DNA of 64,000 nt from a virus (taxonomy: Duplodnaviria; Caudoviricetes). Shown here piece by piece: positions 1 through 64,000 of the stretch. How positions within the stretch are numbered: the first letter of the stretch is position 1; the number at the start of each line of letters is the position of its first letter. Position numbers and translations under genes: made by a program. A model generated the notes under the pieces. That model was not told the origin of the DNA. It saw only the letters and a program-made list of their open reading frames with translations, and did no database searches. The DNA is taken from the IMG/VR virus record IMGVR_UViG_3300005934_000002, positions 20,783 through 84,782 of that record; one strand, given 5' to 3'.

Positions 1-1
1 T

Positions 2-3000
2 GGATTAACTCTTAAAAATACAGCAGACGGTATTTACTTTGTTAAATTACCTCTTGTGCAAAAAGAACACGTTTGTTTACTTGACAACTCAACTGTTTTC
101 AATGATACAATTTATAATCCAGGACCTGGATACAGACAACAGCGTGTTAGAGTTTTAGGATACAGAAGTGTTGATTGGGATGGCGGAGTAAACATTCCTG
201 GCTTTACACTTGATACTGTAAGTGTTGTTGACTGGAAAGAAAATACAGATTACAAAATTGCAGATGTTGTTTACTATAAAACACGTTATTATAGTGCAAA
301 ATATAAAATACCAGGATCAACTGAGTTTAACGATAATGACTGGTATTTGCTATCAGAAAAACCACAGAACGAATTAATTCCTAACTTTGATTACAAAGCA
401 AATCAATTTGCAGATTTTTATGATTTAGATACTGATAATTTTGATAGTGAACAGCAAAGACTTGCACAACACTTAATTGGTTATCAAAAGCGTACTTACT
501 TAGAAAATATTATTAATGATGATGTGTCACAGTACAAATTCTATCAAGGATTTATTCAAGATAAAGGAACAACTAATTCATTAAGTAAATTATTTGATGC
601 ACTGTCAAACACAGAAAATTCAAGTTTAGAGTTTTTTGAAGATTGGGCATTTAAAGTAGGACAGTATGGCGCAAGTGATTCGTTTGATGAAGTTGAATTT
701 GAGATTGATGAATCTAAATTTAGATTATCTCCTCAACCATTCCAACTTGTACAAACTATTGATCCTCTTGCAACTGATTTAGTTTATAGATACAGTCCGG
801 TTGATGTATATAGTAAACCACCTAAGTATGATCATAAACCGTTCCCAACAAAATATATTGAGGAAGATGAGTCTTATATTAAGACAGCAGGATATGTTGC
901 TGAAGATGATATTAACTTTAAAGTTACAAACTATGATGATATTTTAGATTTAGATCTTCAGCAAGTTGAAATAGGTCAATATATTTGGGTTGCTAAAAGA
1001 GAACAAACTTGGGACGTTTTACGTCAAACTGAAACTGATATGAAAGTATCAAGTATTATTAATAGTGATAGTTCTAAGTCAATAGAAATTAAAACACGAA
1101 AAGCACCAACTGTTGCAAAAGGTGATATTATTGGTGTATTAGGTGTAGGACCAAAACAAAATAGATTCTATAAAGTTTTAAGAGTAAGTTTAGATATAAT
1201 CTATGCACAAACTACAGGTGAAGTTGAAGACGCTCCAGAAGCGGATGGATTTATCTTAAAACTTATAAGTTCAAGAGTTGCAACTTTAAATGATGTTAAC
1301 GAAAAAATTACACGAGACAATTATTCAACACAAGAACGTGTTTGGGTTGATCATGATGAAAATGCCAGATGGACAGTTATTGAAAACTCAAATACATATG
1401 ATTTAACACAGCAAGTTTATAATGTTACTACACCAGGACTATTAGATACAGATGTAAGAATATTTGGAACAAGTATATCTTCAAATACTAATAATACTAT
1501 TGTTCCAGTTGGTTCACCTGCTCCGTTAACAGCGGTAGACAGTTCTAATAATCCTATTCAAGGTAGAGTTGATATTCACTTTAGAGCAAGTGAAGGATTA
1601 AATCTTGTTTTATCACAATCATTAGATGCACCTGTAGGATACTTTGACGGAATACAAAGTTTTGGACGCTCAACTGCTATTAGCAGTGACGGAAGATGGA
1701 TCTTTGTAGGTATCCCATATGCTTCGAATGTAAAAACAAAATTTAAAGGTCAATTTGGTCCAGCGGCTTCTTATGCAAAAGGCGATATTGTAAAATATAC
1801 AAATCAATACTGGAGTGCAAAAAATATTATTGAACCAACAGATCCAAGTTTGGATTTTCCAAGTTTCAATTCTCACTTAAGACACTTAATTGGTACATAC
1901 AATCAAACCACAGGAACATATGATAATGTTTATTATATGTTACGAGGAAACTTCTTATTCCAAGAAGAAAGCACAGATCACATTCTTATAAGAGCACCAA
2001 GACTTGCATATGTAGCAACTACTCCTGGTGATACTTTAGAATTATTCTGGAACGATATTAATGCAAGATATCCAAGTGCACCAGGCATTCAACCTTTTAA
2101 TGGTAACCCAACATTGAGTAAACAATTCTTTGATGGTAACCATACTATTGTAGATAAGATTGACGATATCCTTTTAGTTGATAATACACAGGCAATACCA
2201 AGTGTAGGTGAAACAATTTCCAGTGCAACAGCAATAGGTATTGTTGCATTTGTCTTTACAACTGGTGACAACAGAACTTTAATTTATATTAGAGATGCAA
2301 ACGGTGACTTTGAATCAGAAGGTACACTATTTGTTGGAGATATCTCAGTTGGTGCATTTGAAAGAGCAGTTGAACAAGATGACGATAATCTTGGCGGCTG
2401 GTGGAAAATTAACGTAGGATCGACATTCCAGTCGATAGCAACTATTGAAACTCAACCGTATCTTGTAATTACAGATATTATTCAAGACGGTATTCAGAGA
2501 ACTCCGAATTATTATCAAAACGTATTAAGAACAGTTGATAATCCAGCAGAAGTTTCTATTACGTCATATATTGAAAGTTTAACATACACTGGAGACTCCG
2601 GAGATGAGTTATCAGATAAATGGGTCTTTAGAGCACCAAGTAATTTAAACAATGAATTAGTTATTGGCAATACTTTTAACTTTTTCTTTAATGAATATAG
2701 AAATGCTGATAACTTATTACAAGATCCATCAGTAATAGGTAGTAATATTACACACGACTATCTAAACAACACAGAACACACTATTAATGATTTGTGGGAA
2801 GGATGGATTGATGTTAACTTAACAAACTTTGATGATAGAGGCTCACCAACTCCTGGAGATCCAGACTATAATCCTAATTACGGTAATCCGTTTATTCCTA
2901 TTGTTGGTGACACAGTACAAGATAACGATACACTTGCAACAGCAGAAGTAGTTGCTATTGAGAAAACATTTAATGATTTAAGAGTCTGGGTTAAAGCAGT

Positions 3001-6000
3001 CACCGGAACTTGGAAATTAGGAAACGTAAACCAGAACATTTCAAGTATGAGTATTGTTGGAGGATCACAAGGCGTAGGTGTAATAAGACTTGTAGGTACA
3101 ACTCAAGATACTCATTTAAGAACTTCAACAGCAGGTTGGATAGTAGTTGTAGATAGAGGTGAAAATATTCCTCGTGGTACAACACGTACATTACAAGGCT
3201 TTGAATATTGGATTTATAAATCACAGTTATTAGATGGTATTGCAAGAGCCGCTAATCCACCATCTAAAACAAATAATGATTGGCAAAGAGTTTATAATAT
3301 TCCTGCAGATGAAAATGGAGTAGCAAGTACATTACAAAGACAAGGTGCTTTTGCAATCTACGAAAGAAATGCAAGTAATTTTTATAATTTAATTGGAACT
3401 TATGTAACACCAGATAGTGAGTCAGAAAGATATTTAGGTAGTGATATTAGAATAGTAACACACACTAACGGAGCATATTCTGCTTATGTTTTAAGTAAAG
3501 GTAACGGAACATTTGATCAACCAGGTAGAATTAATATTTTCAACTATGATGTAAACGGTGGTTGGAAACTTGGTGCTGATGCTAACTATAGAGGCGACTT
3601 TGTAACTACAGTTCCTTACTTCGAAGGCGAATACGTAAGATATGATAATGCAGTTTATCAAGCATTAACAAATTTAGTTCCAGGTAATTTTAATTCAAAT
3701 AACTGGCAGGAAGTTACTACAGGTATAGAACTAAATGGCTTCTTACCAAATGACACAGGATTTATTATCGGTACAGACAGTGCTATCGATAGTGATAATT
3801 TATATGAGTTTGGAACTCAATTTGATGTAAGTCTTACTGGTAGCATTTTAGCAACTATTGTAAAATATGGTGATGCTATTGATAGTTCTATTGCAACAAG
3901 AAAGTTAGTTATCTATAGAAAATCACTGTTAGGACATTATGTATTTGATCAAATGATTGATGCACCATATGCTAATATAAATTATGGTGATTCGATTGCA
4001 GTATCAACTGATGGATTGTTTATTGCAGTTGGTGCTCCTAATTATACAGATACATCTTCTAATCAAGGTACAGTGTTTATATACGAACAAGTTAATGGTA
4101 GATTTGAACAAGTTCAACACTTAGTAGGTCCAAGTGGTTTGCCAAATGAAAAATTTGGTACAGTAGTTAGATACGACAACGATAGAATTGTTGTACATTC
4201 AGCAGGCGGCGACTTGTTTAGTAGCACAGAGTTTGACTCTGGTACAACAGTATTTGATAACGGTACAACACACTTTAGTTCAACATTAATTGACACAGGT
4301 GAAGTTTTTGTATTTGAATTATTAGGTAACAGATATGTGTATAGTGATAAATTAGAATTTACTGATAGAAGTACTTTATACTTTGGTCGAACACTATTAA
4401 TTAAAAATAATCATATCTATGTTTCACTTCCACAGTACAGACAATCAGGAAAACAAGTTGTTGGAACTGTATTAGATTACAGAGTCAGACCTAATACAAA
4501 ATTATGGGAAAGAAAAAGAAATCAACGTCCACTTGTTGATGTTGAAAAAATTAAAGGTATTTCGATATACAACAGAAAAACAAAAACTGTTGAAGAATAT
4601 TTAGATTATATTGATCCAGTGCAAGGAAAAATTGCAGGTCAAGCAGAAGTTGAAATATCATTTAAAACTACATTTGATCCTGCAACATACAATAATGCAT
4701 CTATTAACACTGTAAGCAAAGACGTAACAATGTTTACTGCGAATGAAATGGTTGGTAAATTATGGTGGGATACTGATGCTGTAAGATTTATTAATCCATA
4801 TAGTAACACAGGAAATATATTCAATGTTAGCAACTCAATGAATACAATTTTCCCAGGTACAGAAGTTGAAGTATACGAATGGGTTGAATCTACATTAACA
4901 CCTCAACAGTGGGACGAACGTTCTGAATCTGAAGCAGGACTTGCTCAAGGTATTAGCGGTAAAACTAAACACGGTATGAATGCATATTCTACAAAGCGTG
5001 TTTATGATGAACCAGCACAAAAATTTACAAACTATTATTATTTCTGGGTTAGAAATAAAAAGACTGTTCCAAATGTTCCTGGCAGAACAATTAGTGGTGC
5101 CGATGTACAAGAATTAATTAGAGATCCTTCAGGTCAAGGATATAAATTTATTTCATTGCTTAATAATAATGAATGGACAGCACATAATTTAGAAAGCACA
5201 ATTAGAGGATTAGATACTATACTAAAATTTGCTTACTGGACTATTGATAAAACAGATAATAATATCCATAATCAATATAGAATTATTACAGACGGTTTAG
5301 AAACAAGTGTTCCTAAATCAGATCTTGAACGTAAATGGTATGATAGTTTGATTGGATATGATGAACAAGGTAGAGAAGTTCCAGATAGATTCTTAGGCGA
5401 AAAAGAACGTTATGGTATTTTAAATAACCCAAGACAAACTATGTTTGTTAATAGAATTGAAGCATTAAAGCAGTTAGTAGAACGAGTTAATAGTGTTCTT
5501 ATTAAAAATGTTTTAATTGACGACTTTGATTTATCTGATTTAGAAAAGAATGACCCAATACCAACGTTATCGTCAAGAAGATATGACGTACAAATTGATA
5601 CTAATGACGAATTAGATTTTGTTGCTGTAGGTAAAGTTCAACGAGCAACTTTAAATACAACAATTCAAGACGGTAAACTTCTTAGAGTTGATATTGTAAA
5701 TCCTGGAAGAGGTTATAAAACTGTTCCAACAATAACGTTTGTAACATCAACAGGTGAAGGAGCCGAAGTTCAATTAGAAATTAATAATGTTGGCTCAGTA
5801 ACAAATGCTAAAGTTATTAGTAGTGGAAGAAATTATCAAGACAACGATTCAATTGTTGTTAGAAACTTCACTGTTTTAACAACAACAGATAACAGTTATG
5901 CTAACAAATGGTCATTATATGAATATGTTGGCGGATTAATTCCTTGGAATAGAATTGCAAGTCAACGTTTCGACGTAGCACCTTATTGGTCATATGCTGA

Positions 6001-9000
6001 TTGGTATAAAACAGGATATAATAGTTTAACAAAATCAGATTATGTAATTGATGAAACATATGAATTAGACTCATTAGGTGATTCTTATGGTGATATTGTT
6101 AAAATTAATTCAGTAGGATCAGGCGGTTGGTTACTATTACGTAAAATTGACAATCAAGTTAATGTAGATTATACTATAAATTATGAAACAATTGGTAGAC
6201 AAAATGCTACAATACAACTTTCATCTTCTATATATGATTATGCTGACGAATTAGTTGGTTATGATAGTTTTGGATATGACGACAGTGCATTTGATTTACA
6301 ACCTATCGACGAATTAAGAATTGTTCTATCAGCATTAAGAGATAAGATCTTTGTTGATAATCTTGCAATTCATTATAATGAATTATTCTTTGCACAGATG
6401 CGTTATATTCTATCTGAGCAAAAATTTGTAGACTGGATGTTTAAAACAAGTTTTGTAAAAGCAAAACACAATATTGGTAAACTTAGAAAAGATATTACAT
6501 TTAATAATGATTTCTTAGAAAGTTATGAAGATTATGTTAGAGAAGTAAAACCTTACAAGACTAAAATTAGAGAATATCTATCAACTTACGAAGGTGAAGA
6601 AAATTCTCAAACTATGGTGACTGATTTTGATCTACCTCCAGCATATAATACTCAACAAGGAAAAATTACTCCACAAAGTGCTATTGTTTATAATGATGAG
6701 ATAAGAGTATCAAGTGATTTAATTAATTCATATCCTTATAAACATTGGGCAGATAATGCAAGTTTCCAAATTAAAGAAATTACAATTTTTGATGCAGGAA
6801 GCGGTTATGAAAATGCTCCAGGTGTTGAATTTGTCGGCGGCGGTGGATCAGGCGCAACAGCAGTAGCATATGTTGGCGGCGGAAAAATTACTGAAATTAA
6901 AATTACAAATCCAGGAACAGGATATGTAAGTGCTCCTACAGTTGTATTGAACGGCAACGTTGCAGATGGTGGCAAAATTGCAAGAGTAAATGCTGTAATA
7001 GGAAACACAAATTTAAGAACTACTCACTTAAGAGTGAAGTTTGATAGAGTAACAGGAACATTCTTTATAACAACTCTTGAAGAAACAGAAACTTTTGTTG
7101 GCTCGGGTAGCAGATATACATACAAACTTAAATGGCCAATTGATTTAAGACAAGACAAAATGACTGTCAAAATTGGTGATGAAGAAGTATTACCAAGTAG
7201 ATTTAAAGTTGAAAATGTTGACGACTCAATTGGTAGAACACACGAACGTAAAATTGGTGTTATAACTTTTGATACTCCACCTGCTAATAATAAAACTATT
7301 ACTATTGATTATCGTAAAGATATCTCTTTACTAACTGCACAGGATAGAATTAATTTATTCTACGATCCAACAACAGGAATGATTGCTAATGATTTAGGTC
7401 AATTACTTGATGGTATTGATTATGGTGGTGTACAAGTTAAGAGTTTTGAATTCGGCGGAGGCTCTGGTTGGAGTGCAGACGGTTGGTTTACTTCTGCGTA
7501 TGATACTTATGATAACACATTCGAAGATGAAATCTTCCGTATTTCAGACGATAGTACAAAAGTATATGATTTTGCAAAAGTATTAGAAACTGGTGTAGTT
7601 TACAATGTTTACAAAAATGGTGTAAGAATTGATGATCCTAACTTTAGCACAACACCTACAAATCCAGATGCATTAATTGAAAGCATTACAGGTGCCGGCC
7701 AAACAGGATTTATTTTAACTGACGATGGCACAGAAGTTGCATCAACAGTTATTAAGTTTGACGAAGAAATTGTTCCAACACAAAGTGGTGATGTAATTAT
7801 TATTCGTAAAAATACATCAGATGGTTCGTTTATTCCAGATCCAAGAGCATATGACACTATTGTAACTGGCGGCGACTTAGCGTATTCAACTGCAACAGGT
7901 ATTAATCCAGAAGATATTAATATTGATGGTGACGGGTTTGTTACACAAACAACTTCTAAAGGTCCTGAAGAATTAATCCCAGGACAGTTGTTAGACACAC
8001 TTGATATTAAAGTGTATGATAGAGTTGGCGAAGGCGGAAGTATTATTGAAAGCGTTTCTTATGTTACAGATGGAGTTCAACAAACATTTAAGTTTAACGG
8101 AATACCGCAAGGCAAAGATGCAATCTTTGTAAAACTTAATAATATAATTGTTCATAATTATACTGTAAATTATAAAGATAAAGAAATAACTTTTAATTCT
8201 ATTCCGGCAAGTAATACAAAATTGAATATTGTTACAATGAGCGGTAACGGTGAAGCAATTCTTGATATGGATACATTTACAGGTGACGGTTCAACTATTC
8301 AATTTGTAACAGCAGTTGATTGGAGAGATGAACTAAACAGTATTGTAACAGTTAACGGTGAAAAAGTTGATTACATTTTAGAAACAACAGATAGTTCATA
8401 TGATACTGCAAATAAAGTAGTAATTAGTTTTGGTGCGGCACCGGCAAGTGATGCAGTTATTAACTTTGCAATTTACGCAAGTACGGCTCAAACATTTAGT
8501 GAAATTATTACCGACAACTTAGTAGCAGACGGAAGTAGTGTGTCTTATGATTTAAGTATAACTCCATTTAGTAGTTTACCTGCAAGTCATAATTTAATTG
8601 TAAGAGTTGGTGATAATATTCTTAATGCCGGATACAATGAAAAATTTGTAGTTGATAGTAGAATTGAATATCAATTACGTAACTGGCAACAGCCAGGCGG
8701 TACGTTAGGTGCTGATGATATAATTGTTTTATTAAATGGTAGACTATTAACTTATACTTCGGATTATATTTTCCGTCCAGCAAACTCAAGTGTTGAAATT
8801 TTTGAAAACGTTGCTCAACAAGGCGATATATTAGAAGTGTTTGTTACTACAGATGGTGAATACACAATAAGTGGAAATATTTTAACATTAAATACTGCTC
8901 CTGCAGAAGATGTTCCTATTAAAGTAACACACTTCAGCAAACACGATGTACAACAGATTGATCGTAAGAATTTTGATATTGTTACACGTACAACTTTATC

Positions 9001-9934
9001 GTTTGAAAGTGTAGGAGAAATAGAATACAATCATTTACGTGCTGGATTAATTAAACTGCAAAGAGAAACTATTGATGCTGAATACGTTTGGATTATTTTA
9101 AATGGCAAATTACAAACTCCAAGTATTGATTACAAAGTTACTAATGATAGACTGTTTGTGCGTATGGCTCAACCATTAAATGAAAACGATGTAGTTGAAA
9201 TTATTCAATTTGCAGAAGACGGTCCGACAGTTGCTAAGTTTGGATTTAGACAATTTAAAGATATGTTAAATAGAACAGTTTATAAGCGTTTAGGCGACAG
9301 CAACAAATATAGATTAGCACAAGATTTAAAACCGTTTGATAAAGAAATCTTAGTAGAAGATGCTTCAAATATGTTTGTTCCAGATAAGTTTACAAACACA
9401 CCTGGAGTACTGTTTGTTAACGGAGAACGTATTGAATATATGGTTATAGATGGTAATAGTTTACAGCAACTTCGTAGAGGTACAATGGGTACTGGAGTAA
9501 AAGATATTCATAATATCGGAGATCAGTTATTTGATCAAGGATTCCAGCAAACTGTTCCTTATCAAGACCAAACATTAGTTAACACTTATAACGGTGACGG
9601 TGTTACAAACACATTTAACTTAGACTGGGAGCCTAACAGTGTTAATGAATTTGAAGTATTTGTAGGTGGAAAACGCTTGAGAAAAACTGCTATTCAGGTG
9701 TTTGATCCAACTGTAAACCAAGATTCACCAGAAGGTGATGTAACTGCACCAGCAGAATTCAGTATCAGTTCGCCTAATTTACTAACTATTGCAACACCTC
9801 CAGCAGACGGTGTACGCATTACAGTAATTAGAAAAATTGGTAAAATTTGGAATGAACCAGGAAAAACATTAGGTAAGACAGAAAATGCAATAGCACAGTT
9901 CTTAAGAGCAGAAGAGGTTGACTTACCTAAATAA
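2..9934 (+). CDS. Giant virion structural protein, baseplate wedge-like (5'-truncated, >3300 aa)
   Basis: Frame is open from position 2 (GLTLKNTADG...), so the GTG at 56 is probably internal. Contains FG-GAP-like repeats (FGRSTAISSDG, YGDSIAVSTDG), Y-x2-G/A-x2-V-x-Y modules, GSGY/GTGY-x3-P-x-V repeats and GDG-x-T-x2-F repeats typical of large-myovirus baseplate proteins; lies upstream of tail-fibre genes. Confidence 0.7.
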   Translation, partial: GLTLKNTADGIYFVKLPLVQKEHVCLLDNSTVFNDTIYNPGPGYRQQRVRVLGYRSVDWDGGVNIPGFTLDTVSVVDWKENTDYKIADVVYYKTRYYSAKYKIPGSTEFNDNDWYLLSEKPQNELIPNFDYKANQFADFYDLDTDNFDSEQQRLAQHLIGYQKRTYLENIINDDVSQYKFYQGFIQDKGTTNSLSKLFDALSNTENSSLEFFEDWAFKVGQYGASDSFDEVEFEIDESKFRLSPQPFQLVQTIDPLATDLVYRYSPVDVYSKPPKYDHKPFPTKYIEEDESYIKTAGYVAEDDINFKVTNYDDILDLDLQQVEIGQYIWVAKREQTWDVLRQTETDMKVSSIINSDSSKSIEIKTRKAPTVAKGDIIGVLGVGPKQNRFYKVLRVSLDIIYAQTTGEVEDAPEADGFILKLISSRVATLNDVNEKITRDNYSTQERVWVDHDENARWTVIENSNTYDLTQQVYNVTTPGLLDTDVRIFGTSISSNTNNTIVPVGSPAPLTAVDSSNNPIQGRVDIHFRASEGLNLVLSQSLDAPVGYFDGIQSFGRSTAISSDGRWIFVGIPYASNVKTKFKGQFGPAASYAKGDIVKYTNQYWSAKNIIEPTDPSLDFPSFNSHLRHLIGTYNQTTGTYDNVYYMLRGNFLFQEESTDHILIRAPRLAYVATTPGDTLELFWNDINARYPSAPGIQPFNGNPTLSKQFFDGNHTIVDKIDDILLVDNTQAIPSVGETISSATAIGIVAFVFTTGDNRTLIYIRDANGDFESEGTLFVGDISVGAFERAVEQDDDNLGGWWKINVGSTFQSIATIETQPYLVITDIIQDGIQRTPNYYQNVLRTVDNPAEVSITSYIESLTYTGDSGDELSDKWVFRAPSNLNNELVIGNTFNFFFNEYRNADNLLQDPSVIGSNITHDYLNNTEHTINDLWEGWIDVNLTNFDDRGSPTPGDPDYNPNYGNPFIPIVGDTVQDNDTLATAEVVAIEKTFNDLRVWVKAVTGTWKLGNVNQNISSMSIVGGSQGVGVIRLVGTTQDTHLRTSTAGWIVVVDRGENIPRGTTRTLQGFEYWIYKSQLLDGIARAANPPSKTNNDWQRVYNIPADENGVASTLQRQGAFAIYERNASNFYNLIGTYVTPDSESERYLGSDIRIVTHTNGAYSAYVLSKGNGTFDQPGRINIFNYDVNGGWKLGADANYRGDFVTTVPYFEGEYVRYDNAVYQALTNLVPGNFNSNNWQEVTTGIELNGFLPNDTGFIIGTDSAIDSDNLYEFGTQFDVSLTGSILATIVKYGDAIDSSIATRKLVIYRKSLLGHYVFDQMIDAPYANINYGDSIAVSTDGLFIAVGAPNYTDTSSNQGTVFIYEQVNGRFEQVQHLVGPSGLPNEKFGTVVRYDNDRIVVHSAGGDLFSSTEFDSGTTVFDNGTTHFSSTLIDTGEVFVFELLGNRYVYSDKLEFTDRSTLYFGRTLLIKNNHIYVSLPQYRQSGKQVVGTVLDYRVRPNTKLWERKRNQRPLVDVEKIKGISIYNRKTKTVEEYLDYIDPVQGKIAGQAEVEISFKTTFDPATYNNASINTVSKDVTMFTANEMVGKLWWDTDAVRFINPYSNTGNIFNVSNSMNTIFPGTEVEVYEWVESTLTPQQWDERSESEAGLAQGISGKTKHGMNAYSTKRVYDEPAQKFTNYYYFWVRNKKTVPNVPGRTISGADVQELIRDPSGQGYKFISLLNNNEWTAHNLESTIRGLDTILKFAYWTIDKTDNNIHNQYRIITDGLETSVPKSDLERKWYDSLIGYDEQGREVPDRFLGEKERYGILNNPRQTMFVNRIEALKQLVERVNSVLIKNVLIDDFDLSDLEKNDPIPTLSSRRYDVQIDTNDELDFVAVGKVQRATLNTTIQDGKLLRVDIVNPGRGYKTVPTITFVTSTGEGAEVQLEINNVGSVTNAKVISSGRNYQDNDSIVVRNFTVLTTTDNSYANKWSLYEYVGGLIPWNRIASQRFDVAPYWSYADWYKTGYNSLTKSDYVIDETYELDSLGDSYGDIVKINSVGSGGWLLLRKIDNQVNVDYTINYETIGRQNATIQLSSSIYDYADELVGYDSFGYDDSAFDLQPIDELRIVLSALRDKIFVDNLAIHYNELFFAQMRYILSEQKFVDWMFKTSFVKAKHNIGKLRKDITFNNDFLESYEDYVREVKPYKTKIREYLSTYEGEENSQTMVTDFDLPPAYNTQQGKITPQSAIVYNDEIRVSSDLINSYPYKHWADNASFQIKEITIFDAGSGYENAPGVEFVGGGGSGATAVAYVGGGKITEIKITNPGTGYVSAPTVVLNGNVADGGKIARVNAVIGNTNLRTTHLRVKFDRVTGTFFITTLEETETFVGSGSRYTYKLKWPIDLRQDKMTVKIGDEEVLPSRFKVENVDDSIGRTHERKIGVITFDTPPANNKTITIDYRKDISLLTAQDRINLFYDPTTGMIANDLGQLLDGIDYGGVQVKSFEFGGGSGWSADGWFTSAYDTYDNTFEDEIFRISDDSTKVYDFAKVLETGVVYNVYKNGVRIDDPNFSTTPTNPDALIESITGAGQTGFILTDDGTEVASTVIKFDEEIVPTQSGDVIIIRKNTSDGSFIPDPRAYDTIVTGGDLAYSTATGINPEDINIDGDGFVTQTTSKGPEELIPGQLLDTLDIKVYDRVGEGGSIIESVSYVTDGVQQTFKFNGIPQGKDAIFVKLNNIIVHNYTVNYKDKEITFNSIPASNTKLNIVTMSGNGEAILDMDTFTGDGSTIQFVTAVDWRDELNSIVTVNGEKVDYILETTDSSYDTANKVVISFGAAPASDAVINFAIYASTAQTFSEIITDNLVADGSSVSYDLSITPFSSLPASHNLIVRVGDNILNAGYNEKFVVDSRIEYQLRNWQQPGGTLGADDIIVLLNGRLLTYTSDYIFRPANSSVEIFENVAQQGDILEVFVTTDGEYTISGNILTLNTAPAEDVPIKVTHFSKHDVQQIDRKNFDIVTRTTLSFESVGEIEYNHLRAGLIKLQRETIDAEYVWIILNGKLQTPSIDYKVTNDRLFVRMAQPLNENDVVEIIQFAEDGPTVAKFGFRQFKDMLNRTVYKRLGDSNKYRLAQDLKPFDKEILVEDASNMFVPDKFTNTPGVLFVNGERIEYMVIDGNSLQQLRRGTMGTGVKDIHNIGDQLFDQGFQQTVPYQDQTLVNTYNGDGVTNTFNLDWEPNSVNEFEVFVGGKRLRKTAIQVFDPTVNQDSPEGDVTAPAEFSISSPNLLTIATPPADGVRITVIRKIGKIWNEPGKTLGKTENAIAQFLRAEEVDLPK

Positions 9935-9938
9935 ATAC
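9931..9938 (+). promoter_or_regulatory. Putative T4-like late promoter (ATAAATAC)
   Basis: ATAAATAC overlapping the stop of the giant gene, 16 nt before the next ATG; the motif recurs before other structural genes and resembles the T4 late consensus TATAAATA. Confidence 0.55.
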
Positions 9939-9954
9939 AATGTAGGATAACAAA

Positions 9955-10569
9955 ATGACAGACAACTTATTAGACAAAAACGGAGTATTAGTGCAAGGGC
10001 ATATTAAGATATTTGACCCTGAAACTAAAGAAATTTTAATAGATAAGCGAAATGCTATTCATTATGAAAATATGAGTATAGCATTGGCTGAGTCTTTGGC
10101 TAACGCTGGCCAAGGATTTGTATACGAAATGGCGTTTGGAAATGGTGGTACAAGTGTTGATCCTACAGGCATTATTACATATCTTACTCCAAACTCAACT
10201 GGTACAAATGCAAGTTTATACAATCAAACTTATAAAAAGATTGTAGACGATCAGTCTGTTAATAACGTAGATCCTAACAGAAATAAAATTGAAACAAGAC
10301 ACGTTACTGGAACAAATTACACAGATATTATTGTACAGTGTTTGCTTGATTACGGTGAGCCAAATGGCCAAGAAGCAAACGATACTGCTACAGATACAGA
10401 AGGTGCATATGTTTTTGACGAATTAGGTCTTGTAAGTTACTCACCAACAGGAACAGGAAGATTGCTTACACACGTTATTTTCCATCCAGTTCAAAAGAGT
10501 TTAAATAGATTAATTCAAATTGACTACACAGTCAGAGTACAATCACTAACTGGTTTTAACGAGGGGTAA
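9955..10569 (+). CDS. Putative baseplate/tail structural protein (204 aa)
   Basis: Clean ORF between baseplate-like and fibre genes; late motif and AGGA upstream; FDELGL-type motif resembles tail-collar-fibre proteins. Confidence 0.55.
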   Translation: MTDNLLDKNGVLVQGHIKIFDPETKEILIDKRNAIHYENMSIALAESLANAGQGFVYEMAFGNGGTSVDPTGIITYLTPNSTGTNASLYNQTYKKIVDDQSVNNVDPNRNKIETRHVTGTNYTDIIVQCLLDYGEPNGQEANDTATDTEGAYVFDELGLVSYSPTGTGRLLTHVIFHPVQKSLNRLIQIDYTVRVQSLTGFNEG

Positions 10570-10573
10570 TTAA

Positions 10574-12655
10574 ATGGCATATACAATTAATTACACTGAC
10601 ATTACAAATAAAGGCAGTATTGTAATTGAAGACAATACCGTTGATACAACAACGTCTTTAAGTATTCCAGGTAGATTTACAACAGACTACGGTTCGCTTA
10701 TTGGTCAAAACTTTTTACAACTATTAGAAAATTTTGCAAATAATAATGCACCTTCAAGACCTATCGAAGGACAATTATGGTATGACACAAGTATTGGTGT
10801 TAATCTACTTAAACTTTATGACGGTACTAACTGGATTGAAGCAGGAGGATTAAAAAGAGGTGAGTCTGCACCCGATGTTGCTAACTCAGTAGCAGGCGAC
10901 CTTTGGGCAGATACAGACAATCAACAACTTTATTTGTTTACTGGTTCGGGTTGGATCTTAGTAGGTCCAGAATTTAGTGATGGTTTAGCCGCAGGTGTTA
11001 GACCTACAACACTAACAGGAACCGACAACATAAACTATACAGCATTACAAGTTGAAATTGGTGGTAAAGTATTAGCAATTTATGCCACAAGTGGATTTAC
11101 ACCTAAGGCAACAATTACAGGATTTACAACAATCAAACCTGGTTTCAATATGAGTACTGCTAATATTACTGGCGCCGGCGTTCCTAAGTATTACGGAGTT
11201 TCAGAAAAAGCAGAGAACTTAATTATTCCTGGTGAAGTAGAACCAGTTCCAGCGGCAAACTTTTTAAGAGGCGACAAAGCATCAGTATCAAATCAACAAT
11301 TAACAATTAGAAATAATTCTGGTATATCAATTGGTAGTGATGCAGTTGTTCAAATTGGTATTGAAGGTCAGAATGCAATTATTTCAAATAATACTTCTGG
11401 TGCAAATATTGATTTAAGAATTAACAATGCAGGTAATTTACAACCTGTATTAAGAATTGATTCAACACAAAAAGTTGGTATTAACAATTTATCACCGCAA
11501 GAGTCATTAGATGTAACAGGTAATGCAATTATTTCAAATAACTTAGTTATTAATGGAATTACAGAAGCAGTTAATACAGGTACAGGATCTATTGTAACAA
11601 CAGGTGGTATTGGTGTTGCTAAGAGTGCAAGAATCGGAAACCAATTAGAAGTTAACGGTGTTACTACTGTTGGCGGAAATATTTTACCAGATCAAACTAA
11701 TACTATTAATATTGGTTCTACAGATTATAAATTTGCAGAAATTAACGCTAATACATTTAGAGGAAACTTAGTAGGTAACATTACTGGTACAGTTACAGGA
11801 CGTTCAGGTAGTACTGATAAACTTGCAAGTAGAACAACATTTAGAGTTACTGGAGATGTAACAGCACCTGATGTAATTTATGATGGTCAATATACTGCTC
11901 CAGGCGAAACTACTCTTGTTAAAGAATTTGATATTAGTGTAAACAGTACATTTATTACAAATAAACAATCAGTACCGAGTTCAAGATTTGATGACGAAAT
12001 TTTAGTTAACAGAGTTAATGATGAAAATGGTAGTGGAACAGGTATTAAAAAGATTTCAAGAAACAATCTATTTGCGGCAATTCCAACTAACCCTATAGGT
12101 ATTATTACACCATATGCTGGTGCGTTTAATGTTGATTCAGAACAAACACTTGAATTAGCAGGTTGGTTACCATGTGATGGTAGAGAAGTGTTTATTGTTG
12201 ACCATTCAGATTTATATGATATAATCGGAACAAGATACAAAGCAAATCCAACTATTGGTAAATTTGCACTACCAGACTTACGTGGTAGATTTGCACTTGG
12301 TCAAGATAATATGGGTACATCAAAAGGATCAGCAAATAGAGTTGTAAACGAAAACGCAGACGTACTTGGCGGTACTGCTGGTGTTGAGAAAAAACCAATT
12401 GAAGTTGAAAACTTACCAGAACACGAACACGATTTAAGAGGACCAAGCGGTACACAATATTATGTGTCACGTGATGTTCAAGGAGCACCAGTTGATGATG
12501 ATGCTACAGTAGGTGATGCACCAACTGGAACAAATGCAGGACAGAAGTTTCCTTTCTCAGGTGGTGTTTTAAGTAATAATCAAGTAGGTCAAGACTTTGA
12601 TGTAATGAACCCATACTTGGCTGTTAATTACATAATTTACGCGGGGGCAAACTAA
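10574..12655 (+). CDS. Tail fibre protein 1 with C-terminal tail-collar domain (693 aa)
   Basis: GAGG RBS. N-terminal MAY...NFLQLLENFA...GQLWYD module shared with the next two genes; C-terminal PIGIITPYAG...GWLPCDGR...FALPDLRGRF is the tail-collar signature. Confidence 0.8.
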   Translation: MAYTINYTDITNKGSIVIEDNTVDTTTSLSIPGRFTTDYGSLIGQNFLQLLENFANNNAPSRPIEGQLWYDTSIGVNLLKLYDGTNWIEAGGLKRGESAPDVANSVAGDLWADTDNQQLYLFTGSGWILVGPEFSDGLAAGVRPTTLTGTDNINYTALQVEIGGKVLAIYATSGFTPKATITGFTTIKPGFNMSTANITGAGVPKYYGVSEKAENLIIPGEVEPVPAANFLRGDKASVSNQQLTIRNNSGISIGSDAVVQIGIEGQNAIISNNTSGANIDLRINNAGNLQPVLRIDSTQKVGINNLSPQESLDVTGNAIISNNLVINGITEAVNTGTGSIVTTGGIGVAKSARIGNQLEVNGVTTVGGNILPDQTNTINIGSTDYKFAEINANTFRGNLVGNITGTVTGRSGSTDKLASRTTFRVTGDVTAPDVIYDGQYTAPGETTLVKEFDISVNSTFITNKQSVPSSRFDDEILVNRVNDENGSGTGIKKISRNNLFAAIPTNPIGIITPYAGAFNVDSEQTLELAGWLPCDGREVFIVDHSDLYDIIGTRYKANPTIGKFALPDLRGRFALGQDNMGTSKGSANRVVNENADVLGGTAGVEKKPIEVENLPEHEHDLRGPSGTQYYVSRDVQGAPVDDDATVGDAPTGTNAGQKFPFSGGVLSNNQVGQDFDVMNPYLAVNYIIYAGAN

Positions 12656-14751
12656 TGGCATATCAGATTAATAAAACTAACGGAGATTTGTTAGTAGAAT
12701 TAGTTGACGGACAACTTAATACACAAACAACTGACATTTCACTGATTGGTAGAAATTATTCTGGCTTTGGTGAAAGCATCAACGAAAACTTCGTTAAGAT
12801 GTTGGAAAACTTTACCAACACACAGGCACCTGCAAATCCTTTAACTGGACAACTATGGTATGACAGTGGAGAAGCAAGATTAAAAATTTGGAATGGCACT
12901 ACATTTAAAAGTGCTGGCGGTCCTATTGTAAGTCCAACACAGCCTCAATTAGTTGCAGGCGATCTTTGGATTGATAATCAAAATAACAAATTATATTTTT
13001 ATGATGGAACTGACTTAGTACTTGTTGGTCCAGATTATGCATCATCAGAAGGAATATCAGGATTTTCAACTGAAACAGTTCTTGATACAACACAAACTAA
13101 TAGAACACTTGTTAATTTAAATGTTGGCGGTGAAACTGAAGCAGTTATATCTAATATTAGATTTACTCCAGATCCAAGTAATCCTGTAACTGGTATTACT
13201 GGCGCTGTAGAAAAAGGTATCAATGTTATTGATGATGATTTTAAATTCCACGGAACAGCAACATCAGCAGATACAATTATTAACGCACAAGGCATTAAGA
13301 AAAATGCGTCACAGTTTTTACCTACAGATGCTAATGGTGTAACCAACGGCACACTTACTACAATCAACAATGGTGGTATTACCGTAGGTCCAGAAGATAA
13401 CTTTGTTATTAAGATTAATGCAAACCATACAGAACTTGATAACCAAGTACGTGATAGAAACTTAGAATTTAAAGTAAGAAAAGCCACAGGTGCAACATCA
13501 GCAATTAAAATTAAAACATCAACATCACATCTTGGTATTTTTGAATCAGATCCACAGTATACATTAGATGTAGGTGGAGATGTAAGAGTACAAGGTAATA
13601 TGACTATTGCTGGTACTACTTTCCAAACAGATGTTGAAGAAGTAAAAATTGCAGATAAAAATATGCAACTTGGTTTTGCAGATCCTGCTCAACCAGATGC
13701 TGACATTAATGGCGGCGGATTAACACTTGTTTCCAGCGATGGTGATAAAACTTTTAATTGGTTACAAGCAACTAACGCTTGGACATCCAATGTTTGGTAC
13801 GACACTACACAAGGTTATAAACTAAACGGCAACACAGTATTAAATGGAACAGCATTAAGTTATATTACAAGTGCTCCTGATATGCAAACACTTGGTGTAT
13901 TAACAAGTCTTAATGTTGATAACGTAAACATTGATGCACAAAAAGTTTCATCAACTGTTGGTAACTTGCAACTTGAAAGTACATCAGGAGTTATTGAAGT
14001 ACAAAGTTCAAATAGAATTACAGGCGTAGGCGCACCAGTTAACCTTTCAGATGCGACAAACAAAGAATATGTTGATAACGCTATTGATGCAGAAGGTGTT
14101 GCAATGGCACTTAATATCACCGGAATGGGATATGATCCAGTTCAAAATGGTGGAGCGGCCTTTGCTACTAAAATTACAACATTATTAGAAGAAATTATTC
14201 CAGCGGCAAACAAAGCCAATGGTACTATTGCAAAGATTCATGCTACTGATCAAACAGGTGCAAGTGCAACTTTTGCCGCGGCAGATTTAAATGCGGCTCT
14301 TAGTGAAAGCACAGTTGCAGTAGATAAAACTGTAACAGTTGCAACAAGAACAATTACAGGTGTAACAACAGGTACAACAACTATTTTACAATTAGATGCT
14401 GTACACGGTTATGATGCAGGAAGAAGTGTTATTATTGCTGGCGCAACATATGGCACAGGAACACCATGGGCCAACCTAAATGGAACATGGAATATTGACA
14501 GAATTGTAAGTTCTACAGAAATTGAAGTATCAGCAAATACACTTGCTGATGCAGGTGTAGTTTACGATGCAAACAGTGGTACTACTCAGAGGGTAACAGA
14601 GACAGGGCAAGAGAACGAAGATGTGTTAAAAGACGTAGAATTTACAGATGTAACAGGTTCAGTAACACTTACAGTTAACAGATATGTCCTTACTTGTACT
14701 GTAGCGGGTAATGCGTGGACTTATACGAGTGGAGCAACTTCTGCCGTATAG
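12655..14751 (+). CDS. Tail fibre protein 2 (698 aa)
   Basis: TAATG-coupled to fibre 1; same N-terminal module (MAYQINKTNG...NENFVKMLENF...GQLWYD); Thr/Gly/Asn-rich body; unrelated C-terminus. Confidence 0.75.
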   Translation: MAYQINKTNGDLLVELVDGQLNTQTTDISLIGRNYSGFGESINENFVKMLENFTNTQAPANPLTGQLWYDSGEARLKIWNGTTFKSAGGPIVSPTQPQLVAGDLWIDNQNNKLYFYDGTDLVLVGPDYASSEGISGFSTETVLDTTQTNRTLVNLNVGGETEAVISNIRFTPDPSNPVTGITGAVEKGINVIDDDFKFHGTATSADTIINAQGIKKNASQFLPTDANGVTNGTLTTINNGGITVGPEDNFVIKINANHTELDNQVRDRNLEFKVRKATGATSAIKIKTSTSHLGIFESDPQYTLDVGGDVRVQGNMTIAGTTFQTDVEEVKIADKNMQLGFADPAQPDADINGGGLTLVSSDGDKTFNWLQATNAWTSNVWYDTTQGYKLNGNTVLNGTALSYITSAPDMQTLGVLTSLNVDNVNIDAQKVSSTVGNLQLESTSGVIEVQSSNRITGVGAPVNLSDATNKEYVDNAIDAEGVAMALNITGMGYDPVQNGGAAFATKITTLLEEIIPAANKANGTIAKIHATDQTGASATFAAADLNAALSESTVAVDKTVTVATRTITGVTTGTTTILQLDAVHGYDAGRSVIIAGATYGTGTPWANLNGTWNIDRIVSSTEIEVSANTLADAGVVYDANSGTTQRVTETGQENEDVLKDVEFTDVTGSVTLTVNRYVLTCTVAGNAWTYTSGATSAV

Positions 14752-14762
14752 CATAAATACAT
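14751..14762 (+). promoter_or_regulatory. Putative late promoter (GCATAAATACAT)
   Basis: The 12-mer is identical to the one at 50328-50339 on the minus strand; both precede fibre-like genes. Confidence 0.6.
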
Positions 14763-14783
14763 ACAATAAAGGGGTTATTAACT

Positions 14784-16262
14784 ATGGCATACATTATTAA
14801 CAAAACCGACGGTACGCAGATTGCAGTAGTTGAAGATGGAACAATCGATCAAACTACTGATCTGAAACTTGTAGGTAAAAATTATGCTGGATACGGTGAA
14901 ATCCAAAACGAAAATTTCGTACATTTACTTGAAAACTTTTCAAGTGCTAATTCACCATCCAGAGCAATTAGAGGTCAAATTTGGTTTGATTCAGGTACAA
15001 GCAAACTAAAATTTTATGACGGTACAAAATTTAGAACAACAGGCGGTGCAGAAGTAAGTGCTACTCAACCATCAGGACTAACTGAAGGTGACTTTTGGTG
15101 GGATAATGCTAACAACCAGTTATATGCAAACACTGGTGCAGGCTTTATATTAATTGGTCCACAATCACAAGGTAACACACTAACTTCGTTTGTAACTGAC
15201 ACAGTTAGAGATATTGCTAACATTCAAAGAACAGTTATTAAAGGTACTGTAAATGATGAAGTAGTAGTTGTTCTTTCAGCGGTAGACTTTACAATTGACT
15301 CATCCGACCCCGACAATGCCATTACAGGATTTGACGTCATTCACCAAGGTATGACCCTAAAGAATACAACTAATGCACAACAAGGTGTTACATCCACTGC
15401 ACACAGATGGTGGGGTACTGCTACTAACTCAGAAAAACTTGGCGGCAGAGATGCAAGTGAATACGTTGTAAGTATTCCAGGACAAGAATCAAATTTCAGT
15501 GAAATTGTTAGATTCAGTGATGACGGCTTTACAGTAGGTGCGTCAAATGACTTAGCAGTAAGAATCGAAAACGACAACCAAGCAGTTATTTCAAACGAAG
15601 TTGGTACAGTAATTAGATTTAAAGTTGATAATGCACAAGCACAATCAACTGAACCTGTACAGATCAAAGCAGAAGGTATTATTCCAGGTGCTAACAACAC
15701 ATTTGACATTGGTACTTCAAGCAACAAATTTAGAGAAATGTTTGCTACAATCTTCAACGGTACAGCAACATCTTCACAGGCTTTACAAGTTGGTGGAAAT
15801 AATAGAACAGCAAGTACAGCGGCAACTAACGACACAGTCGCAGTTAGAGATAGTTCAGGTAACATTAATGCTAATTTGTTTAACGGTACTGCTACTACAG
15901 CACGTTACGCTGACTTGGCAGAGAAATATACAACAGATGATCAGTACCCAACTGGCACAATTATGAAAGTAAGTGCAGACGATGGTGCAGAAACATCTTG
16001 GTGCGGAATTGACGATATGCCAATTGGTGTTATTTCTGCAAAACCTGCGGTACTTATGAATGCTGAAGCAGAAGGACAAGCGATTGCACTTAAAGGTCGT
16101 GTTCCTCTAAGAGTTATAGGTCCTGTAGCAAAAGGCGATAAATTATATGTAGGTGCTAATGGTACTGCACAAAAAGCCGATGAAGGTGAATTAGTTGGTA
16201 TTGCACTTGAGTCTAATGATAGACACGAAGAAAAATTAGTTGAAGTTGTACTAAAAGTATAA
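14784..16262 (+). CDS. Tail fibre protein 3, C-terminus resembling a peptidase G2 / intramolecular chaperone domain (492 aa)
   Basis: Same N-terminal module; C-terminal ADLAEKY...IGVISAKPAVLMN...IALKGRVP...KGD pattern recalled from IMC autoproteolytic domains. Confidence 0.7.
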   Translation: MAYIINKTDGTQIAVVEDGTIDQTTDLKLVGKNYAGYGEIQNENFVHLLENFSSANSPSRAIRGQIWFDSGTSKLKFYDGTKFRTTGGAEVSATQPSGLTEGDFWWDNANNQLYANTGAGFILIGPQSQGNTLTSFVTDTVRDIANIQRTVIKGTVNDEVVVVLSAVDFTIDSSDPDNAITGFDVIHQGMTLKNTTNAQQGVTSTAHRWWGTATNSEKLGGRDASEYVVSIPGQESNFSEIVRFSDDGFTVGASNDLAVRIENDNQAVISNEVGTVIRFKVDNAQAQSTEPVQIKAEGIIPGANNTFDIGTSSNKFREMFATIFNGTATSSQALQVGGNNRTASTAATNDTVAVRDSSGNINANLFNGTATTARYADLAEKYTTDDQYPTGTIMKVSADDGAETSWCGIDDMPIGVISAKPAVLMNAEAEGQAIALKGRVPLRVIGPVAKGDKLYVGANGTAQKADEGELVGIALESNDRHEEKLVEVVLKV

Positions 16263-16273
16263 GGAAGTAGAAA

Positions 16274-17206
16274 ATGGCAATAGTAACTGCGGCAAGATAT
16301 AATGACTTACAAGCAAAAGTAGCCAATGTTTTAGGTAACGGCAGTGGCCAATTTGGTTACGGTCAGACACTTGTAAGTGCTCAAGTAGCCGCTGAGACAG
16401 TAATTGACTCTCAGCATATGTCAGACTTATACACTGATTTGATTAATGCAAGAGTGCATCAAGTAGGCAGTGTTCCTAATTCATTAGCAACAGTTTCCGC
16501 AGGACAAGTAATTGAAGAAGATTCAGCGGATACAGGCACTGGTAGAGGAATTGTCCAATACGAAGACTTAGCAGATACAATTGAAACAGACAAAGACTTA
16601 ATTTATACTGCTAACACATCACAAAGTACAATTACAGCATTAAAAACAAGTTCTACAAGAACAACGTCATGGGCAGGTACTGTTGATCATTTTGTTACAG
16701 TTACTTTTGCAAGTGCTGATGCACGTAGACACTTCTTTAATGCAGGTGGAGAAATTAGATTTACAGCAGACTTAAATCCAAGTGCTTCAAATGGTAAAAA
16801 CAATGACTGGAATAATTTGTTAGCGGCTATGGGAACAGTTAAATTTAAATCTAATGGTTGTGCTTCAGATGGTTCATCACCAGGAACTGATTTTGGAATT
16901 GGTAACTTTGGTATGACAAGCACCTTCCAAAAAGTATTTCAAAAAGATGGTAGTGGAGTTTATGCAGAAAACGATTACAACATTGCCGCAAAAGAAAATA
17001 GCACAAGCATATTAGAATTTAGAATTCAATTTAGAGATGATGACGTAGGTGACGATACCGGCGACTCAAACAATGACGGTGCTATTAATCCAATTGATGA
17101 AAGTGTAACAGGTACTTTGGACAGCGTTGTAGGCGAAAGATTGCCAACAGGCGTAAATGTGTCACTTACATCACCAACATTTGCAACCACAAACAACTTA
17201 GCATAA
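16274..17206 (+). CDS. Putative virion structural protein (310 aa)
   Basis: AAGGA RBS; Thr/Ser/Gly/Asp-rich; follows the fibre genes in the same orientation. Confidence 0.55.
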   Translation: MAIVTAARYNDLQAKVANVLGNGSGQFGYGQTLVSAQVAAETVIDSQHMSDLYTDLINARVHQVGSVPNSLATVSAGQVIEEDSADTGTGRGIVQYEDLADTIETDKDLIYTANTSQSTITALKTSSTRTTSWAGTVDHFVTVTFASADARRHFFNAGGEIRFTADLNPSASNGKNNDWNNLLAAMGTVKFKSNGCASDGSSPGTDFGIGNFGMTSTFQKVFQKDGSGVYAENDYNIAAKENSTSILEFRIQFRDDDVGDDTGDSNNDGAINPIDESVTGTLDSVVGERLPTGVNVSLTSPTFATTNNLA

Positions 17207-17218
17207 CAAAATACATAG

Positions 17219-17224
17219 TAAATA
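17219..17224 (+). promoter_or_regulatory. Putative late promoter (TAAATA), 7 nt before ATG 17232
   Basis: TAAATA-GTTTACT-ATG with no Shine-Dalgarno in between. Confidence 0.45.
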
Positions 17225-17231
17225 GTTTACT

Positions 17232-17573
17232 ATGGACGAAAAACTTCAAAAAGCCTTAGAGTTTGGCAATTACAGTGCTACTCTGGAAAATCAAAAACGT
17301 ATGTTACACGAAAAATTTGTAACAGATACTATCTATTTCCATTCCGGCGGCCAATTCACTATTAATAAAGAACTATTAAACTATGTTTATATGTTAGTAT
17401 CAACAGAACAAGATACAACAGTTCTTATTGATGATAACAATATCCCGGTAGAAGTCAATGTAAGTGATTTTTATTCAAATATTTCTGACAAATATTTTAC
17501 AGCATCAAATGAATATCATATAGAGTACACTAAATTACAAAAGAGTAGATCAGTAGACGGTTTAGTAGAATGA
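17232..17573 (+). CDS. Hypothetical protein (113 aa)
   Basis: Clean ORF, ATGA-coupled to the downstream GT-like gene. Confidence 0.6.
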   Translation: MDEKLQKALEFGNYSATLENQKRMLHEKFVTDTIYFHSGGQFTINKELLNYVYMLVSTEQDTTVLIDDNNIPVEVNVSDFYSNISDKYFTASNEYHIEYTKLQKSRSVDGLVE

Positions 17574-18388
17574 CATCTGGTGTATTATTATTTGCATACA
17601 ACAATGAACAGATAGATTATGTTGCACAGGCTTGTTTTTTAGCAAAGCGTGTAAAAGAATATCTCAATCTTCCCACAACTCTTGTTACTGATGATAAAAA
17701 ACGTGTAGAAGAATTTTATGATTCTAATGTCTTTGACAGTATAGTTGTTTCAGACATCCAACGTAAAAATAAAAAAACATATCACGACGGTTCGTTATCT
17801 AAAAAAGTATTAGATTTTAAAAACTTTAATAGAAGTGATGCATATGATGTTACTCCATATGACAAAACACTTGTAATGGATACTGATTACATTATTAGTA
17901 ATGACTTATTAGCAAAATGTTTTACAAGCAACAACAACCTAATGATGTATAATAATAGTATGGATGTATCAGGTTGGCGAGAAGAATCAGAATTTGAATT
18001 TATAAGCGAAACAAGTATTAAATTTTATTGGGCAACTTGTGTATATTTTACAAAAGACTTGCAAAATAAAACATTCTTTAATTTAATAAAACATATTAAA
18101 GAAAATTACAATCATTATAGAAGTTTATATCAAATAACAAGTACAGTTTTTCGAAATGATTATGCATTTAGTATCGCGGCACACATTATGGGTCATGTAA
18201 AAGAACTTCCTGGTAAAATGATATACAGTACTCATAAGGATATTTTACAAAAAATAGATAATTCATCCATTAAGTTGCTTGTTGAAAAACAAGATAGAGT
18301 TGGAGAATATACGTTATTAAAATCTAAAGGTGTTAACTTACATATAATGAATAAGTTTAGTTTAAACAGGGAAGTTACTAATGCCTAA
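17570..18388 (+). CDS. GT-A fold glycosyltransferase-like protein
   Basis: DxD motif LVMDTDYII, N-terminal hydrophobic strand, late RND/H motifs; paralog of the next gene. Confidence 0.6.
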   Translation: MTSGVLLFAYNNEQIDYVAQACFLAKRVKEYLNLPTTLVTDDKKRVEEFYDSNVFDSIVVSDIQRKNKKTYHDGSLSKKVLDFKNFNRSDAYDVTPYDKTLVMDTDYIISNDLLAKCFTSNNNLMMYNNSMDVSGWREESEFEFISETSIKFYWATCVYFTKDLQNKTFFNLIKHIKENYNHYRSLYQITSTVFRNDYAFSIAAHIMGHVKELPGKMIYSTHKDILQKIDNSSIKLLVEKQDRVGEYTLLKSKGVNLHIMNKFSLNREVTNA

Positions 18389-19205
18389 TTTTACATTTCT
18401 TGCACAAAATAACGAAGACAATTATATTAAACAAGCAGAGTTATTAGCATTAAGTATTAGGAACACTAATCCTAATAGTAAAATATGTCTCATTACCAAT
18501 GATGAAGTAGAACGTAAAGATCTATTTGATGACATTGTATCTATTCCATGGGAAGATAAAGCAGAAGAACACAAATGGAAGGTGCAGAATCGTTGGAAAA
18601 TATATCATGCTTGTCCTTATGATGAAACTTTTGTTTTAGATACTGATATGTTAGTATTACACGACTTAACAAATTGGTGGAAACTAATGCAAAATTACGA
18701 AGTATTTTATACAACTAAGGTAACAGATTACAAATATGATAAACTTAATACAAGTTATTATAGAAAAACATTTCAACAAAATAAATTACCAGACATATAT
18801 GTTGCATTACATTATTTTAAAAAGTGTGATTTTGCTAAAACATTCTATACGTGTTTAGAAGAAGTTATGAAGAACTGGGAATACTATTATGAAAAGTATG
18901 CACCAAAGAAAATGCAAAAGTTTTTAAGTGTAGATGTTTGTACAGCAATAACTATTAGAGTATTAGACGTTGAACACAAAGTAACAAATAGTAAATTACC
19001 GTTTCCTTCATTTGTACACATGAAGCCATATGCTCAACCGTGGGTAACACAAACTAAAAAATGGCAGGATAGGATTAGTTGTTTTGTAAATGAAAATAAA
19101 CAGATGCGAGTAGGAGGTCATTTACAAAATACAGTATTTCATTATACTGAAAAAGATTTTACAGAGAAATTTTATGACAGATTCAATTATACAGTTTCCA
19201 GTTAA
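18381..19205 (+). CDS. GT-A fold glycosyltransferase-like protein (GT8-like)
   Basis: DxD motif FVLDTDMLV; FVHMK late motif; N-terminus parallels 17570 (NNE...Y..QA..LA). Confidence 0.6.
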   Translation: MPNFTFLAQNNEDNYIKQAELLALSIRNTNPNSKICLITNDEVERKDLFDDIVSIPWEDKAEEHKWKVQNRWKIYHACPYDETFVLDTDMLVLHDLTNWWKLMQNYEVFYTTKVTDYKYDKLNTSYYRKTFQQNKLPDIYVALHYFKKCDFAKTFYTCLEEVMKNWEYYYEKYAPKKMQKFLSVDVCTAITIRVLDVEHKVTNSKLPFPSFVHMKPYAQPWVTQTKKWQDRISCFVNENKQMRVGGHLQNTVFHYTEKDFTEKFYDRFNYTVSS

Positions 19206-19737
19206 ATCTACAAAATTAAAAGCACACGATTCTATTAAAGAAGAATTGTTAACAGCAATTAATTCTACTACTCTTGTTGAAAACATTTATGGTCCTAACA
19301 ATAATATTACACGTTGCGATTGGGGTCCTGGAAGATTTGATCCAAATAGAGAGTGGTTAAAAGTTTTACAGTTTGATCTTAATGAACATTTAAAAGAATG
19401 GACTAAGAGTTTTATGTATGAAAGTTGGACTATACATGAAATATGGTTTCAACAGTATGCTAAAAATTCAACGCACTCATGGCACGTACACAGTTGCAAT
19501 TTTACAAGTGTATATTATTTAGATTTACCAGAAGAAACACCTAAGACTCAATGGATAGATCCTATATCAGGTACAGAATATGACTTTGATGTAAAAGAAG
19601 GAGATATAATTACATTTCCAAGTTGGACTATACACAGAGCACCAATAAATCAATCAGATAAAATAAAAACTATTATATCATGGAATATGGATGTTGATAT
19701 AAGTGACTATTTTGGAACAAAATATGATACAAACTAA
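19174..19737 (+). CDS. Putative Fe(II)/2OG oxygenase (HxH type)
   Basis: WHVH...VYYL...DIITFPSWTIH...IISWN pattern of phage 2OG oxygenases. Confidence 0.7.
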   Translation: MTDSIIQFPVKSTKLKAHDSIKEELLTAINSTTLVENIYGPNNNITRCDWGPGRFDPNREWLKVLQFDLNEHLKEWTKSFMYESWTIHEIWFQQYAKNSTHSWHVHSCNFTSVYYLDLPEETPKTQWIDPISGTEYDFDVKEGDIITFPSWTIHRAPINQSDKIKTIISWNMDVDISDYFGTKYDTN

Positions 19738-20287
19738 TTCACATAATGTACCAACATACGTAGAGTTCGATTCTAAAACCGGAGAACTTTTAACAGTCAC
19801 CAGTTATCCTAAGTCAGAAAATTATATTGAAGTAGAATTTAATAGAGTTGAAGGTATAGTTAACGGTATTGAAAAATTTAATCACTATAAGGTTGTATTT
19901 AATACAACTTCTTTAATGTATGAGTTAGTAAATGTGTACGATGATGTACATTTTGAATATAATGTTAATAATAGTTTGCATAAAATACAAGAATCTAAAG
20001 AAGCAGACATTATAATTTGTAAAAATTACATAAAGAAGTGTTGGGAAATTAAATTTGGAAAATTATTTGAAAAAACACTTAAAAAGAATAATGTAACATT
20101 GAATACTGTAAAAGACTTTAGTGTTGTAAAGAAAAATGATCCTTTTGTCCTATATAGATCTTTAAAATTCAATTTAGCAGACGATAATTTATTCTTGCAA
20201 TTTGATGATACTGATGCTATAATAGACTTTGATGTTTATACAAATAAAATGTTTAATAGTTACGGAGTAGAAGTTGTCAAAGATTAA
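19724..20287 (+). CDS. Hypothetical protein
   Basis: ORF track starts at GTG 19703; the in-frame ATG at 19724 preceded by GGA is the more plausible start. Confidence 0.55.
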   Translation: MIQTNSHNVPTYVEFDSKTGELLTVTSYPKSENYIEVEFNRVEGIVNGIEKFNHYKVVFNTTSLMYELVNVYDDVHFEYNVNNSLHKIQESKEADIIICKNYIKKCWEIKFGKLFEKTLKKNNVTLNTVKDFSVVKKNDPFVLYRSLKFNLADDNLFLQFDDTDAIIDFDVYTNKMFNSYGVEVVKD

Positions 20288-21173
20288 AATACAAGATGTT
20301 GATATTATCTTTTTAAGTTACGACGAGCCTAATGCTGAAGAAAATTGGGCAGACTTGCAACGTAAAATACCGTGGGCAAAACGTGTACACGGAGTAGAAG
20401 GTTCAGATGCCGCACACAAAGCCTGTGCAGATTTATCTGACACAAAACATTTTGTAACAGTTGACGGCGACACTATTGTTGATCCTCGCTTTATGCAAGT
20501 TGAATTAGACTTAGAAAAGTTAGGAGTAGATGACGACTACCAATTTAGTTGGTGTGGCAAAATTGACGTTAACGGACTTATGTATGGCAACGGTAGTTTA
20601 AAAATGTGGACTAAAGAGTTTGTTAAAAATATGAAAACTCATGAAAACACAGACGGCGCAGATGAAACAAGTATTGAGTTTTGTTACTTTGACAATTACT
20701 ATCAATTAAATGAAAATTATAGCACAAGTATAATTACATCAACTCCACAACAGGCATGGAGAGCAGGATTCCGTGAAGGTGTTAAGATGTCATTGGATAG
20801 AGGAAAGCCTGTAGAAGATATTAATACATTATGGTGGCAGAATAAACATAGATTATATATTTGGCAAATGGTAGGCTGTGATGTTCCTAACGGTATTTGG
20901 GCAGTATATGGTGCCCGTCTTGGAACATATATGAATATGCTTACAGAATGGGATCATACACAAACAAGAGACTTCACATATCTAAATAATTTATGGAAAG
21001 AACACGAAAATGTAGAAGTTGCAGAAGAGTGTAAGGAGATAGGTAAAAAATTAATTAATGAATTAGACTTACCTATTGCTGTTGTTCCGTTTGATAAATT
21101 ACAAAGTGAATTCTTTAAAACTGTTTATTTGAACAGTGATAGGGTAATTCGTAAACAAAAAGGAAAACAATGA
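20274..21173 (+). CDS. Glycosyltransferase-like protein (GT-A, VDGD motif)
   Basis: DIIFLSYDEPNA...VTVDGDT...AWRAGFREGVK; paralog of 29396. Confidence 0.55.
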   Translation: MSKIKIQDVDIIFLSYDEPNAEENWADLQRKIPWAKRVHGVEGSDAAHKACADLSDTKHFVTVDGDTIVDPRFMQVELDLEKLGVDDDYQFSWCGKIDVNGLMYGNGSLKMWTKEFVKNMKTHENTDGADETSIEFCYFDNYYQLNENYSTSIITSTPQQAWRAGFREGVKMSLDRGKPVEDINTLWWQNKHRLYIWQMVGCDVPNGIWAVYGARLGTYMNMLTEWDHTQTRDFTYLNNLWKEHENVEVAEECKEIGKKLINELDLPIAVVPFDKLQSEFFKTVYLNSDRVIRKQKGKQ

Positions 21174-21358
21174 AGTTAGCAGACAAAAAGATATTTTTTC
21201 TTTTAAGTCTTTTAGTTATAGGACTACTTGTAAGTTTAGGAGTGAATAGTTACTTACTGTCCGAAATTGGCGACATAAGAGAAATACTTGACGCTCAATT
21301 TGAAGTAATAAGACGCTTAATGGAAATGCAAGGTTTTAGATTCGAAGATTCAGCATGA
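21170..21358 (+). CDS. Small predicted single-pass membrane protein (62 aa)
   Basis: Hydrophobic IFFLLSLLVIGLLVSLGV; ATGA overlaps with both neighbours. Confidence 0.55.
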   Translation: MKLADKKIFFLLSLLVIGLLVSLGVNSYLLSEIGDIREILDAQFEVIRRLMEMQGFRFEDSA

Positions 21359-22725
21359 GCGAAGTAGATAGAATTAAAGAGGTAATGCCCGAGATTGATA
21401 AAATCTCTCCAACATTTTGTTTGGCAAAGTGGCATCACGTAACAATATATTTGCAGACAGGCGAAACACACAGTTGTTATCATCCTGCTCCGCACAAAAT
21501 ACCTCTTGATGGTCTTATAGATAATCCAAGTCAACTACATAATACTCCGCAAAAAAAGCAAGAACGTAAAGAAATGCTCGAAGGCGGAAAACCTTCTGGT
21601 TGCCAATACTGTTGGAATATTGAATGTATGGGTAAAGATTATGTAAGTGATAGGCATATTAAGACAGCAAGTATATACAGGCCAGATCGTATAGAAGAAA
21701 TTACAAGTAATCCTTGGGATTATAACATTAATCCAGAATACATAGAAGTTAATTTTAGTAACGAATGTAACTTTAAGTGTGGATATTGTCATCCTAAGTT
21801 TAGTACAAGTTATTATAATGAAATTAAAAAATACGGACCTTATAAAACCAGCACTACTCATAGAAACGATATTGACTGGTTTGAACTATATGAAGAAAGC
21901 AAAAACCCTTACGTAGAGGCATGGTGGAAGTGGTGGCCTGAAGTTAGTAAAACACTTAACATTTTACGTATTACAGGCGGCGAACCTTTAATGCATCGTA
22001 GTACATGGGAACTATTTGATAGGTTAGAAAAAGATCCTAAGCCTCATATTCAAATCGAACTTAATAGTAATATGGGTGTAAAAGAAAAACTTGTTAAAAA
22101 ACTTGTAGAGCGTATTAAACATCTCAAAGAAAATAATTGTATTAGAAGTTTTAAACTTTATACAAGTATAGATACATGGGGTGCAAAAGCAACTTACACA
22201 CGTAGAGGTTTAGATTTAGCATTATGGGAACGTAATCTTGATTATTATTTGACTAATCTTGGGTATCCAGTTACGTTTATGATCACATTTAATTTGTTTG
22301 CAGTAACAAGTTTTGACAAACTACTTAAAAAGATTCTTGAATGGAGATCTAAATATAATAAAAACAACAAAACACAGTGGCAAAATATTAGATTTGATAC
22401 ACCATACTTAAAAGAGCCTATCCAGTTTGATATGAATATACTGCCTAAAGAACAGTTTATGCCTTATATGACTAAGCATTTAAAATTTATTGCAGAACAT
22501 ACAGACGATAATGATAGAACAAAATTTAGTTTATTAGAATATGAAAGATTTCGTAGAGTTGTAGATTATATGCGTACTACTGAATATAATGAAGAAAAAC
22601 TTTTAGAAGGACACAAAAATTTTTATAACTGGTTTAAAGAGTATGATGAAAGAAGCGGAACTAAACTTACTGAAGTGTTTCCTGAATTAGAATCTTTTTA
22701 TTATAATTGTAGTTCTAAAGTATAA
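21355..22725 (+). CDS. Radical SAM enzyme 1, N-terminal twitch/SPASM-like Cys motif
   Basis: CNFKCGYC; GGEP; N-terminal FCLAKW...HSCYH...GCQYC. Confidence 0.9.
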   Translation: MSEVDRIKEVMPEIDKISPTFCLAKWHHVTIYLQTGETHSCYHPAPHKIPLDGLIDNPSQLHNTPQKKQERKEMLEGGKPSGCQYCWNIECMGKDYVSDRHIKTASIYRPDRIEEITSNPWDYNINPEYIEVNFSNECNFKCGYCHPKFSTSYYNEIKKYGPYKTSTTHRNDIDWFELYEESKNPYVEAWWKWWPEVSKTLNILRITGGEPLMHRSTWELFDRLEKDPKPHIQIELNSNMGVKEKLVKKLVERIKHLKENNCIRSFKLYTSIDTWGAKATYTRRGLDLALWERNLDYYLTNLGYPVTFMITFNLFAVTSFDKLLKKILEWRSKYNKNNKTQWQNIRFDTPYLKEPIQFDMNILPKEQFMPYMTKHLKFIAEHTDDNDRTKFSLLEYERFRRVVDYMRTTEYNEEKLLEGHKNFYNWFKEYDERSGTKLTEVFPELESFYYNCSSKV

Positions 22726-23740
22726 CATTATTGTTATAAATTTCAAATGCAAGTTTTTGATTGTGTGTTAAAATATCATCCATTTCATTAAGCATCTCTT
22801 TACATTCATCAATACTTAACATTTTAATACTGTCTAACAAATAGCGTATCTTATTCATACGGTAAGTATGATTTTCTTCAGTATCGTAACTTTCGTCCCA
22901 CGTAAATGTTTTAAATCCTAATTTGCGTATATACTCTAATGTATAAGGCGGAGCAACACATATAAAAGGGCGTTTATGTATCATTGCATTTACAGTTTTT
23001 TCGCTGAAGTTTCCTGTAGGCTGATAGAAACGTGTTTCGTTTGCAACTACACAAAAACTTTTTTCATAATACTCAGATAAACTTGCTGGACCGTTAACTT
23101 GTCCTTCCGGCCATTTTTTATGTGCAGGGTCTACACTTTCTAATTTGCTGTCTATACTTAATGGAGGATTAGTAAATGCCCAACTGTAATAACCTGGAGT
23201 ATCTTGTAGATGTTCTATAATTAAACGCCTGTGTAAACTATAACGCCAGTTGGGACAAATAAAATGTTTATCGATATTGTTTTTTATAGTGATGTTTCCG
23301 CCATTAAATTGATTACGTAAAAATATATCAAAACATTTTAATTCAAACGGATATGTTGTTATATGTTTTTCTATATTGTAATCACAAGTATATACTGTAA
23401 TTTTTGCTTTTATTTGTTTACTAAAATCTTCGATACTATCTAATTCATCTGCACGTAAATTTTCGCCACCTTTGAATTCACTAAAAAATCCTCTATTATG
23501 TGTTTTACCTTCTTCGTAAAAACTTAAAGGCTCGTACAAGTAAATGTCTAATGTTTTTAATTTATTAATTAGTTTAGGTGTAAGTGGGAACTTACTAAAG
23601 TCTATTTTATTAGTTCCAGTAAAGATTATATAAGGGCGTTCAGTTTTCCAATGTTGAAATAATTCGTGAAACATTTTTCCTGATTTATTACGCAAACTTT
23701 TAGTTGGCAAGTTGCCCCAGAAAATATCTTGAGTAAACAT
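22715..23740 (-). CDS. Hypothetical protein, possibly glycosyltransferase-related (ET...SEKT...PF family)
   Basis: C-terminal VANET...FSEKT...RPFI...LGFKTF motif shared with 26480. Confidence 0.5.
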   Translation of the reverse strand: MFTQDIFWGNLPTKSLRNKSGKMFHELFQHWKTERPYIIFTGTNKIDFSKFPLTPKLINKLKTLDIYLYEPLSFYEEGKTHNRGFFSEFKGGENLRADELDSIEDFSKQIKAKITVYTCDYNIEKHITTYPFELKCFDIFLRNQFNGGNITIKNNIDKHFICPNWRYSLHRRLIIEHLQDTPGYYSWAFTNPPLSIDSKLESVDPAHKKWPEGQVNGPASLSEYYEKSFCVVANETRFYQPTGNFSEKTVNAMIHKRPFICVAPPYTLEYIRKLGFKTFTWDESYDTEENHTYRMNKIRYLLDSIKMLSIDECKEMLNEMDDILTHNQKLAFEIYNNNVIL

Positions 23741-24244
23741 TTAATAATATGTGCCTGTTATTTGTAAAGTATATCTTGGGTCAACGCCAATGTTACTTGC
23801 GGCGTGTGGAGCATCGGCATCCCATAAAACATATTCGCCTGCTTTATAATTTACAACTCCTACTCCTTCAACTTCGAAATAGTGGCCTGGTTTCCATTCT
23901 TCTAAAAATACAATAGCACGTCTAACATCTACTCTTTGTTTTTTAAATACTTTACAGTATGTGTTGAAATGATCTACGTGTACAGGCATAATATCTAAAG
24001 TATCCATTCTATAAAAAACAAATCCCGGATCTTTGAAATTTAATAATCTTGCAACTTGTTCAGTCCATTCAGGCATAGGATTTTTACTATCGTACATTTT
24101 ACCTGTTGTTGTATCGTGTGTATAACCTTGTTTCCGCCAGGTATCTGCTTCTTCACCTGTAATAGGTTGTCTTACATATTCAAAATTTTTGTATTCATCT
24201 TTCCAGAAAACAGGAAGAAAACCTCTATAAAACATCTCTTTCAA
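23741..24244 (-). CDS. Putative Fe(II)/2OG oxygenase (HxD...H)
   Basis: PVHVD...PHAASN...RYTLQIT facial-triad pattern. Confidence 0.65.
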   Translation of the reverse strand: MKEMFYRGFLPVFWKDEYKNFEYVRQPITGEEADTWRKQGYTHDTTTGKMYDSKNPMPEWTEQVARLLNFKDPGFVFYRMDTLDIMPVHVDHFNTYCKVFKKQRVDVRRAIVFLEEWKPGHYFEVEGVGVVNYKAGEYVLWDADAPHAASNIGVDPRYTLQITGTYY

Positions 24245-25193
24245 TATCCAATGTTACGCAGTGAAAACCACCGCCAAGTGTTCGTTGATGCCTCATTGGC
24301 AACATAGCACATTCAATACCTTGTACTTCAAGTGCTTTACGTAGTGGCTCTTGATTTTTTTCAAGTGCAACTAACTTAGTATTTACACTAAAAAGATTCA
24401 TGTTAATCCAAGTACTTGCATTACACCATCTTGGATAATGACCTATGTCAACGGGATCCGGACACCATATAATATCCCAGTTTCTAAACGGTTCAGGTAA
24501 GTCGTTTTTGTTTTTAATTCTACTTGGGTTAGCAAGTAATAATCCTTCACGTAAAAAAGCAACAGTGCTGTCAATGTGCATATAACTATAAACATCTTGT
24601 AATAGATGTACTGTTGCTGTATTTCCTAATGCTTCTTGTAAAAGTGTAGCACCTAATTTGTTTCCGCTATTGCTAACAAGATATAGAACGTCTTCATTAG
24701 CACGTATAATATTAGCGGCATCAAATGCAGGCTCAAATTCGTTTAACGCAAGTACATCTTTATCTCCAATACAATCTGTATTATACAATTTACTTTCGTG
24801 ATAGCACGGAACTTGAACAGGACTTTTTAAGTGATGTTCAAATGCCTTCCATTCGTGCTTCCTTGCTCTAATAGGCATTGGTGTTGCAAGTGTTAAATCC
24901 CCGTGTACAAATACCGAGTCTCGAGGACAATAATTATAATAGTTACAATCAGTAGCATCAGGACGTACAACCTCAACTGATTCTCCTTTTAAAAAATTTA
25001 CAAAGACTTCTAAGTCTTCATTTGCTTCATCTATTACTTGCTGTGGATAAGATCCTTTTTGGATTTCGCTTTCGTCGGTTTTATCTGCAAAGTTTACACA
25101 ACGTAAACTAATATCAATGTCAATAGGAATCTTTGCATTATCTGCAATACCAACAATTACTTTTTTTAATTGACCCCATTCATTTTTAGACAT
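24225..25193 (-). CDS. Amidinotransferase (glycine / inosamine-phosphate amidinotransferase family)
   Basis: NEWGQLKKVIVG, CPRD, FDAAN (catalytic Asp), MHIDST (His), GGGFHCVTLD (Cys): complete triad of the pentein amidinotransferases. Confidence 0.9.
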   Translation of the reverse strand: MSKNEWGQLKKVIVGIADNAKIPIDIDISLRCVNFADKTDESEIQKGSYPQQVIDEANEDLEVFVNFLKGESVEVVRPDATDCNYYNYCPRDSVFVHGDLTLATPMPIRARKHEWKAFEHHLKSPVQVPCYHESKLYNTDCIGDKDVLALNEFEPAFDAANIIRANEDVLYLVSNSGNKLGATLLQEALGNTATVHLLQDVYSYMHIDSTVAFLREGLLLANPSRIKNKNDLPEPFRNWDIIWCPDPVDIGHYPRWCNASTWINMNLFSVNTKLVALEKNQEPLRKALEVQGIECAMLPMRHQRTLGGGFHCVTLDIERDVL

Positions 25194-25863
25194 ATGATAC
25201 TCTTCCAGGCCAGTGTTTTAAAATAAGATCTTCAACTTCAAGATTACTCATCCTTGAGTTTTCGCCTTTAATTTGTTGTACAATCGTTTCCATATGAGTA
25301 CACCAATTTTTAGTTGATTCTTCTAATTTATATCCTAAGTGGGGATAAACAAACTTAGAAACATAATTCATATGTTCTAAAATACTTGGGTGTTGATCTC
25401 CGTATACAGATTTTGTATTAGGAAAAATATTATTATGACCTGGTAAATTTTCTTTTATTTTTCTTATGTGTCCGTTAAAAATATTGTTAGTAAATTGTTG
25501 TACAAAAGCATTACCTTGTAAAATAGCAGTTTTGTTTCTTATATTGTCGTTTTCCTCACTCCAGTGATTTTTTAAATAATCATCTGAATAGTAATCACTG
25601 TTTAATATATTACCTTCAGTAATCCATTTATCTTCTTTAAATAAATCAACTCTTGTCCAACTACTCCACAATATGCAAATAATATCTTCGTTTGTAAAAT
25701 TATGTTTTTCATTTGCTTCAACTAATCTACAAGCAATACCTTGATTGCCCATTCCTGCTTTTGCATAATTATGAGTTTCACAATCTAAATCTTTAGAAAT
25801 AATATCACTCCAAGTAGGCCAAATATATTCTGTATATGAACAACCAAATGTAAACAATCTCAT
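25186..25863 (-). CDS. SGNH/GDSL-like protein
   Basis: N-terminal LFTFGCSYTE...N.A..G.GN and late DQHP motif; paralogs at 28611 and 61899. Confidence 0.5.
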   Translation of the reverse strand: MRLFTFGCSYTEYIWPTWSDIISKDLDCETHNYAKAGMGNQGIACRLVEANEKHNFTNEDIICILWSSWTRVDLFKEDKWITEGNILNSDYYSDDYLKNHWSEENDNIRNKTAILQGNAFVQQFTNNIFNGHIRKIKENLPGHNNIFPNTKSVYGDQHPSILEHMNYVSKFVYPHLGYKLEESTKNWCTHMETIVQQIKGENSRMSNLEVEDLILKHWPGRVSYV

Positions 25864-26444
25864 TGAAAAACTCCCATGGAAGGCAAATAAGGATAATCGT
25901 CACTTGTCCATAACTTATCCGGATTAACAGTTTTTAATTTTTCAATACCAAGTTGTGCAGTTTCAGGAGTCATATAGTAGTGATATCCTATTTGTTTTAT
26001 ATCTTGTTCTGCCCAAGGTTTGTCGTCAGTTCTACCATCGTATGCCATTTGCTTAAGAACTTGATAATCCTGTTCTGTAGGACAAAGTATTGCACCACCT
26101 CTACCAAGGCTTAACATTTTTTTATGTTGGAAACTTAAACACATTAATTGTCCTCGAATGTAACTTTCTTTTGCAAAATTTACAGCACCGTCAATGATTC
26201 TTGTACCACCAATAAAATAAAATCCCACCCAATTGGCATTTACAAAAGACCAATCTAAATTAAGTTTCATTAGTGTAAAAGGAATACTAATGTAAGTTCG
26301 TGTAGGAATGGTTAACTTTACTTGTGGATTGTCATATCTTAAAGAAAGTTCTATTGCATGGGTACAACTATCAACAGCAACAGCGTATGGAGCACCATAG
26401 TAATCTGCTATTTGTTTTTCGAATTCTTTGACTGTTTCAAACAT
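25860..26444 (-). CDS. Short DegT/DnrJ/EryC1/StrS-family PLP aminotransferase (194 aa)
   Basis: AVAVDSCTHAIELSL, PTRTY, IIDGA, LSFQHKK (PLP Lys), GRGGAIL, GYHYYM; about half the usual family length. Confidence 0.8.
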   Translation of the reverse strand: MFETVKEFEKQIADYYGAPYAVAVDSCTHAIELSLRYDNPQVKLTIPTRTYISIPFTLMKLNLDWSFVNANWVGFYFIGGTRIIDGAVNFAKESYIRGQLMCLSFQHKKMLSLGRGGAILCPTEQDYQVLKQMAYDGRTDDKPWAEQDIKQIGYHYYMTPETAQLGIEKLKTVNPDKLWTSDDYPYLPSMGVFQ

Positions 26445-26449
26445 ACACG

Positions 26450-26457
26450 TATTTATA
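26450..26457 (-). promoter_or_regulatory. T4-consensus late promoter TATAAATA driving the minus-strand 26444-22715 unit
   Basis: Exact TATAAATA on the minus strand, 5 nt before ATG 26444. Confidence 0.65.
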
Positions 26458-26467
26458 TACGCAGTTA

Positions 26468-26474
26468 ATAAGTA
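26468..26474 (+). promoter_or_regulatory. Putative late promoter variant ATAAGTA, divergent from 26450
   Basis: ATAAGTA-TATAT-GTG(26480): same spacing as the TAAATA sites; ATAAGTA also occurs at 51662-51668 (-). Confidence 0.45.
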
Positions 26475-26479
26475 TATAT

Positions 26480-27430
26480 GTGAGTGAAAGCATGAATTTA
26501 ATATTATGGCATAGGTCTTGGAACCTGCAAAAATTATTGGATAAAATCCAAAATAATTCTAATCAGATGATTAGAGTATTAGGTGCTGAAGAATATGCTA
26601 TAATGGGTTGGGACGATCCTAATAATGAAAAAATACTTAGACAAATTAAAGAAGAAATATCTGCTTCTTCTAATACTGTTGAGTTTGTTTGTGGCGGATT
26701 TCCTACAAGCAACTCTTTTCATCCAGGGAAAAATGTAACATATTGGACAACATTTTGGCCAACTAAAACTTGGTATGAACTTAACAAATGGGGTCATGTT
26801 GCAAATAATAATAAGTTTACAAAAGCATATGTCAATCTAAATAATAAGCCTTGGCGTTTTCGTTGCGAAATGCTCGATCAATTATCTAAAAGAGATTTAA
26901 TTTCTAAAGGTGCAATTAGTTGGAATGAAACAAACAGAGATTATGACTTTAAACATTGGAAACAAGAACGTTTAATAATTGATCCAGAGTACGCTGAAAC
27001 TACAGAACAATATGGTTCTTTCCCACCGGCGTTTCTTGAAAGTTTTATGAGTCTTGTAAACGAATCAACAATGGACACAATTTTTCCTACAGAAAAAACT
27101 TACACACCTATCTATTTTAAAAAACCATTCTTAGTTTGGAGTGTACCTAATTTTCATAAGGCACTACAAGAATTAGGATTTGAATTATATGATGAAATTT
27201 TTGATTACAGTTTTGATTCAATTGAAGATAATAAAAAGAGATTAAATGCTATTTTAGATCAAGTTGAAAGTATTGTAGATAAAGATTATCAAAAGTTGTA
27301 TAATTTGGTTGCAGAAAAAGCAGAAAGAAACTATAATATACTAAAGAATATTAGGTTTGATATCAGCAAGGTACCTAACAGCATCTTGCAATTTGGCGGT
27401 TACGAACAATTAGTTAAGGATATGAAATGA
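26480..27430 (+). CDS. Hypothetical protein, possibly glycosyltransferase-related (ES...TEKT...PF family)
   Basis: LVNES...PTEKT...KPFL...LGFELY motif shared with 22715; start is GTG 26480 or ATG 26492. Confidence 0.5.
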   Translation: MSESMNLILWHRSWNLQKLLDKIQNNSNQMIRVLGAEEYAIMGWDDPNNEKILRQIKEEISASSNTVEFVCGGFPTSNSFHPGKNVTYWTTFWPTKTWYELNKWGHVANNNKFTKAYVNLNNKPWRFRCEMLDQLSKRDLISKGAISWNETNRDYDFKHWKQERLIIDPEYAETTEQYGSFPPAFLESFMSLVNESTMDTIFPTEKTYTPIYFKKPFLVWSVPNFHKALQELGFELYDEIFDYSFDSIEDNKKRLNAILDQVESIVDKDYQKLYNLVAEKAERNYNILKNIRFDISKVPNSILQFGGYEQLVKDMK

Positions 27431-28614
27431 GTACAATAGGATTTATTGGTGTAGGTAAATTAGGTGAACCTTGCGCCACTGAAATAATTAAAAAAGGTCA
27501 TAAGGTAAAAGGTTATGACGTTTCTTCTTTCAATAGTGAACATATTGAAGTAGCAGAAACTATTAAGGATTGTGTAAAAGATACAGACATTGTATTTGTT
27601 GCAGTACCAACACCACATCACCCAGACTATGACGGTAGACGTCCTACAAGTCATTTAGAGCCTAAGGACTTTGATTATTCTATTGTAATTGATGTATTAA
27701 AAGAAGCAAACAAACATATGAACAAAAAACAGTTGCTTGTTTTAATATCAACTGTATTACCTGGAACAACACGTAGAGAATTTGTTCCACTTGTAAACAA
27801 TACACGTTTTGTTTATAACCCTTATCTAATTGCAATGGGAACTGTAGGTTGGGATATGGTCAATCCTGAAATGATTATGATTGGCACTGACGACGGTAGC
27901 GAAACAGGTGACGCAAAACAGTTGCGTGATTTTTATGATACAGTAATGGAAAATAATCCACGTTACGTTATAGGAACATATGACGAGTGTGAATGTATTA
28001 AAGTTTTCTACAATACGTTTATTAGTACAAAACTAAGTCTTGTTAATATGATGCAAGACGTAGCACAAAAACAAGGTAACATTAATGTTGATATAGTTAC
28101 CAAAGCACTTGCTGATTCGACAATGCGTATTATGAGTGATCGCTACATGACAGCAGGTATGGGAGATGGTGGCAGTTGTCACCCAAGAGATAATATTGCA
28201 CTACGATATATGGCAAAAGAATTAGACTTGCAGTATGATATCTTTGATAGTATTATGACAGCAAGAGAAGTACAAGCAAAAAATCTTGCAAAATTTGTTG
28301 TTGAAACAAAAGAAAAGTTTGGTGGCAGTATTATATTAAATGGCATTTCATATAAACCGGGTGTAAGTTATATTGACGGAAGTTATGCACTTCTTGTTGA
28401 TCATTATATTAAAGAGTTAGGACACTCTGCAATTTATATCGATCCATTAGCAAGTGAAATGCCAAGTAGTGCGGCATCGATAGGAGGTATTGTTTTAATG
28501 TGCCATCCTGAAATGTATTTAGACTATTCAACTGACAGTATTATTATTGATCCTTGGAGACAAGTAGCGAAGAATCCGAAGTATATGGTGATACATTATG
28601 GAAACACAAGATGA
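27427..28614 (+). CDS. UDP-glucose/GDP-mannose dehydrogenase family protein
   Basis: GFIGVGKLG Rossmann motif, FVAVPTP, ISTVLPGT, YNP, KVFYNTFISTK, GGSCHPRD (catalytic Cys). Sugar substrate unknown. Confidence 0.9.
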   Translation: MSTIGFIGVGKLGEPCATEIIKKGHKVKGYDVSSFNSEHIEVAETIKDCVKDTDIVFVAVPTPHHPDYDGRRPTSHLEPKDFDYSIVIDVLKEANKHMNKKQLLVLISTVLPGTTRREFVPLVNNTRFVYNPYLIAMGTVGWDMVNPEMIMIGTDDGSETGDAKQLRDFYDTVMENNPRYVIGTYDECECIKVFYNTFISTKLSLVNMMQDVAQKQGNINVDIVTKALADSTMRIMSDRYMTAGMGDGGSCHPRDNIALRYMAKELDLQYDIFDSIMTAREVQAKNLAKFVVETKEKFGGSIILNGISYKPGVSYIDGSYALLVDHYIKELGHSAIYIDPLASEMPSSAASIGGIVLMCHPEMYLDYSTDSIIIDPWRQVAKNPKYMVIHYGNTR

Positions 28615-29408
28615 GATACACTAAGTCACAACCATTGCTATACTTTCCTGGCAAAGCAGGAAAAACTTTACAGTGGTATAATGGTGACGATTTAGAAAAC
28701 TATAATGAAAGCAATAAACCTGGCTGGAATTATTTTGGTACTAAAGACACATTGTTTTATGAATTTAACAGTTTAGGTTATAGAACAAGAGAATTAGATA
28801 AACTTAATGATTATATTCTTGTGTTTGGTTGCAGTTATACAGAAGGTACCGGATTATTCGAAAATGAAATATGGTGTAACGTATTAGGCAACGAATTAGG
28901 AATAGATATTTTAAATTTAGCAAAAGCAGGAACAGGGCCTGACGTTGTAAATCTTAACACACAATTATTTGTAAAAAATAAATTTGTAAAACCTCGTGCA
29001 GTTATTAATCAATGGCCGCAATCTACAAGAAAAAGTTTTGCTTATATAGAGCGTGAAGGACTATTTAAAAGACAATTAAGATTAGAAGATCGTAATGTTA
29101 ATAACTGGGTAGCAGGTGAAAATGCTGACAGCGATTGGTATTTTAACAGATGGTTAATGGAAGACGGTCAATTAGAATATGAAAACAGTTTGCATATTAA
29201 TAGTGTAACCAACCTATGGAATGCTTTAGGAGTTCCTGTTTTCAATTGGACCTTTGGCGGCGACTTTATGACAAAGTATAACAAAGAAATGGTATCTGTT
29301 TTAAAACTTGAAAACACAGACAGAGCAAGAGATAATGCACATGATGGTCCGTTAATACATAAAGAAGTAGTAGAAAAGATTAGAGATAAAATTGAATGTA
29401 TGATATAG
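28611..29408 (+). CDS. SGNH/GDSL-like protein
   Basis: LVFGCSYTEG...NLAKAG...AHDG; probable start is ATG 28611 (ATGA overlap) rather than 28554. Confidence 0.5.
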   Translation: MRYTKSQPLLYFPGKAGKTLQWYNGDDLENYNESNKPGWNYFGTKDTLFYEFNSLGYRTRELDKLNDYILVFGCSYTEGTGLFENEIWCNVLGNELGIDILNLAKAGTGPDVVNLNTQLFVKNKFVKPRAVINQWPQSTRKSFAYIEREGLFKRQLRLEDRNVNNWVAGENADSDWYFNRWLMEDGQLEYENSLHINSVTNLWNALGVPVFNWTFGGDFMTKYNKEMVSVLKLENTDRARDNAHDGPLIHKEVVEKIRDKIECMI

Positions 29409-30085
29409 TGTTTATAAGTTATGGCGAACTTAACGCTGATAATAATTGGGAAATTTTAAAAGAACAATTTCCTATGGCTAAACGTGTGAAAGATATAAAC
29501 GGTATTCATCAAGCACACATTACCGCGGCTAAAAAATGTTTTACTAAAATGTTTTGGGTAGTAGATGGAGATGCAGAATTATCATTAAACTTTCAATTTG
29601 ATTATAAGGTTTCTGAGTGGGATTTAGAAACAGTTCATGTATGGAGAAGTATAAATCCTATAAACAACTTGGAATATGGATACGGTGGTGTGAAACTTCT
29701 CCCTCGCACACTCACACTGAACATGGACACCACCGTACCCGACATGACAACAAGTATTAGTAATAAGTTTAAAGCAGTAGACGAAGTGGCAAATATTACT
29801 GCATTCAACACTGATCCTTGGAGTGCATGGAAAAGTGGATTTAGAGAATGTGCAAAACTTTCAAGTAAAGTTATAAAGGGCCAAGTTGATGAAGAAACAG
29901 AAAAAAGATTAGATACGTGGTGTACAGTTGGTGCTGACAGAGAGTATGGCAAGTATGCTATTCATGGCGCACAGTGCGGAAGATACTTTGGTCAAGCACA
30001 CAAAGACGATAAAGAAATGTTACATAAAATTAATGACTTTAAATGGTTAAAGGAGCAGTTTGATGACTACGAAGATACCATTTAG
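29396..30085 (+). CDS. Glycosyltransferase-like protein (GT-A, VDGD motif)
   Basis: DIVFISYGELNA...WVVDGDA...AWKSGFRECAK; paralog of 20274. Confidence 0.55.
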   Translation: MYDIVFISYGELNADNNWEILKEQFPMAKRVKDINGIHQAHITAAKKCFTKMFWVVDGDAELSLNFQFDYKVSEWDLETVHVWRSINPINNLEYGYGGVKLLPRTLTLNMDTTVPDMTTSISNKFKAVDEVANITAFNTDPWSAWKSGFRECAKLSSKVIKGQVDEETEKRLDTWCTVGADREYGKYAIHGAQCGRYFGQAHKDDKEMLHKINDFKWLKEQFDDYEDTI

Positions 30086-31022
30086 TGATATAGTTCGATT
30101 CGGACAAAAAACAATGTTAGATACAAATCTGTTTTCAGTCAGTTGGATTATTGGTCGTTTTTGTAATTACAAATGTAGTTACTGTTGGCCTTACGCAAAT
30201 ACAGACAAACCAGACTATTATGATTTAGCAACGTATAAAGACACAATAGATGAAATAAAATACCAAGCAAGGGCAAATGGGTTTGATAGATTTCATTTTA
30301 GTTTCAGCGGCGGTGAACCTACAGCATATAAAGACTTGTTAAAATTAATAAAACATTATGAAGATTTTGAAAGTCCTTACTTGAGTATACACATGACCAG
30401 TAATTGTAGTCCTGCAAAAAGTTGGTGGAAGAAATGGTTAGATGTAACTCATGTCATGGATAGAAGAAGTATTACAGCAAGTTTCCATGCGGAATTTGCC
30501 AACGAAAAAGAATTCGGAGATAAACTTTTATATCTCCAAGACGAAGGAGTACTTATAACTATTAACCAAGTTATGGTACCTGAACATTGGAAGGAATATT
30601 ATGAAAGAAGTAAAAGATTCATTGAAAGAGGTTTGCACGTTACTCTTAAGCCGCAATCAGATCCTACTGCGTCATTTGTTGTCGATGGTTACACGGAACA
30701 ACAAAAAGAAATACTCCAAAACGAAAGCGAACAAAATGTACCTCAAGTCAGGTTACAAGACTCTCAAGGAGTAGAATACGAAATCGATCAAGCGGAAAGA
30801 TTCAATGCATTTGGCTTCAACAAGTTTAAAGGTTGGAATTGTAATGCAGGATATCAAAGTTGCATCATTAGGGGCAATGAAGTAAAACGTGCATACAGTT
30901 GTCACGATGTTCCATTGGGAACAATAACAGATGGTTTTCAATTATTTGATACACCTAAAAAATGTATTACACCGAGTTGCGTTAGTAGTGCGGATAGTAA
31001 AATACCAAAGAGTAAAAAATGA
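30060..31022 (+). CDS. Radical SAM enzyme 2, C-terminal twitch-like motif
   Basis: CNYKCSYC; SGGEPT; C-terminal WNCNAG...SC...CITPSC. Confidence 0.9.
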   Translation: MMTTKIPFSDIVRFGQKTMLDTNLFSVSWIIGRFCNYKCSYCWPYANTDKPDYYDLATYKDTIDEIKYQARANGFDRFHFSFSGGEPTAYKDLLKLIKHYEDFESPYLSIHMTSNCSPAKSWWKKWLDVTHVMDRRSITASFHAEFANEKEFGDKLLYLQDEGVLITINQVMVPEHWKEYYERSKRFIERGLHVTLKPQSDPTASFVVDGYTEQQKEILQNESEQNVPQVRLQDSQGVEYEIDQAERFNAFGFNKFKGWNCNAGYQSCIIRGNEVKRAYSCHDVPLGTITDGFQLFDTPKKCITPSCVSSADSKIPKSKK

Positions 31023-31618
31023 AAATTGAATTAGAAGATATAATGTTTTGGATGGACGCTATTCGCAACAGCAATGATCGTGATCGTACACTTGAAAGTT
31101 TTTGGAAGGGACAGTTACGTAGTAAACAAGCCTTGGTAAAAATGTTAGAATATAAATGCGATTATAAAAAAGAATATTCTATTGTGGTTCACGGTGGTTG
31201 GAATGGTGTATTAGCAAGTTTACTTTTTAACAGTCATCTTAACATTAAGCGTATTGAATCTGTAGATATAGATCCTAACTGCGAAGAGACAGCAAAGACT
31301 ATGAATAAAAATCAAGAAATGGAGGGTAGATTTACTGCAAGAACCGCCGATATGTGTACAGATAAGTATAATGCAGATATTGTGATCAACACAAGTTGTG
31401 AACATTTAGATAACGTCAAATTAAAACAATGGTTTGATAACATACCTCAAGGTACTATGTATGTTATGCAAAGCAATAACTATGCAGAACTTGAAGAACA
31501 CATTAACTGTGTAAACAGTGCAACCGAATTGGCTGAATCTGTTGATGCTAAAGATTACAGCGTAGAGGAGATTGTATTACCAAAGTATACAAGGTATATG
31601 ATTAGTGGAATAAAATGA
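31019..31618 (+). CDS. Class I SAM-dependent methyltransferase-like protein
   Basis: VVHGGWNG (motif I variant), SVDIDP, TADM, VINTSCEH. Confidence 0.7.
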   Translation: MKIELEDIMFWMDAIRNSNDRDRTLESFWKGQLRSKQALVKMLEYKCDYKKEYSIVVHGGWNGVLASLLFNSHLNIKRIESVDIDPNCEETAKTMNKNQEMEGRFTARTADMCTDKYNADIVINTSCEHLDNVKLKQWFDNIPQGTMYVMQSNNYAELEEHINCVNSATELAESVDAKDYSVEEIVLPKYTRYMISGIK

Positions 31619-32235
31619 ATTACGAAACAATAACACAATACGGAAGTTTTATAGAGTTAGACGTAGTTACTGATGCAGAGCAATTAGTTGCTTGGTCAAA
31701 TGATTTTAAATGGGTAAAATATAATCCACGTAAAGATGTTAATAGATGGGGATTAAGTATTACAAGTCTTGATGGAGGATTAACAGGAGTACCAGACTTA
31801 GATAGTTTATACGAATATAATCAAGAGAACGGAACTTCTTATAAAGAACAAGATTTTAAAACTCCTACACCAGTTCTCAATAAACAGATTCACGATATAC
31901 TAAAACCTTGGGATGGTTATTATTATAGAACACATTTCTTAAAATTTGGACCAGGTGGATTTTTCCCTCCACATAGAGATTGGAATTACCATACAGGCAC
32001 ACCTGATAATTTTAGATTAATAATGCCTTTAAGGAATGTTAATCCTCCTTCGTTTAACTTTGTATATGAAGATAAAACTTTGCATTGGGAAACAGGAAGA
32101 ATGTATTTCTTAGATACTCAACGTATGCACTATCTATTTAATAGCAGTTTTACCGACAGTTATTGGATGGTAGTTAATGTTCATTTGAATACAGAAACCA
32201 TAATGAAAACATTAGAGAGGTTAAATCAGAAGTAA
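31615..32235 (+). CDS. Fe(II)/2OG oxygenase, AspH-like
   Basis: FFPPHRD...YFLDTQRMHYLFN. Confidence 0.7.
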   Translation: MNYETITQYGSFIELDVVTDAEQLVAWSNDFKWVKYNPRKDVNRWGLSITSLDGGLTGVPDLDSLYEYNQENGTSYKEQDFKTPTPVLNKQIHDILKPWDGYYYRTHFLKFGPGGFFPPHRDWNYHTGTPDNFRLIMPLRNVNPPSFNFVYEDKTLHWETGRMYFLDTQRMHYLFNSSFTDSYWMVVNVHLNTETIMKTLERLNQK

Positions 32236-33233
32236 TGTATAGTTATGGAGATATCACTTCAATACATTTAGAAGTAACTTCTAAGTGTCAAGCACGATGT
32301 CCAATGTGTCCTCGTAGAATTCACGGAGGTCCATTATTAGATAGTTTTGATTTAGAAGAAATAGACTTAGGAACTTTTGTTAATTGGTTTCCGAGAGACT
32401 TTGTACGTCAATTAAAATTTCTTAATATGTGTGGTAACTTAGGAGATCCTATTGTTGCAAAAGATACATTAGAAATTTTCAAATACTTACGCGAAACAAA
32501 TTCTGAAATGACTTTACAAATGCACACAAATGGTAGTGGCAGATCAGAAGCATGGTGGAAAGAACTTGCCCAATTAAAAATTAAAGTAGTATTTGGTATA
32601 GACGGTTTAGAAGACACTCATGCACTGTATAGAATATCTACAGATTGGTCACGTATTATAAAAAATGCAAAAACCTATATTGAAGCAGGTGGCGATGCAC
32701 GTTGGGATATGCTTGTATTTGAACACAACGAAGATCAGGTAGATGCTTGTGAACAAATGAGTAAAGACTTAGGATTTAAAGGTTTTAGCATTAAACATAC
32801 AACAAGATTTAAAGACGGTAAGTTTGATGTGTTAGATGACGATTATAATATAACTCATACATTATATCCATCTAAGAAAAGTTTAGAAATGATTGAACCT
32901 GCTAAACAAGCACAAAGTGAAATACTGCCCACAATTAGTTGCAAAGCAAAAAATGATAGTCAAATGTATATAAGTGCTAACGGTAATGTAAGTCCGTGCT
33001 GTTGGTTAGATAACGAATGGCATCCGCAACATAGTCCAAGTAGATTGGATTATAAAGTTAAAATAAAAGAATATCCTAATTTGCATAAGAATACTATACA
33101 AGAAATATTTGATTCAAACTTCTTTAACAAGATAGAAAAAACATGGACTACTTGTGGTATGCTTGAATGTTCTAAACAGTGTGGAAGTTTTGACAAATTA
33201 AACAAACAGTTTGAAAGGATAGAGCATGAGTAA
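32235..33233 (+). CDS. Radical SAM enzyme 3, C-terminal SPASM/twitch motif
   Basis: CQARCPMC; GNLGDP; ISC...GNVSPCCW...CSKQC. Confidence 0.9.
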   Translation: MYSYGDITSIHLEVTSKCQARCPMCPRRIHGGPLLDSFDLEEIDLGTFVNWFPRDFVRQLKFLNMCGNLGDPIVAKDTLEIFKYLRETNSEMTLQMHTNGSGRSEAWWKELAQLKIKVVFGIDGLEDTHALYRISTDWSRIIKNAKTYIEAGGDARWDMLVFEHNEDQVDACEQMSKDLGFKGFSIKHTTRFKDGKFDVLDDDYNITHTLYPSKKSLEMIEPAKQAQSEILPTISCKAKNDSQMYISANGNVSPCCWLDNEWHPQHSPSRLDYKVKIKEYPNLHKNTIQEIFDSNFFNKIEKTWTTCGMLECSKQCGSFDKLNKQFERIEHE

Positions 33234-34527
33234 AACGTTCTGTCCATTACCTTGGATACATTTAGCAACCAGACCAAATGGTGATGTACGTGTTTGTTGT
33301 ACAGCAAATGCTTCTGGTGCAGGTAAAGAAGATGACAAAACAGCAGGACTTGTAAAGCAAGATGGTGTTGCTATGAATTTACGTGACCATACTATTGAAG
33401 AAGTATGGAACAGTGAACATATGCGTAGAACAAGACTGCAAATGTTAAATGATGAAATACCTGAAAGTTGTCGCAAGTGTTTTTATGAAGAATCAAAAGG
33501 TATTGTTAGTAAACGTCAATGGGAAACAGAAGTATGGAAAGAGCGTTTAGACATTGATAGTATTGTTGCAAAAACAGATGACCAAGGAAACATACCTGTT
33601 GACATTCCTTACTTTGACTTACGTTTGGGCAATGTGTGTAACCTAAAATGTGTAATGTGTTCGCCTCATGATAGTTCAAGTTGGATTAAAGAGTGGAAAC
33701 TTTTGTATCCTAAGTATACAAACAAAGAATTAAAGCGTGACCAAAGTTGGGACGAAAACTTTGATTATACTTGGTATAAGAAAGGTAGTTTCTTAGAGTC
33801 AATGAAGGATCAAGCACAGTATATTAAAGAGTTATATTTTGCAGGTGGCGAGCCTTTAATGATTCCTGAACATTATAATATTTTACAGTTTATGGTAGAT
33901 GAAGGATATGCAAAAGATTGTTGTCTACGTTACAATTCAAATGGCACAGAATTAAATGAAAAACTATTTGTGTTATGGGCATCATTTAAAGAAGTTACTT
34001 TTAATTTTAGTATTGATGCTTATGGCGAAAAAAATGATTACATTAGATATCCAAGTCAGTGGAATATTATTGAAAAGAATTTACAAATATTAGATAGTTG
34101 TGGATCTAATATTAGAATTAACATTGCCTCAGCAGTACAATTACTTAATGTATCATACATAGATGAATTAGCAGAATGGAAAGCAAGTCAACAGTTTAGT
34201 AAAATTAATCTAATGCCGTTTGGCGGCGGACTTATCAGTACACACCTTGTTTATTTTCCAAGTTACTTAAATGTTAGAGTATTACCGCAAGAACTTAAAT
34301 TGTTTACAAAACAAAAACTTGAAACATTTATAGATAGACAAAAATTTAACAATGATTGGAATAATAGTCCTATGGGCAAACGTAGATGGTTAGGTCTTGT
34401 AGATTATATGATGGCAGAAGATTGGTCAGACAAATTGCCTCAAACAATAGATTATTTAGAAACTATAGATAAATCCAGAGGAACTGATTTTAGAAAAACG
34501 TTTCCAGAGTTAGGAGAGTGTATCTAA
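33226..34527 (+). CDS. Radical SAM enzyme 4, N-terminal twitch-like motif
   Basis: FCPLPW...NGDVRVCC...SCRKC, then CNLKCVMC; AGGEPL. Confidence 0.9.
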   Translation: MSKTFCPLPWIHLATRPNGDVRVCCTANASGAGKEDDKTAGLVKQDGVAMNLRDHTIEEVWNSEHMRRTRLQMLNDEIPESCRKCFYEESKGIVSKRQWETEVWKERLDIDSIVAKTDDQGNIPVDIPYFDLRLGNVCNLKCVMCSPHDSSSWIKEWKLLYPKYTNKELKRDQSWDENFDYTWYKKGSFLESMKDQAQYIKELYFAGGEPLMIPEHYNILQFMVDEGYAKDCCLRYNSNGTELNEKLFVLWASFKEVTFNFSIDAYGEKNDYIRYPSQWNIIEKNLQILDSCGSNIRINIASAVQLLNVSYIDELAEWKASQQFSKINLMPFGGGLISTHLVYFPSYLNVRVLPQELKLFTKQKLETFIDRQKFNNDWNNSPMGKRRWLGLVDYMMAEDWSDKLPQTIDYLETIDKSRGTDFRKTFPELGECI

Positions 34528-35642
34528 TGTTGTATAAAGGATTAATACCAGGTCAACAGCAAACCCCTGAAGTAGATACTAAACATTGGAAGTTTGGCAT
34601 TTATCGTAACGGTGTAAAGATTGTAGATCCAATGTTACATTATACAGCATATCCGTTAGCATATGATGATCATGGTATTATTGACAAAGTTTGTAACAGA
34701 TTAAAAGAACACAAACCCGAAACTGCTGATAATTTATTTAAAAGTTTTGAACCTACACTTAATAGTCCTCATTTAGAACTTACAGACAAATTATTTAAAA
34801 TGAGTAACGGATATAGATCTGTTTTTACATTGTCAGGTAGTGACGGTGTTGAAGTTGCAATAAAACTTGCATTTGCCTATCATGAGAAAAAGGGTAACAA
34901 TCGTAAAAAAATAGTTGGGTTTGATGATGCTTATCATGGTGCTACTTTACTTTCTTTATCTTGCGGAAGTGTAGGTTTAGAAAAAGGGTTTCATAATATG
35001 AATCCTTATCAAGATGTTATTAAAATATCTCCTGATATGCATGAAGAAGTAGACTGGAATAGTGTTGCTTGTATTATAGTAGAAACCTGTCCGCATTATC
35101 AAACTATAGAAACATATAGTAATGAAGTATGGAGCAAAATTAAACAGATTCAAGAAGAACATGATGTTGTTGTAATTGTAGATGACATATTCATGGGCGG
35201 TGGAAAGACAGGAAACTTTTTTGGATTTAGTAAGTTACCAGTTAATCCAGATATCTTTGTAATGGGAAAATCTATAACAGGTGGATTTTTTCCTTTAAGT
35301 GTTACTTTGTACAATGAAAAAATAAATGAACAGTTGTATAATAGTCTTTGGGTACATGGGCATACATATAGTTTTTGTTTATCAGGTGTATTAAGTATGC
35401 TTGAATATATGAAAGTTCTTGAAGAAAACAAATACATGGATAACGTTTATACTATAGTAACAACAGCAAAAGATTATTTTAGAGATGCAGGGTTTGAAAT
35501 AGTTGGCAACTATGGTACAGTATTTTTACTCGGTAAGAATACATTTAAATTTAGATTTGTTTTGCCTTTAAATGCAGATAACGAATATTTTAAAGCATTA
35601 CCTGAAACATTAAAACAATTGGATGAACGATGGAAAGAATAG
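34518..35642 (+). CDS. Class III PLP aminotransferase
   Basis: LSGSDGVEVAIKLA, AYHGATL, IVDDIFMGGGKTG, DIFVMGKSITGG (PLP Lys), HGHTY; GTG start. Confidence 0.85.
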   Translation: MYLMLYKGLIPGQQQTPEVDTKHWKFGIYRNGVKIVDPMLHYTAYPLAYDDHGIIDKVCNRLKEHKPETADNLFKSFEPTLNSPHLELTDKLFKMSNGYRSVFTLSGSDGVEVAIKLAFAYHEKKGNNRKKIVGFDDAYHGATLLSLSCGSVGLEKGFHNMNPYQDVIKISPDMHEEVDWNSVACIIVETCPHYQTIETYSNEVWSKIKQIQEEHDVVVIVDDIFMGGGKTGNFFGFSKLPVNPDIFVMGKSITGGFFPLSVTLYNEKINEQLYNSLWVHGHTYSFCLSGVLSMLEYMKVLEENKYMDNVYTIVTTAKDYFRDAGFEIVGNYGTVFLLGKNTFKFRFVLPLNADNEYFKALPETLKQLDERWKE

Positions 35643-36160
35643 CAATTACAGGACACCTATCTGGACTTGGCAAAGAGTTGTACAATAGAATACCTAATAG
35701 TATCGGATTTGATTTAGGAAGTCATCATGATATTGCTAATCCAGACACATGGATTAGTACAGCATTAAATTGTGATGTTTTTATTAATAATGCGTATTGT
35801 GGTTTTCATCAAGTTAATTTATTAGAAAAATTTTTTAAAGAATGGCAATTTACAAATAAGACAATTATTAATATAGGAAGTTGTGCGTCAGATATTTCAA
35901 AGATGGATTATCTTAAAGAAATTGATTTTTATCCTATTCATAAAAAAGCCTTAGATGATGCTTGTACAAGATTGCAACACGTAAAGAAAACTTGTAGAAT
36001 AGTAAATGTTAAGATAGGTTGGATGGATACTCCATTAGTTAAAGACGTAGATGTAGAAAAAATTTCTGTTGATAAAGTTGCAGATGTTATTTTAGATTGT
36101 TTAACAAATAAAAATATTTCTAATGTTACTGTAGGAGGCGATTACGTATGGAACCAATAA
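35630..36160 (+). CDS. Short SDR-like NAD(P)-binding oxidoreductase
   Basis: AITGHLSGLG, FINNA, INIGS, YxxxK (YPIHK). Confidence 0.75.
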   Translation: MERIAITGHLSGLGKELYNRIPNSIGFDLGSHHDIANPDTWISTALNCDVFINNAYCGFHQVNLLEKFFKEWQFTNKTIINIGSCASDISKMDYLKEIDFYPIHKKALDDACTRLQHVKKTCRIVNVKIGWMDTPLVKDVDVEKISVDKVADVILDCLTNKNISNVTVGGDYVWNQ

Positions 36161-36861
36161 AACGTATTCAAGTATTACAGCCACCTGAAAATGGTTTAGC
36201 CACTGCATATAATGATGTATGGTTTAACATATATCCAGGACCGCTTGGTTTAATGTGTAGTGGAGGCACAGATAGTTCCTTAATGTTATATCTAACGTTA
36301 TTACATAGTGACGATCCTATCCACGTTTTTACTCTTGCTAATAATCCGTTAGAACTAAAAAATATAACTGCTGTAACTGCTGTATTAAACAAGTGTGTAA
36401 AGTTAACAAATAAACATAATGTAATACATCACGTAGTACACATGGAAGGTAATAAACCAAATGGTGCAACAGTGTTAGGAGATATGATTAAACAAGTCGG
36501 AGTTGATATTAATGTTGCACAAATTGGAGTAACAGCAAATCCGCCTAAAGATATTTTAGAAAAAATGAATAATGATTATTCGCCAAGAGATAAGTCAAGA
36601 GATTTTCCTGATCCTAATCTTGAATTAATTGATGCTACAGCACAAGGATATCCTTGGTTGTATACTCCTTGGAGAATACATAACAAACAAACTATTGCAA
36701 AAATTTATAAAAAACTAAATGTATTAGAGGAACTATTTCCATTAACTTTTAGTTGTGAATATTATCCATCAAATTATGAAAGGCCAGATCCAGGTATGGA
36801 ACACTGTGGCGAATGTTGGTGGTGTGAGGAAAGACAATGGGGATTTGGCCGACTAAAATAG
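36148..36861 (+). CDS. QueC-like PP-loop ATPase with C-terminal Zn motif
   Basis: CSGGTDS PP-loop; TFSC...CGECWWCEER matches the QueC TxSC...CGxCxxCxxR pattern. Confidence 0.7.
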   Translation: MEPIKRIQVLQPPENGLATAYNDVWFNIYPGPLGLMCSGGTDSSLMLYLTLLHSDDPIHVFTLANNPLELKNITAVTAVLNKCVKLTNKHNVIHHVVHMEGNKPNGATVLGDMIKQVGVDINVAQIGVTANPPKDILEKMNNDYSPRDKSRDFPDPNLELIDATAQGYPWLYTPWRIHNKQTIAKIYKKLNVLEELFPLTFSCEYYPSNYERPDPGMEHCGECWWCEERQWGFGRLK

Positions 36862-37373
36862 TAGACAGTTTTGTTGAACGTTTTGCAGATGTTGAAAAAA
36901 CATATAATCAACTTATGGAAAAAACTGAACAGTTTCCAGATGGAAAAATTTATAATGGTGATTGGTTACATATTCCTTTAAAGGCTACTTATGAAAAAGA
37001 TGGAGAAATTTTAAGACCATTAGCCTTTGATACACCTATTAATGATTTATTAAGGCAACCTATGGTTGTTAGTGCTATATTCTCAATATTAAAACCTGGT
37101 GTTGAAATTACTCCTCATAAAGGTCATAGAGGATTTGCTGAAAAAATTTACAAAGCACATATTTGTATTCACGAAGCAAAAGATAGTGCATTAATTGTAG
37201 GTGATAAAAAGTACGAATGGAAAAGAGGTCAAGGTTTTTTATTTGATGATACTATTGAACACACAGCATACAATAGAGGAACAGATACAAGAGTAGTATT
37301 ATTAATGGACATTGCAAGAGATCCAGATGATATTCCAGCGTATAGCGAAAATATGGTTGAAGCATACTTATGA
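36837..37373 (+). CDS. Aspartyl/asparaginyl beta-hydroxylase family oxygenase
   Basis: FSILKPG..ITPHKG...FDDTIEHTAYN...RVVLLMDI. Confidence 0.85.
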   Translation: MGIWPTKIVDSFVERFADVEKTYNQLMEKTEQFPDGKIYNGDWLHIPLKATYEKDGEILRPLAFDTPINDLLRQPMVVSAIFSILKPGVEITPHKGHRGFAEKIYKAHICIHEAKDSALIVGDKKYEWKRGQGFLFDDTIEHTAYNRGTDTRVVLLMDIARDPDDIPAYSENMVEAYL

Positions 37374-38269
37374 AATTAGAATATAAAAATAATCATATGA
37401 AAGATTGGTTCCTTGTTAGTTGGACATTATCTAACAAGTGTAACTATCGCTGTGAGTATTGTCCAGACATATTACATAATGGTAGTACAGGACAGCCTCG
37501 TTGGGAAACTGTAAAACACTTTGTTGAAAATTTTAATGTAGACAAAACTATTTGTTATAGATTAAGCGGTGGCGAACCTACGTATTGGAAGCACTTTATT
37601 GATCTTGCTAAACTTGTAAAAAAACAAGGACACTATTTTAGTTTTGTAACTAATGGAAGTCAGCGTGTAAAATACTATAAAGAAATAAGCAAGTACACAG
37701 ACGGATTTATGATTTCGTATCATCCTCAGTATGCAGATGTAGAACACTTTATTGATATTGCAAATGAAGTTGATTGTCCTGTTGCAGTTAATTTAATGCT
37801 TGTACCAGATAAGTTTGACGATATGTGTACAGTAGCAGAGCGTTTATACAACGGTAGTGTAAACTTAACTGTAGAGCCTAAGGTTGTTGTAGATAAAACA
37901 AGTACAGATTTTGTAACTAACGAAGTGTCAACATATACACAAGAACAAAAAAACATAATTGCTAATTGGAAATATCATCGTACACTTAATTTTGATAATT
38001 TGCACAGAGGTAGTATGCTTATGGATAATGTAGAGTATGAAGGACATGAAATTATACTTCAAGGAAAAAATAAATTTAGTGGTTGGAAATGTTGGGCAGG
38101 TATAGATGGTGTAAACATTGATATGTGGGGAAACTTGTATAGAGCAGATTGTCAGTACGGAGGTGCAATAGGTAATCTTGAAAGATACAAATTACCAGAA
38201 AAAGAATTAGTGTGTGGTAAAAGTATTTGTAGTTGCCTAAGTGATATATACATACGGAAAGAACAATGA
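37370..38269 (+). CDS. Radical SAM enzyme 5, C-terminal twitch-like motif
   Basis: CNYRCEYC; SGGEPT; WKCWAG...DC...CGKSICSC; paralog of 30060. Confidence 0.9.
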   Translation: MKLEYKNNHMKDWFLVSWTLSNKCNYRCEYCPDILHNGSTGQPRWETVKHFVENFNVDKTICYRLSGGEPTYWKHFIDLAKLVKKQGHYFSFVTNGSQRVKYYKEISKYTDGFMISYHPQYADVEHFIDIANEVDCPVAVNLMLVPDKFDDMCTVAERLYNGSVNLTVEPKVVVDKTSTDFVTNEVSTYTQEQKNIIANWKYHRTLNFDNLHRGSMLMDNVEYEGHEIILQGKNKFSGWKCWAGIDGVNIDMWGNLYRADCQYGGAIGNLERYKLPEKELVCGKSICSCLSDIYIRKEQ

Positions 38270-38808
38270 GAATACTTGTAACAGGAAATCCAAATTATCA
38301 AGGCTTATGTAAGGGAATATACGAAGCGTATAATCATAACTTTGTAGAATTTATAGGACGCTGGAACGGCTGGGATTTAACTGATTATGATAAGGTAGCC
38401 GATTATGCTAAAGGGTATGAAGTCTTTGTAAACAGTCAATACGGACCTAATGGCGAACAAGTTGAATTGTTTAATGCTGTATATGATAAGTTTGAAGAAG
38501 GACATATTATTAATATTAGCAGTACCAGTGCATACTGGAATAACGGACCAGAAGATTATCTTAAAAATAAAAAACAATTAGATTTTATAAGCAAAGAAAA
38601 ATCTCAAATTGCTTGTTGGGGAAATACACCTATTAGAGTAAGCAATATTGCTTTCGGTCAGTTGAAATCGAAAACACAAGAACAACGAGATAGTAAAAAT
38701 AAAATTAGTTTAGAAGAAGCAGGTAAACTTGTTAAGTGGGTAATTGATAGTCCTTGGACTATGAATTTACATTATCTTGCTGTTGATCCGATACAAAGAG
38801 ATCAGTAA
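38266..38808 (+). CDS. Short SDR-like NAD(P)-binding oxidoreductase
   Basis: LVTGNP..QGL, FVNS, INISS, YxxxK (YLKNK); paralog of 35630. Confidence 0.7.
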   Translation: MRILVTGNPNYQGLCKGIYEAYNHNFVEFIGRWNGWDLTDYDKVADYAKGYEVFVNSQYGPNGEQVELFNAVYDKFEEGHIINISSTSAYWNNGPEDYLKNKKQLDFISKEKSQIACWGNTPIRVSNIAFGQLKSKTQEQRDSKNKISLEEAGKLVKWVIDSPWTMNLHYLAVDPIQRDQ

Positions 38809-39913
38809 GTTCTGGACAATAATCAAGAACAGTAGTATCACGTAGTTTATCTAAATCCTTAGTAAAGTTAATAAACTTATCAATATGTTTTCCTAAGAAT
38901 TCATCTTGTGTATAATTTACATTAGGTAATTTGTAGTCAATGTTTTGTAATATTTCATTAGGTAATATTCTTGGATTTAAATATGCCGGCTGTGCTACAA
39001 CGTTATTAAAATAAATGCTCCAATGATCTTGTTTTACTTTGTCATACCAACTTTGTATTTTACCTAAGTGTGCAATGTTATATGCCATAACAGTAACAGC
39101 AATAATAACCCTGTCAAAATTATAGTGTTTTAAATTTTCATTTAGTTGTGCAAACGTAAAGTTCTTGCCGCCTCTAATGTATTCATACAATCCGTCTGTA
39201 CCTTCTACGCTGACAGTCCATTTAGTATGCCCATATTGTTTTGCAAGTTCGTGAACTTCTTCGTCAACAATAGTACCATTAGTAGTCCAATCAAGCGTAA
39301 CGTTCTTAGCAATGCCTAAGTCAATAAACTTTTTAAGGATAATTTTGTTTGCAGGTTCCATATAAGGTTCACCGCCTTTAATGCTTAGGTAACGCAAATT
39401 CATAAAAGGTGTAGGATCTTCAAATAGTCTTTCTATAATCTGTTCGCTCTTGTTAGTGTAACCAAATTCTGGATTATCAATTCTTCTAAAATATGGGTTA
39501 CCGTTTTCTGCAAGTTTAAGATCGTCCTTTACCCAAGCACTTGAATTGATACCATCGCACATACGGCATTTCAAATTACATATATTGCTCATATTGAATT
39601 CCAAAAACATAATATCGTGGAAGTTTTTGGTATAGTCGTAATTGGTTCCTTCAAGCATTGGATTCAAAATATCACGGAAGAATAAGCGTCTACTATGACC
39701 TACTGCGGCTTCTTTTAAGCGGCATTGTTCGCACTCGGGTGGCAACTGACCCATACGCATAGAATCCTTTGTGTATGACGCTGTAATGCTGTTTAAGACG
39801 GTGTTTAAAGACGATTTAAGCACGTTGCCATAGCGTTTAGTGTATACTCCGTCGGGTACAATATCGCCATTAAAGCGTACCAAAATACTATGCCAAGGTG
39901 CGTAACATTTCAT
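38759..39913 (-). CDS. Radical SAM enzyme 6, degenerate N-terminal twitch-like motif
   Basis: KCYAPW...NGDIVPDG...ECEQC; CNLKCRMC; KGGEPY. Confidence 0.9.
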   Translation of the reverse strand: MKCYAPWHSILVRFNGDIVPDGVYTKRYGNVLKSSLNTVLNSITASYTKDSMRMGQLPPECEQCRLKEAAVGHSRRLFFRDILNPMLEGTNYDYTKNFHDIMFLEFNMSNICNLKCRMCDGINSSAWVKDDLKLAENGNPYFRRIDNPEFGYTNKSEQIIERLFEDPTPFMNLRYLSIKGGEPYMEPANKIILKKFIDLGIAKNVTLDWTTNGTIVDEEVHELAKQYGHTKWTVSVEGTDGLYEYIRGGKNFTFAQLNENLKHYNFDRVIIAVTVMAYNIAHLGKIQSWYDKVKQDHWSIYFNNVVAQPAYLNPRILPNEILQNIDYKLPNVNYTQDEFLGKHIDKFINFTKDLDKLRDTTVLDYCPELTDLFVSDQQQDNVNS

Positions 39914-40449
39914 TATAAATTCTCTACTATTTTGGAAAATGGTTCTGTAAATCCACCAATTTGAAAATGGAGTCTTTCTTCCTGATTATCAATTGCTCCG
40001 TGCTTAGTTCCTGTATCAATAAGTGTTGGTCCTTCGTACAAATGCGTATCTAAAATATTATCATTATTATCGTACCAAACTACAGGAGTATCTACTCCTC
40101 TTAACGGAATAGTAAATGCGGCACTTCTTTTATCAACGTGTGGTGACAATGCTCCTTCAATAATAAAATATTGAGCACAGTTATAAATGTCATCAAGATC
40201 TCTATTAAAGATTACAGATAGGTCTTTAAAAATTTTCCATTCTTTAAAACTTTCAGGAATATTTTTAAAGTAAAGACTTTTTGTGCTGTAAGACTTAACA
40301 TGATTTTGTTCAGCAATAGTAGAATATTTAATGTAATTTCCTTTTGTATCTGTAAACCCATCTTTTGCTAAATGCATATATTTGTTAGCAACATCTAATA
40401 ATTGCTGTTTATCATAATCGATACTAATTTTGTGATAGTACTTCATCAA
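39913..40449 (-). CDS. Putative Fe(II)/2OG oxygenase (HxD...H)
   Basis: LSPHVD...TKHG...ERLHFQI. Confidence 0.6.
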   Translation of the reverse strand: MMKYYHKISIDYDKQQLLDVANKYMHLAKDGFTDTKGNYIKYSTIAEQNHVKSYSTKSLYFKNIPESFKEWKIFKDLSVIFNRDLDDIYNCAQYFIIEGALSPHVDKRSAAFTIPLRGVDTPVVWYDNNDNILDTHLYEGPTLIDTGTKHGAIDNQEERLHFQIGGFTEPFSKIVENL

Positions 40450-40885
40450 ACTTTTCTCCGAACGCAGATCTAAGATCGCTGTGTAGTTTATCTAACACAA
40501 CAGTAGGTTGATACACACTTACATTATCCCAGTCTACCATTTCTATATTATCGCCATCTATAATAATATTACTCAAAACCCAGTCGCCGTGTGCATAAGG
40601 TTGCGTTTCTTCAATGTTTTTTAAACAATAATTATAAATCTTAATTATAAACTCTGAAGTATGTTCAAACTTACTTGCAGGTACTCCGGGAACTTCTTTT
40701 AACTCTACAAACATTTTACCATTAGCACAACCACTGTTTAAAATATATCCAGGACGTAGTTCTTCCATAATATCAATATGTTCGTCATAATACTCTTTAT
40801 TTTCAAATGACCATTCTTTTCTGTAAAAGCCATTTCCTTTATAAACTTTTCTTTGCTTTTCGATGTTTTCTTTAATTAATTCCAT
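40424..40885 (-). CDS. Minimal protein-kinase-like phosphotransferase (APH / choline-kinase-like, 153 aa)
   Basis: HGDWVLSNII (catalytic loop HGD-x4-N) and VDWD (Mg-binding loop). Confidence 0.7.
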   Translation of the reverse strand: MELIKENIEKQRKVYKGNGFYRKEWSFENKEYYDEHIDIMEELRPGYILNSGCANGKMFVELKEVPGVPASKFEHTSEFIIKIYNYCLKNIEETQPYAHGDWVLSNIIIDGDNIEMVDWDNVSVYQPTVVLDKLHSDLRSAFGEKFDEVLSQN

Positions 40886-41915
40886 AAGCCTTTGCTACCT
40901 CCGGGATATAATCTTTTAAACTGCATCCTCTTTGTTTGTCAAATATCATTGTCCATTTTTTAAATGCTTCTTGTTGTTCTGTGTCTGCAGGTTGATCAAC
41001 CCAGTACTTAAATTTTTCAGGACAGTATTGTTTTATTTCATCAGGAGCATTTTTTGTATTAAGATATTCTGGATTCATTAATAAGTTATCAAAAAAATCA
41101 AAGCCGTATTTTTTGCACCAATCTATAATTGTTTGATAATGATGTAAATTAGTAACCTGAATAGTCGGGCCAAGACTTTTATATTTTACTATCTCTGCCC
41201 ATTTAAGCATATTAGTTTCTACTTCTTCCCATTTACTTCCCCAACGTATATAATCATTAACTTTGCCAATACCGTCTATACTAAAACACATATTAACAGT
41301 TTCAAAACGTTTTAATTCTTCATATATGTTAGGATTCATAATTGTAGCATTAGTATTAAATCTTACTTCAACTGAACTATCTAATTTTTGTAAAAATTTA
41401 TGTAAGCCTTTTACCATCATAGGTTCACCGCCTGTAAGATAAACTTCTCTAAGTTCAGGTAACTTAGCCAAGTATTCGCCACGTTCGTCGGTGTACCAAT
41501 CGAAGTTTGGAAAAGGTTGATTACCCCACGGTGATTCAATACCTTGTTTAAGCATTGCTTGATGTTCTTTTGCAAGACTGCTTGATACACCAGGATAACA
41601 CATAGTACATTGTAAGTTACAATTACTACCAAAGCGTAAATCTAAATGACTAATACCTGGACCATATTGTCTTGGACGATTACGTTGACTTTTTTCGCCA
41701 GCGTCTTCTTGTATTTTACATTTTTCACAAGCAGAAGGAAATTCTCCCTTTTCAAATGTAGCAACAGCATCTTTATATATTTTACTATTACGCCAATCAT
41801 CTACAGTGTGTGTTGTTACATTCTCTACGTTTGAAGGTTCTGTACTAATACAACACAAACGATATTCGCCAGAAGTTTTTACACAGACTTGATGATCTAA
41901 ATATTTACACCTCAC
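40872..41915 (-). CDS. Radical SAM enzyme 7, N-terminal twitch-like motif
   Basis: RCKY...SGEYRLCC...ACEKC; CNLQCTMC; TGGEPM. Confidence 0.9.
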   Translation of the reverse strand: MRCKYLDHQVCVKTSGEYRLCCISTEPSNVENVTTHTVDDWRNSKIYKDAVATFEKGEFPSACEKCKIQEDAGEKSQRNRPRQYGPGISHLDLRFGSNCNLQCTMCYPGVSSSLAKEHQAMLKQGIESPWGNQPFPNFDWYTDERGEYLAKLPELREVYLTGGEPMMVKGLHKFLQKLDSSVEVRFNTNATIMNPNIYEELKRFETVNMCFSIDGIGKVNDYIRWGSKWEEVETNMLKWAEIVKYKSLGPTIQVTNLHHYQTIIDWCKKYGFDFFDNLLMNPEYLNTKNAPDEIKQYCPEKFKYWVDQPADTEQQEAFKKWTMIFDKQRGCSLKDYIPEVAKAYGIN

Positions 41916-42888
41916 CGCAAGTTACCTCACAAATTTTAAATCTATTTTCTTTTGGTTGTGTAAGCAAGTCACTTTCAACTATGTCTTGTAGATTCATATT
42001 GTTTACATTAGGCCACGTAATACTATTACATTCTTCAGCATATGGACTGTTAGGATTTTTAGCATAACGATCACTTAACAAATAACAACAAGGAAATACT
42101 TCTCCTGTATGACTTATTTGTATTTTTTGTTTTCGTTGCCATTTACAACTAATACAACCTTTGTCTAATCCTACTTTTAATACTTTTTCTAAACGCTCTA
42201 CATTATCTAAATGTTTTTTATCATACTTTATAGTACGTGCTTGTTCTTTCTTAGTTGCCTTAAATTTTTCTACTGCTTCTGATACTATACTATCTATTGC
42301 AGTAAATGTATAACCGCCGTTAATATCAAAAACAACAAACCCCATATCTTTAGATAATTGCTCACACTGTTCTATTTGATGTTTGTTGTGATCAAATACA
42401 AGCATACGCCATCTTGCTAAACCACCTGCGTCTATAAATGCTTTTGCATTTTCCATTACACTTTCCCAAACAACATGACGCCTATACAAATGATTAGTAT
42501 CTTCTAATCCGTCAATACTAAACGTAATAACACCTTGCGGAAAATTTCTTAATTCTTGTGCAATTAACCTATACAAATTTGGTTTGCCAATACCACCATT
42601 AGTGTGTATCATTATTTTGCATTTTAGTTTTTTTGCATATTGTAGTGCAAATGGTAAATTTGGATTCATTAAAGGATCACCATATGCACCATTAAAAATA
42701 ATTTCTTCTACACCTTTTGCATTGTCTACAATGTTTTTAAAAGTATCCATATCCATATGACCTAAAGGCATATGAGGGTTAACAGTCACACCGTCGATGT
42801 TACGTGAGCAGTTTCCACACATAGCATTACAATGACTTGTAAAGTCAATTACTATTGTTTTTAGATCATTTTTCGATAAGAATTGCAT
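41905..42888 (-). CDS. Radical SAM enzyme 8, C-terminal SPASM/twitch motif
   Basis: CNAMCGNC; GAYGDP; ISC...GEVFPCCY...CEVTC; paralog of 32235. Start placed at ATG 42888 (MQFLSK), just downstream of TAAATA. Confidence 0.88.
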   Translation of the reverse strand: MQFLSKNDLKTIVIDFTSHCNAMCGNCSRNIDGVTVNPHMPLGHMDMDTFKNIVDNAKGVEEIIFNGAYGDPLMNPNLPFALQYAKKLKCKIMIHTNGGIGKPNLYRLIAQELRNFPQGVITFSIDGLEDTNHLYRRHVVWESVMENAKAFIDAGGLARWRMLVFDHNKHQIEQCEQLSKDMGFVVFDINGGYTFTAIDSIVSEAVEKFKATKKEQARTIKYDKKHLDNVERLEKVLKVGLDKGCISCKWQRKQKIQISHTGEVFPCCYLLSDRYAKNPNSPYAEECNSITWPNVNNMNLQDIVESDLLTQPKENRFKICEVTCGEV

Positions 42889-42893
42889 ACTGT

Positions 42894-42899
42894 ATTTAA
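42894..42899 (-). promoter_or_regulatory. Putative late promoter TAAATA, 4-5 nt before ATG 42888
   Basis: Minus strand TAAATA, then a few nt, then ATG; no SD. Confidence 0.55.
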
Positions 42900-42933
42900 C
42901 ATCATTATCAGAGTACATAATGGTACCTGGCAC

Positions 42934-42940
42934 ATAAATA
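42934..42940 (+). promoter_or_regulatory. Putative late promoter ATAAATA, 5 nt before ATG 42946
   Basis: ATAAATA-CTGAT-ATG; divergent partner of 42894. Confidence 0.55.
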
Positions 42941-42945
42941 CTGAT

Positions 42946-43662
42946 ATGCAAGAATTAGACAATTTCCATAAAGAACATGGTAAAATAATCAACGAAAAAT
43001 ATCCTGACACTTTTGATCCTAAATGGTTAGTAATGGAAAGTGGTTGGGGATATTTTCATATGAGTGCTTTAGATAAACAGCCTTTTAAAGAAATGCATAA
43101 AGAAGCAGAAGCACTACTTGATAAGTTTCATGAACATAGAGAAGAATATGGTCATGGTTGGAAAAGTCTTACCCTTCATGGACTAAATGAAGATACGCAA
43201 AGTTTAAATCAATATGGTAAACGCAGTGACGTTTTAGAACAATTAGATTGGACTTGGGTAGCAGAACAATGTCCTACTACTAAAAAGTTTTTAACAGATG
43301 TATGGCCTGCAGAATTTTTAAATCGTGTAAGATTTATGTTACTTGAACCAGGCGGATATATTCTACCCCATCAAGATAGACCAGATGAAGAAAAGCGTTT
43401 AAGTGTTTGTAACATTAGTTTGAATAATCCAGATAACTGTCAGTTTGTTTTTAAAGACAAAGGTATAGTTCCTTTTAAAGATGAAGGTAGTGCTTTCTTA
43501 ATGGATATTAGCAATCAACATAGTGTTTGGAATAGAAGCGATAAACCAAGAATACATATGATTATTCATTTTGAATTAGGTAGACGTACCAGAGATATGT
43601 TTTATACGTTAAGACAGAGTTTTTACACAAACAGGAGTAGACTAAATGAAAGACTGGAATAG
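42946..43662 (+). CDS. Fe(II)/2OG oxygenase, AspH-like
   Basis: RFMLLEPGGYILPHQD...QHSVWN...RIHMII; start ATG 42946 preferred over the track start 42883. Confidence 0.8.
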   Translation: MQELDNFHKEHGKIINEKYPDTFDPKWLVMESGWGYFHMSALDKQPFKEMHKEAEALLDKFHEHREEYGHGWKSLTLHGLNEDTQSLNQYGKRSDVLEQLDWTWVAEQCPTTKKFLTDVWPAEFLNRVRFMLLEPGGYILPHQDRPDEEKRLSVCNISLNNPDNCQFVFKDKGIVPFKDEGSAFLMDISNQHSVWNRSDKPRIHMIIHFELGRRTRDMFYTLRQSFYTNRSRLNERLE

Positions 43663-45112
43663 TCTATCTGTTGATCGTTACTATGAAGATTTAAATTCTA
43701 ATGCCGATGTTGCAATTGGTATTCTTGATATTTCACGTGACATTGATAATGAATTTGTTGCTAAACGCACATTTGATAAAACATATTTTTATGTAAATCG
43801 AATGTTAAAAATGAACCTTGCAAGTTATGTAGGTTTTGAAAAAAGTGTAAAAACTCTTTTGTTAAAATCTATTAAACAAAATAAAAAGTATTGTATGATT
43901 GCTTGTCAAGGATTACTACTATACAGAGGTCCAAGTTTAGTGCAGAAAAGTGTAGAATATGCTGAAAAGAATCCGCAGTTTTTTGTAGTAGGACATATCA
44001 TGGATAAGAAAAAACAGCATCATTATATTACAGCAGGTGCTTATCCAGGATTACATAGACAATACCTATTTGTTAATCTTGCTAAATGGAAAGAACTTGG
44101 AGAACCAGAATTTGACGAATTAGGATTTTTTCCAGATAGGCCAAGAGAATATAGAAATGTAGAATTTAGTGCAGACACAATTCACAGTGAATATACACCT
44201 GCTTGGGTAAAAGGCGCAGAAGGTTATAACAAACACACTGTTACTGCTGACGGAAGTAACTGGATTCATATTGCCGCAGAGAATAATATTACTATTGACA
44301 ATCTTGATAATGATATGCGTGAGTGCAAAGTATTTCTTTATCCTTATAACAGACCGGATATACTCGAAAAGGTTTGGTTAGATAAACGTAATGATGAACT
44401 TGTTGATCAATTAAATTACAGCCAAAAGGCTTGGATAAGAAAACTTGGTTATCAAGAAGAAATTGAAAAAGATAGAGTCTATGCTTTTAACACAGAAAGA
44501 CTAAGTGGTGAAGGTGTAAGAACAAACGGTAAATTTATTGATCATTTGTTTAGTGCGGCCGCAGGTTTCAAACCACTTGCTATATTAAATGCAAATGGGT
44601 TTCATGAAGGTACAACAGTACATTACTTTGATTGGTGTGAAGCAAGTTTAAAATATAAAAAGCACTTACTTGAAACTTGGGACGGATACGATTTAGATGC
44701 TTGGTTGCTTGAACATGATTTAGAATATAATTTTAGTTCGACATATAGAGGAAATTATAAAAAGTTCTGGGAACAAGAACTAAAAGAATTTGGCGGAAGT
44801 TTAAGATTTCAAAGTTTATGGGACAGGTATAGAAAATTAAAACATGAATTTTATGTTATAGATATTGTAAATGATAGCCATAAACTTTTTACAGAAATAA
44901 ACAAATACCACGGAACACGAGTATTGTGGACTACAAATATTTGGTCAAGCGAAATGTTGCATTGGAATATGCAACCTGAAGATTTAGAAACTTTATATCT
45001 AAAATTTAAATCGCAAGTTCCTGATAACTTAGTTGTATATGGACACGACTATTGTGCTATAGACTTAAATGATAGTGTAAAAGGTAATTACACTCATGTG
45101 AGATACAAATAA
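43646..45112 (+). CDS. Hypothetical protein (488 aa)
   Basis: Long clean ORF coupled to both neighbours; no family recognised. Confidence 0.7.
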   Translation: MKDWNSLSVDRYYEDLNSNADVAIGILDISRDIDNEFVAKRTFDKTYFYVNRMLKMNLASYVGFEKSVKTLLLKSIKQNKKYCMIACQGLLLYRGPSLVQKSVEYAEKNPQFFVVGHIMDKKKQHHYITAGAYPGLHRQYLFVNLAKWKELGEPEFDELGFFPDRPREYRNVEFSADTIHSEYTPAWVKGAEGYNKHTVTADGSNWIHIAAENNITIDNLDNDMRECKVFLYPYNRPDILEKVWLDKRNDELVDQLNYSQKAWIRKLGYQEEIEKDRVYAFNTERLSGEGVRTNGKFIDHLFSAAAGFKPLAILNANGFHEGTTVHYFDWCEASLKYKKHLLETWDGYDLDAWLLEHDLEYNFSSTYRGNYKKFWEQELKEFGGSLRFQSLWDRYRKLKHEFYVIDIVNDSHKLFTEINKYHGTRVLWTTNIWSSEMLHWNMQPEDLETLYLKFKSQVPDNLVVYGHDYCAIDLNDSVKGNYTHVRYK

Positions 45113-45828
45113 TGAAAAAGAAATTAGCATACATTATAGGTGGCGAACCAAGATTAATTCAACATTCATTTGACGAGAGTACAGTTTACAAAGATCTTTG
45201 TAAAGAATATAATGTTGATGTTTATATACATTGTTGGACACAAGAGTTTAAATGGACTGCATACAATAATCATTATAGGTGGCGTAGAAATAAAGGTTAT
45301 TTTCCTCCAGGCGAAACTTATGTAAAAGTTAGCAACGAAGATATTATTGAACAATATAAAATATATGAACCTAAAGAATGTGTTATTGAAGACTATGATG
45401 AAAAATTTACTATAGGAGATTTTCCTTTTGGTCAATATATTAGTAGAGCAAAGGCTTATAAAAATGCTGTAGAACAAGACAAGTATGATTTTGTTTGGCT
45501 AACAAGATCAGATGCTATCGGTGTAGGCCCACTCCACAGAATGTTAAGAAATAAAATATATTGTCCAGAAGCAATTTTTGAAGACTCTCGACAACTATTT
45601 AGAGCAGAAGATTGGTACTATGCAGGATCTACTAATATGTTTGAAAATCTTATTCCATTTGCAAACGATCCGTTAACTGCAATAACTAATTTATATGAGA
45701 ATAAATGGTTAAAAGAAAATATGGATAAAATTAGAAATACACATATATGGCAAGCCTTATTAACTGGAGGCGACGGTGCAAATGTATTTCAAGGTGATGA
45801 TATAACATGGAAACTCCCGCATTATTAA
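45112..45828 (+). CDS. Hypothetical protein, possibly glycosyltransferase-like
   Basis: AYIIGGEPR...DVYIHCW...YDFVWLTRSD resembles GT-like proteins of capsule loci. Confidence 0.45.
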   Translation: MKKKLAYIIGGEPRLIQHSFDESTVYKDLCKEYNVDVYIHCWTQEFKWTAYNNHYRWRRNKGYFPPGETYVKVSNEDIIEQYKIYEPKECVIEDYDEKFTIGDFPFGQYISRAKAYKNAVEQDKYDFVWLTRSDAIGVGPLHRMLRNKIYCPEAIFEDSRQLFRAEDWYYAGSTNMFENLIPFANDPLTAITNLYENKWLKENMDKIRNTHIWQALLTGGDGANVFQGDDITWKLPHY

Positions 45829-46391
45829 TTTTAGATTACGACGGTACTTTAGCAGATTGTAAATCATTACACCAACAGGCTTTTAGGAAAGCCTGTAATA
45901 TTGTAAACCCTGAGATCGAATATTCGGACAATGAAGTAGAAGGTTTACCAACATTTAAAAAAATAGAATATTTAAAAAGTAAAAAATATGTTTTTAATGA
46001 AACAGAGTTAATGTCAATAAAACAAAAACTCACTATGGAAAACATACACGAGTACATAAAGTTTGATCAAGAATTAAAAGATATTTTAACAAGACTAAGC
46101 AAAAAATATAAATTAGCAGTTTGTTCTAATGCTACAAAAGAGTTTGTAGAAAAGGGTTTAAAAATACAACAGTTAGATATGTTTGAACCTGTGTGTACAG
46201 CATCAGATCATTTGCCTAAACCCGAAGTAGATATATACTTTTATGCTATGTATTATTTCGGATTTGCCCCTCAACAGACAGTAATATTTGAAGATTCGGA
46301 ATTAGGCATACAAGCCGCAACGGATACAACTGCCACAGTAAAAACGGTAAGTAATGTTGAGCATCTTAAAGGATTACTAAATGAGTATTAA
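45807..46391 (+). CDS. HAD-family phosphatase (beta-PGM-like)
   Basis: LDYDGTLAD (motif I), CSN (II), PKP (III), FEDSELG (IV). Confidence 0.85.
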   Translation: METPALLILDYDGTLADCKSLHQQAFRKACNIVNPEIEYSDNEVEGLPTFKKIEYLKSKKYVFNETELMSIKQKLTMENIHEYIKFDQELKDILTRLSKKYKLAVCSNATKEFVEKGLKIQQLDMFEPVCTASDHLPKPEVDIYFYAMYYFGFAPQQTVIFEDSELGIQAATDTTATVKTVSNVEHLKGLLNEY

Positions 46392-47091
46392 ATTAATAAT
46401 GCCAATGGCAGGAACTGGTACAAGGTTTGTAGAAGCAGGTTATACAGAACCTAAACCTTTAATTAAAATAAAAGGTGTTCCTATGTTTCAATATGCAGAA
46501 ACACAAATAGGAATTAACTTTGACGAAAGAATTTTTATTGTAAGAAAAGATCATAATATTGCAGATACTATTAAGTCTTTATATCCTACAGCCACTACAA
46601 CAGTAATAGAATTAGACGAAGATACAGAAGGAACTGCTTGTACATTATTAAAAGCAAAATCTTTATTCACAGAAGACGATTCTGTTTTTGTTGCTAATTG
46701 TGATCAAAGCGTTGTTTGGGATAGAAAATTAGCAAAGCAAATTGTAAAGAGTGTAGCAGATGGAGCAATAGCAACATTTATAAATGACGAAAAAGATCCT
46801 AAATGGAGTTTTGCAAAAGAAGTCAACGGAATAATAACAGAAGTTGCCGAAAAAAATCCTATATCAAATAAAGCAACAGTAGGATATTATTGGTGGAGAG
46901 ATGCTACACAGATGTTTAGAAACATCGAACAAATGATAAAAGCCAATGATAGAGTTAATGGCGAATTTTATACGTGTCCTGTGTTTAACTACACAATCAA
47001 AGAAGGAAGTACAATCTTTGATATCCCTGTAATGACTATGAAAGGTTTAGGTACTCCTGAAGATTTGGAGAGTTACTTAAATGAAAATTGA
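46381..47091 (+). CDS. Sugar-phosphate nucleotidyltransferase-like protein
   Basis: MPMAGTGTRF...PKPLI, EGTA, VANCD, EK, LGTPEDL. Confidence 0.8.
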   Translation: MSIKLIMPMAGTGTRFVEAGYTEPKPLIKIKGVPMFQYAETQIGINFDERIFIVRKDHNIADTIKSLYPTATTTVIELDEDTEGTACTLLKAKSLFTEDDSVFVANCDQSVVWDRKLAKQIVKSVADGAIATFINDEKDPKWSFAKEVNGIITEVAEKNPISNKATVGYYWWRDATQMFRNIEQMIKANDRVNGEFYTCPVFNYTIKEGSTIFDIPVMTMKGLGTPEDLESYLNEN

Positions 47092-47917
47092 AACTAAAAA
47101 TAATTGGGTAATTGAAATATCAGATTTTGATATCCGTACTGCTACTAAAGAACAAGCGTTCATGATTGGTAGATATATTCTAAGCAATATGGTCGTTGTG
47201 TTAAAGAATCAAGATCTTGAACCAGAGGATGAAGTTGCTTTTTGTTCTAAGATTGGTAAATGTCAGTTTATCATAGATCCAACTAAACCTCGAGAAGGAC
47301 AACGCACAGAACATCTTGCAGTCGGACATCACATATTACGTGTTACAGGACAAAAGAATGAAAAGGGCGAAGAAGGTTTATTTGGCCATACATCTGCACT
47401 TGACTGGCACGCCAACCAAGCAAGTAACTATGAGCGTGATCCTTTGATATGGTTGTACGGAGTTGAAGGTACTGCTGGTAGCAAAACAAGTTGGATTAAT
47501 AATATTGAAAGTTATAATGCACTACCAGAAGAATTTAAAAAAGAAATTCAAGACATACAGATTACCTTAGGATATAAGAGCGGATCGTATAGTCCAAGCA
47601 AGTTCTTTGTAGAACATCATAGCGAGGATAAACCTTTCCAATTGGTTCATGTCAATGACGCAGGCTACACAGGTTTATATTTTCCTTTCCTACAAATTTT
47701 TGGAATGCCTGGAAAAACAGAAGAACAGTTTAAAGATATAATGAGCAGACTAATTGAACACGTTACACAACCTCAATTCTGTTATGATCATTATTGGGAA
47801 GACGGTGATATTGTATTAAGCGAACAGTGGTTAAGCATACACAAACGATGGGCGTTTGACAAAATGGAAGATCGTATTCTTCATAGGATAGCATTTAATT
47901 ATGAAAACTTATTATAA
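47081..47917 (+). CDS. TauD/TfdA-family dioxygenase (HxN variant)
   Basis: VVVLKNQ, LDWHAN, HYWEDGDIVL...IHKR...RILHRI. Confidence 0.8.
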   Translation: MKIETKNNWVIEISDFDIRTATKEQAFMIGRYILSNMVVVLKNQDLEPEDEVAFCSKIGKCQFIIDPTKPREGQRTEHLAVGHHILRVTGQKNEKGEEGLFGHTSALDWHANQASNYERDPLIWLYGVEGTAGSKTSWINNIESYNALPEEFKKEIQDIQITLGYKSGSYSPSKFFVEHHSEDKPFQLVHVNDAGYTGLYFPFLQIFGMPGKTEEQFKDIMSRLIEHVTQPQFCYDHYWEDGDIVLSEQWLSIHKRWAFDKMEDRILHRIAFNYENLL

Positions 47918-48470
47918 ACTTTTAGAATATAGTCCAGACATGGACTTGACGGAGTTTTATAAACAAGCGGCGAAACAGGGTTACGTAAACAATTCAAATC
48001 AAAAAATTATGATTGATGCGTTTAACAATGAAGAACGTGCCCAAGTATGGATTCTATTTAAAGAAGATAAAGCCATGGGTGCAGTTGCCGCACACACATT
48101 CCCAGAGATGGGCGAAAACAGTTATAGAATATTAACAAGGACCTGTGCAGTAGGAGGCATGATGCACTCTGCAGGGTCAATGGCAAGATTAAAACGTAAC
48201 GAAGATGTTAGTTCACGTTTTTACGTACCTAAGATGATTGAATGGTGTGGCATGGATAGTAATATGTATTGCACCACAAATGATTTAGAAGGTGGTTCAC
48301 AAAGAGCAGTACATAGAGTTTGGTTGCCAATAATGGCTAAACAAGGACTGTTTACAAAAATTAAAGAGATAGATTATAGAGGTGTTAGACAAACTGTATG
48401 GAAACTTAATCCAAAAGAGTTCTTAGAACATTTAGATAAACACCCGTGGGAAGATCATGTTTTATTATAA
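47901..48470 (+). CDS. GNAT-like acyltransferase (tentative)
   Basis: Alpha/beta pattern WILF...MGAVAAH...YRILTRTC reminiscent of the GNAT core; no canonical motif A recognised. Confidence 0.35.
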   Translation: MKTYYKLLEYSPDMDLTEFYKQAAKQGYVNNSNQKIMIDAFNNEERAQVWILFKEDKAMGAVAAHTFPEMGENSYRILTRTCAVGGMMHSAGSMARLKRNEDVSSRFYVPKMIEWCGMDSNMYCTTNDLEGGSQRAVHRVWLPIMAKQGLFTKIKEIDYRGVRQTVWKLNPKEFLEHLDKHPWEDHVLL

Positions 48471-49002
48471 GCACATTGATATAGATAACAGCATCTGTGA
48501 AGAAGTAAAGCAGTGGGGATTAGATAATATACAAACCAGCGACATACCTTTTGTTAAATTAAATCTACAAAAATTTAATGATGAATGTCCTTTATTTTTA
48601 GAATGGACCAAACAACATGATATTAAAACAGAATGGGTCGTAGGTATTAAAGTAAATGCCCACAATGGACAAATTCAATCTAAAGTTCCTCATACAGATC
48701 TAAGACCTGAAGATCAAAATTATGCACTTAATTTTCCTGTAAAAAATTGTGATCAAACATATACCTGTATGTACAATTTAATAGAAGGTGATGAAATAAT
48801 TTTACGTGATAATGCTATTGCAGGCGGAGATGCAGACTACAAAATTTTTAGTGCTGATAGCAAATTTGAAGAAGTAGCAAAGTTCTATTTAAATAAACCA
48901 ACGTTGTTTGATACTAACATTCCACACAAGGTATTTAATAATACCGATCATGATCGTTTAAGTTTAAGTCTTAGATTTGAAAGTAATCCGAAACTGGATT
49001 AA
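48457..49002 (+). CDS. Putative Fe(II)/2OG oxygenase (HxD...H)
   Basis: VPHTD...IPHKVFN...RLSLSLRF. Confidence 0.7.
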   Translation: MFYYKHIDIDNSICEEVKQWGLDNIQTSDIPFVKLNLQKFNDECPLFLEWTKQHDIKTEWVVGIKVNAHNGQIQSKVPHTDLRPEDQNYALNFPVKNCDQTYTCMYNLIEGDEIILRDNAIAGGDADYKIFSADSKFEEVAKFYLNKPTLFDTNIPHKVFNNTDHDRLSLSLRFESNPKLD

Positions 49003-50297
49003 ACCATAGATAACCAAGCCGCACCATCCCAGAAAACTGGATAAGGTGTTACACCTACTGATGCCGCTGGATCCCAATTTACTTTATCTGCAACAGCAAT
49101 CATACCAATGACTGGTGTCACCGGTGCCGCTGTTTGTGGTTCTAAAGTAAGTATACCGTTTACGTCAACAGTTGATCTTGCATCTGCTCTATTAACACCA
49201 AGTTGACCAGCACTATCAAAGATCATACCTTTAATATCTGGAGTAGTGTTAGTTCCTGCGTTGGTAAAGAATTCAATTTGTCCTGGTGCTTTGTCATCTG
49301 CAATAGAACCAGTTGGATCAGTTCTAAATGAAATACCAGATGAAAGAACTTTAGTTCCGCTATTAAAGTCTGGATCATATGCAGTTGCTACTAAGGATGA
49401 AAGATAGTAACCTGCTGTAACTTTTACTTCGTTACCACTGCCTGGGAAACCACCAAAGTAACCATTAAATGCCATACCTGATACTTGAGCATCAGTTGCA
49501 CCGTTTAATCCGTTAACTCTAATAGCACTGTTATAGTCTTGGTTCCAAACTTGTAAAACTGTGCTTGTTGGTTCTGTTGCATTACTAACATTGAATAATG
49601 CAGTTGTTGAAACTACTGAATCATCTTCAATGTTTACAACACCGTTGTTTAATAAAACTTTAGAGTTTACACCATCAACAAGTAGTGTTGAATCGTCACC
49701 AAATACCGAACCTGTTACATCAGCAGTAATTGAATTAATAGCACTGCTTGATAAATTAATATCGCCTGGCTTCCAAACACCGTTTGCATTATCCCATAAT
49801 AGATATTGTCCATCAACAGGAGCATTTAGTCCTGTTGTACTTACGTCACCTATTACATCAATACTCTTGCCGCCGATTACTGCATCAAAATCAAATGAAT
49901 CAAAGTTTTCATCACCAACAACCCAACCGCCTACAGTAGCATCTGGATTAACTAATGCCGCATCGTATTTTAGAATTTTTCCTGTAACAACGCCTGTTGT
50001 ATCTACGTTGTTAAGATCTTGAAGGTCTTGCACAACTGATAAAGTTTGTGCTTCCCACTGACTGTTTGGAGTTGACCATGTAAGTAATTGGCCGTTTGCT
50101 GGAGCAATTGAAGAATCTACATCAGTTAAATTACTAATGCTTAGGTCTGGATTAATTTGAACGCCACCTGTAGTAACGCCGTCTCCAACCCATAGTTTAC
50201 CTGTATCCGTAACAAAAATAGGCTCACCCAATGCTGGGTTAGTACCAGTTAAGGCCGCTCTTTCCGCCTCTGTTCCTCTTCTAATTTTAAGTGCCAT
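48999..50297 (-). CDS. Tail-fibre-like virion protein (432 aa)
   Basis: N-terminal LKIRRGT...GEP..VTDT.KL.VGDG attachment module, L-x-D/N-L-x-D/N-V repeats; late motif upstream. Confidence 0.7.
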   Translation of the reverse strand: MALKIRRGTEAERAALTGTNPALGEPIFVTDTGKLWVGDGVTTGGVQINPDLSISNLTDVDSSIAPANGQLLTWSTPNSQWEAQTLSVVQDLQDLNNVDTTGVVTGKILKYDAALVNPDATVGGWVVGDENFDSFDFDAVIGGKSIDVIGDVSTTGLNAPVDGQYLLWDNANGVWKPGDINLSSSAINSITADVTGSVFGDDSTLLVDGVNSKVLLNNGVVNIEDDSVVSTTALFNVSNATEPTSTVLQVWNQDYNSAIRVNGLNGATDAQVSGMAFNGYFGGFPGSGNEVKVTAGYYLSSLVATAYDPDFNSGTKVLSSGISFRTDPTGSIADDKAPGQIEFFTNAGTNTTPDIKGMIFDSAGQLGVNRADARSTVDVNGILTLEPQTAAPVTPVIGMIAVADKVNWDPAASVGVTPYPVFWDGAAWLSMV

Positions 50298-50327
50298 ACT
50301 TACAAACTCCTAAAGTCTTTATGCTAT

Positions 50328-50339
50328 ATGTATTTATGC
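50328..50339 (-). promoter_or_regulatory. Putative late promoter (GCATAAATACAT)
   Basis: Identical 12-mer to 14751-14762. Confidence 0.6.
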
Positions 50340-50365
50340 TTTCCGACTTCTTTTAATAATATACA

Positions 50366-50683
50366 TTATTTACGTATTTTAGCGTTTTTAAACACCTTTT
50401 GCGTACCCTTCTGTATATCTTGTTTAAGTTTACGACTGTCAATTGCAAAGTCTACAGCCTTAATTTGTGGGCCATATTGTTCAAATAGATCGCGTATTTC
50501 CTTCTCAAAGTTTGTAGGAGAGATATTTGGAGTACAGTCTATAATCCATTTTTTCCTGTTCTTAAACGTAACATCAATATGCTGAAGGTATTCAAGGGGT
50601 ACAGTTTTAACATCTATATCCTTGAATACTTCAGGCCAATGTCTGATAACGTCTTCAGGAAGTTTTAATTTCCTGGCCCCCAT
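50366..50683 (-). CDS. Hypothetical protein (105 aa)
   Basis: Clean ORF in the minus-strand run. Confidence 0.6.
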   Translation of the reverse strand: MGARKLKLPEDVIRHWPEVFKDIDVKTVPLEYLQHIDVTFKNRKKWIIDCTPNISPTNFEKEIRDLFEQYGPQIKAVDFAIDSRKLKQDIQKGTQKVFKNAKIRK

Positions 50684-50688
50684 CTAAG

Positions 50689-51294
50689 TTAAGCCTTAAC
50701 GGTCTTTTTCTTAGTAGGTACAAGTTCCTCTGCTTGACGTCTTAACTGCGCCGCTTCTTTACTTAATCTATCTGCTTGAGAGCGATATGATTTAGCAAGG
50801 TCTTCATCTGAAAGTACAGCGCCATCTGTAGAAGCCGCTACTGGTTCATTTGAAGGAGCAGTTGCGTCACCTGTTGGTACTGCTTGAGCAGTTGCTACTT
50901 GTTGAGTATCATCTTTAATTGCAAGATCCTCAATAGAAACACCTTTTTGCTCTGCAATAATTTTATTCAGTTCGTCTAACTGAAGAGTAGTGTTATTATC
51001 AGGAGTCATAATAACTTCTGATGTTGCAACTTTAGTTAGTTTTCCTTGGTTGTGAAAACGTGCTAACATTACACTACCGTCTGACAGACGTGTACGAGCC
51101 ATTGCTTCTGCTAACTCATTTGCTGATTGTCCTGCAGGTGATTCTACCATCTGCATCAATACATCATGATCTGCATCAGTTAAATTTTCAGTTGAAACTA
51201 CTAATGCACTATGAGCATCTCCAGGAAGAGTTCTGTACGCAACAGCAACTTTTCTTTTATTAGATTTTAGTCTACCAATATGTTTAATAGCCAT
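50689..51294 (-). CDS. Hypothetical protein (201 aa), coiled-coil C-terminus
   Basis: Clean ORF, TAATG-coupled to the upstream gene. Confidence 0.65.
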   Translation of the reverse strand: MAIKHIGRLKSNKRKVAVAYRTLPGDAHSALVVSTENLTDADHDVLMQMVESPAGQSANELAEAMARTRLSDGSVMLARFHNQGKLTKVATSEVIMTPDNNTTLQLDELNKIIAEQKGVSIEDLAIKDDTQQVATAQAVPTGDATAPSNEPVAASTDGAVLSDEDLAKSYRSQADRLSKEAAQLRRQAEELVPTKKKTVKA

Positions 51295-51620
51295 TATTTT
51301 GTCTCCGGTGTAGGCTCACCTGTTAATGCCGCTGAAGCGTCAGCACCACTTACAGGAGCCGAAGCAGGAGCAGTTGTTTCTGCTTCTTTTGCTTTTGCGG
51401 CGTCAGCCTGTTGTTTTTGAACTTGCTGTAAAAAAGTATCTAACTTATTATAAGTTGTTCCTACAGCCGCCAATTCATTGGCTTTGAATGCGCCACGTTG
51501 AGTAGCAACATCAATAACAGTTCTAAGAGTATTTAGATCTTGAACAGTTAACTCAACTGAACCACCTTGTGCTGGTGCACCTGCGGCAGGAGCAGTTGGT
51601 TGTGTATTTGTATCAGACAT
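51294..51620 (-). CDS. Hypothetical Ala/Pro/Thr-rich protein (108 aa)
   Basis: AGGAG RBS; ATAAGTA/TTAAGTA motifs upstream at 51654-51668. Confidence 0.65.
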   Translation of the reverse strand: MSDTNTQPTAPAAGAPAQGGSVELTVQDLNTLRTVIDVATQRGAFKANELAAVGTTYNKLDTFLQQVQKQQADAAKAKEAETTAPASAPVSGADASAALTGEPTPETK

Positions 51621-51664
51621 ATGTCGTTCTCCTTGTTAATTTAGTAATATGCATACTTAATTAC

Positions 51665-51940
51665 TTATTTGTATTTTAAAAGTGGACACGCCAAAGCGAA
51701 ATATGAAAGTTCTTTTGGATTCTCAAAACCGATACGTACTTTATTTTGGATAGTATTATTATTGTCTACACCAACAGTTCTACCAATATAATATCTACTT
51801 TTACAGTTATTTTCAATCCATGTAATAATGGCTTTATCCAAATTATAACCTTGGTTCACTTCCATGTATTGTAAGTGTGGTCCAGGATACTCTAATCTTC
51901 GTATCCCAAAAAAGTTAAGCGGATTTGGTTTCATTTTCAT
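51665..51940 (-). CDS. Hypothetical protein
   Basis: ATG 51940 or 51934 more plausible than the track start 51958. Confidence 0.55.
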   Translation of the reverse strand: MKMKPNPLNFFGIRRLEYPGPHLQYMEVNQGYNLDKAIITWIENNCKSRYYIGRTVGVDNNNTIQNKVRIGFENPKELSYFALACPLLKYK

Positions 51941-53183
51941 AGTGAGTTGTAATCCCAAATGGTGCTTCTAAGTTTTTGTTATGATTACTGTGTATTACAA
52001 AAATAGTATCACAGTAATTTTCGTCACCCCAACTATCCCAAGTATAACCATCTGTAAACATAATAAACTTCTTAGGAACAATATCATGTTCTTTCATATA
52101 ATTCCAGTTACACATGAAATCAGTACCGCCACCGCCTTGTACTTCGTAAGATGTTAAATCATCATTTGCGGCATCAAAATCTGCTTCGTTATAAACTTCA
52201 GTATCAAAACACCATATTTTAATTTTGTAATCTTGGTACTGGTCCATAATACCTTGCACTTCTGATAAGAAGATTTGTGCCTGTTCGTTTCCAATCGAAC
52301 CGCTCATATCAATAGCAATGCAGATATCAATTGTTTCTTCAAAGTTCATACCAGGAAGAATAGCACCAGTGTGCCAACCTTTACGTGCAGGACGACTAAA
52401 AGTAAAATCGTTCTTAATTGTACTTTGAATTTGTTGTGAAAGTAATTGTCTCCAATCCATTTTAGGTTCAGTCAACTCTTTAATCATTCTTTGAATTTCT
52501 GCAGGTAAATTACCAGCACCAGTTGATTGAGCAGATGAAATCATAGACTCTTTAATTTCATCTCTAATTTTACGTAGTTCGTCTTTAGAATATGATGGCT
52601 TGTTACCTTTACCTTTTGAACCATCTTTACCTCCAGCACTTTCACCGTCTTTATCCCAGTCAATATGTTCGTCAAGCAATTTACCTAATTGCTTTAATTC
52701 TTCTTCATCATATTTTGAATAAATCTCGTCATACACTTCTTCTGAAGTCCAACCATCGTATTTAAAGTCTTGGTAGATAGGAATATCTTTAGGTTTGTCG
52801 CCAATTTTATCTCTAACAAGAATATTGTTTACAATATAGTCAGCGGCAATATTATGCACATTAGGGTCACGTTTTTCTCTACGTGTCATATGGTCATATA
52901 CACAATGAAGTATTTCATGTGCAATAACAAATTCAACTTCTTTGTTAGTCATGTTAGCAAAGAAAGGAACACTATAAAATAAGTTACGACCGTCTGTTGC
53001 GGCAGTAGGACACCAGTCAGTTGCTTCTTGAACTTTAAGACGTGTAGCCATATTGCCAAAGAACGGATGACGCATTAAAAGACCAACACGAGCAACAATG
53101 ATTTTATCTAATACTTCTTTACGAAGTTCATCAGTTACTTCAATATCTGGAGTTTCTACTTTTTCTGTTGTTTGTACTGTCAT
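51915..53183 (-). CDS. VWA-domain protein with N-terminal HExxH metallopeptidase-like domain (DUF2201-like)
   Basis: TAATDG, AHEILH, MIDAS motif IDMSGS, GGGGTDF, FTDG; directly downstream of a MoxR ATPase. Confidence 0.85.
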   Translation of the reverse strand: MTVQTTEKVETPDIEVTDELRKEVLDKIIVARVGLLMRHPFFGNMATRLKVQEATDWCPTAATDGRNLFYSVPFFANMTNKEVEFVIAHEILHCVYDHMTRREKRDPNVHNIAADYIVNNILVRDKIGDKPKDIPIYQDFKYDGWTSEEVYDEIYSKYDEEELKQLGKLLDEHIDWDKDGESAGGKDGSKGKGNKPSYSKDELRKIRDEIKESMISSAQSTGAGNLPAEIQRMIKELTEPKMDWRQLLSQQIQSTIKNDFTFSRPARKGWHTGAILPGMNFEETIDICIAIDMSGSIGNEQAQIFLSEVQGIMDQYQDYKIKIWCFDTEVYNEADFDAANDDLTSYEVQGGGGTDFMCNWNYMKEHDIVPKKFIMFTDGYTWDSWGDENYCDTIFVIHSNHNKNLEAPFGITTHYENETKSA

Positions 53184-53210
53184 GTGCCTAATTCCTTACT
53201 ATATGTTACT

Positions 53211-53239
53211 ATTATATTATATTTAATGATAAATGTCAA
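53211..53239 (-). promoter_or_regulatory. Sigma70-type promoter for the VWA gene
   Basis: Perfect TTGACA (53239-53234) - 17 nt - TATAAT (53216-53211). Confidence 0.85.
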
Positions 53240-53241
53240 CC

Positions 53242-53279
53242 AAAAAAGATTGGGTGGGACACCAAAATGCCCCACCCAA
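53242..53279 (-). terminator. Rho-independent terminator after the MoxR gene
   Basis: 12-bp stem TTGGGTGGGGCA / TGTCCCACCCAA (one G-U), 6-nt loop, followed by TCTTTTTT. Confidence 0.85.
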
Positions 53280-53283
53280 AATG

Positions 53284-54369
53284 TTATGATGCCTGTGCGG
53301 CAGTAACATATTTCCCATAACGTTCATGGAATTCATCAAAACACTCAACTTCGTCTGGATCAATCGGAAGTTCATATTGTGTAAGAGCAAGTTTAATACC
53401 CATTACAACCAATTCAGTGTCAAAATTATCCATTGCAAAACGTAAGAAGTTATTAACTTTATCGTCAAACTTCTTGTCGTTTTTGTCACAGGACTCTTTA
53501 AGTTCATAGCAGAGTGAGACTGTCAAGGAATACATGGCACTGATTTCTTTAGTCTTTAACTCTTTTACCTTACCATCTAAAATTTCCGAAGGATTCGGAA
53601 GTTGTGATGCCATCTTACGATGGGCCATGAACTTCACAGCAAGGCCTTCGCCTACTGCACCACTAACCAAATCGGTAGTGGTATTCTCGTCATCGTCGTC
53701 TTCGAGTAACTCGGAAACAAATGACCAAGAACGAGGTGTTGCAAAAGAACGACTTGGTGACTTAGGATCAAAATCATATAAGTCTTTCTTTGCAAATGTC
53801 AAGTAACCAACAACATCGGTGTGGATTTTGTTTTCAGTTGCCCAAGCAAACCAATCATCAAAATCAACTTTAAGTTCTAAGTGAACAAAACGATTAGCCA
53901 ACGGAGCAGGCATTCTGTATGTAACACCTTTATCGGCGTCACGGTTACCAGCGGCAACAATTAATACGTTGTCTGGCAATACATATTGACCAACCCTACG
54001 GTTAAGGATCAATTGATATGCCGCGGCTTGTACAGCCGGTGCCGCAGAATTCATTTCATCAAGAAACAAAATAATCTTTTTATGTTTCTTTGCCATTTCA
54101 GCAGTAGGAAGTTCTGCTGGAGGTGCCCATTTCATGCAGTTATCATTAGCCGCATAATACGGAATACCTTTAATGTCTGTCGGTTCCCATAATGATAAAC
54201 GAACGTCAATTACAAGTGCGTCTAACTGTTCACCAATTTGGTGAATAATATCTGACTTACCAATACCTGGTGCACCCCAAATAAAAATTGGACGTTGTTT
54301 GTTGAATGCTCGAAGAATGCTCTTCTTTGCGTTGTTTGGACTAATAGTCCGAGTTGCGATGTTTTCCAT
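53284..54369 (-). CDS. MoxR-type AAA+ ATPase
   Basis: Walker A GAPGIGKS, Walker B LFLDEMN, AAGNR, arginine finger ANRF. Confidence 0.9.
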   Translation of the reverse strand: MENIATRTISPNNAKKSILRAFNKQRPIFIWGAPGIGKSDIIHQIGEQLDALVIDVRLSLWEPTDIKGIPYYAANDNCMKWAPPAELPTAEMAKKHKKIILFLDEMNSAAPAVQAAAYQLILNRRVGQYVLPDNVLIVAAGNRDADKGVTYRMPAPLANRFVHLELKVDFDDWFAWATENKIHTDVVGYLTFAKKDLYDFDPKSPSRSFATPRSWSFVSELLEDDDDENTTTDLVSGAVGEGLAVKFMAHRKMASQLPNPSEILDGKVKELKTKEISAMYSLTVSLCYELKESCDKNDKKFDDKVNNFLRFAMDNFDTELVVMGIKLALTQYELPIDPDEVECFDEFHERYGKYVTAAQAS

Positions 54370-54419
54370 GTTGTACTCCTTGTGTTTCAGTGCCTTACTT
54401 AATTTCTAAGTATGTATAT

Positions 54420-54448
54420 ATAATACACTCACTATACCAAAAGGTCAA
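54420..54448 (-). promoter_or_regulatory. Sigma70-type promoter for the MoxR gene
   Basis: TTGACC (54448-54443) - 17 nt - TATTAT (54425-54420); AGGAG RBS downstream. Confidence 0.7.
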
Positions 54449-54500
54449 GTCTTTTTTTAATATTTTTTTGGATTTTGGTTAAACTAAAAAGTCAATAAAA

Positions 54501-54896
54501 TCAAGGAGTTAATTCTTCGTCGGCTCTTTTTAGTGCTTTTGTTAAGCCATATTTTTTAACATCACCGCTAAAAAGATGTAGTTCGAGTGCTTTCTTTTCG
54601 TCAAATACTATAATCATATTCCGTGTTAGGTAATAAGGACAGGTAATAAAACGATCTAACCAAATTACAGTATTAGTTGTGAGTTCAAAATCGGGCGGAA
54701 ATGGTACTTCGTAATATTGTAAATCTACTTTATCTGAAACAAATAAAAATCCAGCATCAGTTAAACGCAAACCACCAGTTTGTTTTACTCTTGTATTCTG
54801 CCACCATTCTGACAGATACTGTTTCATGGTTGCTTCTGTTATACTAATGTTTGCTTGTTTAAGAAAGATTTTTGTGTATGTTTCTTTCCAGTTCAC
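54501..54896 (-). CDS. Hypothetical protein (131 aa)
   Basis: Clean ORF, GTGA-coupled. Confidence 0.6.
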   Translation of the reverse strand: MNWKETYTKIFLKQANISITEATMKQYLSEWWQNTRVKQTGGLRLTDAGFLFVSDKVDLQYYEVPFPPDFELTTNTVIWLDRFITCPYYLTRNMIIVFDEKKALELHLFSGDVKKYGLTKALKRADEELTP

Positions 54897-55321
54897 TTTA
54901 CCTTGCCTTCGCGTAACAGTTTTTCTCTGTTAGCCATATGCTTCATTTGAATTTCTTCTTTGCTTCCACCAAAGTATGCTACAGCATGACCTTCAGCAAC
55001 CATTATATCAGTTAATTGCTCTCCGTCAAATAAAAAGTCACCTAAGATTCTACCAAACTTACCTTTTTTGTCTTCGCCTGATTTATCTACTTGTGTTTTT
55101 AAAACTTGAATACTTCCGATAGGCATTTTGTCTTTAACAAAAGCCTTTGCCGCTAATCCGAATTTCTTTTCGACTTTATCACGTGTTCTCGATTCCGGAG
55201 TATCAATCCCCATCATTCGAACTCGTTCTTTTCTTAGCCAAACTCCAAAACCTAAATCAATATCAACGTCTACTGTATCGCCATCGACTACACGTAAAAT
55301 TTTACATTTGTATTCGTACAT
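54893..55321 (-). CDS. Staphylococcal nuclease (thermonuclease)-like protein
   Basis: RVVDGDT...RVRMMGIDTPE...KFGRILG. Confidence 0.85.
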   Translation of the reverse strand: MYEYKCKILRVVDGDTVDVDIDLGFGVWLRKERVRMMGIDTPESRTRDKVEKKFGLAAKAFVKDKMPIGSIQVLKTQVDKSGEDKKGKFGRILGDFLFDGEQLTDIMVAEGHAVAYFGGSKEEIQMKHMANREKLLREGKVK

Positions 55322-55322
55322 C

Positions 55323-55613
55323 TTATCCCTCTTTTACTATTTCGCCCTTGTCTAATTTAACAACATTAAATTCAGTGCTATTGAATAACGTGTTTAATTT
55401 TTTAGCAAGATTGTGTGCGTGTCCTGGATTTGAAAAAGATACTTTCTTGTACTTTGGTCCAGGGAAACTTGATAGTGAATTTTGAGTTTTTAAGTTAAAT
55501 GGCTTCCCTTGATAGAATACTGCCCATATGGCTTCTGCCGCAAGGATTTGATCAGACTTGTAAGTCTTTTTATCAATGTATTCTAACAATACTTTAGGTT
55601 TAGGTCTGCTCAT
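55323..55613 (-). CDS. Hypothetical basic protein (96 aa)
   Basis: GAGG RBS; own late motif and a start-codon-occluding inverted repeat upstream. Confidence 0.65.
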   Translation of the reverse strand: MSRPKPKVLLEYIDKKTYKSDQILAAEAIWAVFYQGKPFNLKTQNSLSSFPGPKYKKVSFSNPGHAHNLAKKLNTLFNSTEFNVVKLDKGEIVKEG

Positions 55614-55651
55614 ATATACGTTTCCTCATAATAAACTACGTATATATTTAT
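55612..55651 (-). promoter_or_regulatory. Late motif ATAAATA overlapping a 10-bp inverted repeat that covers the start codon of 55323-55613
   Basis: 55612-55621 ATATATACGT and 55638-55647 ACGTATATAT are perfect reverse complements; ATAAATA at 55651-55645. Confidence 0.55.
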
Positions 55652-55653
55652 CT

Positions 55654-56271
55654 TTATTTCTCGGTAATAGTTATATTAAAAGCAGTTGTGATTCGCGGTT
55701 CTTCGCTATGTTGTATAGGAATACTATGGTTTAAATAGGGTGCAAAAAAGATCATATCGCCTTCTTTTACGTCTATTTGCATTACTTCTTTAGGGTATTT
55801 TGCAGGTAGTTTATCTGCAATAGGTGTTGGTTGTGTACTTCTTATTCCGTCTGCTGACGGGTTATAAAATATAGTAGGTGCGTGTAATTTAGGATCATAT
55901 TTAATATAGTGTACTGCACACACTTGTATTGTACGAGGACTTGAAAGATGGTTATGTATTTCTCCCCAACCACCTTTTCCGGTTACATTATACCAAGCAT
56001 CAACGCCTATTACCCAATCATTATTATCGATATCGTAACCGTAAAATTTTAAAAATTTACTAATTGTTTCTTCGTACTTTGGTAATATATCGTCCCAGTC
56101 TATTGGACGAGCACCTGGAAAGAAATCACTATAAACATTACAAAAGTTACAGTTAGGTCCTTTTTCTTTAAATTCTTTTTCTATTGAGTGGGTAAAAAAT
56201 GTTTTAATTTGTTCGTGATTAGCAACTTCTGTTTTGTAAATATCTGTTTTAAAAAGAGTTTCAATTTGCAT
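55654..56271 (-). CDS. Putative Fe(II)/2OG oxygenase (HxH type)
   Basis: EIHNH...AVHYI...GDMIFFAPYLNH...RITTAFN. Confidence 0.75.
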   Translation of the reverse strand: MQIETLFKTDIYKTEVANHEQIKTFFTHSIEKEFKEKGPNCNFCNVYSDFFPGARPIDWDDILPKYEETISKFLKFYGYDIDNNDWVIGVDAWYNVTGKGGWGEIHNHLSSPRTIQVCAVHYIKYDPKLHAPTIFYNPSADGIRSTQPTPIADKLPAKYPKEVMQIDVKEGDMIFFAPYLNHSIPIQHSEEPRITTAFNITITEK

Positions 56272-56522
56272 TATTCTTTAAAACCGCCACCGTCCATTTC
56301 AACGGTAACTACTTCTTGTTCTGCCTTAACTGCGTTTTCTTTTACAAATTTTTCTAAGTCGCCATGTAATCTTGCACTTACTTGACCTAATGTTAATGCA
56401 AGATTTTTTGCTTGTTGAATAGTAAGTTTTACTTCTTTTGCCTGAGATGAATCAGCAGTTTTTACCTGCTGAATAAATGTTTCAATTGGCGATGTATTAA
56501 TCGGCTCTTTTGTCATCTGCAT
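56271..56522 (-). CDS. Hypothetical protein (83 aa)
   Basis: Clean ORF, TAATG-coupled. Confidence 0.55.
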   Translation of the reverse strand: MQMTKEPINTSPIETFIQQVKTADSSQAKEVKLTIQQAKNLALTLGQVSARLHGDLEKFVKENAVKAEQEVVTVEMDGGGFKE

Positions 56523-56982
56523 TTGCCTTACTTAATTCTTGTCGCATTGTTAATTCGTCTTTAAAAGGACCTTTTGAAATATAACCATCAATAGTAACAA
56601 GTTTAGGACAAAAACTTCTTACCCAGCCTTTTTCAAATCTAATAATATAGTATCCTGCACAGTATAATGATTTAGATTTTTTGCTTTTTGTAAACAGTGG
56701 AAGTTTACGTTTTACATCATACATACTGTTATGTGGAGTACAAGATGTTTTAAAACCATGAACTTCTTTATCAGCAGTTACAGTTTGAGCATCTTTAATG
56801 CCCCATTCGATGTCAACATCTTTTGTTAATTGTTTTTCGTTCTCGTAAAATTTTGTATGTGTGTTACAACAGTACATATAGGTTTTATCTTCTTGTTTAG
56901 ATAAAGTTCCGATACGTTCACCGTCTTCTTCAACAATCCAAAACTTTCCTGCTACGATTGGGTTTGCTTTAATTCTCGTCAT
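56497..56982 (-). CDS. Hypothetical protein (161 aa)
   Basis: GGAGG RBS; clean ORF. Confidence 0.65.
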   Translation of the reverse strand: MTRIKANPIVAGKFWIVEEDGERIGTLSKQEDKTYMYCCNTHTKFYENEKQLTKDVDIEWGIKDAQTVTADKEVHGFKTSCTPHNSMYDVKRKLPLFTKSKKSKSLYCAGYYIIRFEKGWVRSFCPKLVTIDGYISKGPFKDELTMRQELSKANADDKRAD

Positions 56983-57508
56983 TTAATCCTCCAAAAGTTT
57001 CAGTGTTTACAACTTTAGCATCTAACTCTCTATTAGAGGCTAACGCCGCATATAATCTCGTTCGGCCGTCAATTACGTATTGACCGCTTTTTAATTCTAA
57101 AATCAAAGGTGGACGACAAGTCCTGTTTTCAATTGCTTCAAGAATTGGCTCTAAAGGAAACTCTCTTTCTCTATAGTCGCGTTTGTCACGCTTCTGCATT
57201 TCCTGTATAAACATTTCTCTATACCCTTCTTTTCCGCTTACTTCTTTTAGTGCTTGTAAAGTATACGGATCTTCCGGCATATTGTCTAAGTTATTTAACC
57301 CTAATATTTGTTGGATTGTTAGATTTTGGACAGGTAAATTCTCTAATATTTTACCCATTCTTTTAGCGGCATCTTCTCTATACCACTCATCTGATGGCAG
57401 TCCTCTACCTAAATTTAATGGTAAATTGCCTACAAACTCTTTAACATTAGGCTCTGGACAACCAATCAATTCATATGCATCTAAAAAGTTTTCGTCCATA
57501 AGTTGCAT
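56969..57508 (-). CDS. ParB/Srx-like domain protein
   Basis: PPLIL...YVIDGRTRLYAA resembles the ParB N-terminal DG-x2-R motif. Confidence 0.55.
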   Translation of the reverse strand: MQLMDENFLDAYELIGCPEPNVKEFVGNLPLNLGRGLPSDEWYREDAAKRMGKILENLPVQNLTIQQILGLNNLDNMPEDPYTLQALKEVSGKEGYREMFIQEMQKRDKRDYREREFPLEPILEAIENRTCRPPLILELKSGQYVIDGRTRLYAALASNRELDAKVVNTETFGGLNDEN

Positions 57509-58488
57509 TATACGTACCTTGCATTTAAAGGTTCGCTATAACTTTGTACTTGCTCTGCAATCCTATTAAGTTCGTGTTTTGCACAAAACTTCATTAATTT
57601 AATTCCTACCTGTGATACTTCTTTAGGTTTACTATTATCCGCAATAACTTGTGCTAAGACTTGTTTAATCTCATCTGGTTGTGCAGTTAAATCACAAAGT
57701 GTTACATTACGCTGATAGTCTTCAAGTACTCTGTGTTCTTTACCTTCATGATCGACCCAACGTTGTAGCATTAAGTTATTCCAGTTATAACCTTTAGATT
57801 CTTTATCGTCAAATGCTTCCATTAAGCCTACTTTACTCTTTGTGCCTTTTACTCGAACACCTGGATATGCACTAAACACATTGTCGCTCGTATCACCTCG
57901 CATACACTTTTCAAATAGTAACCATTGTGGGTTAGGTGCCGGCTTTGGCTCTTTAGTTTTCTTATCAATTACATGATTACCTTTCTTATCAAAATAACCT
58001 TCATGTGTAATTGTTACATCTTGAACACCATTGTACTGCTTTACATTGGGAGCAATTAATTGTGCAAAATCTCCGTCAGTTGAAATAATAACATGGTTGT
58101 CATTAGGGTGTGATTGTATCCAACCAGCGATTAAATCATCTGCTTCAAGTTGCGGGTGATGTAAAACAGTACAATTAGTTTTGTTTGAAATAAATTCTTT
58201 AAACTCATCAAACATTTCCCAGAATACTTCTTCTTCCTCTTGCTGACTTGCAGTAAGAGCCGCACGAGCATCACTTCTATTTCTTTTGTAAGGTTCGTAA
58301 TAATCTTTACGCCAACTACGACCTTCAAGACAAAAAATAACATGACTGCCGTCGAAGTCTTGCCATGCTTTACGAATACCATTAAGAGTAATATGAAAAG
58401 CCATACCTACTTTATCTGTAAGGTTACCTCTTACAACGTGTCTTGCACGAAAGAAAGTATTAGCGGTGTCTACAAGAATATAATTCAT
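57508..58488 (-). CDS. rnh: T4 RNase H-type 5'-3' exonuclease
   Basis: ILVDTAN, SWRKDYYEPYKRNR, EADDLIA, IISTDGDFAQL, MRGDTSDNV. Confidence 0.9.
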   Translation of the reverse strand: MNYILVDTANTFFRARHVVRGNLTDKVGMAFHITLNGIRKAWQDFDGSHVIFCLEGRSWRKDYYEPYKRNRSDARAALTASQQEEEEVFWEMFDEFKEFISNKTNCTVLHHPQLEADDLIAGWIQSHPNDNHVIISTDGDFAQLIAPNVKQYNGVQDVTITHEGYFDKKGNHVIDKKTKEPKPAPNPQWLLFEKCMRGDTSDNVFSAYPGVRVKGTKSKVGLMEAFDDKESKGYNWNNLMLQRWVDHEGKEHRVLEDYQRNVTLCDLTAQPDEIKQVLAQVIADNSKPKEVSQVGIKLMKFCAKHELNRIAEQVQSYSEPLNARYV

Positions 58489-58643
58489 TTTACGTCCTTA
58501 AGATATTTTTCTTCATACCATTTTGCAAATTCAGGATTAGTTTGCATTGTTTCATAAACCTGCTTCGCACTTAATTGATCAGATCTAATACAATCCGCTA
58601 ACGCTTGATACTCGTCAGGCTTATATTTAGGATCTTTAAACAT
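58485..58643 (-). CDS. Small ORF absent from the track (52 aa, MFKDPKYKPDEYQALADCIRSDQLS...)
   Basis: Translated by hand; fills the gap exactly, ATGA-coupled to rnh, and lies 6 nt downstream of a consensus -10. Confidence 0.7.
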   Translation of the reverse strand: MFKDPKYKPDEYQALADCIRSDQLSAKQVYETMQTNPEFAKWYEEKYLKDVK

Positions 58644-58649
58644 GACTTT

Positions 58650-58678
58650 ATTATACTATTTCTTGGCGTTGTTGTCAA
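58650..58678 (-). promoter_or_regulatory. Sigma70-type promoter
   Basis: Perfect TTGACA (58678-58673) - 17 nt - TATAAT (58655-58650). Confidence 0.85.
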
Positions 58679-59366
58679 CCGGTTTTTGTGCCTTATCTTG
58701 AATTTCAGTAAGTACTTCTTTATTCATAAAAGGAATAGCGTTCATTTCTTCATGATTAAAACTTCCAGTAAGTCTTAAGTCAAATGCAACACTAATACGT
58801 AAATCGTCTCTTGTATGTGGTTCTACATAGTGTGGAGTAGAACTTGGAAACATTACACAACCACCTTTTTTATTTGGTAAAGCAATTTTTGATTCAGGAT
58901 CATATGGAGAATGATAAACAGTTCGTGTATGATAATCTCCAAAATGCATATTACCACTTAAATAAGAATCAGGTTGTGCTCCGTGAGCGTGTGACTCCAT
59001 ACCTTCATCTTTTCTTAAAATATTTGCCCAACATACAATTTGTAAATCTTTTAATTCAATTTGGGCGTTTTGTACATATTCAAGATATGAATATCTTAAG
59101 AATGTAATTAATTCTTTAAATGCAGGTTCATCTTGGTCAAGTAAATTATATCTACCAAATCTTGTAGTAATATGTTTTTTATCTAACCCTGTACCACCTG
59201 TGTTAGTGTATTCGTAATCAAGTATTGTTTTTTCGTTATCTTCAATCCATTTATAAATTTTATCTACTTGATCTAAATCAGTCCAATTAGTTAACCAAAG
59301 AGGAATATTCCAACTTGGTGCAAACTCTGTAACTGGATGATAACTTTTAATTCTTACTAAAGACAT
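58656..59366 (-). CDS. Putative Fe(II)/2OG oxygenase (HxH type)
   Basis: WANI...ESHAH...LSGNMH...VMFPSSTPHYV...RISVAFD. Confidence 0.75.
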   Translation of the reverse strand: MSLVRIKSYHPVTEFAPSWNIPLWLTNWTDLDQVDKIYKWIEDNEKTILDYEYTNTGGTGLDKKHITTRFGRYNLLDQDEPAFKELITFLRYSYLEYVQNAQIELKDLQIVCWANILRKDEGMESHAHGAQPDSYLSGNMHFGDYHTRTVYHSPYDPESKIALPNKKGGCVMFPSSTPHYVEPHTRDDLRISVAFDLRLTGSFNHEEMNAIPFMNKEVLTEIQDKAQKPVDNNAKK

Positions 59367-59734
59367 TACTTAACCTCCGCTTTGCCGTCACCTAAATTTT
59401 TTGTGTTGATATAACCTGCGCCTCTGTCAGTATTCATACCTTCTTCTGCAAGAACATTTCTTGCAAGATCTTTAAACCACATATCAACAATCTCTTCGTT
59501 TGTTTCACCTTTGTATCCAGCATCAAGAAGTTGTTCGATAAACTCATTGTTCCAATCAAGTTCAAAGAATCCATTTCTAATATTATCTTTGTTGACTTGT
59601 GTATCAAGTACACCAACCCAAGGTTTTTTAGCCTTTGTTGCGGCTTCTTTTTCTTTTAACATTAAATCACGATGCGAAAGTTCTTTCGTATCTGTTGATT
59701 TCTTTTTAAACATATTTTTAAGTTTATCCATCAT
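59366..59734 (-). CDS. Hypothetical protein (122 aa)
   Basis: Clean ORF, TAATG-coupled. Confidence 0.65.
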   Translation of the reverse strand: MMDKLKNMFKKKSTDTKELSHRDLMLKEKEAATKAKKPWVGVLDTQVNKDNIRNGFFELDWNNEFIEQLLDAGYKGETNEEIVDMWFKDLARNVLAEEGMNTDRGAGYINTKNLGDGKAEVK

Positions 59735-59773
59735 AATCCAGCCTTTCTTGCTTTATCATCTAAATTTTCTTGC

Positions 59774-60658
59774 TTACGTTCCCCATGCGTTTCCGAAGAT
59801 GTCGACGTGTAGTCTGGGTGTATACCTCCAGCCTCGCTCCATTGCCAATCCTGCAACTCGTCGTGTGTTGAGTTTGTATTCTTCCGACCTACCACCGAGA
59901 GGCATAACATATACAGGGCAATCAATTCCTTCTTTGCGGTATTCATCAACTGCTTTAGTAACTTCGTCCACATCTTGTTCATCAGCCACGACAAACTTGA
60001 AATACATATTACTCCCAGGTACATCGTAGTAACTACGAGCAATTTCAGGCTTGATAGCAGAACTCCAACTTTCGCCTGAAACGGAAAGTTTCGGAGAGCA
60101 ACTAAAAGTAATTTCGAATCTGTCTTGAGATCCGAGATAATCTCTGAAATCGTCTCTAAGAGTTTGTGTTGTATTTGTTTCAAATGTAACATTTTTAAGG
60201 TCTCTCATCTTTTGGTGTTCGAACAAGTCAATATATAATCTTTGCCATCCAAGCAAAGGTTCGCCACCTGTTAATATAAAATGGACATCTTGTCCATTTG
60301 ACATAGTCCATTTGCCTTCGGGTGTTAAACTTAACACATAGTCAACGACTTCGTCAACAGTGTGATCCTTCATATACTTTTTAAATTCAGGGTAGATACT
60401 TGCATAAGTATCACAACCTGTATGTATAATAGGCAAGTCCTCAAACTTGTCAACTTTTTCTGTAATACCCGAGTCTAATAATTCTTTGACTTCTGGATTA
60501 TATTTAACTCCAGTATCACGCATTGGAGTACCTCTTGGTAATCCAAAATTCATACAACGAAAGTTACAACCAAAGGTACGTAGAAATACGCTCGGTACTC
60601 CTACAAATCTACCTTCACCTTGTACAGAATAAAATGCTTCTGAATATCTTAGTTTCAT
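59774..60658 (-). CDS. queE: 7-carboxy-7-deazaguanine synthase QueE (radical SAM)
   Basis: FYSVQGEG..VGVPSVFLRTFGCNFRC...GCDT, TGGEP, ETN, SPKL, PRLH; close to folE. Confidence 0.9.
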   Translation of the reverse strand: MKLRYSEAFYSVQGEGRFVGVPSVFLRTFGCNFRCMNFGLPRGTPMRDTGVKYNPEVKELLDSGITEKVDKFEDLPIIHTGCDTYASIYPEFKKYMKDHTVDEVVDYVLSLTPEGKWTMSNGQDVHFILTGGEPLLGWQRLYIDLFEHQKMRDLKNVTFETNTTQTLRDDFRDYLGSQDRFEITFSCSPKLSVSGESWSSAIKPEIARSYYDVPGSNMYFKFVVADEQDVDEVTKAVDEYRKEGIDCPVYVMPLGGRSEEYKLNTRRVAGLAMERGWRYTPRLHVDIFGNAWGT

Positions 60659-60825
60659 TCTTTCACCTGTACTAAAGGCTCGTTAATATAAGAATCGTGG
60701 TAATCACCGTTTTTTTGATATTGACGTACACTTGTATCTTTAACAAGCATTCCGTCTTTAACAGTGTAGGTAGTGTATTCTGCTTTGATTACACCTTCCT
60801 TAGATCTTTCAATATGTTGTTTCAT
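60655..60825 (-). CDS. Hypothetical protein (56 aa)
   Basis: ATG 60825 with GAGGAAGG RBS preferred over the track start; ATGA-coupled to queE. Confidence 0.6.
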   Translation of the reverse strand: MKQHIERSKEGVIKAEYTTYTVKDGMLVKDTSVRQYQKNGDYHDSYINEPLVQVKE

Positions 60826-60835
60826 AGGTCCTTCC

Positions 60836-61522
60836 TCAATCACGTGCAAACTCCTGTTGTAATTTAATATTGTCCATAAACTCTTTCTTGGTACCTGGAT
60901 CATCAGCAAATGCACCTTTAAGCACAGTTGTTTGTGTTAAACTACTTTTTGCTCCAATACCTCTGTTCTCACAGCAACCATGTGTTGCTTGGACATATAC
61001 ACCTACGTTTTCAGAACCTGTTGCTCTCATAATCTCACGAGCAATATCATTGTTTAGTTCTTCTTGTAGTGTACCACGTCTTGCACACCATTGTGCAATT
61101 CTTGTGTACTTTGATAAACCAATAAGTGTTTCTGCGGCAATAATACCAATGTATGCTACACCATTTACTGGTTGGTGATGATGTGAACACATACTCTTAA
61201 GTTCACTTCTTACAACCAACATACCTTTGTAACCATCATCTACATGATTAGGAAACGCAGTTGCATTAGGTATAGGTTCATACCTACCACTCATTATTTC
61301 ATTGTAATACATTTTTGCAAGACGTCTTGCAGTATCTTGGGAATTTGGATCGTTGTATCGATCAATAATTAACCTATCAAGAACAGATTCAAATGCTTCT
61401 GTGGCTTCGTCAATAAGTGCTTCTTTATCACCTTTATAAATGAATTCACTAATATTATCGCCTGCCCAATAACGCTTGTTTGCGTCTTTGATTCTGCGTG
61501 TTACTTCTTCATATTTTTTCAA
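60836..61522 (-). CDS. folE: GTP cyclohydrolase I
   Basis: TARRLAKMY, SMCSHH, GLSKYTRI, LQEEL, HGCCENRG (Zn ligands); TTG start with GGAG RBS. Confidence 0.92.
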   Translation of the reverse strand: MKKYEEVTRRIKDANKRYWAGDNISEFIYKGDKEALIDEATEAFESVLDRLIIDRYNDPNSQDTARRLAKMYYNEIMSGRYEPIPNATAFPNHVDDGYKGMLVVRSELKSMCSHHHQPVNGVAYIGIIAAETLIGLSKYTRIAQWCARRGTLQEELNNDIAREIMRATGSENVGVYVQATHGCCENRGIGAKSSLTQTTVLKGAFADDPGTKKEFMDNIKLQQEFARD

Positions 61523-61566
61523 TTTACTTCTCCGAGTTATAGACGTGGATGTCTATTATTGTTTAC

Positions 61567-61595
61567 ATTATATACTTTATTTAGGTTTTTGTCAA
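61567..61595 (-). promoter_or_regulatory. Sigma70-type promoter for folE-queE
   Basis: Perfect TTGACA (61595-61590) - 17 nt - TATAAT (61572-61567). Confidence 0.85.
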
Positions 61596-61607
61596 GTATA
61601 TTATACA

Positions 61608-61814
61608 TCAAAAATACTTTTTGAGTACTTCTAATTGATCATCGTAGTCTGCAATAATACGCAATTCTTTTTCAATAGTTTCCAAAGTATCTGGATGTTC
61701 TGCTACACCTGCTGTATTTTGCATAAGAATTTCTACGTTGATTCTATGCTTTTCGATGTGTCCTTTTGCGTGTTCAATTACTGCACTTTTGATTGCTTCT
61801 CTTAAATCAGCCAT
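61608..61814 (-). CDS. Hypothetical protein (68 aa)
   Basis: Clean ORF with AAGGGA upstream. Confidence 0.65.
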   Translation of the reverse strand: MADLREAIKSAVIEHAKGHIEKHRINVEILMQNTAGVAEHPDTLETIEKELRIIADYDDQLEVLKKYF

Positions 61815-61815
61815 T

Positions 61816-61902
61816 TTAATTTCCCTTTCTAACTATGTTTAGCAAATATGATTTTAACCAAAAAAGTAATACAAAAAATATTAATACTAATAATTCGATC
61901 AT
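61816..61902 (-). CDS. Putative 28-aa single-pass membrane peptide (MIELLVLIFFVLLFWLKSYLLNIVRKGN)
   Basis: Translated by hand; ATGA overlap with the upstream stop, and its own stop lies 1 nt before the next ATG. Confidence 0.5.
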   Translation of the reverse strand: MIELLVLIFFVLLFWLKSYLLNIVRKGN

Positions 61903-62705
61903 AATCCTATTTGGGTTACAAATTCATTTGCAATTAGATTATGAGCATCTAAATTAAAATGTTCATCGTCAATTGTAAATGAATCTATTGCTCCTTTACC
62001 TTCCAAAAACTGTCTAACGTTTTGGTTAGCAACTTTACCATAAGAACAATCACCAATGATATTTAGATCATTTGGCAACCAAGTGTTCTCATTAATGGCA
62101 AAGATTTTTAACTTTGCATTATTTTCTTTGCAAAGTGTATTCCAAAGATATACTTCTTTGAAAAAACTTCTTTGTGATACGACAGTCATTAACTCATACC
62201 ATGCTTTAATTCTTTGGTAACCATCTGTTTGTATGTTAGGGTCTTGCAAATCAAACGGTTCAAAAGTAAAACCAATTGAAGGGTTAACAGCATAATCACC
62301 TGCAACTGTAATACGACCACCATCAAAACTTTTACCTTCATCGTGCCACATATTAATATTGTAGCAGTCGATACGTCCTTTTGTTTCTTCTAAGTTCATA
62401 TGACGCTCAAGTGGTACTATATTTTCATAGTGACAGGGATTTGAAAATCCAAATCTAAATCTATTCCAATATGTTTGTTGTATAATAACTTCGTCTATAT
62501 CGTTATACTTCTTGAATAGAAAAGCAAGTCTTTCACTGTAATCATACCAACCACGTCCAGGACAAGCAAAAATTACACCATCTTTGTTTTGATTGTTGAT
62601 ATAAATTTCTGCCCAGTTGTTTTCATTCCAACGGTCTCGTGTACCTTCGGTTTGAGAGTAACTATACCCTGCACTATGACTACAACCTATTATTGCTGTT
62701 CTCAA
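61899..62705 (-). CDS. SGNH/GDSL-like protein
   Basis: AIIGCSHSAG...DDEHF; probable TTG start at 62705 (TTGA overlap, AAGGA RBS). Confidence 0.5.
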   Translation of the reverse strand: MRTAIIGCSHSAGYSYSQTEGTRDRWNENNWAEIYINNQNKDGVIFACPGRGWYDYSERLAFLFKKYNDIDEVIIQQTYWNRFRFGFSNPCHYENIVPLERHMNLEETKGRIDCYNINMWHDEGKSFDGGRITVAGDYAVNPSIGFTFEPFDLQDPNIQTDGYQRIKAWYELMTVVSQRSFFKEVYLWNTLCKENNAKLKIFAINENTWLPNDLNIIGDCSYGKVANQNVRQFLEGKGAIDSFTIDDEHFNLDAHNLIANEFVTQIGL

Positions 62706-63172
62706 CTTGCTTCCTTTATCCTTGCTTCGATGCCGCCGTGAATAGTCCAATTACAACCATCACTGTCATAACCTCTTTCGGTTAAAAACTCATATCTTCC
62801 TTGCCAGTTTTCACTTTCAAGTTGTGCTTCATAATCTTCGTTTAATTTATCTTGCTCTTCTTCTGTAAAGTGATTTCCAAAGAAAACAAAATCTTCTGCA
62901 CAACCATCAAATGTGTCCCATAACTCTATAATATCATAATCTTCATAGTCCCAAACTTCGCCATCTTCTCCTAAAGACTCTTGCAAAAACTGTGCTTCGT
63001 CTTCATTCTGTGGAGTAACAAGAAATGTTCCATTACGCCATAACACCTCTGTGTTTAATCTTTTACCAGTGTCAGAGTGCTCAAACATTTCAACTTCTAC
63101 TAAACTCTTTTTTCGATAAGCAGTAATTTCATAAGTTTTTCCAACTTCAATAGTTTCTACAGTATCAGACAT
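62702..63172 (-). CDS. Hypothetical acidic protein
   Basis: ATG 63172 overlapping the HIT stop (TAATG). Confidence 0.6.
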   Translation of the reverse strand: MSDTVETIEVGKTYEITAYRKKSLVEVEMFEHSDTGKRLNTEVLWRNGTFLVTPQNEDEAQFLQESLGEDGEVWDYEDYDIIELWDTFDGCAEDFVFFGNHFTEEEQDKLNEDYEAQLESENWQGRYEFLTERGYDSDGCNWTIHGGIEARIKEAS

Positions 63173-63576
63173 TATACACAATCTCCTATGTCTTGAAATA
63201 GACTTGGTTGTCTCGGATCAGGAAGAGCATACTTTTGCATATGCGGAATAACACCACGTACACCACCTTTAGGATCTGCCATATCGCCTTTGCGTCTTGG
63301 AATTAAATGTACGTGTGGCCACATTACAGTTTGTCCTGCTTCTTTGCCTACATTCTGTCCAATGTTATATGAATCACAGTAACCTTTCTGTACCCAATCA
63401 TAACCCCAAGCATATGCGGCCTTATAACACTTTTCTAATTTTTCCCAAGTTTCTTCTTTAGGAACAAAAAGAATATGTCCTTCTGTAACCGGAAAGCCAT
63501 CGCGAAATACAGTATAATCTCTTGTGTCAATTAACACATCCTTCCATGGTATATCGTTAAAAGTTTTAATATTCAC
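63172..63576 (-). CDS. HIT-family nucleotide hydrolase
   Basis: FPVTEGHILFVPK...AGQTVMWPHVHLIPR histidine-triad motif. Confidence 0.9.
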   Translation of the reverse strand: MNIKTFNDIPWKDVLIDTRDYTVFRDGFPVTEGHILFVPKEETWEKLEKCYKAAYAWGYDWVQKGYCDSYNIGQNVGKEAGQTVMWPHVHLIPRRKGDMADPKGGVRGVIPHMQKYALPDPRQPSLFQDIGDCV

Positions 63577-64000
63577 CTACATTCTCCCAAGGGTAAACAA
63601 GCCAAACATCTTCTTCGGCTTTATTAACTTCATCGCAATGATATGACACACTGTCAAACTCACTACTTAGGTTTTCTGTTAATACTGCAAAGCGGACATT
63701 GTTACCCCAAACATCATTCCATGCTTCTGAAGAAGGTAAACAACCGCTCGGCCAATCTTGTTTAATCCATTTAAATGTGGCGCCTGTATCGTTAATATCA
63801 TCTACAATAAGAATTTTTTTACGTTTGTCTGCGTTTGTTTTATTGTGTCCCATTGCAGGATCATAATAATCTTTATCATCATAACCATATGCATCTTCGC
63901 TCATCCATGCATTACTTTCTAAATGACTATCATCGTCACGTAGTGCAACCTTAAGTGCTTCACAACGAATGCCTGTCATGTTTGAAATAATAGTAGCAGG
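63566..64000 (-). CDS. Type I phosphoribosyltransferase (5' end beyond the window)
   Basis: PRPP-binding ILIVDDINDTGAT and WLVYPWE; frame stays open to 64000 (PATIISN precedes the track Met). Confidence 0.85.
   Translation of the reverse strand, partial: PATIISNMTGIRCEALKVALRDDDSHLESNAWMSEDAYGYDDKDYYDPAMGHNKTNADKRKKILIVDDINDTGATFKWIKQDWPSGCLPSSEAWNDVWGNNVRFAVLTENLSSEFDSVSYHCDEVNKAEEDVWLVYPWENVGEY

Follow-up and report, generated by a model that had tools for sequence, protein, structure and literature searches.

In pelagimyophages and cyanomyophages, hypervariable islands that combine radical SAM cassettes with GT8 glycosyltransferases and UDP-glucose dehydrogenase have been described in the fibre region (PMC7029224), and the cultured cyanophage S-SCSM2R has a cassette of DegT, 2OG, amidinotransferase and GT genes (PMC12801897). 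In light of these systems, the initial annotation of the locus studied here, which knew of no characterised phage pathway with a similar density of radical and oxidative chemistry, overstated its novelty. The locus lies in a 64,000-nucleotide window from a widespread marine jumbo phage and is, as first described, a tight island of about 32 kb (17232–49002) with 40 ORFs and 99.3% coding density. We tentatively propose, at somewhat less than an even chance, that it encodes a late, wholly cytoplasmic glycan-tailoring system that most likely decorates the phage's own tail-fibre or baseplate proteins.

The island comprises five units (U1–U5, Table 1), and neighbouring same-strand ORFs overlap or abut at 34 of 35 junctions. 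The sole gap between same-strand ORFs (181 nt) contains a 62-aa hydrophobic ORF with no counterpart in relatives. TAAATA or TAAGTA, a T4-late-type motif shared with the flanking fibre genes, lies 4–8 nt 5' of the start codon in all five units, in agreement with the earlier description, and TAAATA also precedes the orthologue of the first island gene, g17232, in the five long related contigs (G001–G005). The 64 kb contain six copies of the longer form ATAAATA, each just 5' of a gene start, including those of the fibre genes g9955, g14784 and g48999 (the last at 50337), and these three are kept in relatives; exact TATAAATA is depleted (1 observed vs 11.9 expected in 64 kb). Taken at their longest, the ORFs g41905 and g42883 share 69 nt, and their true starts are likely the ATG codons at 42888 (-) and 42946 (+), directly 3' of the motifs. 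The contig also encodes a gp55-like late sigma. Judging by the motif, the island is probably transcribed late.

Virion genes flank the island on both sides, as originally noted. To the left are baseplate wedge and hub genes, directly followed by a giant virion protein of ~4,970 aa (its start, at 15804 on the contig, precedes the window; the G001 copy shares 82% identity), and then five genes with PHROG tail, tail-fibre and virion matches, one of which (g10574) has a Pfam Collar domain and three of which are paralogues that share an N-terminal domain. To the right is a convergent Mtd_N fibre gene. The annotation had proposed checking whether the island always abuts the fibre genes and varies in content among relatives, and it does: it lies directly 3' of the fibre genes in all five long contigs and in all ~19 fibre-anchored IMG/VR loci, these being the loci that extend far enough to show it, and it consists of a conserved core with swappable cassettes. 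Among the long relatives the unit 2 cassette genes occur in G001 only, save a partial match to g25186 in G002–G005 (32–33% over ~57% of its length), while the right-hand cassette site in relatives holds four to five Asp_Arg_Hydrox genes, Trp_halogenase, AMP-binding, Aminotran_3 and a 644-aa radical SAM gene. dN/dS values of 0.05–0.25 indicate purifying selection, and the catalytic motifs are preserved, as in working genes.

Table 1. Coordinates of the island, its flanking genes and its promoter-type motifs within the window.
Feature	Position	Strand	Evidence or remark
Giant virion protein, 3' part	2–9934	+	left flank; open frame
Fibre/virion genes g9955, g10574, g12655, g14784, g16274	9955–17206	+	left flank
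TAAATA	17219–17224	+	7 nt 5' of U1 start
U1	17232>22725	+	
g17232, 113 aa	17232–17573	+	first core gene; conserved in all relatives
g17570 + g18381, candidate GT-A (GT8-like)	17570–19205	+	DTD motif; paralogues; core
g19174, 2OG-Fe(II) oxygenase	19174–19737	+	Pfam 2OG-FeII_Oxy_5, 36 bits (cut-off 27); variable
g19703, 194 aa	19703–20287	+	core; orthologues in G001–G005
g20274, GT-A fold (GT2-like)	20274–21173	+	DGD motif; seed module
62-aa ORF	21170–21358	+	one hydrophobic helix; phage-specific
g21355, N-terminal-twitch radical SAM	21355–22725	+	NF033640 309.8 bits (cut-off 170); seed module
U2	26444>22715	-	
Cassette g25860, g25186, g24225, g23741, g22715	22715–26444	-	variable
g22715, GT10-like lead	within U2	-	Atlas lead 0.81
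g23741, cupin	within U2	-	HxD...H motif by eye
g24225, StrB1-like amidinotransferase	within U2	-	vs 1BWD E 2.4e-62, full length
g25186, SGNH-like	within U2	-	by eye
g25860, DegT-type PLP enzyme, 194 aa	within U2	-	DegT 61.9 bits
Divergent promoter region	26445–26479	.	between U2 and U3
TATAAATA	26457–26450	-	serves U2
TAAGTA	26469–26474	+	serves U3
U3	26480>38808	+	
g26480, GT10-like lead	26480–27430	+	g22715 paralogue
g27427, nucleotide-sugar 6-dehydrogenase (UDP-glucose/GDP-mannose dehydrogenase family)	27427–28614	+	core
g28554, SGNH-like by eye	28554–29408	+	g25186 paralogue; variable
g29396, GT-A (GT2-like)	29396–30085	+	31% identical to paralogue g20274; seed module
g30060, short radical SAM, Cys-rich C-terminus	30060–31022	+	Pfam Radical_SAM 46.6 bits; core
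g31019, 199 aa, Rossmann methyltransferase-like by eye	31019–31618	+	seed module
g31615, Asp/Asn-hydroxylase-type cupin	31615–32235	+	Pfam Asp_Arg_Hydrox 24.3 bits (cut-off 22.6)
g32235, radical SAM + C-terminal SPASM	32235–33233	+	Pfam Radical_SAM plus SPASM; core
g33226, N-terminal-twitch radical SAM	33226–34527	+	NF033640 424.8 bits; core
Cassette g34518, g35630, g36148, g36837	34518–37373	+	variable; patchy in relatives
g34518, class-III aminotransferase	within 34518–37373	+	Aminotran_3 146 bits
g35630, short SDR-like	within 34518–37373	+	weak call
g36148, QueC-like PP-loop ATPase	within 34518–37373	+	QueC 23.9 bits (cut-off 22), marginal
g36837, Asp/Asn-hydroxylase-type cupin	within 34518–37373	+	Asp_Arg_Hydrox 77 bits
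g37370, short radical SAM	37370–38269	+	g30060 paralogue; Pfam 44.9 bits; core
g38266, SDR-like, 180 aa	38266–38808	+	NCBIfam E 0.02 only
U4	42888>38759	-	
g38759, N-terminal-twitch radical SAM	38759–39913	-	NF033640 215.7 bits; core
g39913, cupin-like, 178 aa	39913–40449	-	HxD...H motif only; variable
g40424, mini-kinase-like, 153 aa	40424–40885	-	HGDxxxxN + DWD motifs; core
g40872, N-terminal-twitch radical SAM	40872–41915	-	NF033640 233 bits; core
g41905, radical SAM + C-terminal SPASM	41905–42888	-	Pfam Radical_SAM 46.9 bits plus SPASM; core
Divergent promoter region	42889–42945	.	between U4 and U5
TAAATA	42898–42893	-	serves U4
ATAAATA	42934–42940	+	serves U5
U5	42946>49002	+	
g42883, Asp/Asn-hydroxylase-type cupin	42946–43662	+	Pfam Asp_Arg_Hydrox 56.9 bits; core
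g43646, 488 aa, two domains	43646–45112	+	core
Cassette g45112, g45807, g46381, g47081, g47901, g48457	45112–49002	+	right-hand; variable
g45112 and g47901	within 45112–49002	+	no function assigned
g45807, HAD phosphatase	within 45112–49002	+	HAD_2 77 bits
g46381, nucleotidyltransferase	within 45112–49002	+	NTP_transferase 31.9 bits
g47081, TauD dioxygenase	within 45112–49002	+	TauD 96 bits
g48457, cupin	within 45112–49002	+	below Pfam cut-off
g48999, tail fibre	48999–50297	-	right flank, convergent with island; Pfam Mtd_N 35.6 bits

All eight radical SAM enzymes claimed for the island are present, each with an intact CxxxCxxC motif. Four belong to NF033640, an uncharacterised N-terminal-twitch family; in g21355 the N-terminal cysteines are conserved as well, and relatives of g33226 are encoded in at least 149 IMG/VR stretches, the best 80 being 71–89% identical. 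The two SPASM enzymes, g32235 and g41905, are paralogues, and g30060 is 50% identical to a Bdellovibrionia gene. Eight Fe/2OG-type oxygenases had likewise been proposed, five of which (g19174, g31615, g36837, g42883 and g47081) exceed Pfam cut-offs; the other three (g48457, g23741 and g39913) fall below cut-off or have a motif recognised by eye, g39913 having no match in family searches. The core cupin g42883 is 73–89% identical across relatives and g31615 has a Bdellovibrionia homologue (38% identical).

Pfam and PDB matches bear out the nucleotide-sugar dehydrogenase, nucleotidyltransferase, amidinotransferase, two PLP aminotransferases and HAD phosphatase. The dehydrogenase g27427 matches Pfam UDPG_MGDP_dh (central domain 63 bits, N domain 59 bits) and is 63–85% identical in all relatives. 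Other assignments are less secure: the QueC-like call clears its cut-off marginally, and the possible kinase g40424 has the expected-type motifs with sub-threshold matches (APH and Ser/Thr kinase, both E 0.003; PDB kinase domains, E 0.045). The labels methyltransferase, SDR and GNAT are tentative: Pfam, NCBIfam and PDB searches gave no support for g31019 as a methyltransferase, and the SDR matches are weak. Family searches gave no match for g19703 or g28554, nor did Pfam, NCBIfam and PHROG for g17232.

Four to seven GT-like proteins had been suggested, of which three have model-based support. An AlphaFold2 model of g20274 (pLDDT 84) confirms a predicted GT-A fold for this protein and its paralogue g29396, with Foldseek matches (E 3e-4 to 1e-3) to PBCV-1 A64R, SunS/ThuS, RmlT, TarP and WrtF and a VIA Z of 10.3. 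The model of g43646 (pLDDT 88.6) likewise confirms a predicted GT-A fold at residues 17–270 (Z 8.5–9.9 to GT-A enzymes; Foldseek, VIA), lacking a DxD motif, followed at residues 273–486 by a Rossmann, methyltransferase-like fold (Z 10.8 to 6ULO; Foldseek, VIA). This family is confined to the jumbo-phage group carrying the island, and its 174 homologues carry no Pfam domain, nor does any source give one of them a functional name. The GT8 and GT10 labels are weak: Pfam searches gave no match for g17570/g18381 or g22715/g26480, the family profile of the former pair matches only glycogenins in the PDB (E ~0.01, residues 3–115), and the latter pair is a lead only.

The combination of nucleotide-sugar enzymes and GT-A folds fits a glycan-centred pathway on a soluble acceptor. 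We infer that the island genes serve a single pathway, in which the sugar 6-dehydrogenase, nucleotidyltransferase, HAD phosphatase, two PLP aminotransferases, StrB1-like amidinotransferase and PP-loop amidotransferase-like protein would supply activated sugars of unusual amino-, guanidino- or uronic type. At least five GT-A-type transferases would then put together a short glycan on the acceptor, and the eight radical SAM enzymes and about eight Fe/2OG oxygenases may alter the sugars, acceptor side chains, or both. The acceptor is the most conjectural element, and candidates besides virion proteins are the host envelope, DNA and a small molecule. No transmembrane segment was found among the island ORFs, so Wzx/Wzy/WecA-type machinery is absent, in keeping with a soluble target; peripheral GT-A enzymes can, however, use lipid-linked sugars without membrane segments. 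The initial annotation had envisaged a modified sugar or amino-sugar installed on virion proteins or DNA, or a small molecule; the late-type motif shared with the fibre genes, fibre synteny, glycan-type enzymes and intact catalytic motifs support it in part. Of these options, DNA modification has the least in its favour. No DpdA or ThyA-like gene was found. We consider the tail-fibre or baseplate proteins, co-produced from the adjoining genes, most likely to be the acceptor. Structural neighbours of g20274, g29396 and g43646 include the protein- or virion-glycosylating PBCV-1 A64R, SunS/ThuS, COLGALT1 and ppGalNAc-T2, although fold likeness does not fix the acceptor. With no collagen-like repeats and next to no cysteine, the fibres would offer no substrate for some classical radical SAM protein chemistries, and the literature found does not show a modified virion protein for this phage group. 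If fibre or baseplate proteins are indeed the acceptor, swappable cassettes would yield differently decorated receptor-binding organelles among related phages.

Among described systems, S-SCSM2R encodes homologues of unit 2 cassette genes (65%, 52% and 28% identical), but its amidinotransferase cassette does not adjoin fibre genes, unlike the island here. Closer in arrangement is the cultured Ralstonia phage RsoM2USA, with the same order of hub, wedge, giant protein and fibre, and a seven-homologue mini-version of the island right after a fibre-N-domain gene: ORF354 (32% identical to g17232), ORF353 and ORF352 (homologues of g17570/g18381), ORF350 (43% to g20274), ORF349 (35% to g21355, E 1e-92), ORF348 (46% to g29396) and ORF347 (g31019 homologue). 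Several Bdellovibrionota chromosomes carry a homologous module of GT-A, N-terminal-twitch radical SAM, second GT-A and g31019-type genes, in which g29396 homologues (38–43% identical) adjoin N-terminal-twitch genes and g31019 homologues sit beside GT-A and N-terminal-twitch genes; no fibre gene is recognisable near these clusters, nor was Mtd_N matched there, the latter being an uninformative test. The recurrence of this gene order in RsoM2USA and Bdellovibrionota, both new here, ties the N-terminal-twitch radical SAM enzymes to glycosyltransfer, and the island may have grown from such a seed module.

An 84.8-kb IMG/VR viral contig has the window as its terminal 64 kb; CheckV puts the contig at 23% complete, which suggests a genome of roughly 350–370 kb, and contigs of up to 365 kb were found with the same island genes. 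Its AAA ATPase is 36–50% identical to those of the jumbo phages PA5oct, Phosso, SCTP-2 and Atu_ph07, and sequence comparison sets the phage apart as a jumbo lineage of its own, with PA5oct, Atu_ph07 and the cultured Ralstonia jumbo phage RsoM2USA as distant relatives. Upstream of the window lie genes for a gp55-like late sigma factor (phrog_12791, E 4.5e-78) and for baseplate hub and wedge proteins, followed by one for a giant protein with faint FG-GAP and DUF2460 matches only (table). In RsoM2USA the equivalent position is taken by a virion protein of 2,541 aa. As the initial annotation had it, the island is flanked by virion genes on both sides: the giant protein is followed on the left by a small virion protein and then by fibre paralogues, one with a Collar domain, and the right flank comprises a Mtd_N tail-fibre gene on the opposite strand, a DUF2201 metallopeptidase/VWA protein and an AAA ATPase. 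The DUF2201 protein is paired with this MoxR-like ATPase, which shares 99% identity with the copy in the closest related contig, G001, and whose dN/dS of 0.017 is the lowest of any gene in the window. An extra 2OG-FeII_Oxy_5 oxygenase with weak similarity to g19174 (ORFs are named by window coordinate) is located outside the island, amid replication and repair genes. No match was returned when the island and right flank were compared with 50,697 phage records by Megablast.

Tight coupling of about 40 ORFs, described at the outset, is borne out by a count of 40 with a coding fraction of 99.3%, and 34 of the 35 same-strand junctions overlap or abut, the sole gap containing a 62-aa hydrophobic ORF without a counterpart in relatives. 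Each of the five units is headed by the TAA(A/G)TA motif previously noted, with TAAATA or TAAGTA 4–8 nt before every unit start. ATAAATA occurs six times in 64 kb, always immediately 5' of gene starts, three of which are those of fibre genes, and in five relatives TAAATA likewise precedes both the first island gene's orthologue and those of the fibre genes. The exact sequence TATAAATA was found once in the whole window, preceding unit 2, compared with 11.9 occurrences expected from shuffles, and this strong avoidance is consistent with a role as a promoter signal. Two longest-ORF calls overlap head to head; their true starts are likely ATG 42888 (−) and ATG 42946 (+). In this phage and G001 the motif spacing is too short to accommodate a ribosome-binding site, and transcripts may therefore be nearly leaderless. 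The more distant contigs G002–G005 have the motif approximately 30 nt 5' of the same gene, followed by AGGAG.

Coordinates of the island, its units and associated features (window positions unless stated)
Feature	Coordinates	Strand	Remarks
Giant protein ORF	contig 15804 to window 9934		single open frame of ~14.9 kb, ~4,970 aa; between baseplate wedge and fibre genes
Island	17232–49002
Motif interval before unit 1	17207–17231		motif ends 4–8 nt before start codon (also in G001)
Unit 1	17232–22725	+
Unit 2	22715–26444	−
DegT-type protein	25860–26444	−	194 aa, about half the usual length
Motif interval, units 2 and 3	26445–26479		motif ends 4–8 nt before start codon (also in G001)
Unit 3	26480–38808	+
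Unit 4	38759–42888	−
Motif interval, units 4 and 5	42889–42945		motif ends 4–8 nt before start codon (also in G001)
Unit 5	42946–49002	+
DUF2201 metallopeptidase/VWA and MoxR-like ATPase pair	51915–54369	−
Extra 2OG-FeII_Oxy_5 oxygenase	55654–56271	−	outside the island

All eight genes initially assigned to the radical SAM superfamily exceed the PF04055 gathering threshold (30.3–46.9 bits; cut-off 29.5) and each encodes CxxxCxxC. Four of the proteins, g21355 (309.8 bits), g33226 (424.8 bits), g38759 (215.7 bits) and g40872 (233 bits), are members of NF033640 (N_Twi_rSAM), defined by a full-length match above the NCBI curated cut-off of 170 bits, a "twitch domain-containing radical SAM" family with the auxiliary Cys motif N-terminal to the core. 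The remaining four score 20–54 bits and are thus non-members, two having a C-terminal SPASM domain and two being short with a Cys-rich tail. Within the N-twitch enzymes C6, C82 and C85 are invariant, most sequences have a CC pair, CxxxCxxC follows at residues 138–145, and Pfam puts SPASM at residues 3–85, ahead of Radical_SAM. The combination of a CxxxCxxC core with an auxiliary Cys-rich Fe-S domain is shared with the SPASM-twitch maturases of RiPPs and cofactors and with sugar-acting twitch enzymes (BtrN), and the island enzymes have weak NCBIfam similarity to many maturases. They differ from RiPP and cofactor maturases in bearing, in four cases, the auxiliary domain at the N-terminus, and from RiPP maturases in co-occurring with GT-A genes rather than peptides, in an island with no RRE domain match and no conserved precursor gene beside the enzymes, as a RiPP cluster would have; a precursor may be encoded elsewhere. 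The 62-aa ORF before g21355 was rejected as a RiPP precursor as it is missing even from the closest relative, and sactipeptide-type crosslinks on fibres are unlikely given a fibre Cys content of 0–0.5%. Literature searches turned up no characterised example of an NF033640 or N-terminal twitch enzyme or of a jumbo-phage radical SAM island. The cultured Vibrio phage K566 (255 kb), as well as K567 and VS1, carries four or more clustered radical SAM genes (at 158–177 kb in K566) that are distant relatives of the island N-twitch enzymes (22–31% identity) and have exclusively hypothetical neighbours.

The glycosyltransferase-like proteins were resolved to differing degrees. PDB profile searches with g20274, g43646, g22715 and g31019 gave no match by sequence, and predicted folds afterwards resolved the first two. 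The modelled structure of g20274 has a GT-A fold (VIA Z 10.3 over residues 3–155; Foldseek E 3e-4, probability 1.00 to A64R) with a DGD motif in which D64 and D66 are invariant in 16 sequences, and the protein is a predicted GT2-like glycosyltransferase with DxD; g29396 is assigned a putative GT-A fold through paralogy with g20274. In g43646 the model comprises two domains, one GT-A-like (Z 8.5–9.9 to the GT-A fold over residues 17–270, with no DxD at the expected position) and one Rossmann methyltransferase-like, and none of the 174 homologues in its family has a Pfam domain. The GT-A fold is also found in nucleotidyltransferases. A profile of the GT8-like pair g17570/g18381 weakly matched 19 glycogenin sequences (E 0.01–0.06), none of the 15 family members matches Pfam Glyco_transf_8, and no significant similarity to the other two GT-A families emerged from profile–profile comparison. 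For the GT10-like pair g22715/g26480 there is an ESM-Atlas lead only (0.81), and the seven family members have no match to PF00852, other Pfam families or the PDB.

Other enzyme labels stood in part. Eight Fe/2OG-type oxygenases had been proposed, of which five are above the Pfam cut-off (2OG-FeII_Oxy_5, three Asp_Arg_Hydrox and TauD), one is below it, and two are recognised by the HxD...H motif only. The dehydrogenase, nucleotidyltransferase, amidinotransferase, PLP and HAD assignments held, while the methyltransferase, SDRs, GNAT and kinase are only leads. The dehydrogenase, g27427, has the N-terminal NAD-binding (59.3 bits; cut-off 27) and central (63.1 bits; cut-off 25.4) UDP-glucose/GDP-mannose dehydrogenase domains, with the C-terminal domain below cut-off (20.8 bits; cut-off 30). 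A class-III aminotransferase, a HAD phosphatase and the nucleotidyltransferase have Pfam or NCBIfam support, and approximately 15 island ORFs are without a supported family in Pfam, NCBIfam or PHROG. The short DegT-type protein retains the SF..K....GG lysine motif and has the same length in G001 and in Synechococcus phage S-SCSM2R (52% identity). Collagen-type hydroxylation and glycosylation of fibres was considered and rejected, the fibres having no G-X-Y runs. Combined with the pairing of N-twitch radical SAM and GT-A genes and the number of GT-A-type proteins, the nucleotide-sugar enzymes suggest that the island genes serve glycan assembly and tailoring.

The amidinotransferase g24225 has no Pfam match but aligns over its full length to the inosamine-phosphate amidinotransferase StrB1 (1BWD, E 2.4e-62), and also to 1JDX (E 1.7e-38), with the C-terminal GGGFHC active-site motif and its catalytic Cys aligned. 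Despite this likeness to streptomycin-type amidinotransfer, the island has no inositol/scyllo-inosamine pathway genes, and an amino-sugar seems a likelier substrate than an aminocyclitol because the variable cassette encoding g24225 is shared with glycosyltransferase-like genes. StrB1 being the closest solved relative (E 2e-62), the island could be a gene cluster that makes a small molecule late in infection, either diffusible or packaged and aminoglycoside-, nucleoside- or glycopeptide-like. Such a product would also accommodate the DegT-type aminotransferase, an APH-like kinase, TauD and class-III aminotransferases, the Trp halogenase and AMP-binding enzyme added in relatives, and the term 'antibiotic synthesis genes' applied by the S-SCSM2R authors to ORF301–310, which contain the common cassette (PMC12801897). 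We nonetheless consider it improbable, since neither scaffold enzymes (inositol-phosphate synthase/cyclase, NRPS, PKS) nor a conserved precursor-peptide ORF nor an exporter or resistance transporter was found in the island, the StrB1-like cassette is a variable part rather than core, and five GT-A-type proteins are many for this purpose.

Hypermodification of phage DNA before or during packaging, by glycosylation or by 7-deazaguanine-type or amino-acid-type chemistry, appears very unlikely. It would explain the QueC-like PP-loop protein, a marginal match, and phage thymidine hypermodification pathways use DNA glycosyltransferases and radical SAM or PLP enzymes. However, of the set expected for 7-deazaguanine DNA modification (DpdA/TGT with QueC/D/E) this protein was found alone: DpdA/TGT (PF01702) had no match in contigs G000–G004, which are incomplete (75% at most), nor was a ThyA-like hydroxymethylase found in five contigs, the largest 75% complete. 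The variable cassette containing the QueC-like gene is moreover confined to the window and G001, and the island, which carries late-type motifs, is among fibre genes and not replication genes.

The island occupies the same site between fibre genes in five long relatives (83–268 kb), with variable content, and in every one of the approximately 19 fibre-anchored IMG/VR loci that are long enough the order fibre, g14784, g16274, g17232, g17570, g18381, g20274, g21355 is kept. A colinear core of approximately 20 genes, with orthologues roughly 30–80% identical at the protein level, includes all eight radical SAM genes, the sugar dehydrogenase, the GT-A-type genes, g31019, the mini-kinase, one cupin and g43646. 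Variable cassettes are unit 2, g28554, g34518–g36837 and g45112–g48457, and the right-hand cassette of distant relatives contains four or five Asp_Arg_Hydrox genes, a Trp halogenase, an AMP-binding enzyme, TauD, an aminotransferase and a 644-aa radical SAM protein. In relatives (L147, L148) the Mtd_N fibre gene is directly preceded by a short AMP-binding gene and one of the flavin-dependent Trp-halogenase type, and S-SCSM2R has a PrnA-like halogenase near its cassette too. Compared with G001, dN/dS is 0.045–0.25 for island genes and 0.017–0.24 for flanking structural and replication genes. Relatives of g33226 occur in at least 149 IMG/VR stretches, the best 80 being 71–89% identical, and Tara, JGI and ENA contigs also carry island genes.

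A match to g21355 or g20274 was found in only one of 50,697 deposited phage genomes, that of RsoM2USA (MG752970). Its ORF355–347, all annotated as hypothetical, are in order a fibre-N-domain gene and homologues of g17232, g17570, g18381, g20274, g21355, g29396 and g31019 (31–47% identity). Its place in the succession of hub, wedge, giant protein and fibre genes matches the window, but the block has seven homologues (eight ORFs counting the unmatched ORF351) against 40 genes, a single radical SAM enzyme (the N-twitch g21355 homologue), no oxygenases and no sugar-nucleotide genes, and it belongs to a phage of a soil bacterium whereas the window phage group is marine. Among cellular genomes, NF033640 is encoded by 31 of 151 sampled Bdellovibrionota species, with up to at least 11 copies, and is absent from 14 control genomes. 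A region of approximately 35 kb on one Bdellovibrionia chromosome (G006:C15:634000–670000) encodes seven N-twitch enzymes and homologues of g30060 (50% identity), g32235, g29396, g31019, g31615, g35630/g38266 and g36148. The order GT-A, N-twitch radical SAM, GT-A, g31019-type gene, referred to here as the seed module, recurs in several Bdellovibrionota genomes and in RsoM2USA, and in the window is split by inserted unit 2 and the dehydrogenase. On chromosomes of these predatory bacteria, radical SAM genes of the N-twitch and other types are also densely clustered, with neighbours mostly lacking a Pfam family, and these clusters are an uncharacterised cellular system in their own right. A search for Mtd_N near them found no match, as did its control, and is uninformative. 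Gain and loss of cassettes between relatives, and the occurrence of one cassette elsewhere in a cyanophage genome, would fit a hypervariable dumping ground of unrelated accessory enzymes gathered beside fibre genes with no single pathway. The colinear core, the translational coupling implied by the overlapping junctions and the recurrence of the seed module as a unit in a soil phage and bacteria make this quite improbable.

In none of the 40 ORFs does any 19-residue window reach hydropathy 1.6 in a simple scan, and the integral-membrane flippase, polymerase and initiating transferase of a Wzx/Wzy- or ABC-dependent locus were not found in the island, which points to a soluble acceptor. We tentatively posit that the most economical acceptor would be the phage's own fibre or baseplate proteins, firstly due to the position beside fibre genes, secondly because of the common late-type motif, and thirdly because of the RsoM2USA arrangement. 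A serious, if less likely, rival is remodelling of the host envelope, in which the glycosyltransferases and sugar enzymes would alter LPS, O-chain or capsule from the cytoplasmic face via host flippases and so block superinfection or keep progeny from sticking to debris, since lipid-linked sugars are within reach of peripheral GT-A enzymes. In its favour are the resemblance of the GT8-like candidates to LPS-core transferases, the inclusion of lipid A hydroxylases (LpxO) in PF05118, a cassette variability reminiscent of O-antigen diversity, and the preference for O-chain modification in the published account of the analogous pelagimyophage island (PMC7029224). We consider envelope remodelling unlikely, as the island has no membrane protein, flippase, polymerase or polyprenyl-phosphate transferase, a late-type promoter motif shared with fibre genes would be poor timing for superinfection exclusion, and the core is conserved in a soil Ralstonia phage as well as in the marine clade, although their hosts differ in envelope. 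Furthermore, we know of no precedent for eight radical SAM enzymes in LPS pathways.

Extending the fibre or baseplate reading, it is conceivable, although we regard it as doubtful, that jumbo phages and predatory Bdellovibrionota share an N-twitch radical SAM/GT-A system that installs a new class of radical-tailored modification on soluble proteins, and that this was expanded to 40 genes in marine phages to hypermodify receptor-binding fibres. The modification would be either a tailored glycan or an altered side chain, and could add a post-translational layer of host-range and defence-evasion diversity. If the island does decorate tail fibres, phage receptor-binding proteins would bear virus-encoded modifications as elaborate as natural products, with a bearing on how host range is predicted, phages are engineered and "hypothetical" islands in marine viromes are read. 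The phage group is common in marine metagenomes. The four paralogous NF033640 lineages repeatedly paired with GT-A point to unknown sugar or protein radical chemistry, with Bdellovibrionota providing a cellular counterpart of the phage system. RsoM2USA, with its mini-version of seven homologues, and S-SCSM2R, with the amidinotransferase cassette, are both cultured systems suited to testing.

Decoration of virion proteins in the cytoplasm by a virus's own GT-A transferases, sometimes with sugar-nucleotide enzymes, is established in PBCV-1 capsid glycosylation (A64R) and Mimivirus fibril glycosylation (R699), and both proteins came up as structural neighbours in the comparisons with g20274 and g43646, at fold level only. 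Mycobacteriophage virions can also be glycosylated. To our knowledge, chlorovirus, Mimivirus and mycobacteriophage virion glycosylation involves no radical SAM enzymes and far fewer oxygenases than the island. The unit-2 cassette was already annotated in the cultured cyanophage S-SCSM2R (PMC12801897), where it encodes an inosamine-type amidinotransferase (65% identity), a 195-aa DegT/AHBA_syn protein (52%) and a small 2OG oxygenase/cupin (28%), with glycosyltransferases and a radical SAM gene interleaved. It matches unit 2 alone, without the N-twitch core, and sits among glutaredoxin, ligase and SpeD genes rather than in a fibre-adjoining island. Purified S-SCSM2R virion preparations were found to contain a different amidinotransferase of that phage (ORF266) along with a 2OG oxygenase (PMC12801897). 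The initial view that no characterised phage pathway has this density of radical and oxidative chemistry is tempered by fibre-region enzyme islands described in marine myophages: the host recognition cluster of pelagimyophages and cyanomyophages is a variable region of approximately 34–45 kb in the structural region by the tail fibres, with GT8 glycosyltransferases, UDP-glucose 6-dehydrogenase and radical SAM cassettes (Zaragoza-Solas et al. 2020, PMC7029224). The island is similarly in a structural module, adjoins fibres, varies in content and carries glycosyltransferase-type genes, a likeness drawn from a descriptive definition. It differs in belonging to a separate jumbo lineage rather than to T4-like phages of approximately 150–250 kb, in having its 40 enzyme genes in a run unbroken by fibre genes, and in that approximately 20 of these form a conserved colinear core including the eight radical SAM enzymes. 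What is new here is thus the lineage, the run of 40 consecutive enzymes with eight radical SAM enzymes and approximately eight oxygenases, the defined conserved core, and a seed module common to a cultured soil jumbo phage and Bdellovibrionota that involves an uncharacterised radical SAM family.

Follow-up and report, generated by a model that had tools for sequence, protein, structure and literature searches.

Radical SAM enzymes with an N-terminal twitch module in a conserved island of a probable marine jumbo phage

Introduction

SPASM and twitch domains are defined as C-terminal extensions of radical SAM enzymes (PMC9012708), which agrees with the premise of the first-pass annotation of the DNA studied here that characterised modules of this kind lie C-terminal to the core. 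BtrN (PDB 4M7T) and MoaA (1TV7/2FB2), the founding members of the twitch group, each combine a partial TIM-barrel core with one auxiliary module made up of a hairpin and a CxxC motif. In MoaA the auxiliary cluster is held by three cysteines and has an open Fe site (PMC9012708). N_Twi_rSAM (NCBIfam NF033640) is a very large family with a domain order that is the reverse of this textbook SPASM/twitch layout. The family is defined bioinformatically only; a literature search for N-terminal twitch or N-terminal SPASM domains found no publication or function for it, and a sequence search of the PDB returned no relative.

Here we describe radical SAM genes in a 64,000-nt stretch of viral DNA (the window), which had been read as encoding eight radical SAM paralogs, four of them belonging to a domain-permuted subfamily expanded in this phage. 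The source is probably an uncultured marine jumbo phage in which a conserved biosynthetic island, some 30 kb long, encodes eight radical SAM enzymes. These enzymes represent three architectures, include four N_Twi proteins and would act on a sugar or aminocyclitol substrate.

Results

All eight radical SAM ORFs are open frames in the window (those on the minus strand are named here by their low coordinate). Each passes the Pfam Radical_SAM (PF04055) gathering score of 29.5 bits, with scores of 30.3–46.9 bits, and in each translation the CxxxCxxC motif is intact. A density of eight such genes in 21.5 kb far exceeds what chance would give. The count of eight holds, but the genes do not form a single set of paralogs. 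They fall into three architectures, namely four with an N-terminal twitch module, two with a short core and a C-terminal four-Cys twitch-like region and two with a core and a C-terminal SPASM domain, and identity within each architecture is only 24–33%.

The four N_Twi enzymes are encoded at 21355..22725 (plus strand, 456 aa; twitch C22, C41, C83 and C86; core CNFKCGYC; Radical_SAM 30.3 bits), 33226..34527 (plus, 433 aa; twitch C6, C24(C25), C82 and C85; core C138, C142 and C145), 38759..39913 (minus, 384 aa; twitch C3, C61 and C64 only, with PDG in place of PDC) and 40872..41915 (minus, 347 aa, the shortest copy; twitch C3, C21(C22), C62 and C65). Against the full-length NF033640 HMM, which has a curated cut-off of 170 bits, they score 309.8, 424.8, 215.7 and 233.0 bits respectively, a result that was repeated on the DNA, while the four other radical SAM genes (30060, 32235, 37370 and 41905) score 20–54 bits and are not members. 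All four share the family domain order, the CxxxCxxC and GGEP motifs and, except for 38759 with three, four twitch cysteines. The module consists of a beta-hairpin between two cysteines followed by a CxxC at the start of a helix. All 92 aligned family members have C6, C82 and C85 (33226 numbering), and 91 have C24.

The position of the module ahead of the core agrees with the earlier reading of these four genes. Pfam SPASM (PF13186, cut-off 21.5 bits) matches the N-termini of 33226 (residues 6–85, 45.2 bits), 38759 (3–64, 25.9 bits) and 40872 (3–67, 22.6 bits) over profile positions 1–66/67, and in these three proteins, with SPASM at 3–85, the Radical_SAM domain starts from residue ~95–135. 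The same profile matches the C-termini of 32235 and 41905, so that the definition of SPASM/twitch domains as C-terminal extensions describes these two proteins and not the four N_Twi proteins. There is no Pfam SPASM match in 21355, but this protein aligns over the full length of NF033640 (profile 1–398) and has the same Cys pattern. We considered whether the N-terminal twitch could be a gene-calling artefact, in which the C-terminus of an upstream gene had been joined to a core. This was rejected, as 32235 and 41905, the genes upstream, each possess a SPASM domain and a stop codon of their own, the N_Twi genes carry twitch and core in a single frame, and the layout is common to more than 1,600 clusters. 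NF033640 comprises at least 1,639 clusters at 50% identity (E<=1e-30), and the Atlas clusters nearest to the phage proteins are 90–100% viral, one of them auto-named 'twitch domain-containing radical SAM'. Judging by these profile matches, the N-terminal-twitch layout is real, but it is already catalogued as NF033640 and is not new; the permuted subfamily proposed earlier corresponds to this family, in which we found no characterised member. None of the eight proteins scores above the cut-off of a characterised NCBIfam equivalog (MoaA, anSME, viperin, PqqE, NirJ, QueE, W-cofactor maturase and others); the best score is 70.7 against 380 bits (W_rSAM_matur, for 41905) and all others are below 55, against cut-offs of 130–850.

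The remaining four enzymes had been described as carrying the Cys motif at the C-terminus, and for two of them this is confirmed by profile. The 332-aa protein at 32235..33233 (plus strand; Radical_SAM 35.1 bits) has a SPASM-type region at 240–307 (27.7 bits), and that at 41905..42951 (minus strand, 348 aa from TTG; Radical_SAM 46.9 bits) has one at 269–345 (25.9 bits); position 42888, given earlier as the end, is an ATG 21 codons inside the 41905 frame, and the two proteins are 33% identical. The short enzymes at 30060..31022 (plus strand, 320 aa, 46.6 bits) and 37370..38269 (plus strand, 299 aa, 44.9 bits) are paralogs with 30% identity. Their isolated C-terminal 75–81 residues gave no SPASM HMM match even at E<=10, and both have four conserved C-terminal cysteines (C261, C281, C302 and C307 in 30060 numbering, conserved in 36 sequences). 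The AF2 model of 30060 (pLDDT 87.6) gave a VIA alignment to BlsE over 264 residues (model 22–320) with a Z of 15.5, and through its C-terminus it matches SkfB (Z 14.7), MoaA (14.2) and BtrN (10.1). In this predicted model the C-terminal region, taken to be shared by 37370, is twitch-like by fold, not by profile.

The AF2 model of 33226 has a pLDDT of 93.2 and a pTM of 0.92, with confidence in the N-terminal domain equal to that in the core, and places the hairpin at 12–22 and the start of the helix at 80. Residues 126–398 match anSMEcpe with a Z of 12.8, and further matches from residue ~125 on are CteB (12.6), BlsE (12.5), SkfB (12.0) and DesII (11.6); N_Twi cores match MoaA at 11.0–11.6. Residues 1–124 were left unaligned by the aligners used, which are sequential and blind to permutation. 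The peptide-modifying enzymes (anSME, CteB, SkfB and SuiB) are within 1 Z unit of the sugar-modifying enzymes.

The PDG sequence of 38759 had been noted where other copies have a Cys pair and taken to suggest altered or lost cluster ligation. The alignment confirms the PDG, 38759 being the sole member without the hairpin Cys among the 92. In 87 of 113 clusters of its orthologues the hairpin position is Gly, in 21 it is Cys, and at 53–96% identity the remaining three twitch and three core cysteines are 99–100% conserved. On these alignments the PDG is a conserved, derived Cys-to-Gly change, and because the other three ligand cysteines are so well conserved, an auxiliary cluster with three Cys ligands, like that of MoaA, is suggested by analogy. 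It could instead be that some copies are decaying or non-catalytic paralogs, notably 38759 with its missing ligand and the short 40872, whose match covers only profile positions 5–358 of 398 and which has a long branch in the tree. We consider this extremely unlikely, as core motifs are intact in all copies, the orthologues of 38759 keep their remaining cysteines over a wide range of identity, and both genes are co-conserved with the island in most related contigs.

The four N_Twi copies are mutually only 24–28% identical, and over 80 representatives of foreign clusters (31–47% identity) are nearer to 33226 than its paralogs in the same genome are. In the tree 21355 is separate from the other three and groups, with 100/100 support, with genes of Bdellovibrionota and Flavobacterium. 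Many other viral contigs carry separate orthologues of each copy. Recent duplication within the phage is rejected on these grounds, and the idea of an expansion in this phage falls with it. In bacteria, a 37370-like gene adjoins N_Twi genes in a Bdellovibrionia MAG, and the neighbours of arrays in Pseudobdellovibrio are not sugar genes but encode a Fic protein and a histidine kinase. Scanning contigs with a generic GGEP pattern confirmed six loci, a result with little bearing on bacterial range.

More than 30 marine IMG/VR contigs share the radical SAM core of seven to eight enzymes in syntenic order, at 45–95% identity. When 20 kb of the window was compared by megablast with a collection of cultured phages there was no match, and tblastn against the collection gave five weak matches for 33226 (24–26% identity) and none for 30060, so the phage has no cultured close relative there. 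Matches in PHROGs were weak and generic ('radical SAM domain'), and literature searches of titles and abstracts for radical SAM with jumbo or marine phages, or SPASM with phage genomes, found nothing on this island.

Among the neighbours are several genes of the sugar or aminocyclitol type. A StrB1-like amidinotransferase at 24225..25193 (minus strand) matches inosamine-phosphate amidinotransferase (1bwd) over its full length (phmmer against the PDB, E 2.4e-62). Within the region 25860..28614, where Pfam identifies PF01041, PF00984 and PF03721, a DegT-family aminotransferase (25860–26444, minus strand) and a UDP-glucose/GDP-mannose dehydrogenase-family enzyme (27427–28614, plus strand) flank an ORF without an assigned family (26480–27430, plus strand). 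Genes for a class III aminotransferase, a small SDR-like protein, a QueC/PP-loop-like protein and an AspH-like 2OG oxygenase stand between radical SAM genes at 34518..37373 (plus strand; PF00202, PF06508, PF05118), and the right edge of the island encodes a HAD phosphatase, a nucleotidyltransferase and a TauD-type dioxygenase (45807..47917, plus strand; PF13419, PF00483, PF02668). Directly upstream of 21355 is a GT-like ('VDGD') protein (20274..21173, plus strand), the nearest Atlas cluster of which is auto-named 'Glycosyltransferase 2-like', and a paralog of it (29396–30085) is upstream of 30060. A GT-like assignment for the pair found no Pfam or PDB support; their homologues (38% and 40% identity) directly precede an N_Twi gene in the unrelated NCBI assembly L088. 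Because an amidinotransferase, aminotransferases, an NDP-sugar dehydrogenase, a nucleotidyltransferase and GT-like genes adjoin the radical SAM genes, we infer that the island is involved in sugar or aminocyclitol tailoring.

The location of the island directly behind the tail-fibre and virion genes is also what would be expected if the radical SAM set and the AspH-like hydroxylases matured a virion protein (tail fibres, for instance, or a small structural protein from a gene in the vicinity) or else a peptide of the RiPP type, with the sugar genes forming a separate pathway. Most characterised SPASM enzymes act on peptides, AspH-type oxygenases are classically protein or lipid hydroxylases, and the island has five or six AspH-family oxygenases; the anSME, CteB, SkfB and SuiB matches point the same way. 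Against this, no candidate precursor was seen among the tightly packed genes, where the sole small ORF in a gap (21170–21358) encodes a 62-aa single-pass membrane protein. Pfam finds no RRE or PqqD-like recognition domain in any of the eight, and the radical SAM genes alternate with aminotransferase, SDR-like and GT-like ORFs in a conserved order. Protein or peptide maturation is accordingly doubtful.

It could also be that the island hypermodifies phage DNA or nucleotide bases, with the radical SAM, PP-loop, aminotransferase and kinase proteins building a base side chain and with a link to deazaguanine genes further right. Known phage pathways of thymidine hypermodification use aminotransferases, kinases and radical SAM enzymes, and both a QueC-like PP-loop ORF (36148–36861) inside the island and a QueE-like radical SAM gene (59774–60658) outside it, further right in the window, would fit such a role. 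However, the match to QueC is a weak one of 23.9 bits confined to the C-terminal part, island scans found no DNA glycosylase/transglycosylase, 5-hmdU-type or DpdA-like gene, and the UDP-sugar dehydrogenase, nucleotidyltransferase, StrB1-like and GT-like genes suit sugar or cyclitol chemistry better. We therefore regard base hypermodification as very unlikely.

Discussion

Since no characterised member of NF033640 and no PDB relative were found, all N_Twi chemistry is considered here by analogy, as are cluster binding and substrate for the island enzymes in general. The core [4Fe-4S] cluster would cleave SAM to give a 5'-deoxyadenosyl radical that abstracts hydrogen from the substrate, and the N-terminal module, holding a second [4Fe-4S] cluster through four cysteines, would accept an electron from the substrate radical, making the reaction a two-electron oxidation of the BtrN/anSME type. 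In 38759 and its close orthologues, Gly in place of the hairpin Cys would leave a three-Cys, site-differentiated cluster like that of MoaA, which may touch the substrate directly. The eight enzymes may act serially on a nucleotide-activated sugar or aminocyclitol, made and decorated by the dehydrogenase, two aminotransferases, the StrB1-like amidinotransferase, kinase-like, phosphatase and nucleotidyltransferase proteins, 2OG oxygenases and GT-like proteins, and the product would probably be displayed on the virion or the infected-cell surface.

A wider proposal, which we offer tentatively as one possibility, is that abundant marine jumbo phages, and Bdellovibrio-like predators, use a line of N_Twi radical SAM enzymes, in arrays or natural fusions, which makes a streptidine-like guanidino or amino sugar or cyclitol that the phage would display on its particle or on the infected cell, and that in one sub-clade (38759-type) the auxiliary cluster has become a three-Cys site for substrate binding. 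Were such a product to coat virions or host surfaces, it would be relevant to how marine giant phages recognise receptors and evade defences. As a place to work out N_Twi chemistry the island is compact, conserved and abundant in the environment, with four diverged N_Twi and four conventional twitch/SPASM enzymes beside sugar/aminocyclitol genes, and the natural Cys-to-Gly sub-clade provides a ready comparison between fully ligated and open auxiliary clusters.

The N_Twi proteins have the same components as BtrN and MoaA, a partial TIM-barrel core and a single hairpin/CxxC module, and the three-Cys set of 38759 parallels that of MoaA. The difference lies in the order, with the module after the core in BtrN and MoaA and before it, with ~40–50 linker residues, in N_Twi proteins, and identity is 12–18%. 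The peptide-modifying enzymes anSME (4K36-4K39), CteB (5WHY) and SkfB (6EFN) are among the best matches to the N_Twi core, and their core-then-SPASM order is shared by 32235 and 41905. Unlike these enzymes, however, the island proteins have no second auxiliary-cluster Cys set, RRE domain or precursor peptide, and the sulfatase_rSAM equivalog score of 21.7 is far under the cut-off of 349 bits. A literature search on BlsE and twitch domains found nothing. BlsE (7VOB), the top structural match of 30060 and in the top tier for 33226, and DesII (8HZV) act on nucleoside or NDP-sugars; identity to these is 13–16% and in Z-score they do not clearly exceed the peptide-modifying enzymes, while the island itself encodes enzymes of the NDP-sugar type.

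Domain organization of the radical SAM proteins

The eight radical SAM ORFs, named here by their low coordinate, are all open where the first-pass annotation placed them, score above the Pfam Radical_SAM gathering threshold and keep the CxxxCxxC motif intact; partial decay of some of the copies would be a highly improbable account of them. They had been treated as a single set of paralogs, but fall into three families. The four proteins with an N-terminal twitch/SPASM module (21355, 33226, 38759 and 40872; N_Twi proteins) are 24–28% identical to each other, the two short proteins with a C-terminal four-Cys module (30060 and 37370) are 30% identical, and the two with a C-terminal SPASM module (32235 and 41905) are 33% identical.

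Pfam SPASM is matched ahead of the core in three of the N_Twi proteins, within residues 3–85 and over profile positions 1–66 of 67, with scores of 45.2 bits (33226), 25.9 bits (38759) and 22.6 bits (40872) against a cut-off of 21.5. The fourth, 21355, gave no Pfam SPASM match; it has the Cys pattern common to the other three and is aligned end to end by the same NCBIfam model. The C-termini of 32235 and 41905 are matched by the same Pfam profile, so this one genome encodes the domain both before and after the core. Genes of these two kinds also occur twice as a two-gene unit, at 32235–34527 (+) and 40872–42951 (−), in which the C-terminal SPASM gene overlaps the downstream N_Twi gene by 8–11 nt; the partners are only 28–33% identical.

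No SPASM HMM matched the C-terminal Cys region of 30060 or 37370 even at E ≤ 10, and four Cys are conserved there. An AlphaFold model of 30060 (pLDDT 87.6) aligned through its C-terminal hairpin region with BlsE (Z 15.5 over 264 residues), SkfB (14.7), anSME (14.3) and MoaA (14.2); by predicted fold, this Cys module is twitch-like.

For 33226, a 92-sequence alignment gave a confident AlphaFold2 model (pLDDT 93.2, pTM 0.92). In the model C6 and C24 flank a hairpin at residues 12–22, residues 30–40 form a low-confidence insertion, and a helix from residue 80 bears C82 and C85. Next come helical linkers; the core, a six-stranded alpha/beta fold, starts near residue 129, and the C-terminal region is again helical. 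With Foldseek and VIA-align the core (residues ~125–400) matched anSMEcpe (Z 12.8 over 226 residues), CteB (12.6), BlsE (12.5), SkfB (12.0), viperins (~12), DesII (11.6) and MoaA (11.0–11.6). The first ~124 residues were left unaligned, as would be expected for a module permuted in sequence order.

Family membership and origin

The four N_Twi proteins are matched over their full length by NCBIfam NF033640 (N_Twi_rSAM, “twitch domain-containing radical SAM protein”) at 216–425 bits, where the cut-off is 170, and no functional NCBIfam equivalog came near its own cut-off in the radical SAM ORFs. An exhaustive HMMER search of sequences clustered at 50% identity returned 9,737 representatives at E ≤ 0.001 and 1,639 at E ≤ 1e-30, most of those listed with an alignment starting at residue 1–5; a word-indexed search gave 4,564 clusters at 90% identity. 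All 92 diverse members compared have C6, C82, C85, C142 and C145, and all but one have C24. No member above cut-off was found in 14 model organisms. The nearest Atlas clusters are 90–100% viral, and one bears the name of the family by automatic assignment.

The suggestion that the subfamily had expanded in this phage does not hold, as 33226 is 31–47% identical to more than 80 foreign representatives and 24–28% identical to its own paralogs. In a maximum-likelihood tree the four proteins never form one group: 21355 falls in a clade with genes from Bdellovibrionota and Flavobacterium MAGs (support 100/100), 33226 groups with metagenomic representatives (96–98), 38759 lies in a separate clade (100/100) on a long stem, and 40872 is a long branch that could not be placed. 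The evidence is that these paralogs are ancient subfamilies common to phage and bacteria.

N_Twi genes also occur side by side in bacterial sequence. A Pseudobdellovibrio MAG contig carries a row of four (21355-type, 33226-type, another and 21355-type), in a Bdellovibrionia chromosome two 21355-type genes come after one of 37370 type, and a Flavobacterium MAG contig has four N_Twi genes with a 32235-like fragment. These tandem arrays, of three or four N_Twi-type genes, lie at L005:4445-9560, L002:4842-9296 and on L001 (Pseudobdellovibrio, Bdellovibrionia and Flavobacterium MAGs); the neighbours on L005 are not sugar genes but a hybrid histidine kinase and a Fic-domain protein. At least 12 database representatives consist of two complete twitch-core units naturally fused into one protein of 790–1,413 aa (for example P0122, P0128, P0131, P0133, P0135, P0138, P0149 and P0170), each unit having CxxPW, CxxC, CxxxCxxC and GGEP. 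Such arrays and fusions suggest that N_Twi paralogs act jointly on one substrate. The two-unit fusions are compatible with this, and also with an origin of the permuted order by duplication and fission.

The Cys-to-Gly variant of 38759

The PDG that stands in place of PDC in the twitch hairpin of 38759 (38759–39913, −; the Gly is residue 22) is real. We compared 113 full-length orthologue clusters (53–96% identity) and found Gly at this position in 87, Cys in 21 and Pro, Ser or a gap in five. Among the sampled N-termini the Cys forms belong only to the most distant orthologues (≤ ~55% identity), and the Gly change is therefore derived and fixed in a sub-clade. Within that sub-clade the remaining three twitch Cys and the three core Cys are conserved at 99–100%, which argues that the auxiliary cluster would be kept on three protein ligands rather than lost. 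MoaA provides a precedent for a cluster with three protein ligands, its open Fe contacting substrate (PMC9012708). A further Cys, C366 in a C-terminal CPEL motif, is 99–100% conserved in both sub-clades. The residue at this position is F or I in the other three paralogs, and the Cys may serve as an additional ligand or a redox residue.

A conserved island in marine phage

The IMG/VR record from which the window derives (bases 20783–84782) is 84.8 kb and ~23% complete by CheckV; the window has ~33% GC and no tRNA genes. Tail-fibre and virion-like proteins lie to the left of the radical SAM island, and the right-hand flank holds an HNH endonuclease, a CobS-type ATPase (49.5% identical to its counterpart in PA5oct-type jumbo Pseudomonas phages), an exonuclease and a QueE-like gene. 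Contigs as long as 193 kb carry identical radical SAM proteins, and contigs as long as ~400 kb carry related ones. No close cultured relative was found in the phage collection searched, and we read the window as a piece of an uncultured marine jumbo phage genome. The tail-fibre-like genes are preceded by one open frame (2–9934, +) that codes for no fewer than 3,310 aa and continues beyond the left end of the window. The QueE-like gene (59774–60658, −; phrog_2076, E 1.8e-52) adds a ninth radical SAM enzyme to the eight. Its matches to NCBIfam QueE models fall into two separate segments, residues 2–36 and 127–259, suggesting that ~90 residues have been inserted behind the cluster motif.

Searching IMG/VR with 33226 retrieved contigs with 149 confirmed matches, and synteny was read on more than 30 of the longer ones. 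These share one constant set of orthologues, in conserved order and at 45–95% identity: the dehydrogenase, GT-like 29396, 30060, the 31019 ORF, 32235, 33226, 37370, the 38266 ORF, 38759, kinase-like 40424, 40872, 41905 and AspH-like 42883. Because of this recurrence, we conclude that selection acts on the island enzymes throughout a widespread lineage of marine phages; the eight-enzyme island is both conserved and abundant.

Neighbouring enzymes and possible product

The neighbouring ORF at 24225–25193 (−) is a strong, full-length match to the inosamine-phosphate amidinotransferase StrB1 in a PDB sequence search (1bwd, E 2.4e-62, 214 bits); glycine amidinotransferases match clearly less well (E ~1e-38), and Pfam gave no match. 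Profile or PDB sequence searches also identified as neighbours two aminotransferases, one of the DegT family and one of class III; a UDP-glucose/GDP-mannose dehydrogenase-family enzyme; a QueC/PP-loop-like protein; an APH-like kinase; a HAD phosphatase; a nucleotidyltransferase; and, among oxygenases, three AspH-like proteins, a TauD dioxygenase and further 2OG oxygenases. The DegT-family ORF (25860–26444, −) has only 194 aa, matched in two stretches to a 360-position profile; it could be a truncated or split aminotransferase, or one that is unusually short.

Two “VDGD” proteins (20274 and 29396) each have a radical SAM gene as their direct downstream neighbour. Their homologues in an unrelated NCBI assembly (38% and 40% identity) lie directly upstream of an N_Twi gene, followed by a homologue of 31019 and a second N_Twi gene. 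The nearest Atlas cluster has the automatic name GT2-like, which found no support in Pfam or the PDB. Only one gap in the island is sizeable, and it is filled by a 62-aa ORF (21170–21358, +) with one predicted hydrophobic helix, whose start and stop overlap 20274 and 21355; it has none of the Cys-rich or repeat traits of a precursor peptide.

On balance we favour the view that the island makes a tailored activated sugar or aminocyclitol, since its neighbours fit a logic in which such a substrate would pass through rounds of oxidation, each followed by transamination, amidination or phosphorylation. The twitch enzyme BtrN performs an oxidation step in butirosin biosynthesis (PMC9012708). Maturation of a protein or peptide by the radical SAM set appears unlikely, and modification of DNA or nucleotides very unlikely.

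Comparison with known systems

Reviews define SPASM and twitch domains as C-terminal extensions (PMC9012708), no PDB relative of the N_Twi proteins was found by sequence search, and the literature searched held no description of an N-terminal twitch or SPASM. The first-pass annotation was right that the module precedes the core in four of the proteins, as both Pfam SPASM and NF033640 support, but the architecture is not new, being already catalogued as NF033640. The four N_Twi proteins are new members of this catalogued, functionally uncharacterised family, and what the present analysis adds beyond the catalogue entry is evidence for ancient subfamilies shared with bacteria, the family's tendency to form arrays and fusions, a sub-clade with a fixed Cys-to-Gly change and a strong StrB1-like neighbour.

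Follow-up and report, generated by a model that had tools for sequence, protein, structure and literature searches.

Among the closest described systems are parts of two syntheses, that of streptidine (the StsC/StrB1 steps) and that of 2-deoxystreptamine (the BtrN/BtrR steps), and the phage genes considered here imply the same order of steps: oxidise, transaminate, amidinate. The gene sets are also alike, in that the phage has a DegT-family PLP enzyme and an amidinotransferase, with either a twitch-domain radical SAM enzyme or an Fe(II)/2-oxoglutarate (2OG) oxygenase as a possible oxidant. There are, however, several differences: the setting is a phage, inside arrays of glycosyltransferase (GT) genes; the aminotransferase is half-size; the oxygenase is near-obligately paired with the amidinotransferase; and there is no linked phosphorylation/dephosphorylation pair. 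A second comparison is the WbpA/WbpB/WbpE route of Pseudomonas O-antigen synthesis, in which a nucleotide-sugar 6-dehydrogenase, an oxidase and a DegT-type aminotransferase produce UDP-2-acetamido-3-amino-uronic acids. As with WbpA and WbpE, a UDP-sugar 6-dehydrogenase lies beside a DegT-type enzyme in the phage, whose relatives in the PDB include WbpE and a related UDP-GlcNAc3NA aminotransferase. Unlike the Wbp route, no WbpB-type oxidoreductase was identified in the phage, and the final group of that route is an acetyl or acetamidino group added by unrelated enzymes, rather than an arginine-derived guanidine.

Similar genes have been reported in other phages, with no function or product given. 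In the Synechococcus phage S-SCSM2R, ORF305 ("AHBA synthase"), ORF308 (2OG oxygenase) and ORF309 ("inosamine amidinotransferase") were annotated in 2025 as "antibiotic synthesis genes" (PMC12801897); they are 52%, 28% and 65% identical to the three core proteins described below and again lie among glycosyltransferases. In the Campylobacter phages CP220 and CPt10, an amidinotransferase accompanies five radical SAM genes, a module described by annotation only (PMC2853527). The CP220 amidinotransferase (25% identity) adjoins homologous radical SAM genes and GT-A-like genes; unlike our phage, CP220 has no detectable short DegT enzyme or small oxygenase.

The window analysed here is a 64-kb stretch from a large uncultured marine T4-like phage, in a record that covers approximately 23% of a genome. 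It contains a cassette of five minus-strand genes, each overlapping or abutting the next. The first-pass annotation had described such a unit behind an exact TATAAATA; the open reading frames are as it claimed, and the motif, a T4-type late promoter, lies at 26450..26457 on the minus strand, 6 nt upstream of the first ATG. TATAAATA is present in a single copy in the window as against approximately 10 expected per strand, and the 7-mer ATAAATA, with 6 copies compared to approximately 62 expected, is depleted about tenfold, its copies lying mostly 6–34 nt upstream of gene starts. In 13 distinct relatives, (C/T)ATAAATA is found at the identical 6-nt spacing from the ATG. To judge from this conserved motif, the cassette is most likely expressed late, and the short distance to the ATG implies a near-leaderless transcript.

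The amidinotransferase (24225..25193, minus strand; 322 aa) had been credited with an intact Asp-His-Cys triad, and this holds. It is a homologue over its full length (residues 3–319) of StrB1, the L-arginine:inosamine-phosphate amidinotransferase of Streptomyces griseus (PDB 1bwd; E = 2.4e-62, 214 bits), as well as of AGAT (1jdw; 1.7e-38), HsvA (5wpi; 8e-35) and SxtG (6u1r; 3.5e-30). D158, H206 and C312 align with D179, H227 and C332 of StrB1 and, together with D92, D208 and R225, are invariant in an alignment of 14 phage sequences; the arginine-site Asp/Arg residues are aligned with those of the StrB1/AGAT family. Like StrB1, the phage enzyme is a short form without the AGAT insertions. By family it is L-arginine-dependent, and the expected chemistry would be that of StrB1 and AGAT, in which the amidino group of L-arginine passes to a Cys-bound intermediate and then to a primary amine.

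A special kinship with StrB1 did not survive phylogenetic analysis. The phage amidinotransferases form a separate, phage-specific clade (SH-aLRT 97), apart from protein P0132, the StrB1-type representative (443 bits to 1bwd), which is approximately 43% identical to the phage enzyme. The nearest cellular relatives (≤42% identity) adjoin SbnA-like, SbnB-like, NRPS-like and PPTase genes. StrB1 is the best PDB match of every amidinotransferase clade, and cellular enzymes linked to SbnA/SbnB-like and NRPS-like genes score 342 bits to StrB1 compared to 214 for the phage enzyme; because these enzymes are nearer to StrB1 than the phage enzyme is, the match is uninformative about the acceptor. Unlike StrB1, the phage enzyme has no cyclitol genes nearby, and its acceptor is not to be read from StrB1.

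The first gene of the cassette (25860..26444, minus strand; 194 aa) encodes a half-size DegT-family PLP enzyme, a putative keto-sugar aminotransferase. Its assignment to the DegT/StrS family is borne out by Pfam PF01041 (8e-17; 61.9 bits against a gathering cut-off of 19.8), but the protein does not have the two-domain architecture of approximately 360–400 residues. The match covers PF01041 profile positions 24–91, and the NCBIfam match 184–258; the whole C-terminal domain and approximately 50 internal core residues are missing. D85, S104 and K109 are invariant. Among 47 short DegT sequences D85 lies in an invariant I-I-D-A-A motif and K109 in S-F-x-x-K-K, and these motifs, of the pyridine-N aspartate and the PLP Schiff-base lysine respectively, align with 7b0m and 3bn1. 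The AF2 model (pLDDT 92) consists of the PLP domain alone. Its best Foldseek matches are GDP-perosamine synthase, AHBA synthase, ArnB and BtrR (E = 2e-9, TMq 0.6–0.7), of which it spans only the PLP domain (TMt 0.33–0.39). The missing domain and core residues leave aminotransferase activity not assured. The short form constitutes a large family of its own.

The third core gene encodes a small Fe(II)/2OG oxygenase-like protein (23741..24244, minus strand; 167 aa; cupin/DSBH), for which the ATG at 24235 is probably the true start. The protein has no Pfam, PHROG or NCBIfam match, and its PDB profile match to AtsK is weak (E = 1.6). The residues H89-x-D91, H147 and R157 are nevertheless conserved without exception in 14 sequences with identities as low as 22%, as are N151 and T163, and the Atlas model (pTM 0.92) matches viral clusters with TM 0.93, one of them with PF05118 in 19% of its members. 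These two lines of evidence support the oxygenase call; hhalign against a PF05118 paralogue at 36837 gave 38% and E = 3e-4.

Of the two remaining genes, one (22715..23740, minus strand; 341 aa) encodes a GT-B-fold glycosyltransferase that is GT10 (fucosyltransferase)-like. It has no Pfam match, and the call is supported by fold: in Foldseek the AF2 model (pLDDT 83) finds GtfC, the phage HY126 GT, T4 beta-glucosyltransferase and EarP (probability up to 0.99), the best matches all being GT-B, and in VIA there are 45 chains with Z ≥ 8, nearly all GT-B, including FUT11 (Z = 10.5) and FUT9 (10.0). The Atlas feature score for GT10 is 0.81, which is a lead only, and the invariant residues E235-T236...S246-E247-K248 recall the GT10 motif. 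The other gene (25186..25863, minus strand; 225 aa) had been called SGNH-like, a description that fits its motifs G-C-S, G-x-G-N and D-x-H-P, with G7-C8-S9, G37-x-G39-N40 and D156-x-H158 invariant in the alignment; it has no Pfam, PHROG, NCBIfam or PDB sequence match. It is found in just 18 of 81 related loci, shows weak paralogy to the family of the window ORF at 28554-29408, and is listed here as an accessory protein, SGNH-like on a motif basis only.

The surroundings of the cassette are rich in carbohydrate enzymes. On the divergent side (26480..28614, plus strand) are a 316-aa paralogue of the GT-B protein and a UDP-sugar 6-dehydrogenase; the protein of 22715-23740 matches the family of 26480-27430 in phmmer (4e-7). 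The dehydrogenase (Pfam PF00984/PF03721; phrog_9148, 4e-93) occurs in 38 of 81 loci, in some of them immediately after the amidinotransferase. In three different contexts the neighbours belong to carbohydrate metabolism, with a UDP-sugar dehydrogenase, GT-like proteins, a carbamoyltransferase of NodU/TobZ type, a sulfotransferase of carbohydrate type and a HAD gene paired with a nucleotidyltransferase; GT25-like arrays are likewise among the neighbours, and a carbohydrate-enzyme neighbourhood was present in every context examined. The convergent neighbour (21355..22725, plus strand) is the twitch-domain radical SAM enzyme (NCBIfam NF033640, 3e-92), found again in 42 of the 81 related loci, which is a candidate member of the system and a candidate alcohol-to-ketone dehydrogenase. 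No hydrophobic transmembrane segment was found in any ORF of the island.

The association of the core genes extends across viral loci. The short DegT gene is present in 78 of the 81 viral loci with an amidinotransferase, in agreement with the co-occurrence expected of relatives, and the oxygenase in 77 of the 81 while other neighbours are replaced; these counts take no account of kinship among the contigs and vary with the peptide patterns chosen for scanning. For the oxygenase and amidinotransferase as a pair, 36 cases had both, 1 and 2 had a single one, and 7 had neither. Genetically, the oxygenase goes with the amidinotransferase rather than with the aminotransferase. At least 592 viral contigs carry the short DegT enzyme and at least 194 the amidinotransferase, and each of the two enzymes has thousands of metagenome proteins. 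Short DegT genes without an amidinotransferase occur, set among as many as six arrayed GT25-like paralogues; an amidinotransferase gene lacking a DegT partner is rare. This wider distribution, with occurrence alone in GT arrays, fits a scheme in which amination comes first and amidination is an optional later step.

Because of the co-occurrence, the DegT asymmetry and the carbohydrate-enzyme context, the conversion of a keto group to an amine and then to a guanidine on a sugar-like substrate is supported. This general order had been proposed in the first-pass annotation and is retained, whereas its streptidine or cyclitol version is not. The best explanation, at about even odds, is that the cassette forms a tailoring branch within a glycan pathway of the phage and puts a guanidino group on a sugar. 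In such a pathway, a sugar carbon would be brought to the keto level by the small oxygenase, by the twitch radical SAM enzyme, or by a host or island dehydrogenase, acting in the last case on a UDP-uronic-acid-type precursor from the adjacent UDP-sugar dehydrogenase. The half-size DegT enzyme would convert the keto sugar to an amino sugar. The amidinotransferase would then load the amidino group of L-arginine onto Cys312, with release of ornithine, and pass it to the primary amine of the amino sugar to give a permanently cationic guanidino sugar. The small oxygenase might prepare the specific acceptor or hydroxylate the guanidino product, the GT10-like enzyme would transfer or extend the modified sugar, and the SGNH-like protein may be an optional acyl esterase or transferase. 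Since all the island enzymes are soluble, assembly would be cytoplasmic. The glycan acceptor may be a virion protein, a host envelope glycolipid or DNA. We know of no natural guanidino hexose or pentose described in a glycan.

A fuller version of this scheme is put forward tentatively, and we think it somewhat doubtful: large marine T4-like phages, and Campylobacter phages with a different partner set, would make a glycan with a guanidino sugar, a sugar class unknown in glycoconjugates, late and in the cytoplasm with soluble enzymes only, and would decorate their own virions (fibres or capsid) with it; the half-size DegT enzyme would represent a new minimal architecture for PLP sugar aminotransferases.

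Among the alternatives, the one that survives best, although unlikely, is that the amidinotransferase acts on a free diamino acid, on a polyamine, or on a side chain of lysine/ornithine type in a virion protein or a ribosomal peptide, as one step of a hypermodification of proteins or peptides driven by the island's radical SAM enzymes and hydroxylases. The SbnA/SbnB and NRPS context of the nearest cellular amidinotransferases suggests an amino-acid-type acceptor, which counts against a sugar; the substrates of DegT-family enzymes, however, are keto sugars and cyclitols, not amino acids. Also counting against a sugar are the eight radical SAM genes of the island, of which several encode SPASM domains, and its several Asp/Asn-hydroxylase-like proteins of PF05118, since families of these kinds often act on peptides or proteins. 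The five radical SAM genes beside an amidinotransferase in CP220 and CPt10 (PMC2853527) encode proteins homologous to those of window ORFs 32235 and 41905, and a paralogous amidinotransferase of S-SCSM2R was detected in the virion proteome (PMC12801897). On the other hand, no precursor-peptide candidate was identified, and a DegT-type sugar aminotransferase gene and GT arrays stay beside the amidinotransferase even where radical SAM genes are missing from the surrounding 8 kb, as in loci of the L074 type.

It is distinctly improbable that the product is a streptidine-like guanidino-cyclitol or pseudo-oligosaccharide, a small molecule directed at the host ribosome or at competing phages. Such a product would be consistent with StrB1 as the best solved relative, the DegT-type enzyme, a twitch radical SAM neighbour that recalls BtrN, the TobZ/NodU-type carbamoyltransferase in relatives, the presence of a HAD phosphatase and a weak APH-like kinase in the island, and the antibiotic label given to the S-SCSM2R homologues by their authors (PMC12801897). 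The phage clade, however, stands apart from the StrB1-type representative, and StrB1 is the best match of every clade. The HAD phosphatase that had been noted at 45807 is well matched (2e-21), but the APH-like kinase at 40424 is weak (E = 0.003, under the Pfam cut-off); both lie 14–20 kb from the cassette, and neither recurs in the other contexts of the three core genes. Inositol-phosphate synthase, inositol dehydrogenase and inosamine kinase were not found in a Pfam scan of approximately 50 ORFs of the window, the record being a fragment, and up to six GT paralogues suit a glycan better than a pseudo-trisaccharide.

DNA hypermodification, in which a base or base-linked sugar of the phage DNA would be altered, is the least probable reading and has very little chance of being correct; an amine of a 7-deazaguanine derivative, or of a glycosylated hydroxymethyl base, might for instance be amidinated. 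In its favour, the window has genes for GTP cyclohydrolase I (FolE; 60836-61522), for a radical SAM enzyme that is QueE-like (59774-60658) and for a PP-loop protein that is QueC-like (36148-36861); the GT-B protein is about as similar to T4 beta-glucosyltransferase as to other GT-B enzymes; and CP220, also with an amidinotransferase module, has all dG replaced by a 7-deazaguanine derivative (bioRxiv 10.1101/2023.04.13.536721). Against it, the que genes are 33 kb off and adjoin the core genes in no related locus; QueF, DpdA/TGT, cytosine methyltransferase and TET-like genes were not seen in the scanned ORFs of this partial record; and papers on deazaguanine and on glycosylated DNA make no mention of such enzymes.

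Finally, we note what the addition of a guanidino group to a phage glycan would mean. A direct test is possible, since S-SCSM2R has been isolated, grows on a culturable host and carries the same three core genes. If the proposal is correct, the "antibiotic synthesis genes" label of that cyanophage would be corrected, and enzymology would gain a new clade of amidinotransferases and, in the DegT enzyme, a PLP aminotransferase scaffold of 194 residues. Guanidinylation would be added to the known chemistry of phage-made glycans, and an explanation would be offered for the large, variable arrays of GT and oxygenase genes in big cyanophage genomes. Abundant ocean phages would make a permanently cationic sugar by means of an uncharacterised three-enzyme module.

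The first-pass annotation described five genes in a single minus-strand operon (22715-26457), and this arrangement was confirmed; neighbouring ORFs overlap or abut. In order of transcription, they encode a short DegT protein (26444-25860; 194 aa), an SGNH-like protein (25863-25186; 225 aa), an amidinotransferase (25193-24225; 322 aa), an oxygenase-like protein (24244-23741; 167 aa) and a GT-B protein (23740-22715; 341 aa). The oxygenase gene more probably starts at the ATG at 24235, because its relatives and the Atlas record start there. The record is an 84.8-kb IMG/VR fragment with an estimated completeness of 23% of the genome, and statements about gene content refer to this fragment alone.

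Three of the five genes travel together. The amidinotransferase is found in at least 194 IMG/VR contigs, and co-occurrence was counted in 80 viral loci plus the Synechococcus phage S-SCSM2R. The first-pass annotation had made its interpretation depend on the joint presence of aminotransferase and amidinotransferase genes in relatives, and the short DegT gene is indeed present at 78 of the 81 loci. The oxygenase gene occurs at 77, followed by those for the GT-B protein (45), a twitch radical SAM protein (42), a UDP-sugar dehydrogenase (38) and the SGNH-like protein (18). The genes for the short DegT protein, amidinotransferase and oxygenase (the triad) remain adjacent while other neighbours change between loci, in the order DegT-amidinotransferase-oxygenase or DegT-oxygenase-amidinotransferase.

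The assignment of the first triad protein to the DegT/StrS aminotransferases holds for its family but not for its architecture. It matches Pfam PF01041 with 61.9 bits, and its PLP-binding residues do not vary across 47 sequences (D85 in I-I-D-A-A, S104 and K109 in S-F-x-x-K-K, and a G-R-G-G turn). However, it has 194 residues rather than the usual ~370; when it is aligned with family profiles and with PDB entries, the whole C-terminal domain proves to be absent, along with ~50 internal residues. Given the PF01041 match and PLP residues in a protein of half the usual size, it is best considered a putative aminotransferase that belongs to the family by its sequence and PLP site. Its AlphaFold2 model is a single domain (pLDDT 92), for which the nearest solved folds in Foldseek are the nucleotide-sugar and cyclitol aminotransferases GDP-perosamine synthase, AHBA synthase, ArnB, BtrR, WbpE and PseC (E ~1e-9 to 1e-7; query-normalised TM 0.6-0.7). 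The best 120 database relatives are all ~195-205 aa long, and the short form is a large separate family.

The amidinotransferase was said to have an intact Asp-His-Cys triad, and the alignments agree: D158, H206 and C312 align with D179, H227 and C332 of StrB1. All three are conserved without exception in 14 phage sequences with identity down to 64%, as are D92, D208 and R225, which align with the arginine-site residues of AGAT. In PDB searches the protein matches StrB1 over its full length (1bwd; E 2.4e-62), and AGAT, HsvA and SxtG at 1e-38 to 3e-30. Its only match in Pfam, PHROGs and NCBIfam is PHROG 25854, of unknown function; these three databases gave nothing informative for four of the five operon proteins.

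The similarity to StrB1 does not amount to orthology, which we reject. In a 123-sequence tree the phage enzymes form a single clade (SH-aLRT 97) within a 21-row group of metagenome representatives; on the opposite side of the tree, which has a midpoint root only, are a clade of SbnA/B-linked enzymes and P0132, the StrB1-type representative. The names of the nearest clusters are metagenome labels, and StrB1 itself was placed indirectly, via PDB searches of representatives. Scores against 1bwd are 443 bits for P0132, 342 for the SbnA/B-linked enzyme and 214 for the phage enzyme, and StrB1 is also the top PDB match for an unrelated clade. Being closest to StrB1 therefore mirrors the sampling of the PDB rather than the acceptor. 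When the nearest outgroup representative, P0122, was used as a query on viral contigs, it recovered the phage family again and nothing else. The first-pass analogy to streptidine or a cyclitol phosphate is not supported, and no inositol genes were found in the window ORFs scanned. Of the kinase and phosphatase cited in its favour, the HAD phosphatase is present in the surrounding island of tailoring genes, but the APH-like kinase is below threshold and neither travels with the triad.

Cellular relatives of the phage enzyme share at most 42% identity with it. The genes for the closest (L082-L161, e.g., L091:8001-9005) belong to a conserved cluster that also encodes an SbnA-like PLP enzyme, an SbnB-like protein of the ornithine-cyclodeaminase family, a ~1,450-aa adenylation-carrier protein with hexapeptide repeats, a phosphopantetheinyl transferase, an S41 peptidase and TraX/DUF418 membrane proteins. 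Many Alpha- and Gammaproteobacteria carry this cluster, as do Acidobacteriota, Verrucomicrobiota and others. The SbnA/SbnB context points to an amino acid as the predicted acceptor, and the cluster appears to be an uncharacterised biosynthetic route to a building block of the guanidino-diaminopropionate type.

The features of the 167-aa protein are consistent with a small Fe(II)/2OG oxygenase, as initially proposed. H89-x-D91, H147 and R157-Y...Q-x-T are invariant in relatives down to 22% identity, and its Atlas model (pTM 0.92) matches viral clusters, in one of which 19% of members have PF05118. Profile comparison links the protein weakly to a PF05118 paralogue encoded in the island (38%, E 3e-4), and a PDB profile search returned only AtsK (E 1.6). 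The 341-aa protein, previously noted as GT-like, is modelled as a GT-B fold (pLDDT 83); its Foldseek matches are all GT-B enzymes, and an exhaustive structure aligner places the GT10 fucosyltransferases FUT11 (Z 10.5) and FUT9 (Z 10.0) on top. For the 225-aa protein, the SGNH-like label is backed by sequence blocks but gains no other support from Pfam or from PDB profile searches, which gave a chance match only.

The operon is preceded by the late promoter TATAAATA (26450-26457, minus strand), located 6 nt upstream of the first ATG. As reported in the first-pass annotation, the sequence stands directly ahead of the unit; it is the single copy on both strands of the 64 kb, versus ~10 expected per strand. 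Its ATAAATA core is depleted about tenfold in the window, with six sites (9931, 14753, 26450 (-), 42934, 50331 (-) and 55645 (-)) versus ~62 expected, and four of the six are located 6-34 nt upstream of gene starts. Among relatives whose short DegT gene comes first in a divergent operon, 13 distinct upstream regions have (C/T)ATAAATA exactly 6 nt ahead of the ATG; the motif is missing from those in which the gene lies inside a co-directional array. Judged by these counts and this conservation, the promoter is genuine. The T4 late -10 element lies ~6 nt ahead of the transcription start site, and the 6-nt spacing would thus imply an almost leaderless late mRNA. A scan of the operon for sigma-70 promoters and terminators gave background levels.

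In every context examined, the triad is surrounded by carbohydrate enzymes. In the window, the operon is divergent from genes for a UDP-sugar 6-dehydrogenase and a GT-B paralogue, and three consecutive genes at 45807-47917 encode a HAD phosphatase (2e-21), a sugar-phosphate-type nucleotidyltransferase and a TauD-family dioxygenase, likely a nucleotide-sugar activation unit of the island. In the S-SCSM2R-like group the neighbours are several glycosyltransferases, a 2OG oxygenase, GT25-like proteins and a NodU/TobZ-type carbamoyltransferase; in a third group they are a carbohydrate-type sulfotransferase, GT25-like proteins and a PF05118 oxygenase, and the UDP-sugar dehydrogenase directly follows the amidinotransferase. 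Three paralogue pairs occur around the operon, namely an unknown family, c7 (20274-21173 and 29396-30085, flanking the operon), the GT-B/GT10-like family (22715-23740 and 26480-27430) and the SGNH-like family (25186-25863 and 28554-29408), which suggests that the region grew by duplication.

From the protein families, catalytic residues, gene association and context, we infer a route in which a sugar carbon would be brought to the keto level and the keto sugar aminated by the short DegT protein. The amidino group of arginine would then pass via Cys312 of the amidinotransferase to the new amine. The small oxygenase, tied to the amidinotransferase, would prepare the acceptor or hydroxylate the guanidino product, and the GT10-like enzyme would transfer or extend the sugar. 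Because the dehydrogenase is so often adjacent, a WbpA/WbpB/WbpE-like path via a UDP-uronic acid is plausible. The initial proposal of an amine followed by a guanidine on a sugar-type substrate thus appears right in outline, once its streptidine chemistry is set aside.

Related genes have been noted in other phages. S-SCSM2R, an isolate with a culturable host, carries the triad among glycosyltransferases (ORF305, ORF308 and ORF309; 52%, 28% and 65% identity); its authors named ORF305, ORF306 and ORF309 "antibiotic synthesis genes", assigning no role, and detected ORF266, a second, distant amidinotransferase, in the virion proteome (PMC12801897). ORF266 (L163:17354-18247) is a paralogue with E 5e-12 to the window protein, and it adjoins KdsA, KdsB and two 2OG oxygenases. 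The S-SCSM2R paper was the only one found in the literature on cyanophage glycan clusters with carbamoyltransferase or radical SAM genes. A 2010 paper on Campylobacter phages CP220 and CPt10 recorded an amidinotransferase (25% identity to the window enzyme) in an interchangeable module with five radical SAM genes and two GT-A-like genes, and gave it no function (PMC2853527). In CP220 (L164, record positions 68914-83966) the module also includes a PAP2 phosphatase, and two of its radical SAM families have homologues in window ORFs 32235-33233 and 41905-42951 (~1e-13). Unlike the window phage, CP220 has no detectable short DegT protein or small oxygenase. Three radical SAM proteins of the window (33226-34527, 38759-39913 and 40872-41915) have an N-terminal SPASM domain (Pfam; residues ~3-85) ahead of the radical SAM core, rather than the usual C-terminal one, as in ORFs 32235 and 41905.

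There are several possible destinations for the product. It may be a virion-associated glycan, in line with the predicted late expression, the soluble enzymes and the position of the operon beside fibre genes. No island ORF of at least 100 aa has a hydrophobic segment, so the island is without a flippase, polymerase or membrane phosphoglycosyltransferase; its own soluble enzymes would assemble the glycan in the cytoplasm. Alternatively, the product may modify the host envelope, the usual assumption for cyanophage glycosyltransferases (PMC12801897). Phage DNA is kept as a third possibility because of a QueE-like radical SAM enzyme (59774-60658, minus strand; phrog_2076, 2e-52), a GTP cyclohydrolase I, FolE (60836-61522, minus strand; PF01227, 1.5e-38), and a QueC/Asn-synthase-like PP-loop protein inside the island (36148-36861, plus strand); no QueD, QueF or DpdA was recognised among the window ORFs scanned, and papers on DNA glycosylation and 7-deazaguanine make no mention of enzymes like those of the operon. 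An island-encoded membrane-linked (undecaprenyl, Wzx/Wzy) pathway is rejected on the lack of hydrophobic segments.

Finally, the short DegT gene extends beyond the triad, to at least 592 viral contigs. Among 46 DegT loci with at least 4.5 kb on each side, the amidinotransferase and the oxygenase occur together at 36, one or the other alone at one and two, and neither at seven (Fisher p 5e-6 for the association, with loci treated as independent despite their relatedness). In the DegT-only loci the gene lies within tandem arrays of GT25-like paralogues (~290 aa each), up to six per array; in four viral contigs (L199, L212, L217 and L220) six such paralogues immediately precede it, with no amidinotransferase inside 6 kb. 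The simplest reading of this asymmetry is that in many phages the amino compound is the finished product, to which the amidinotransferase and oxygenase add an optional later step.
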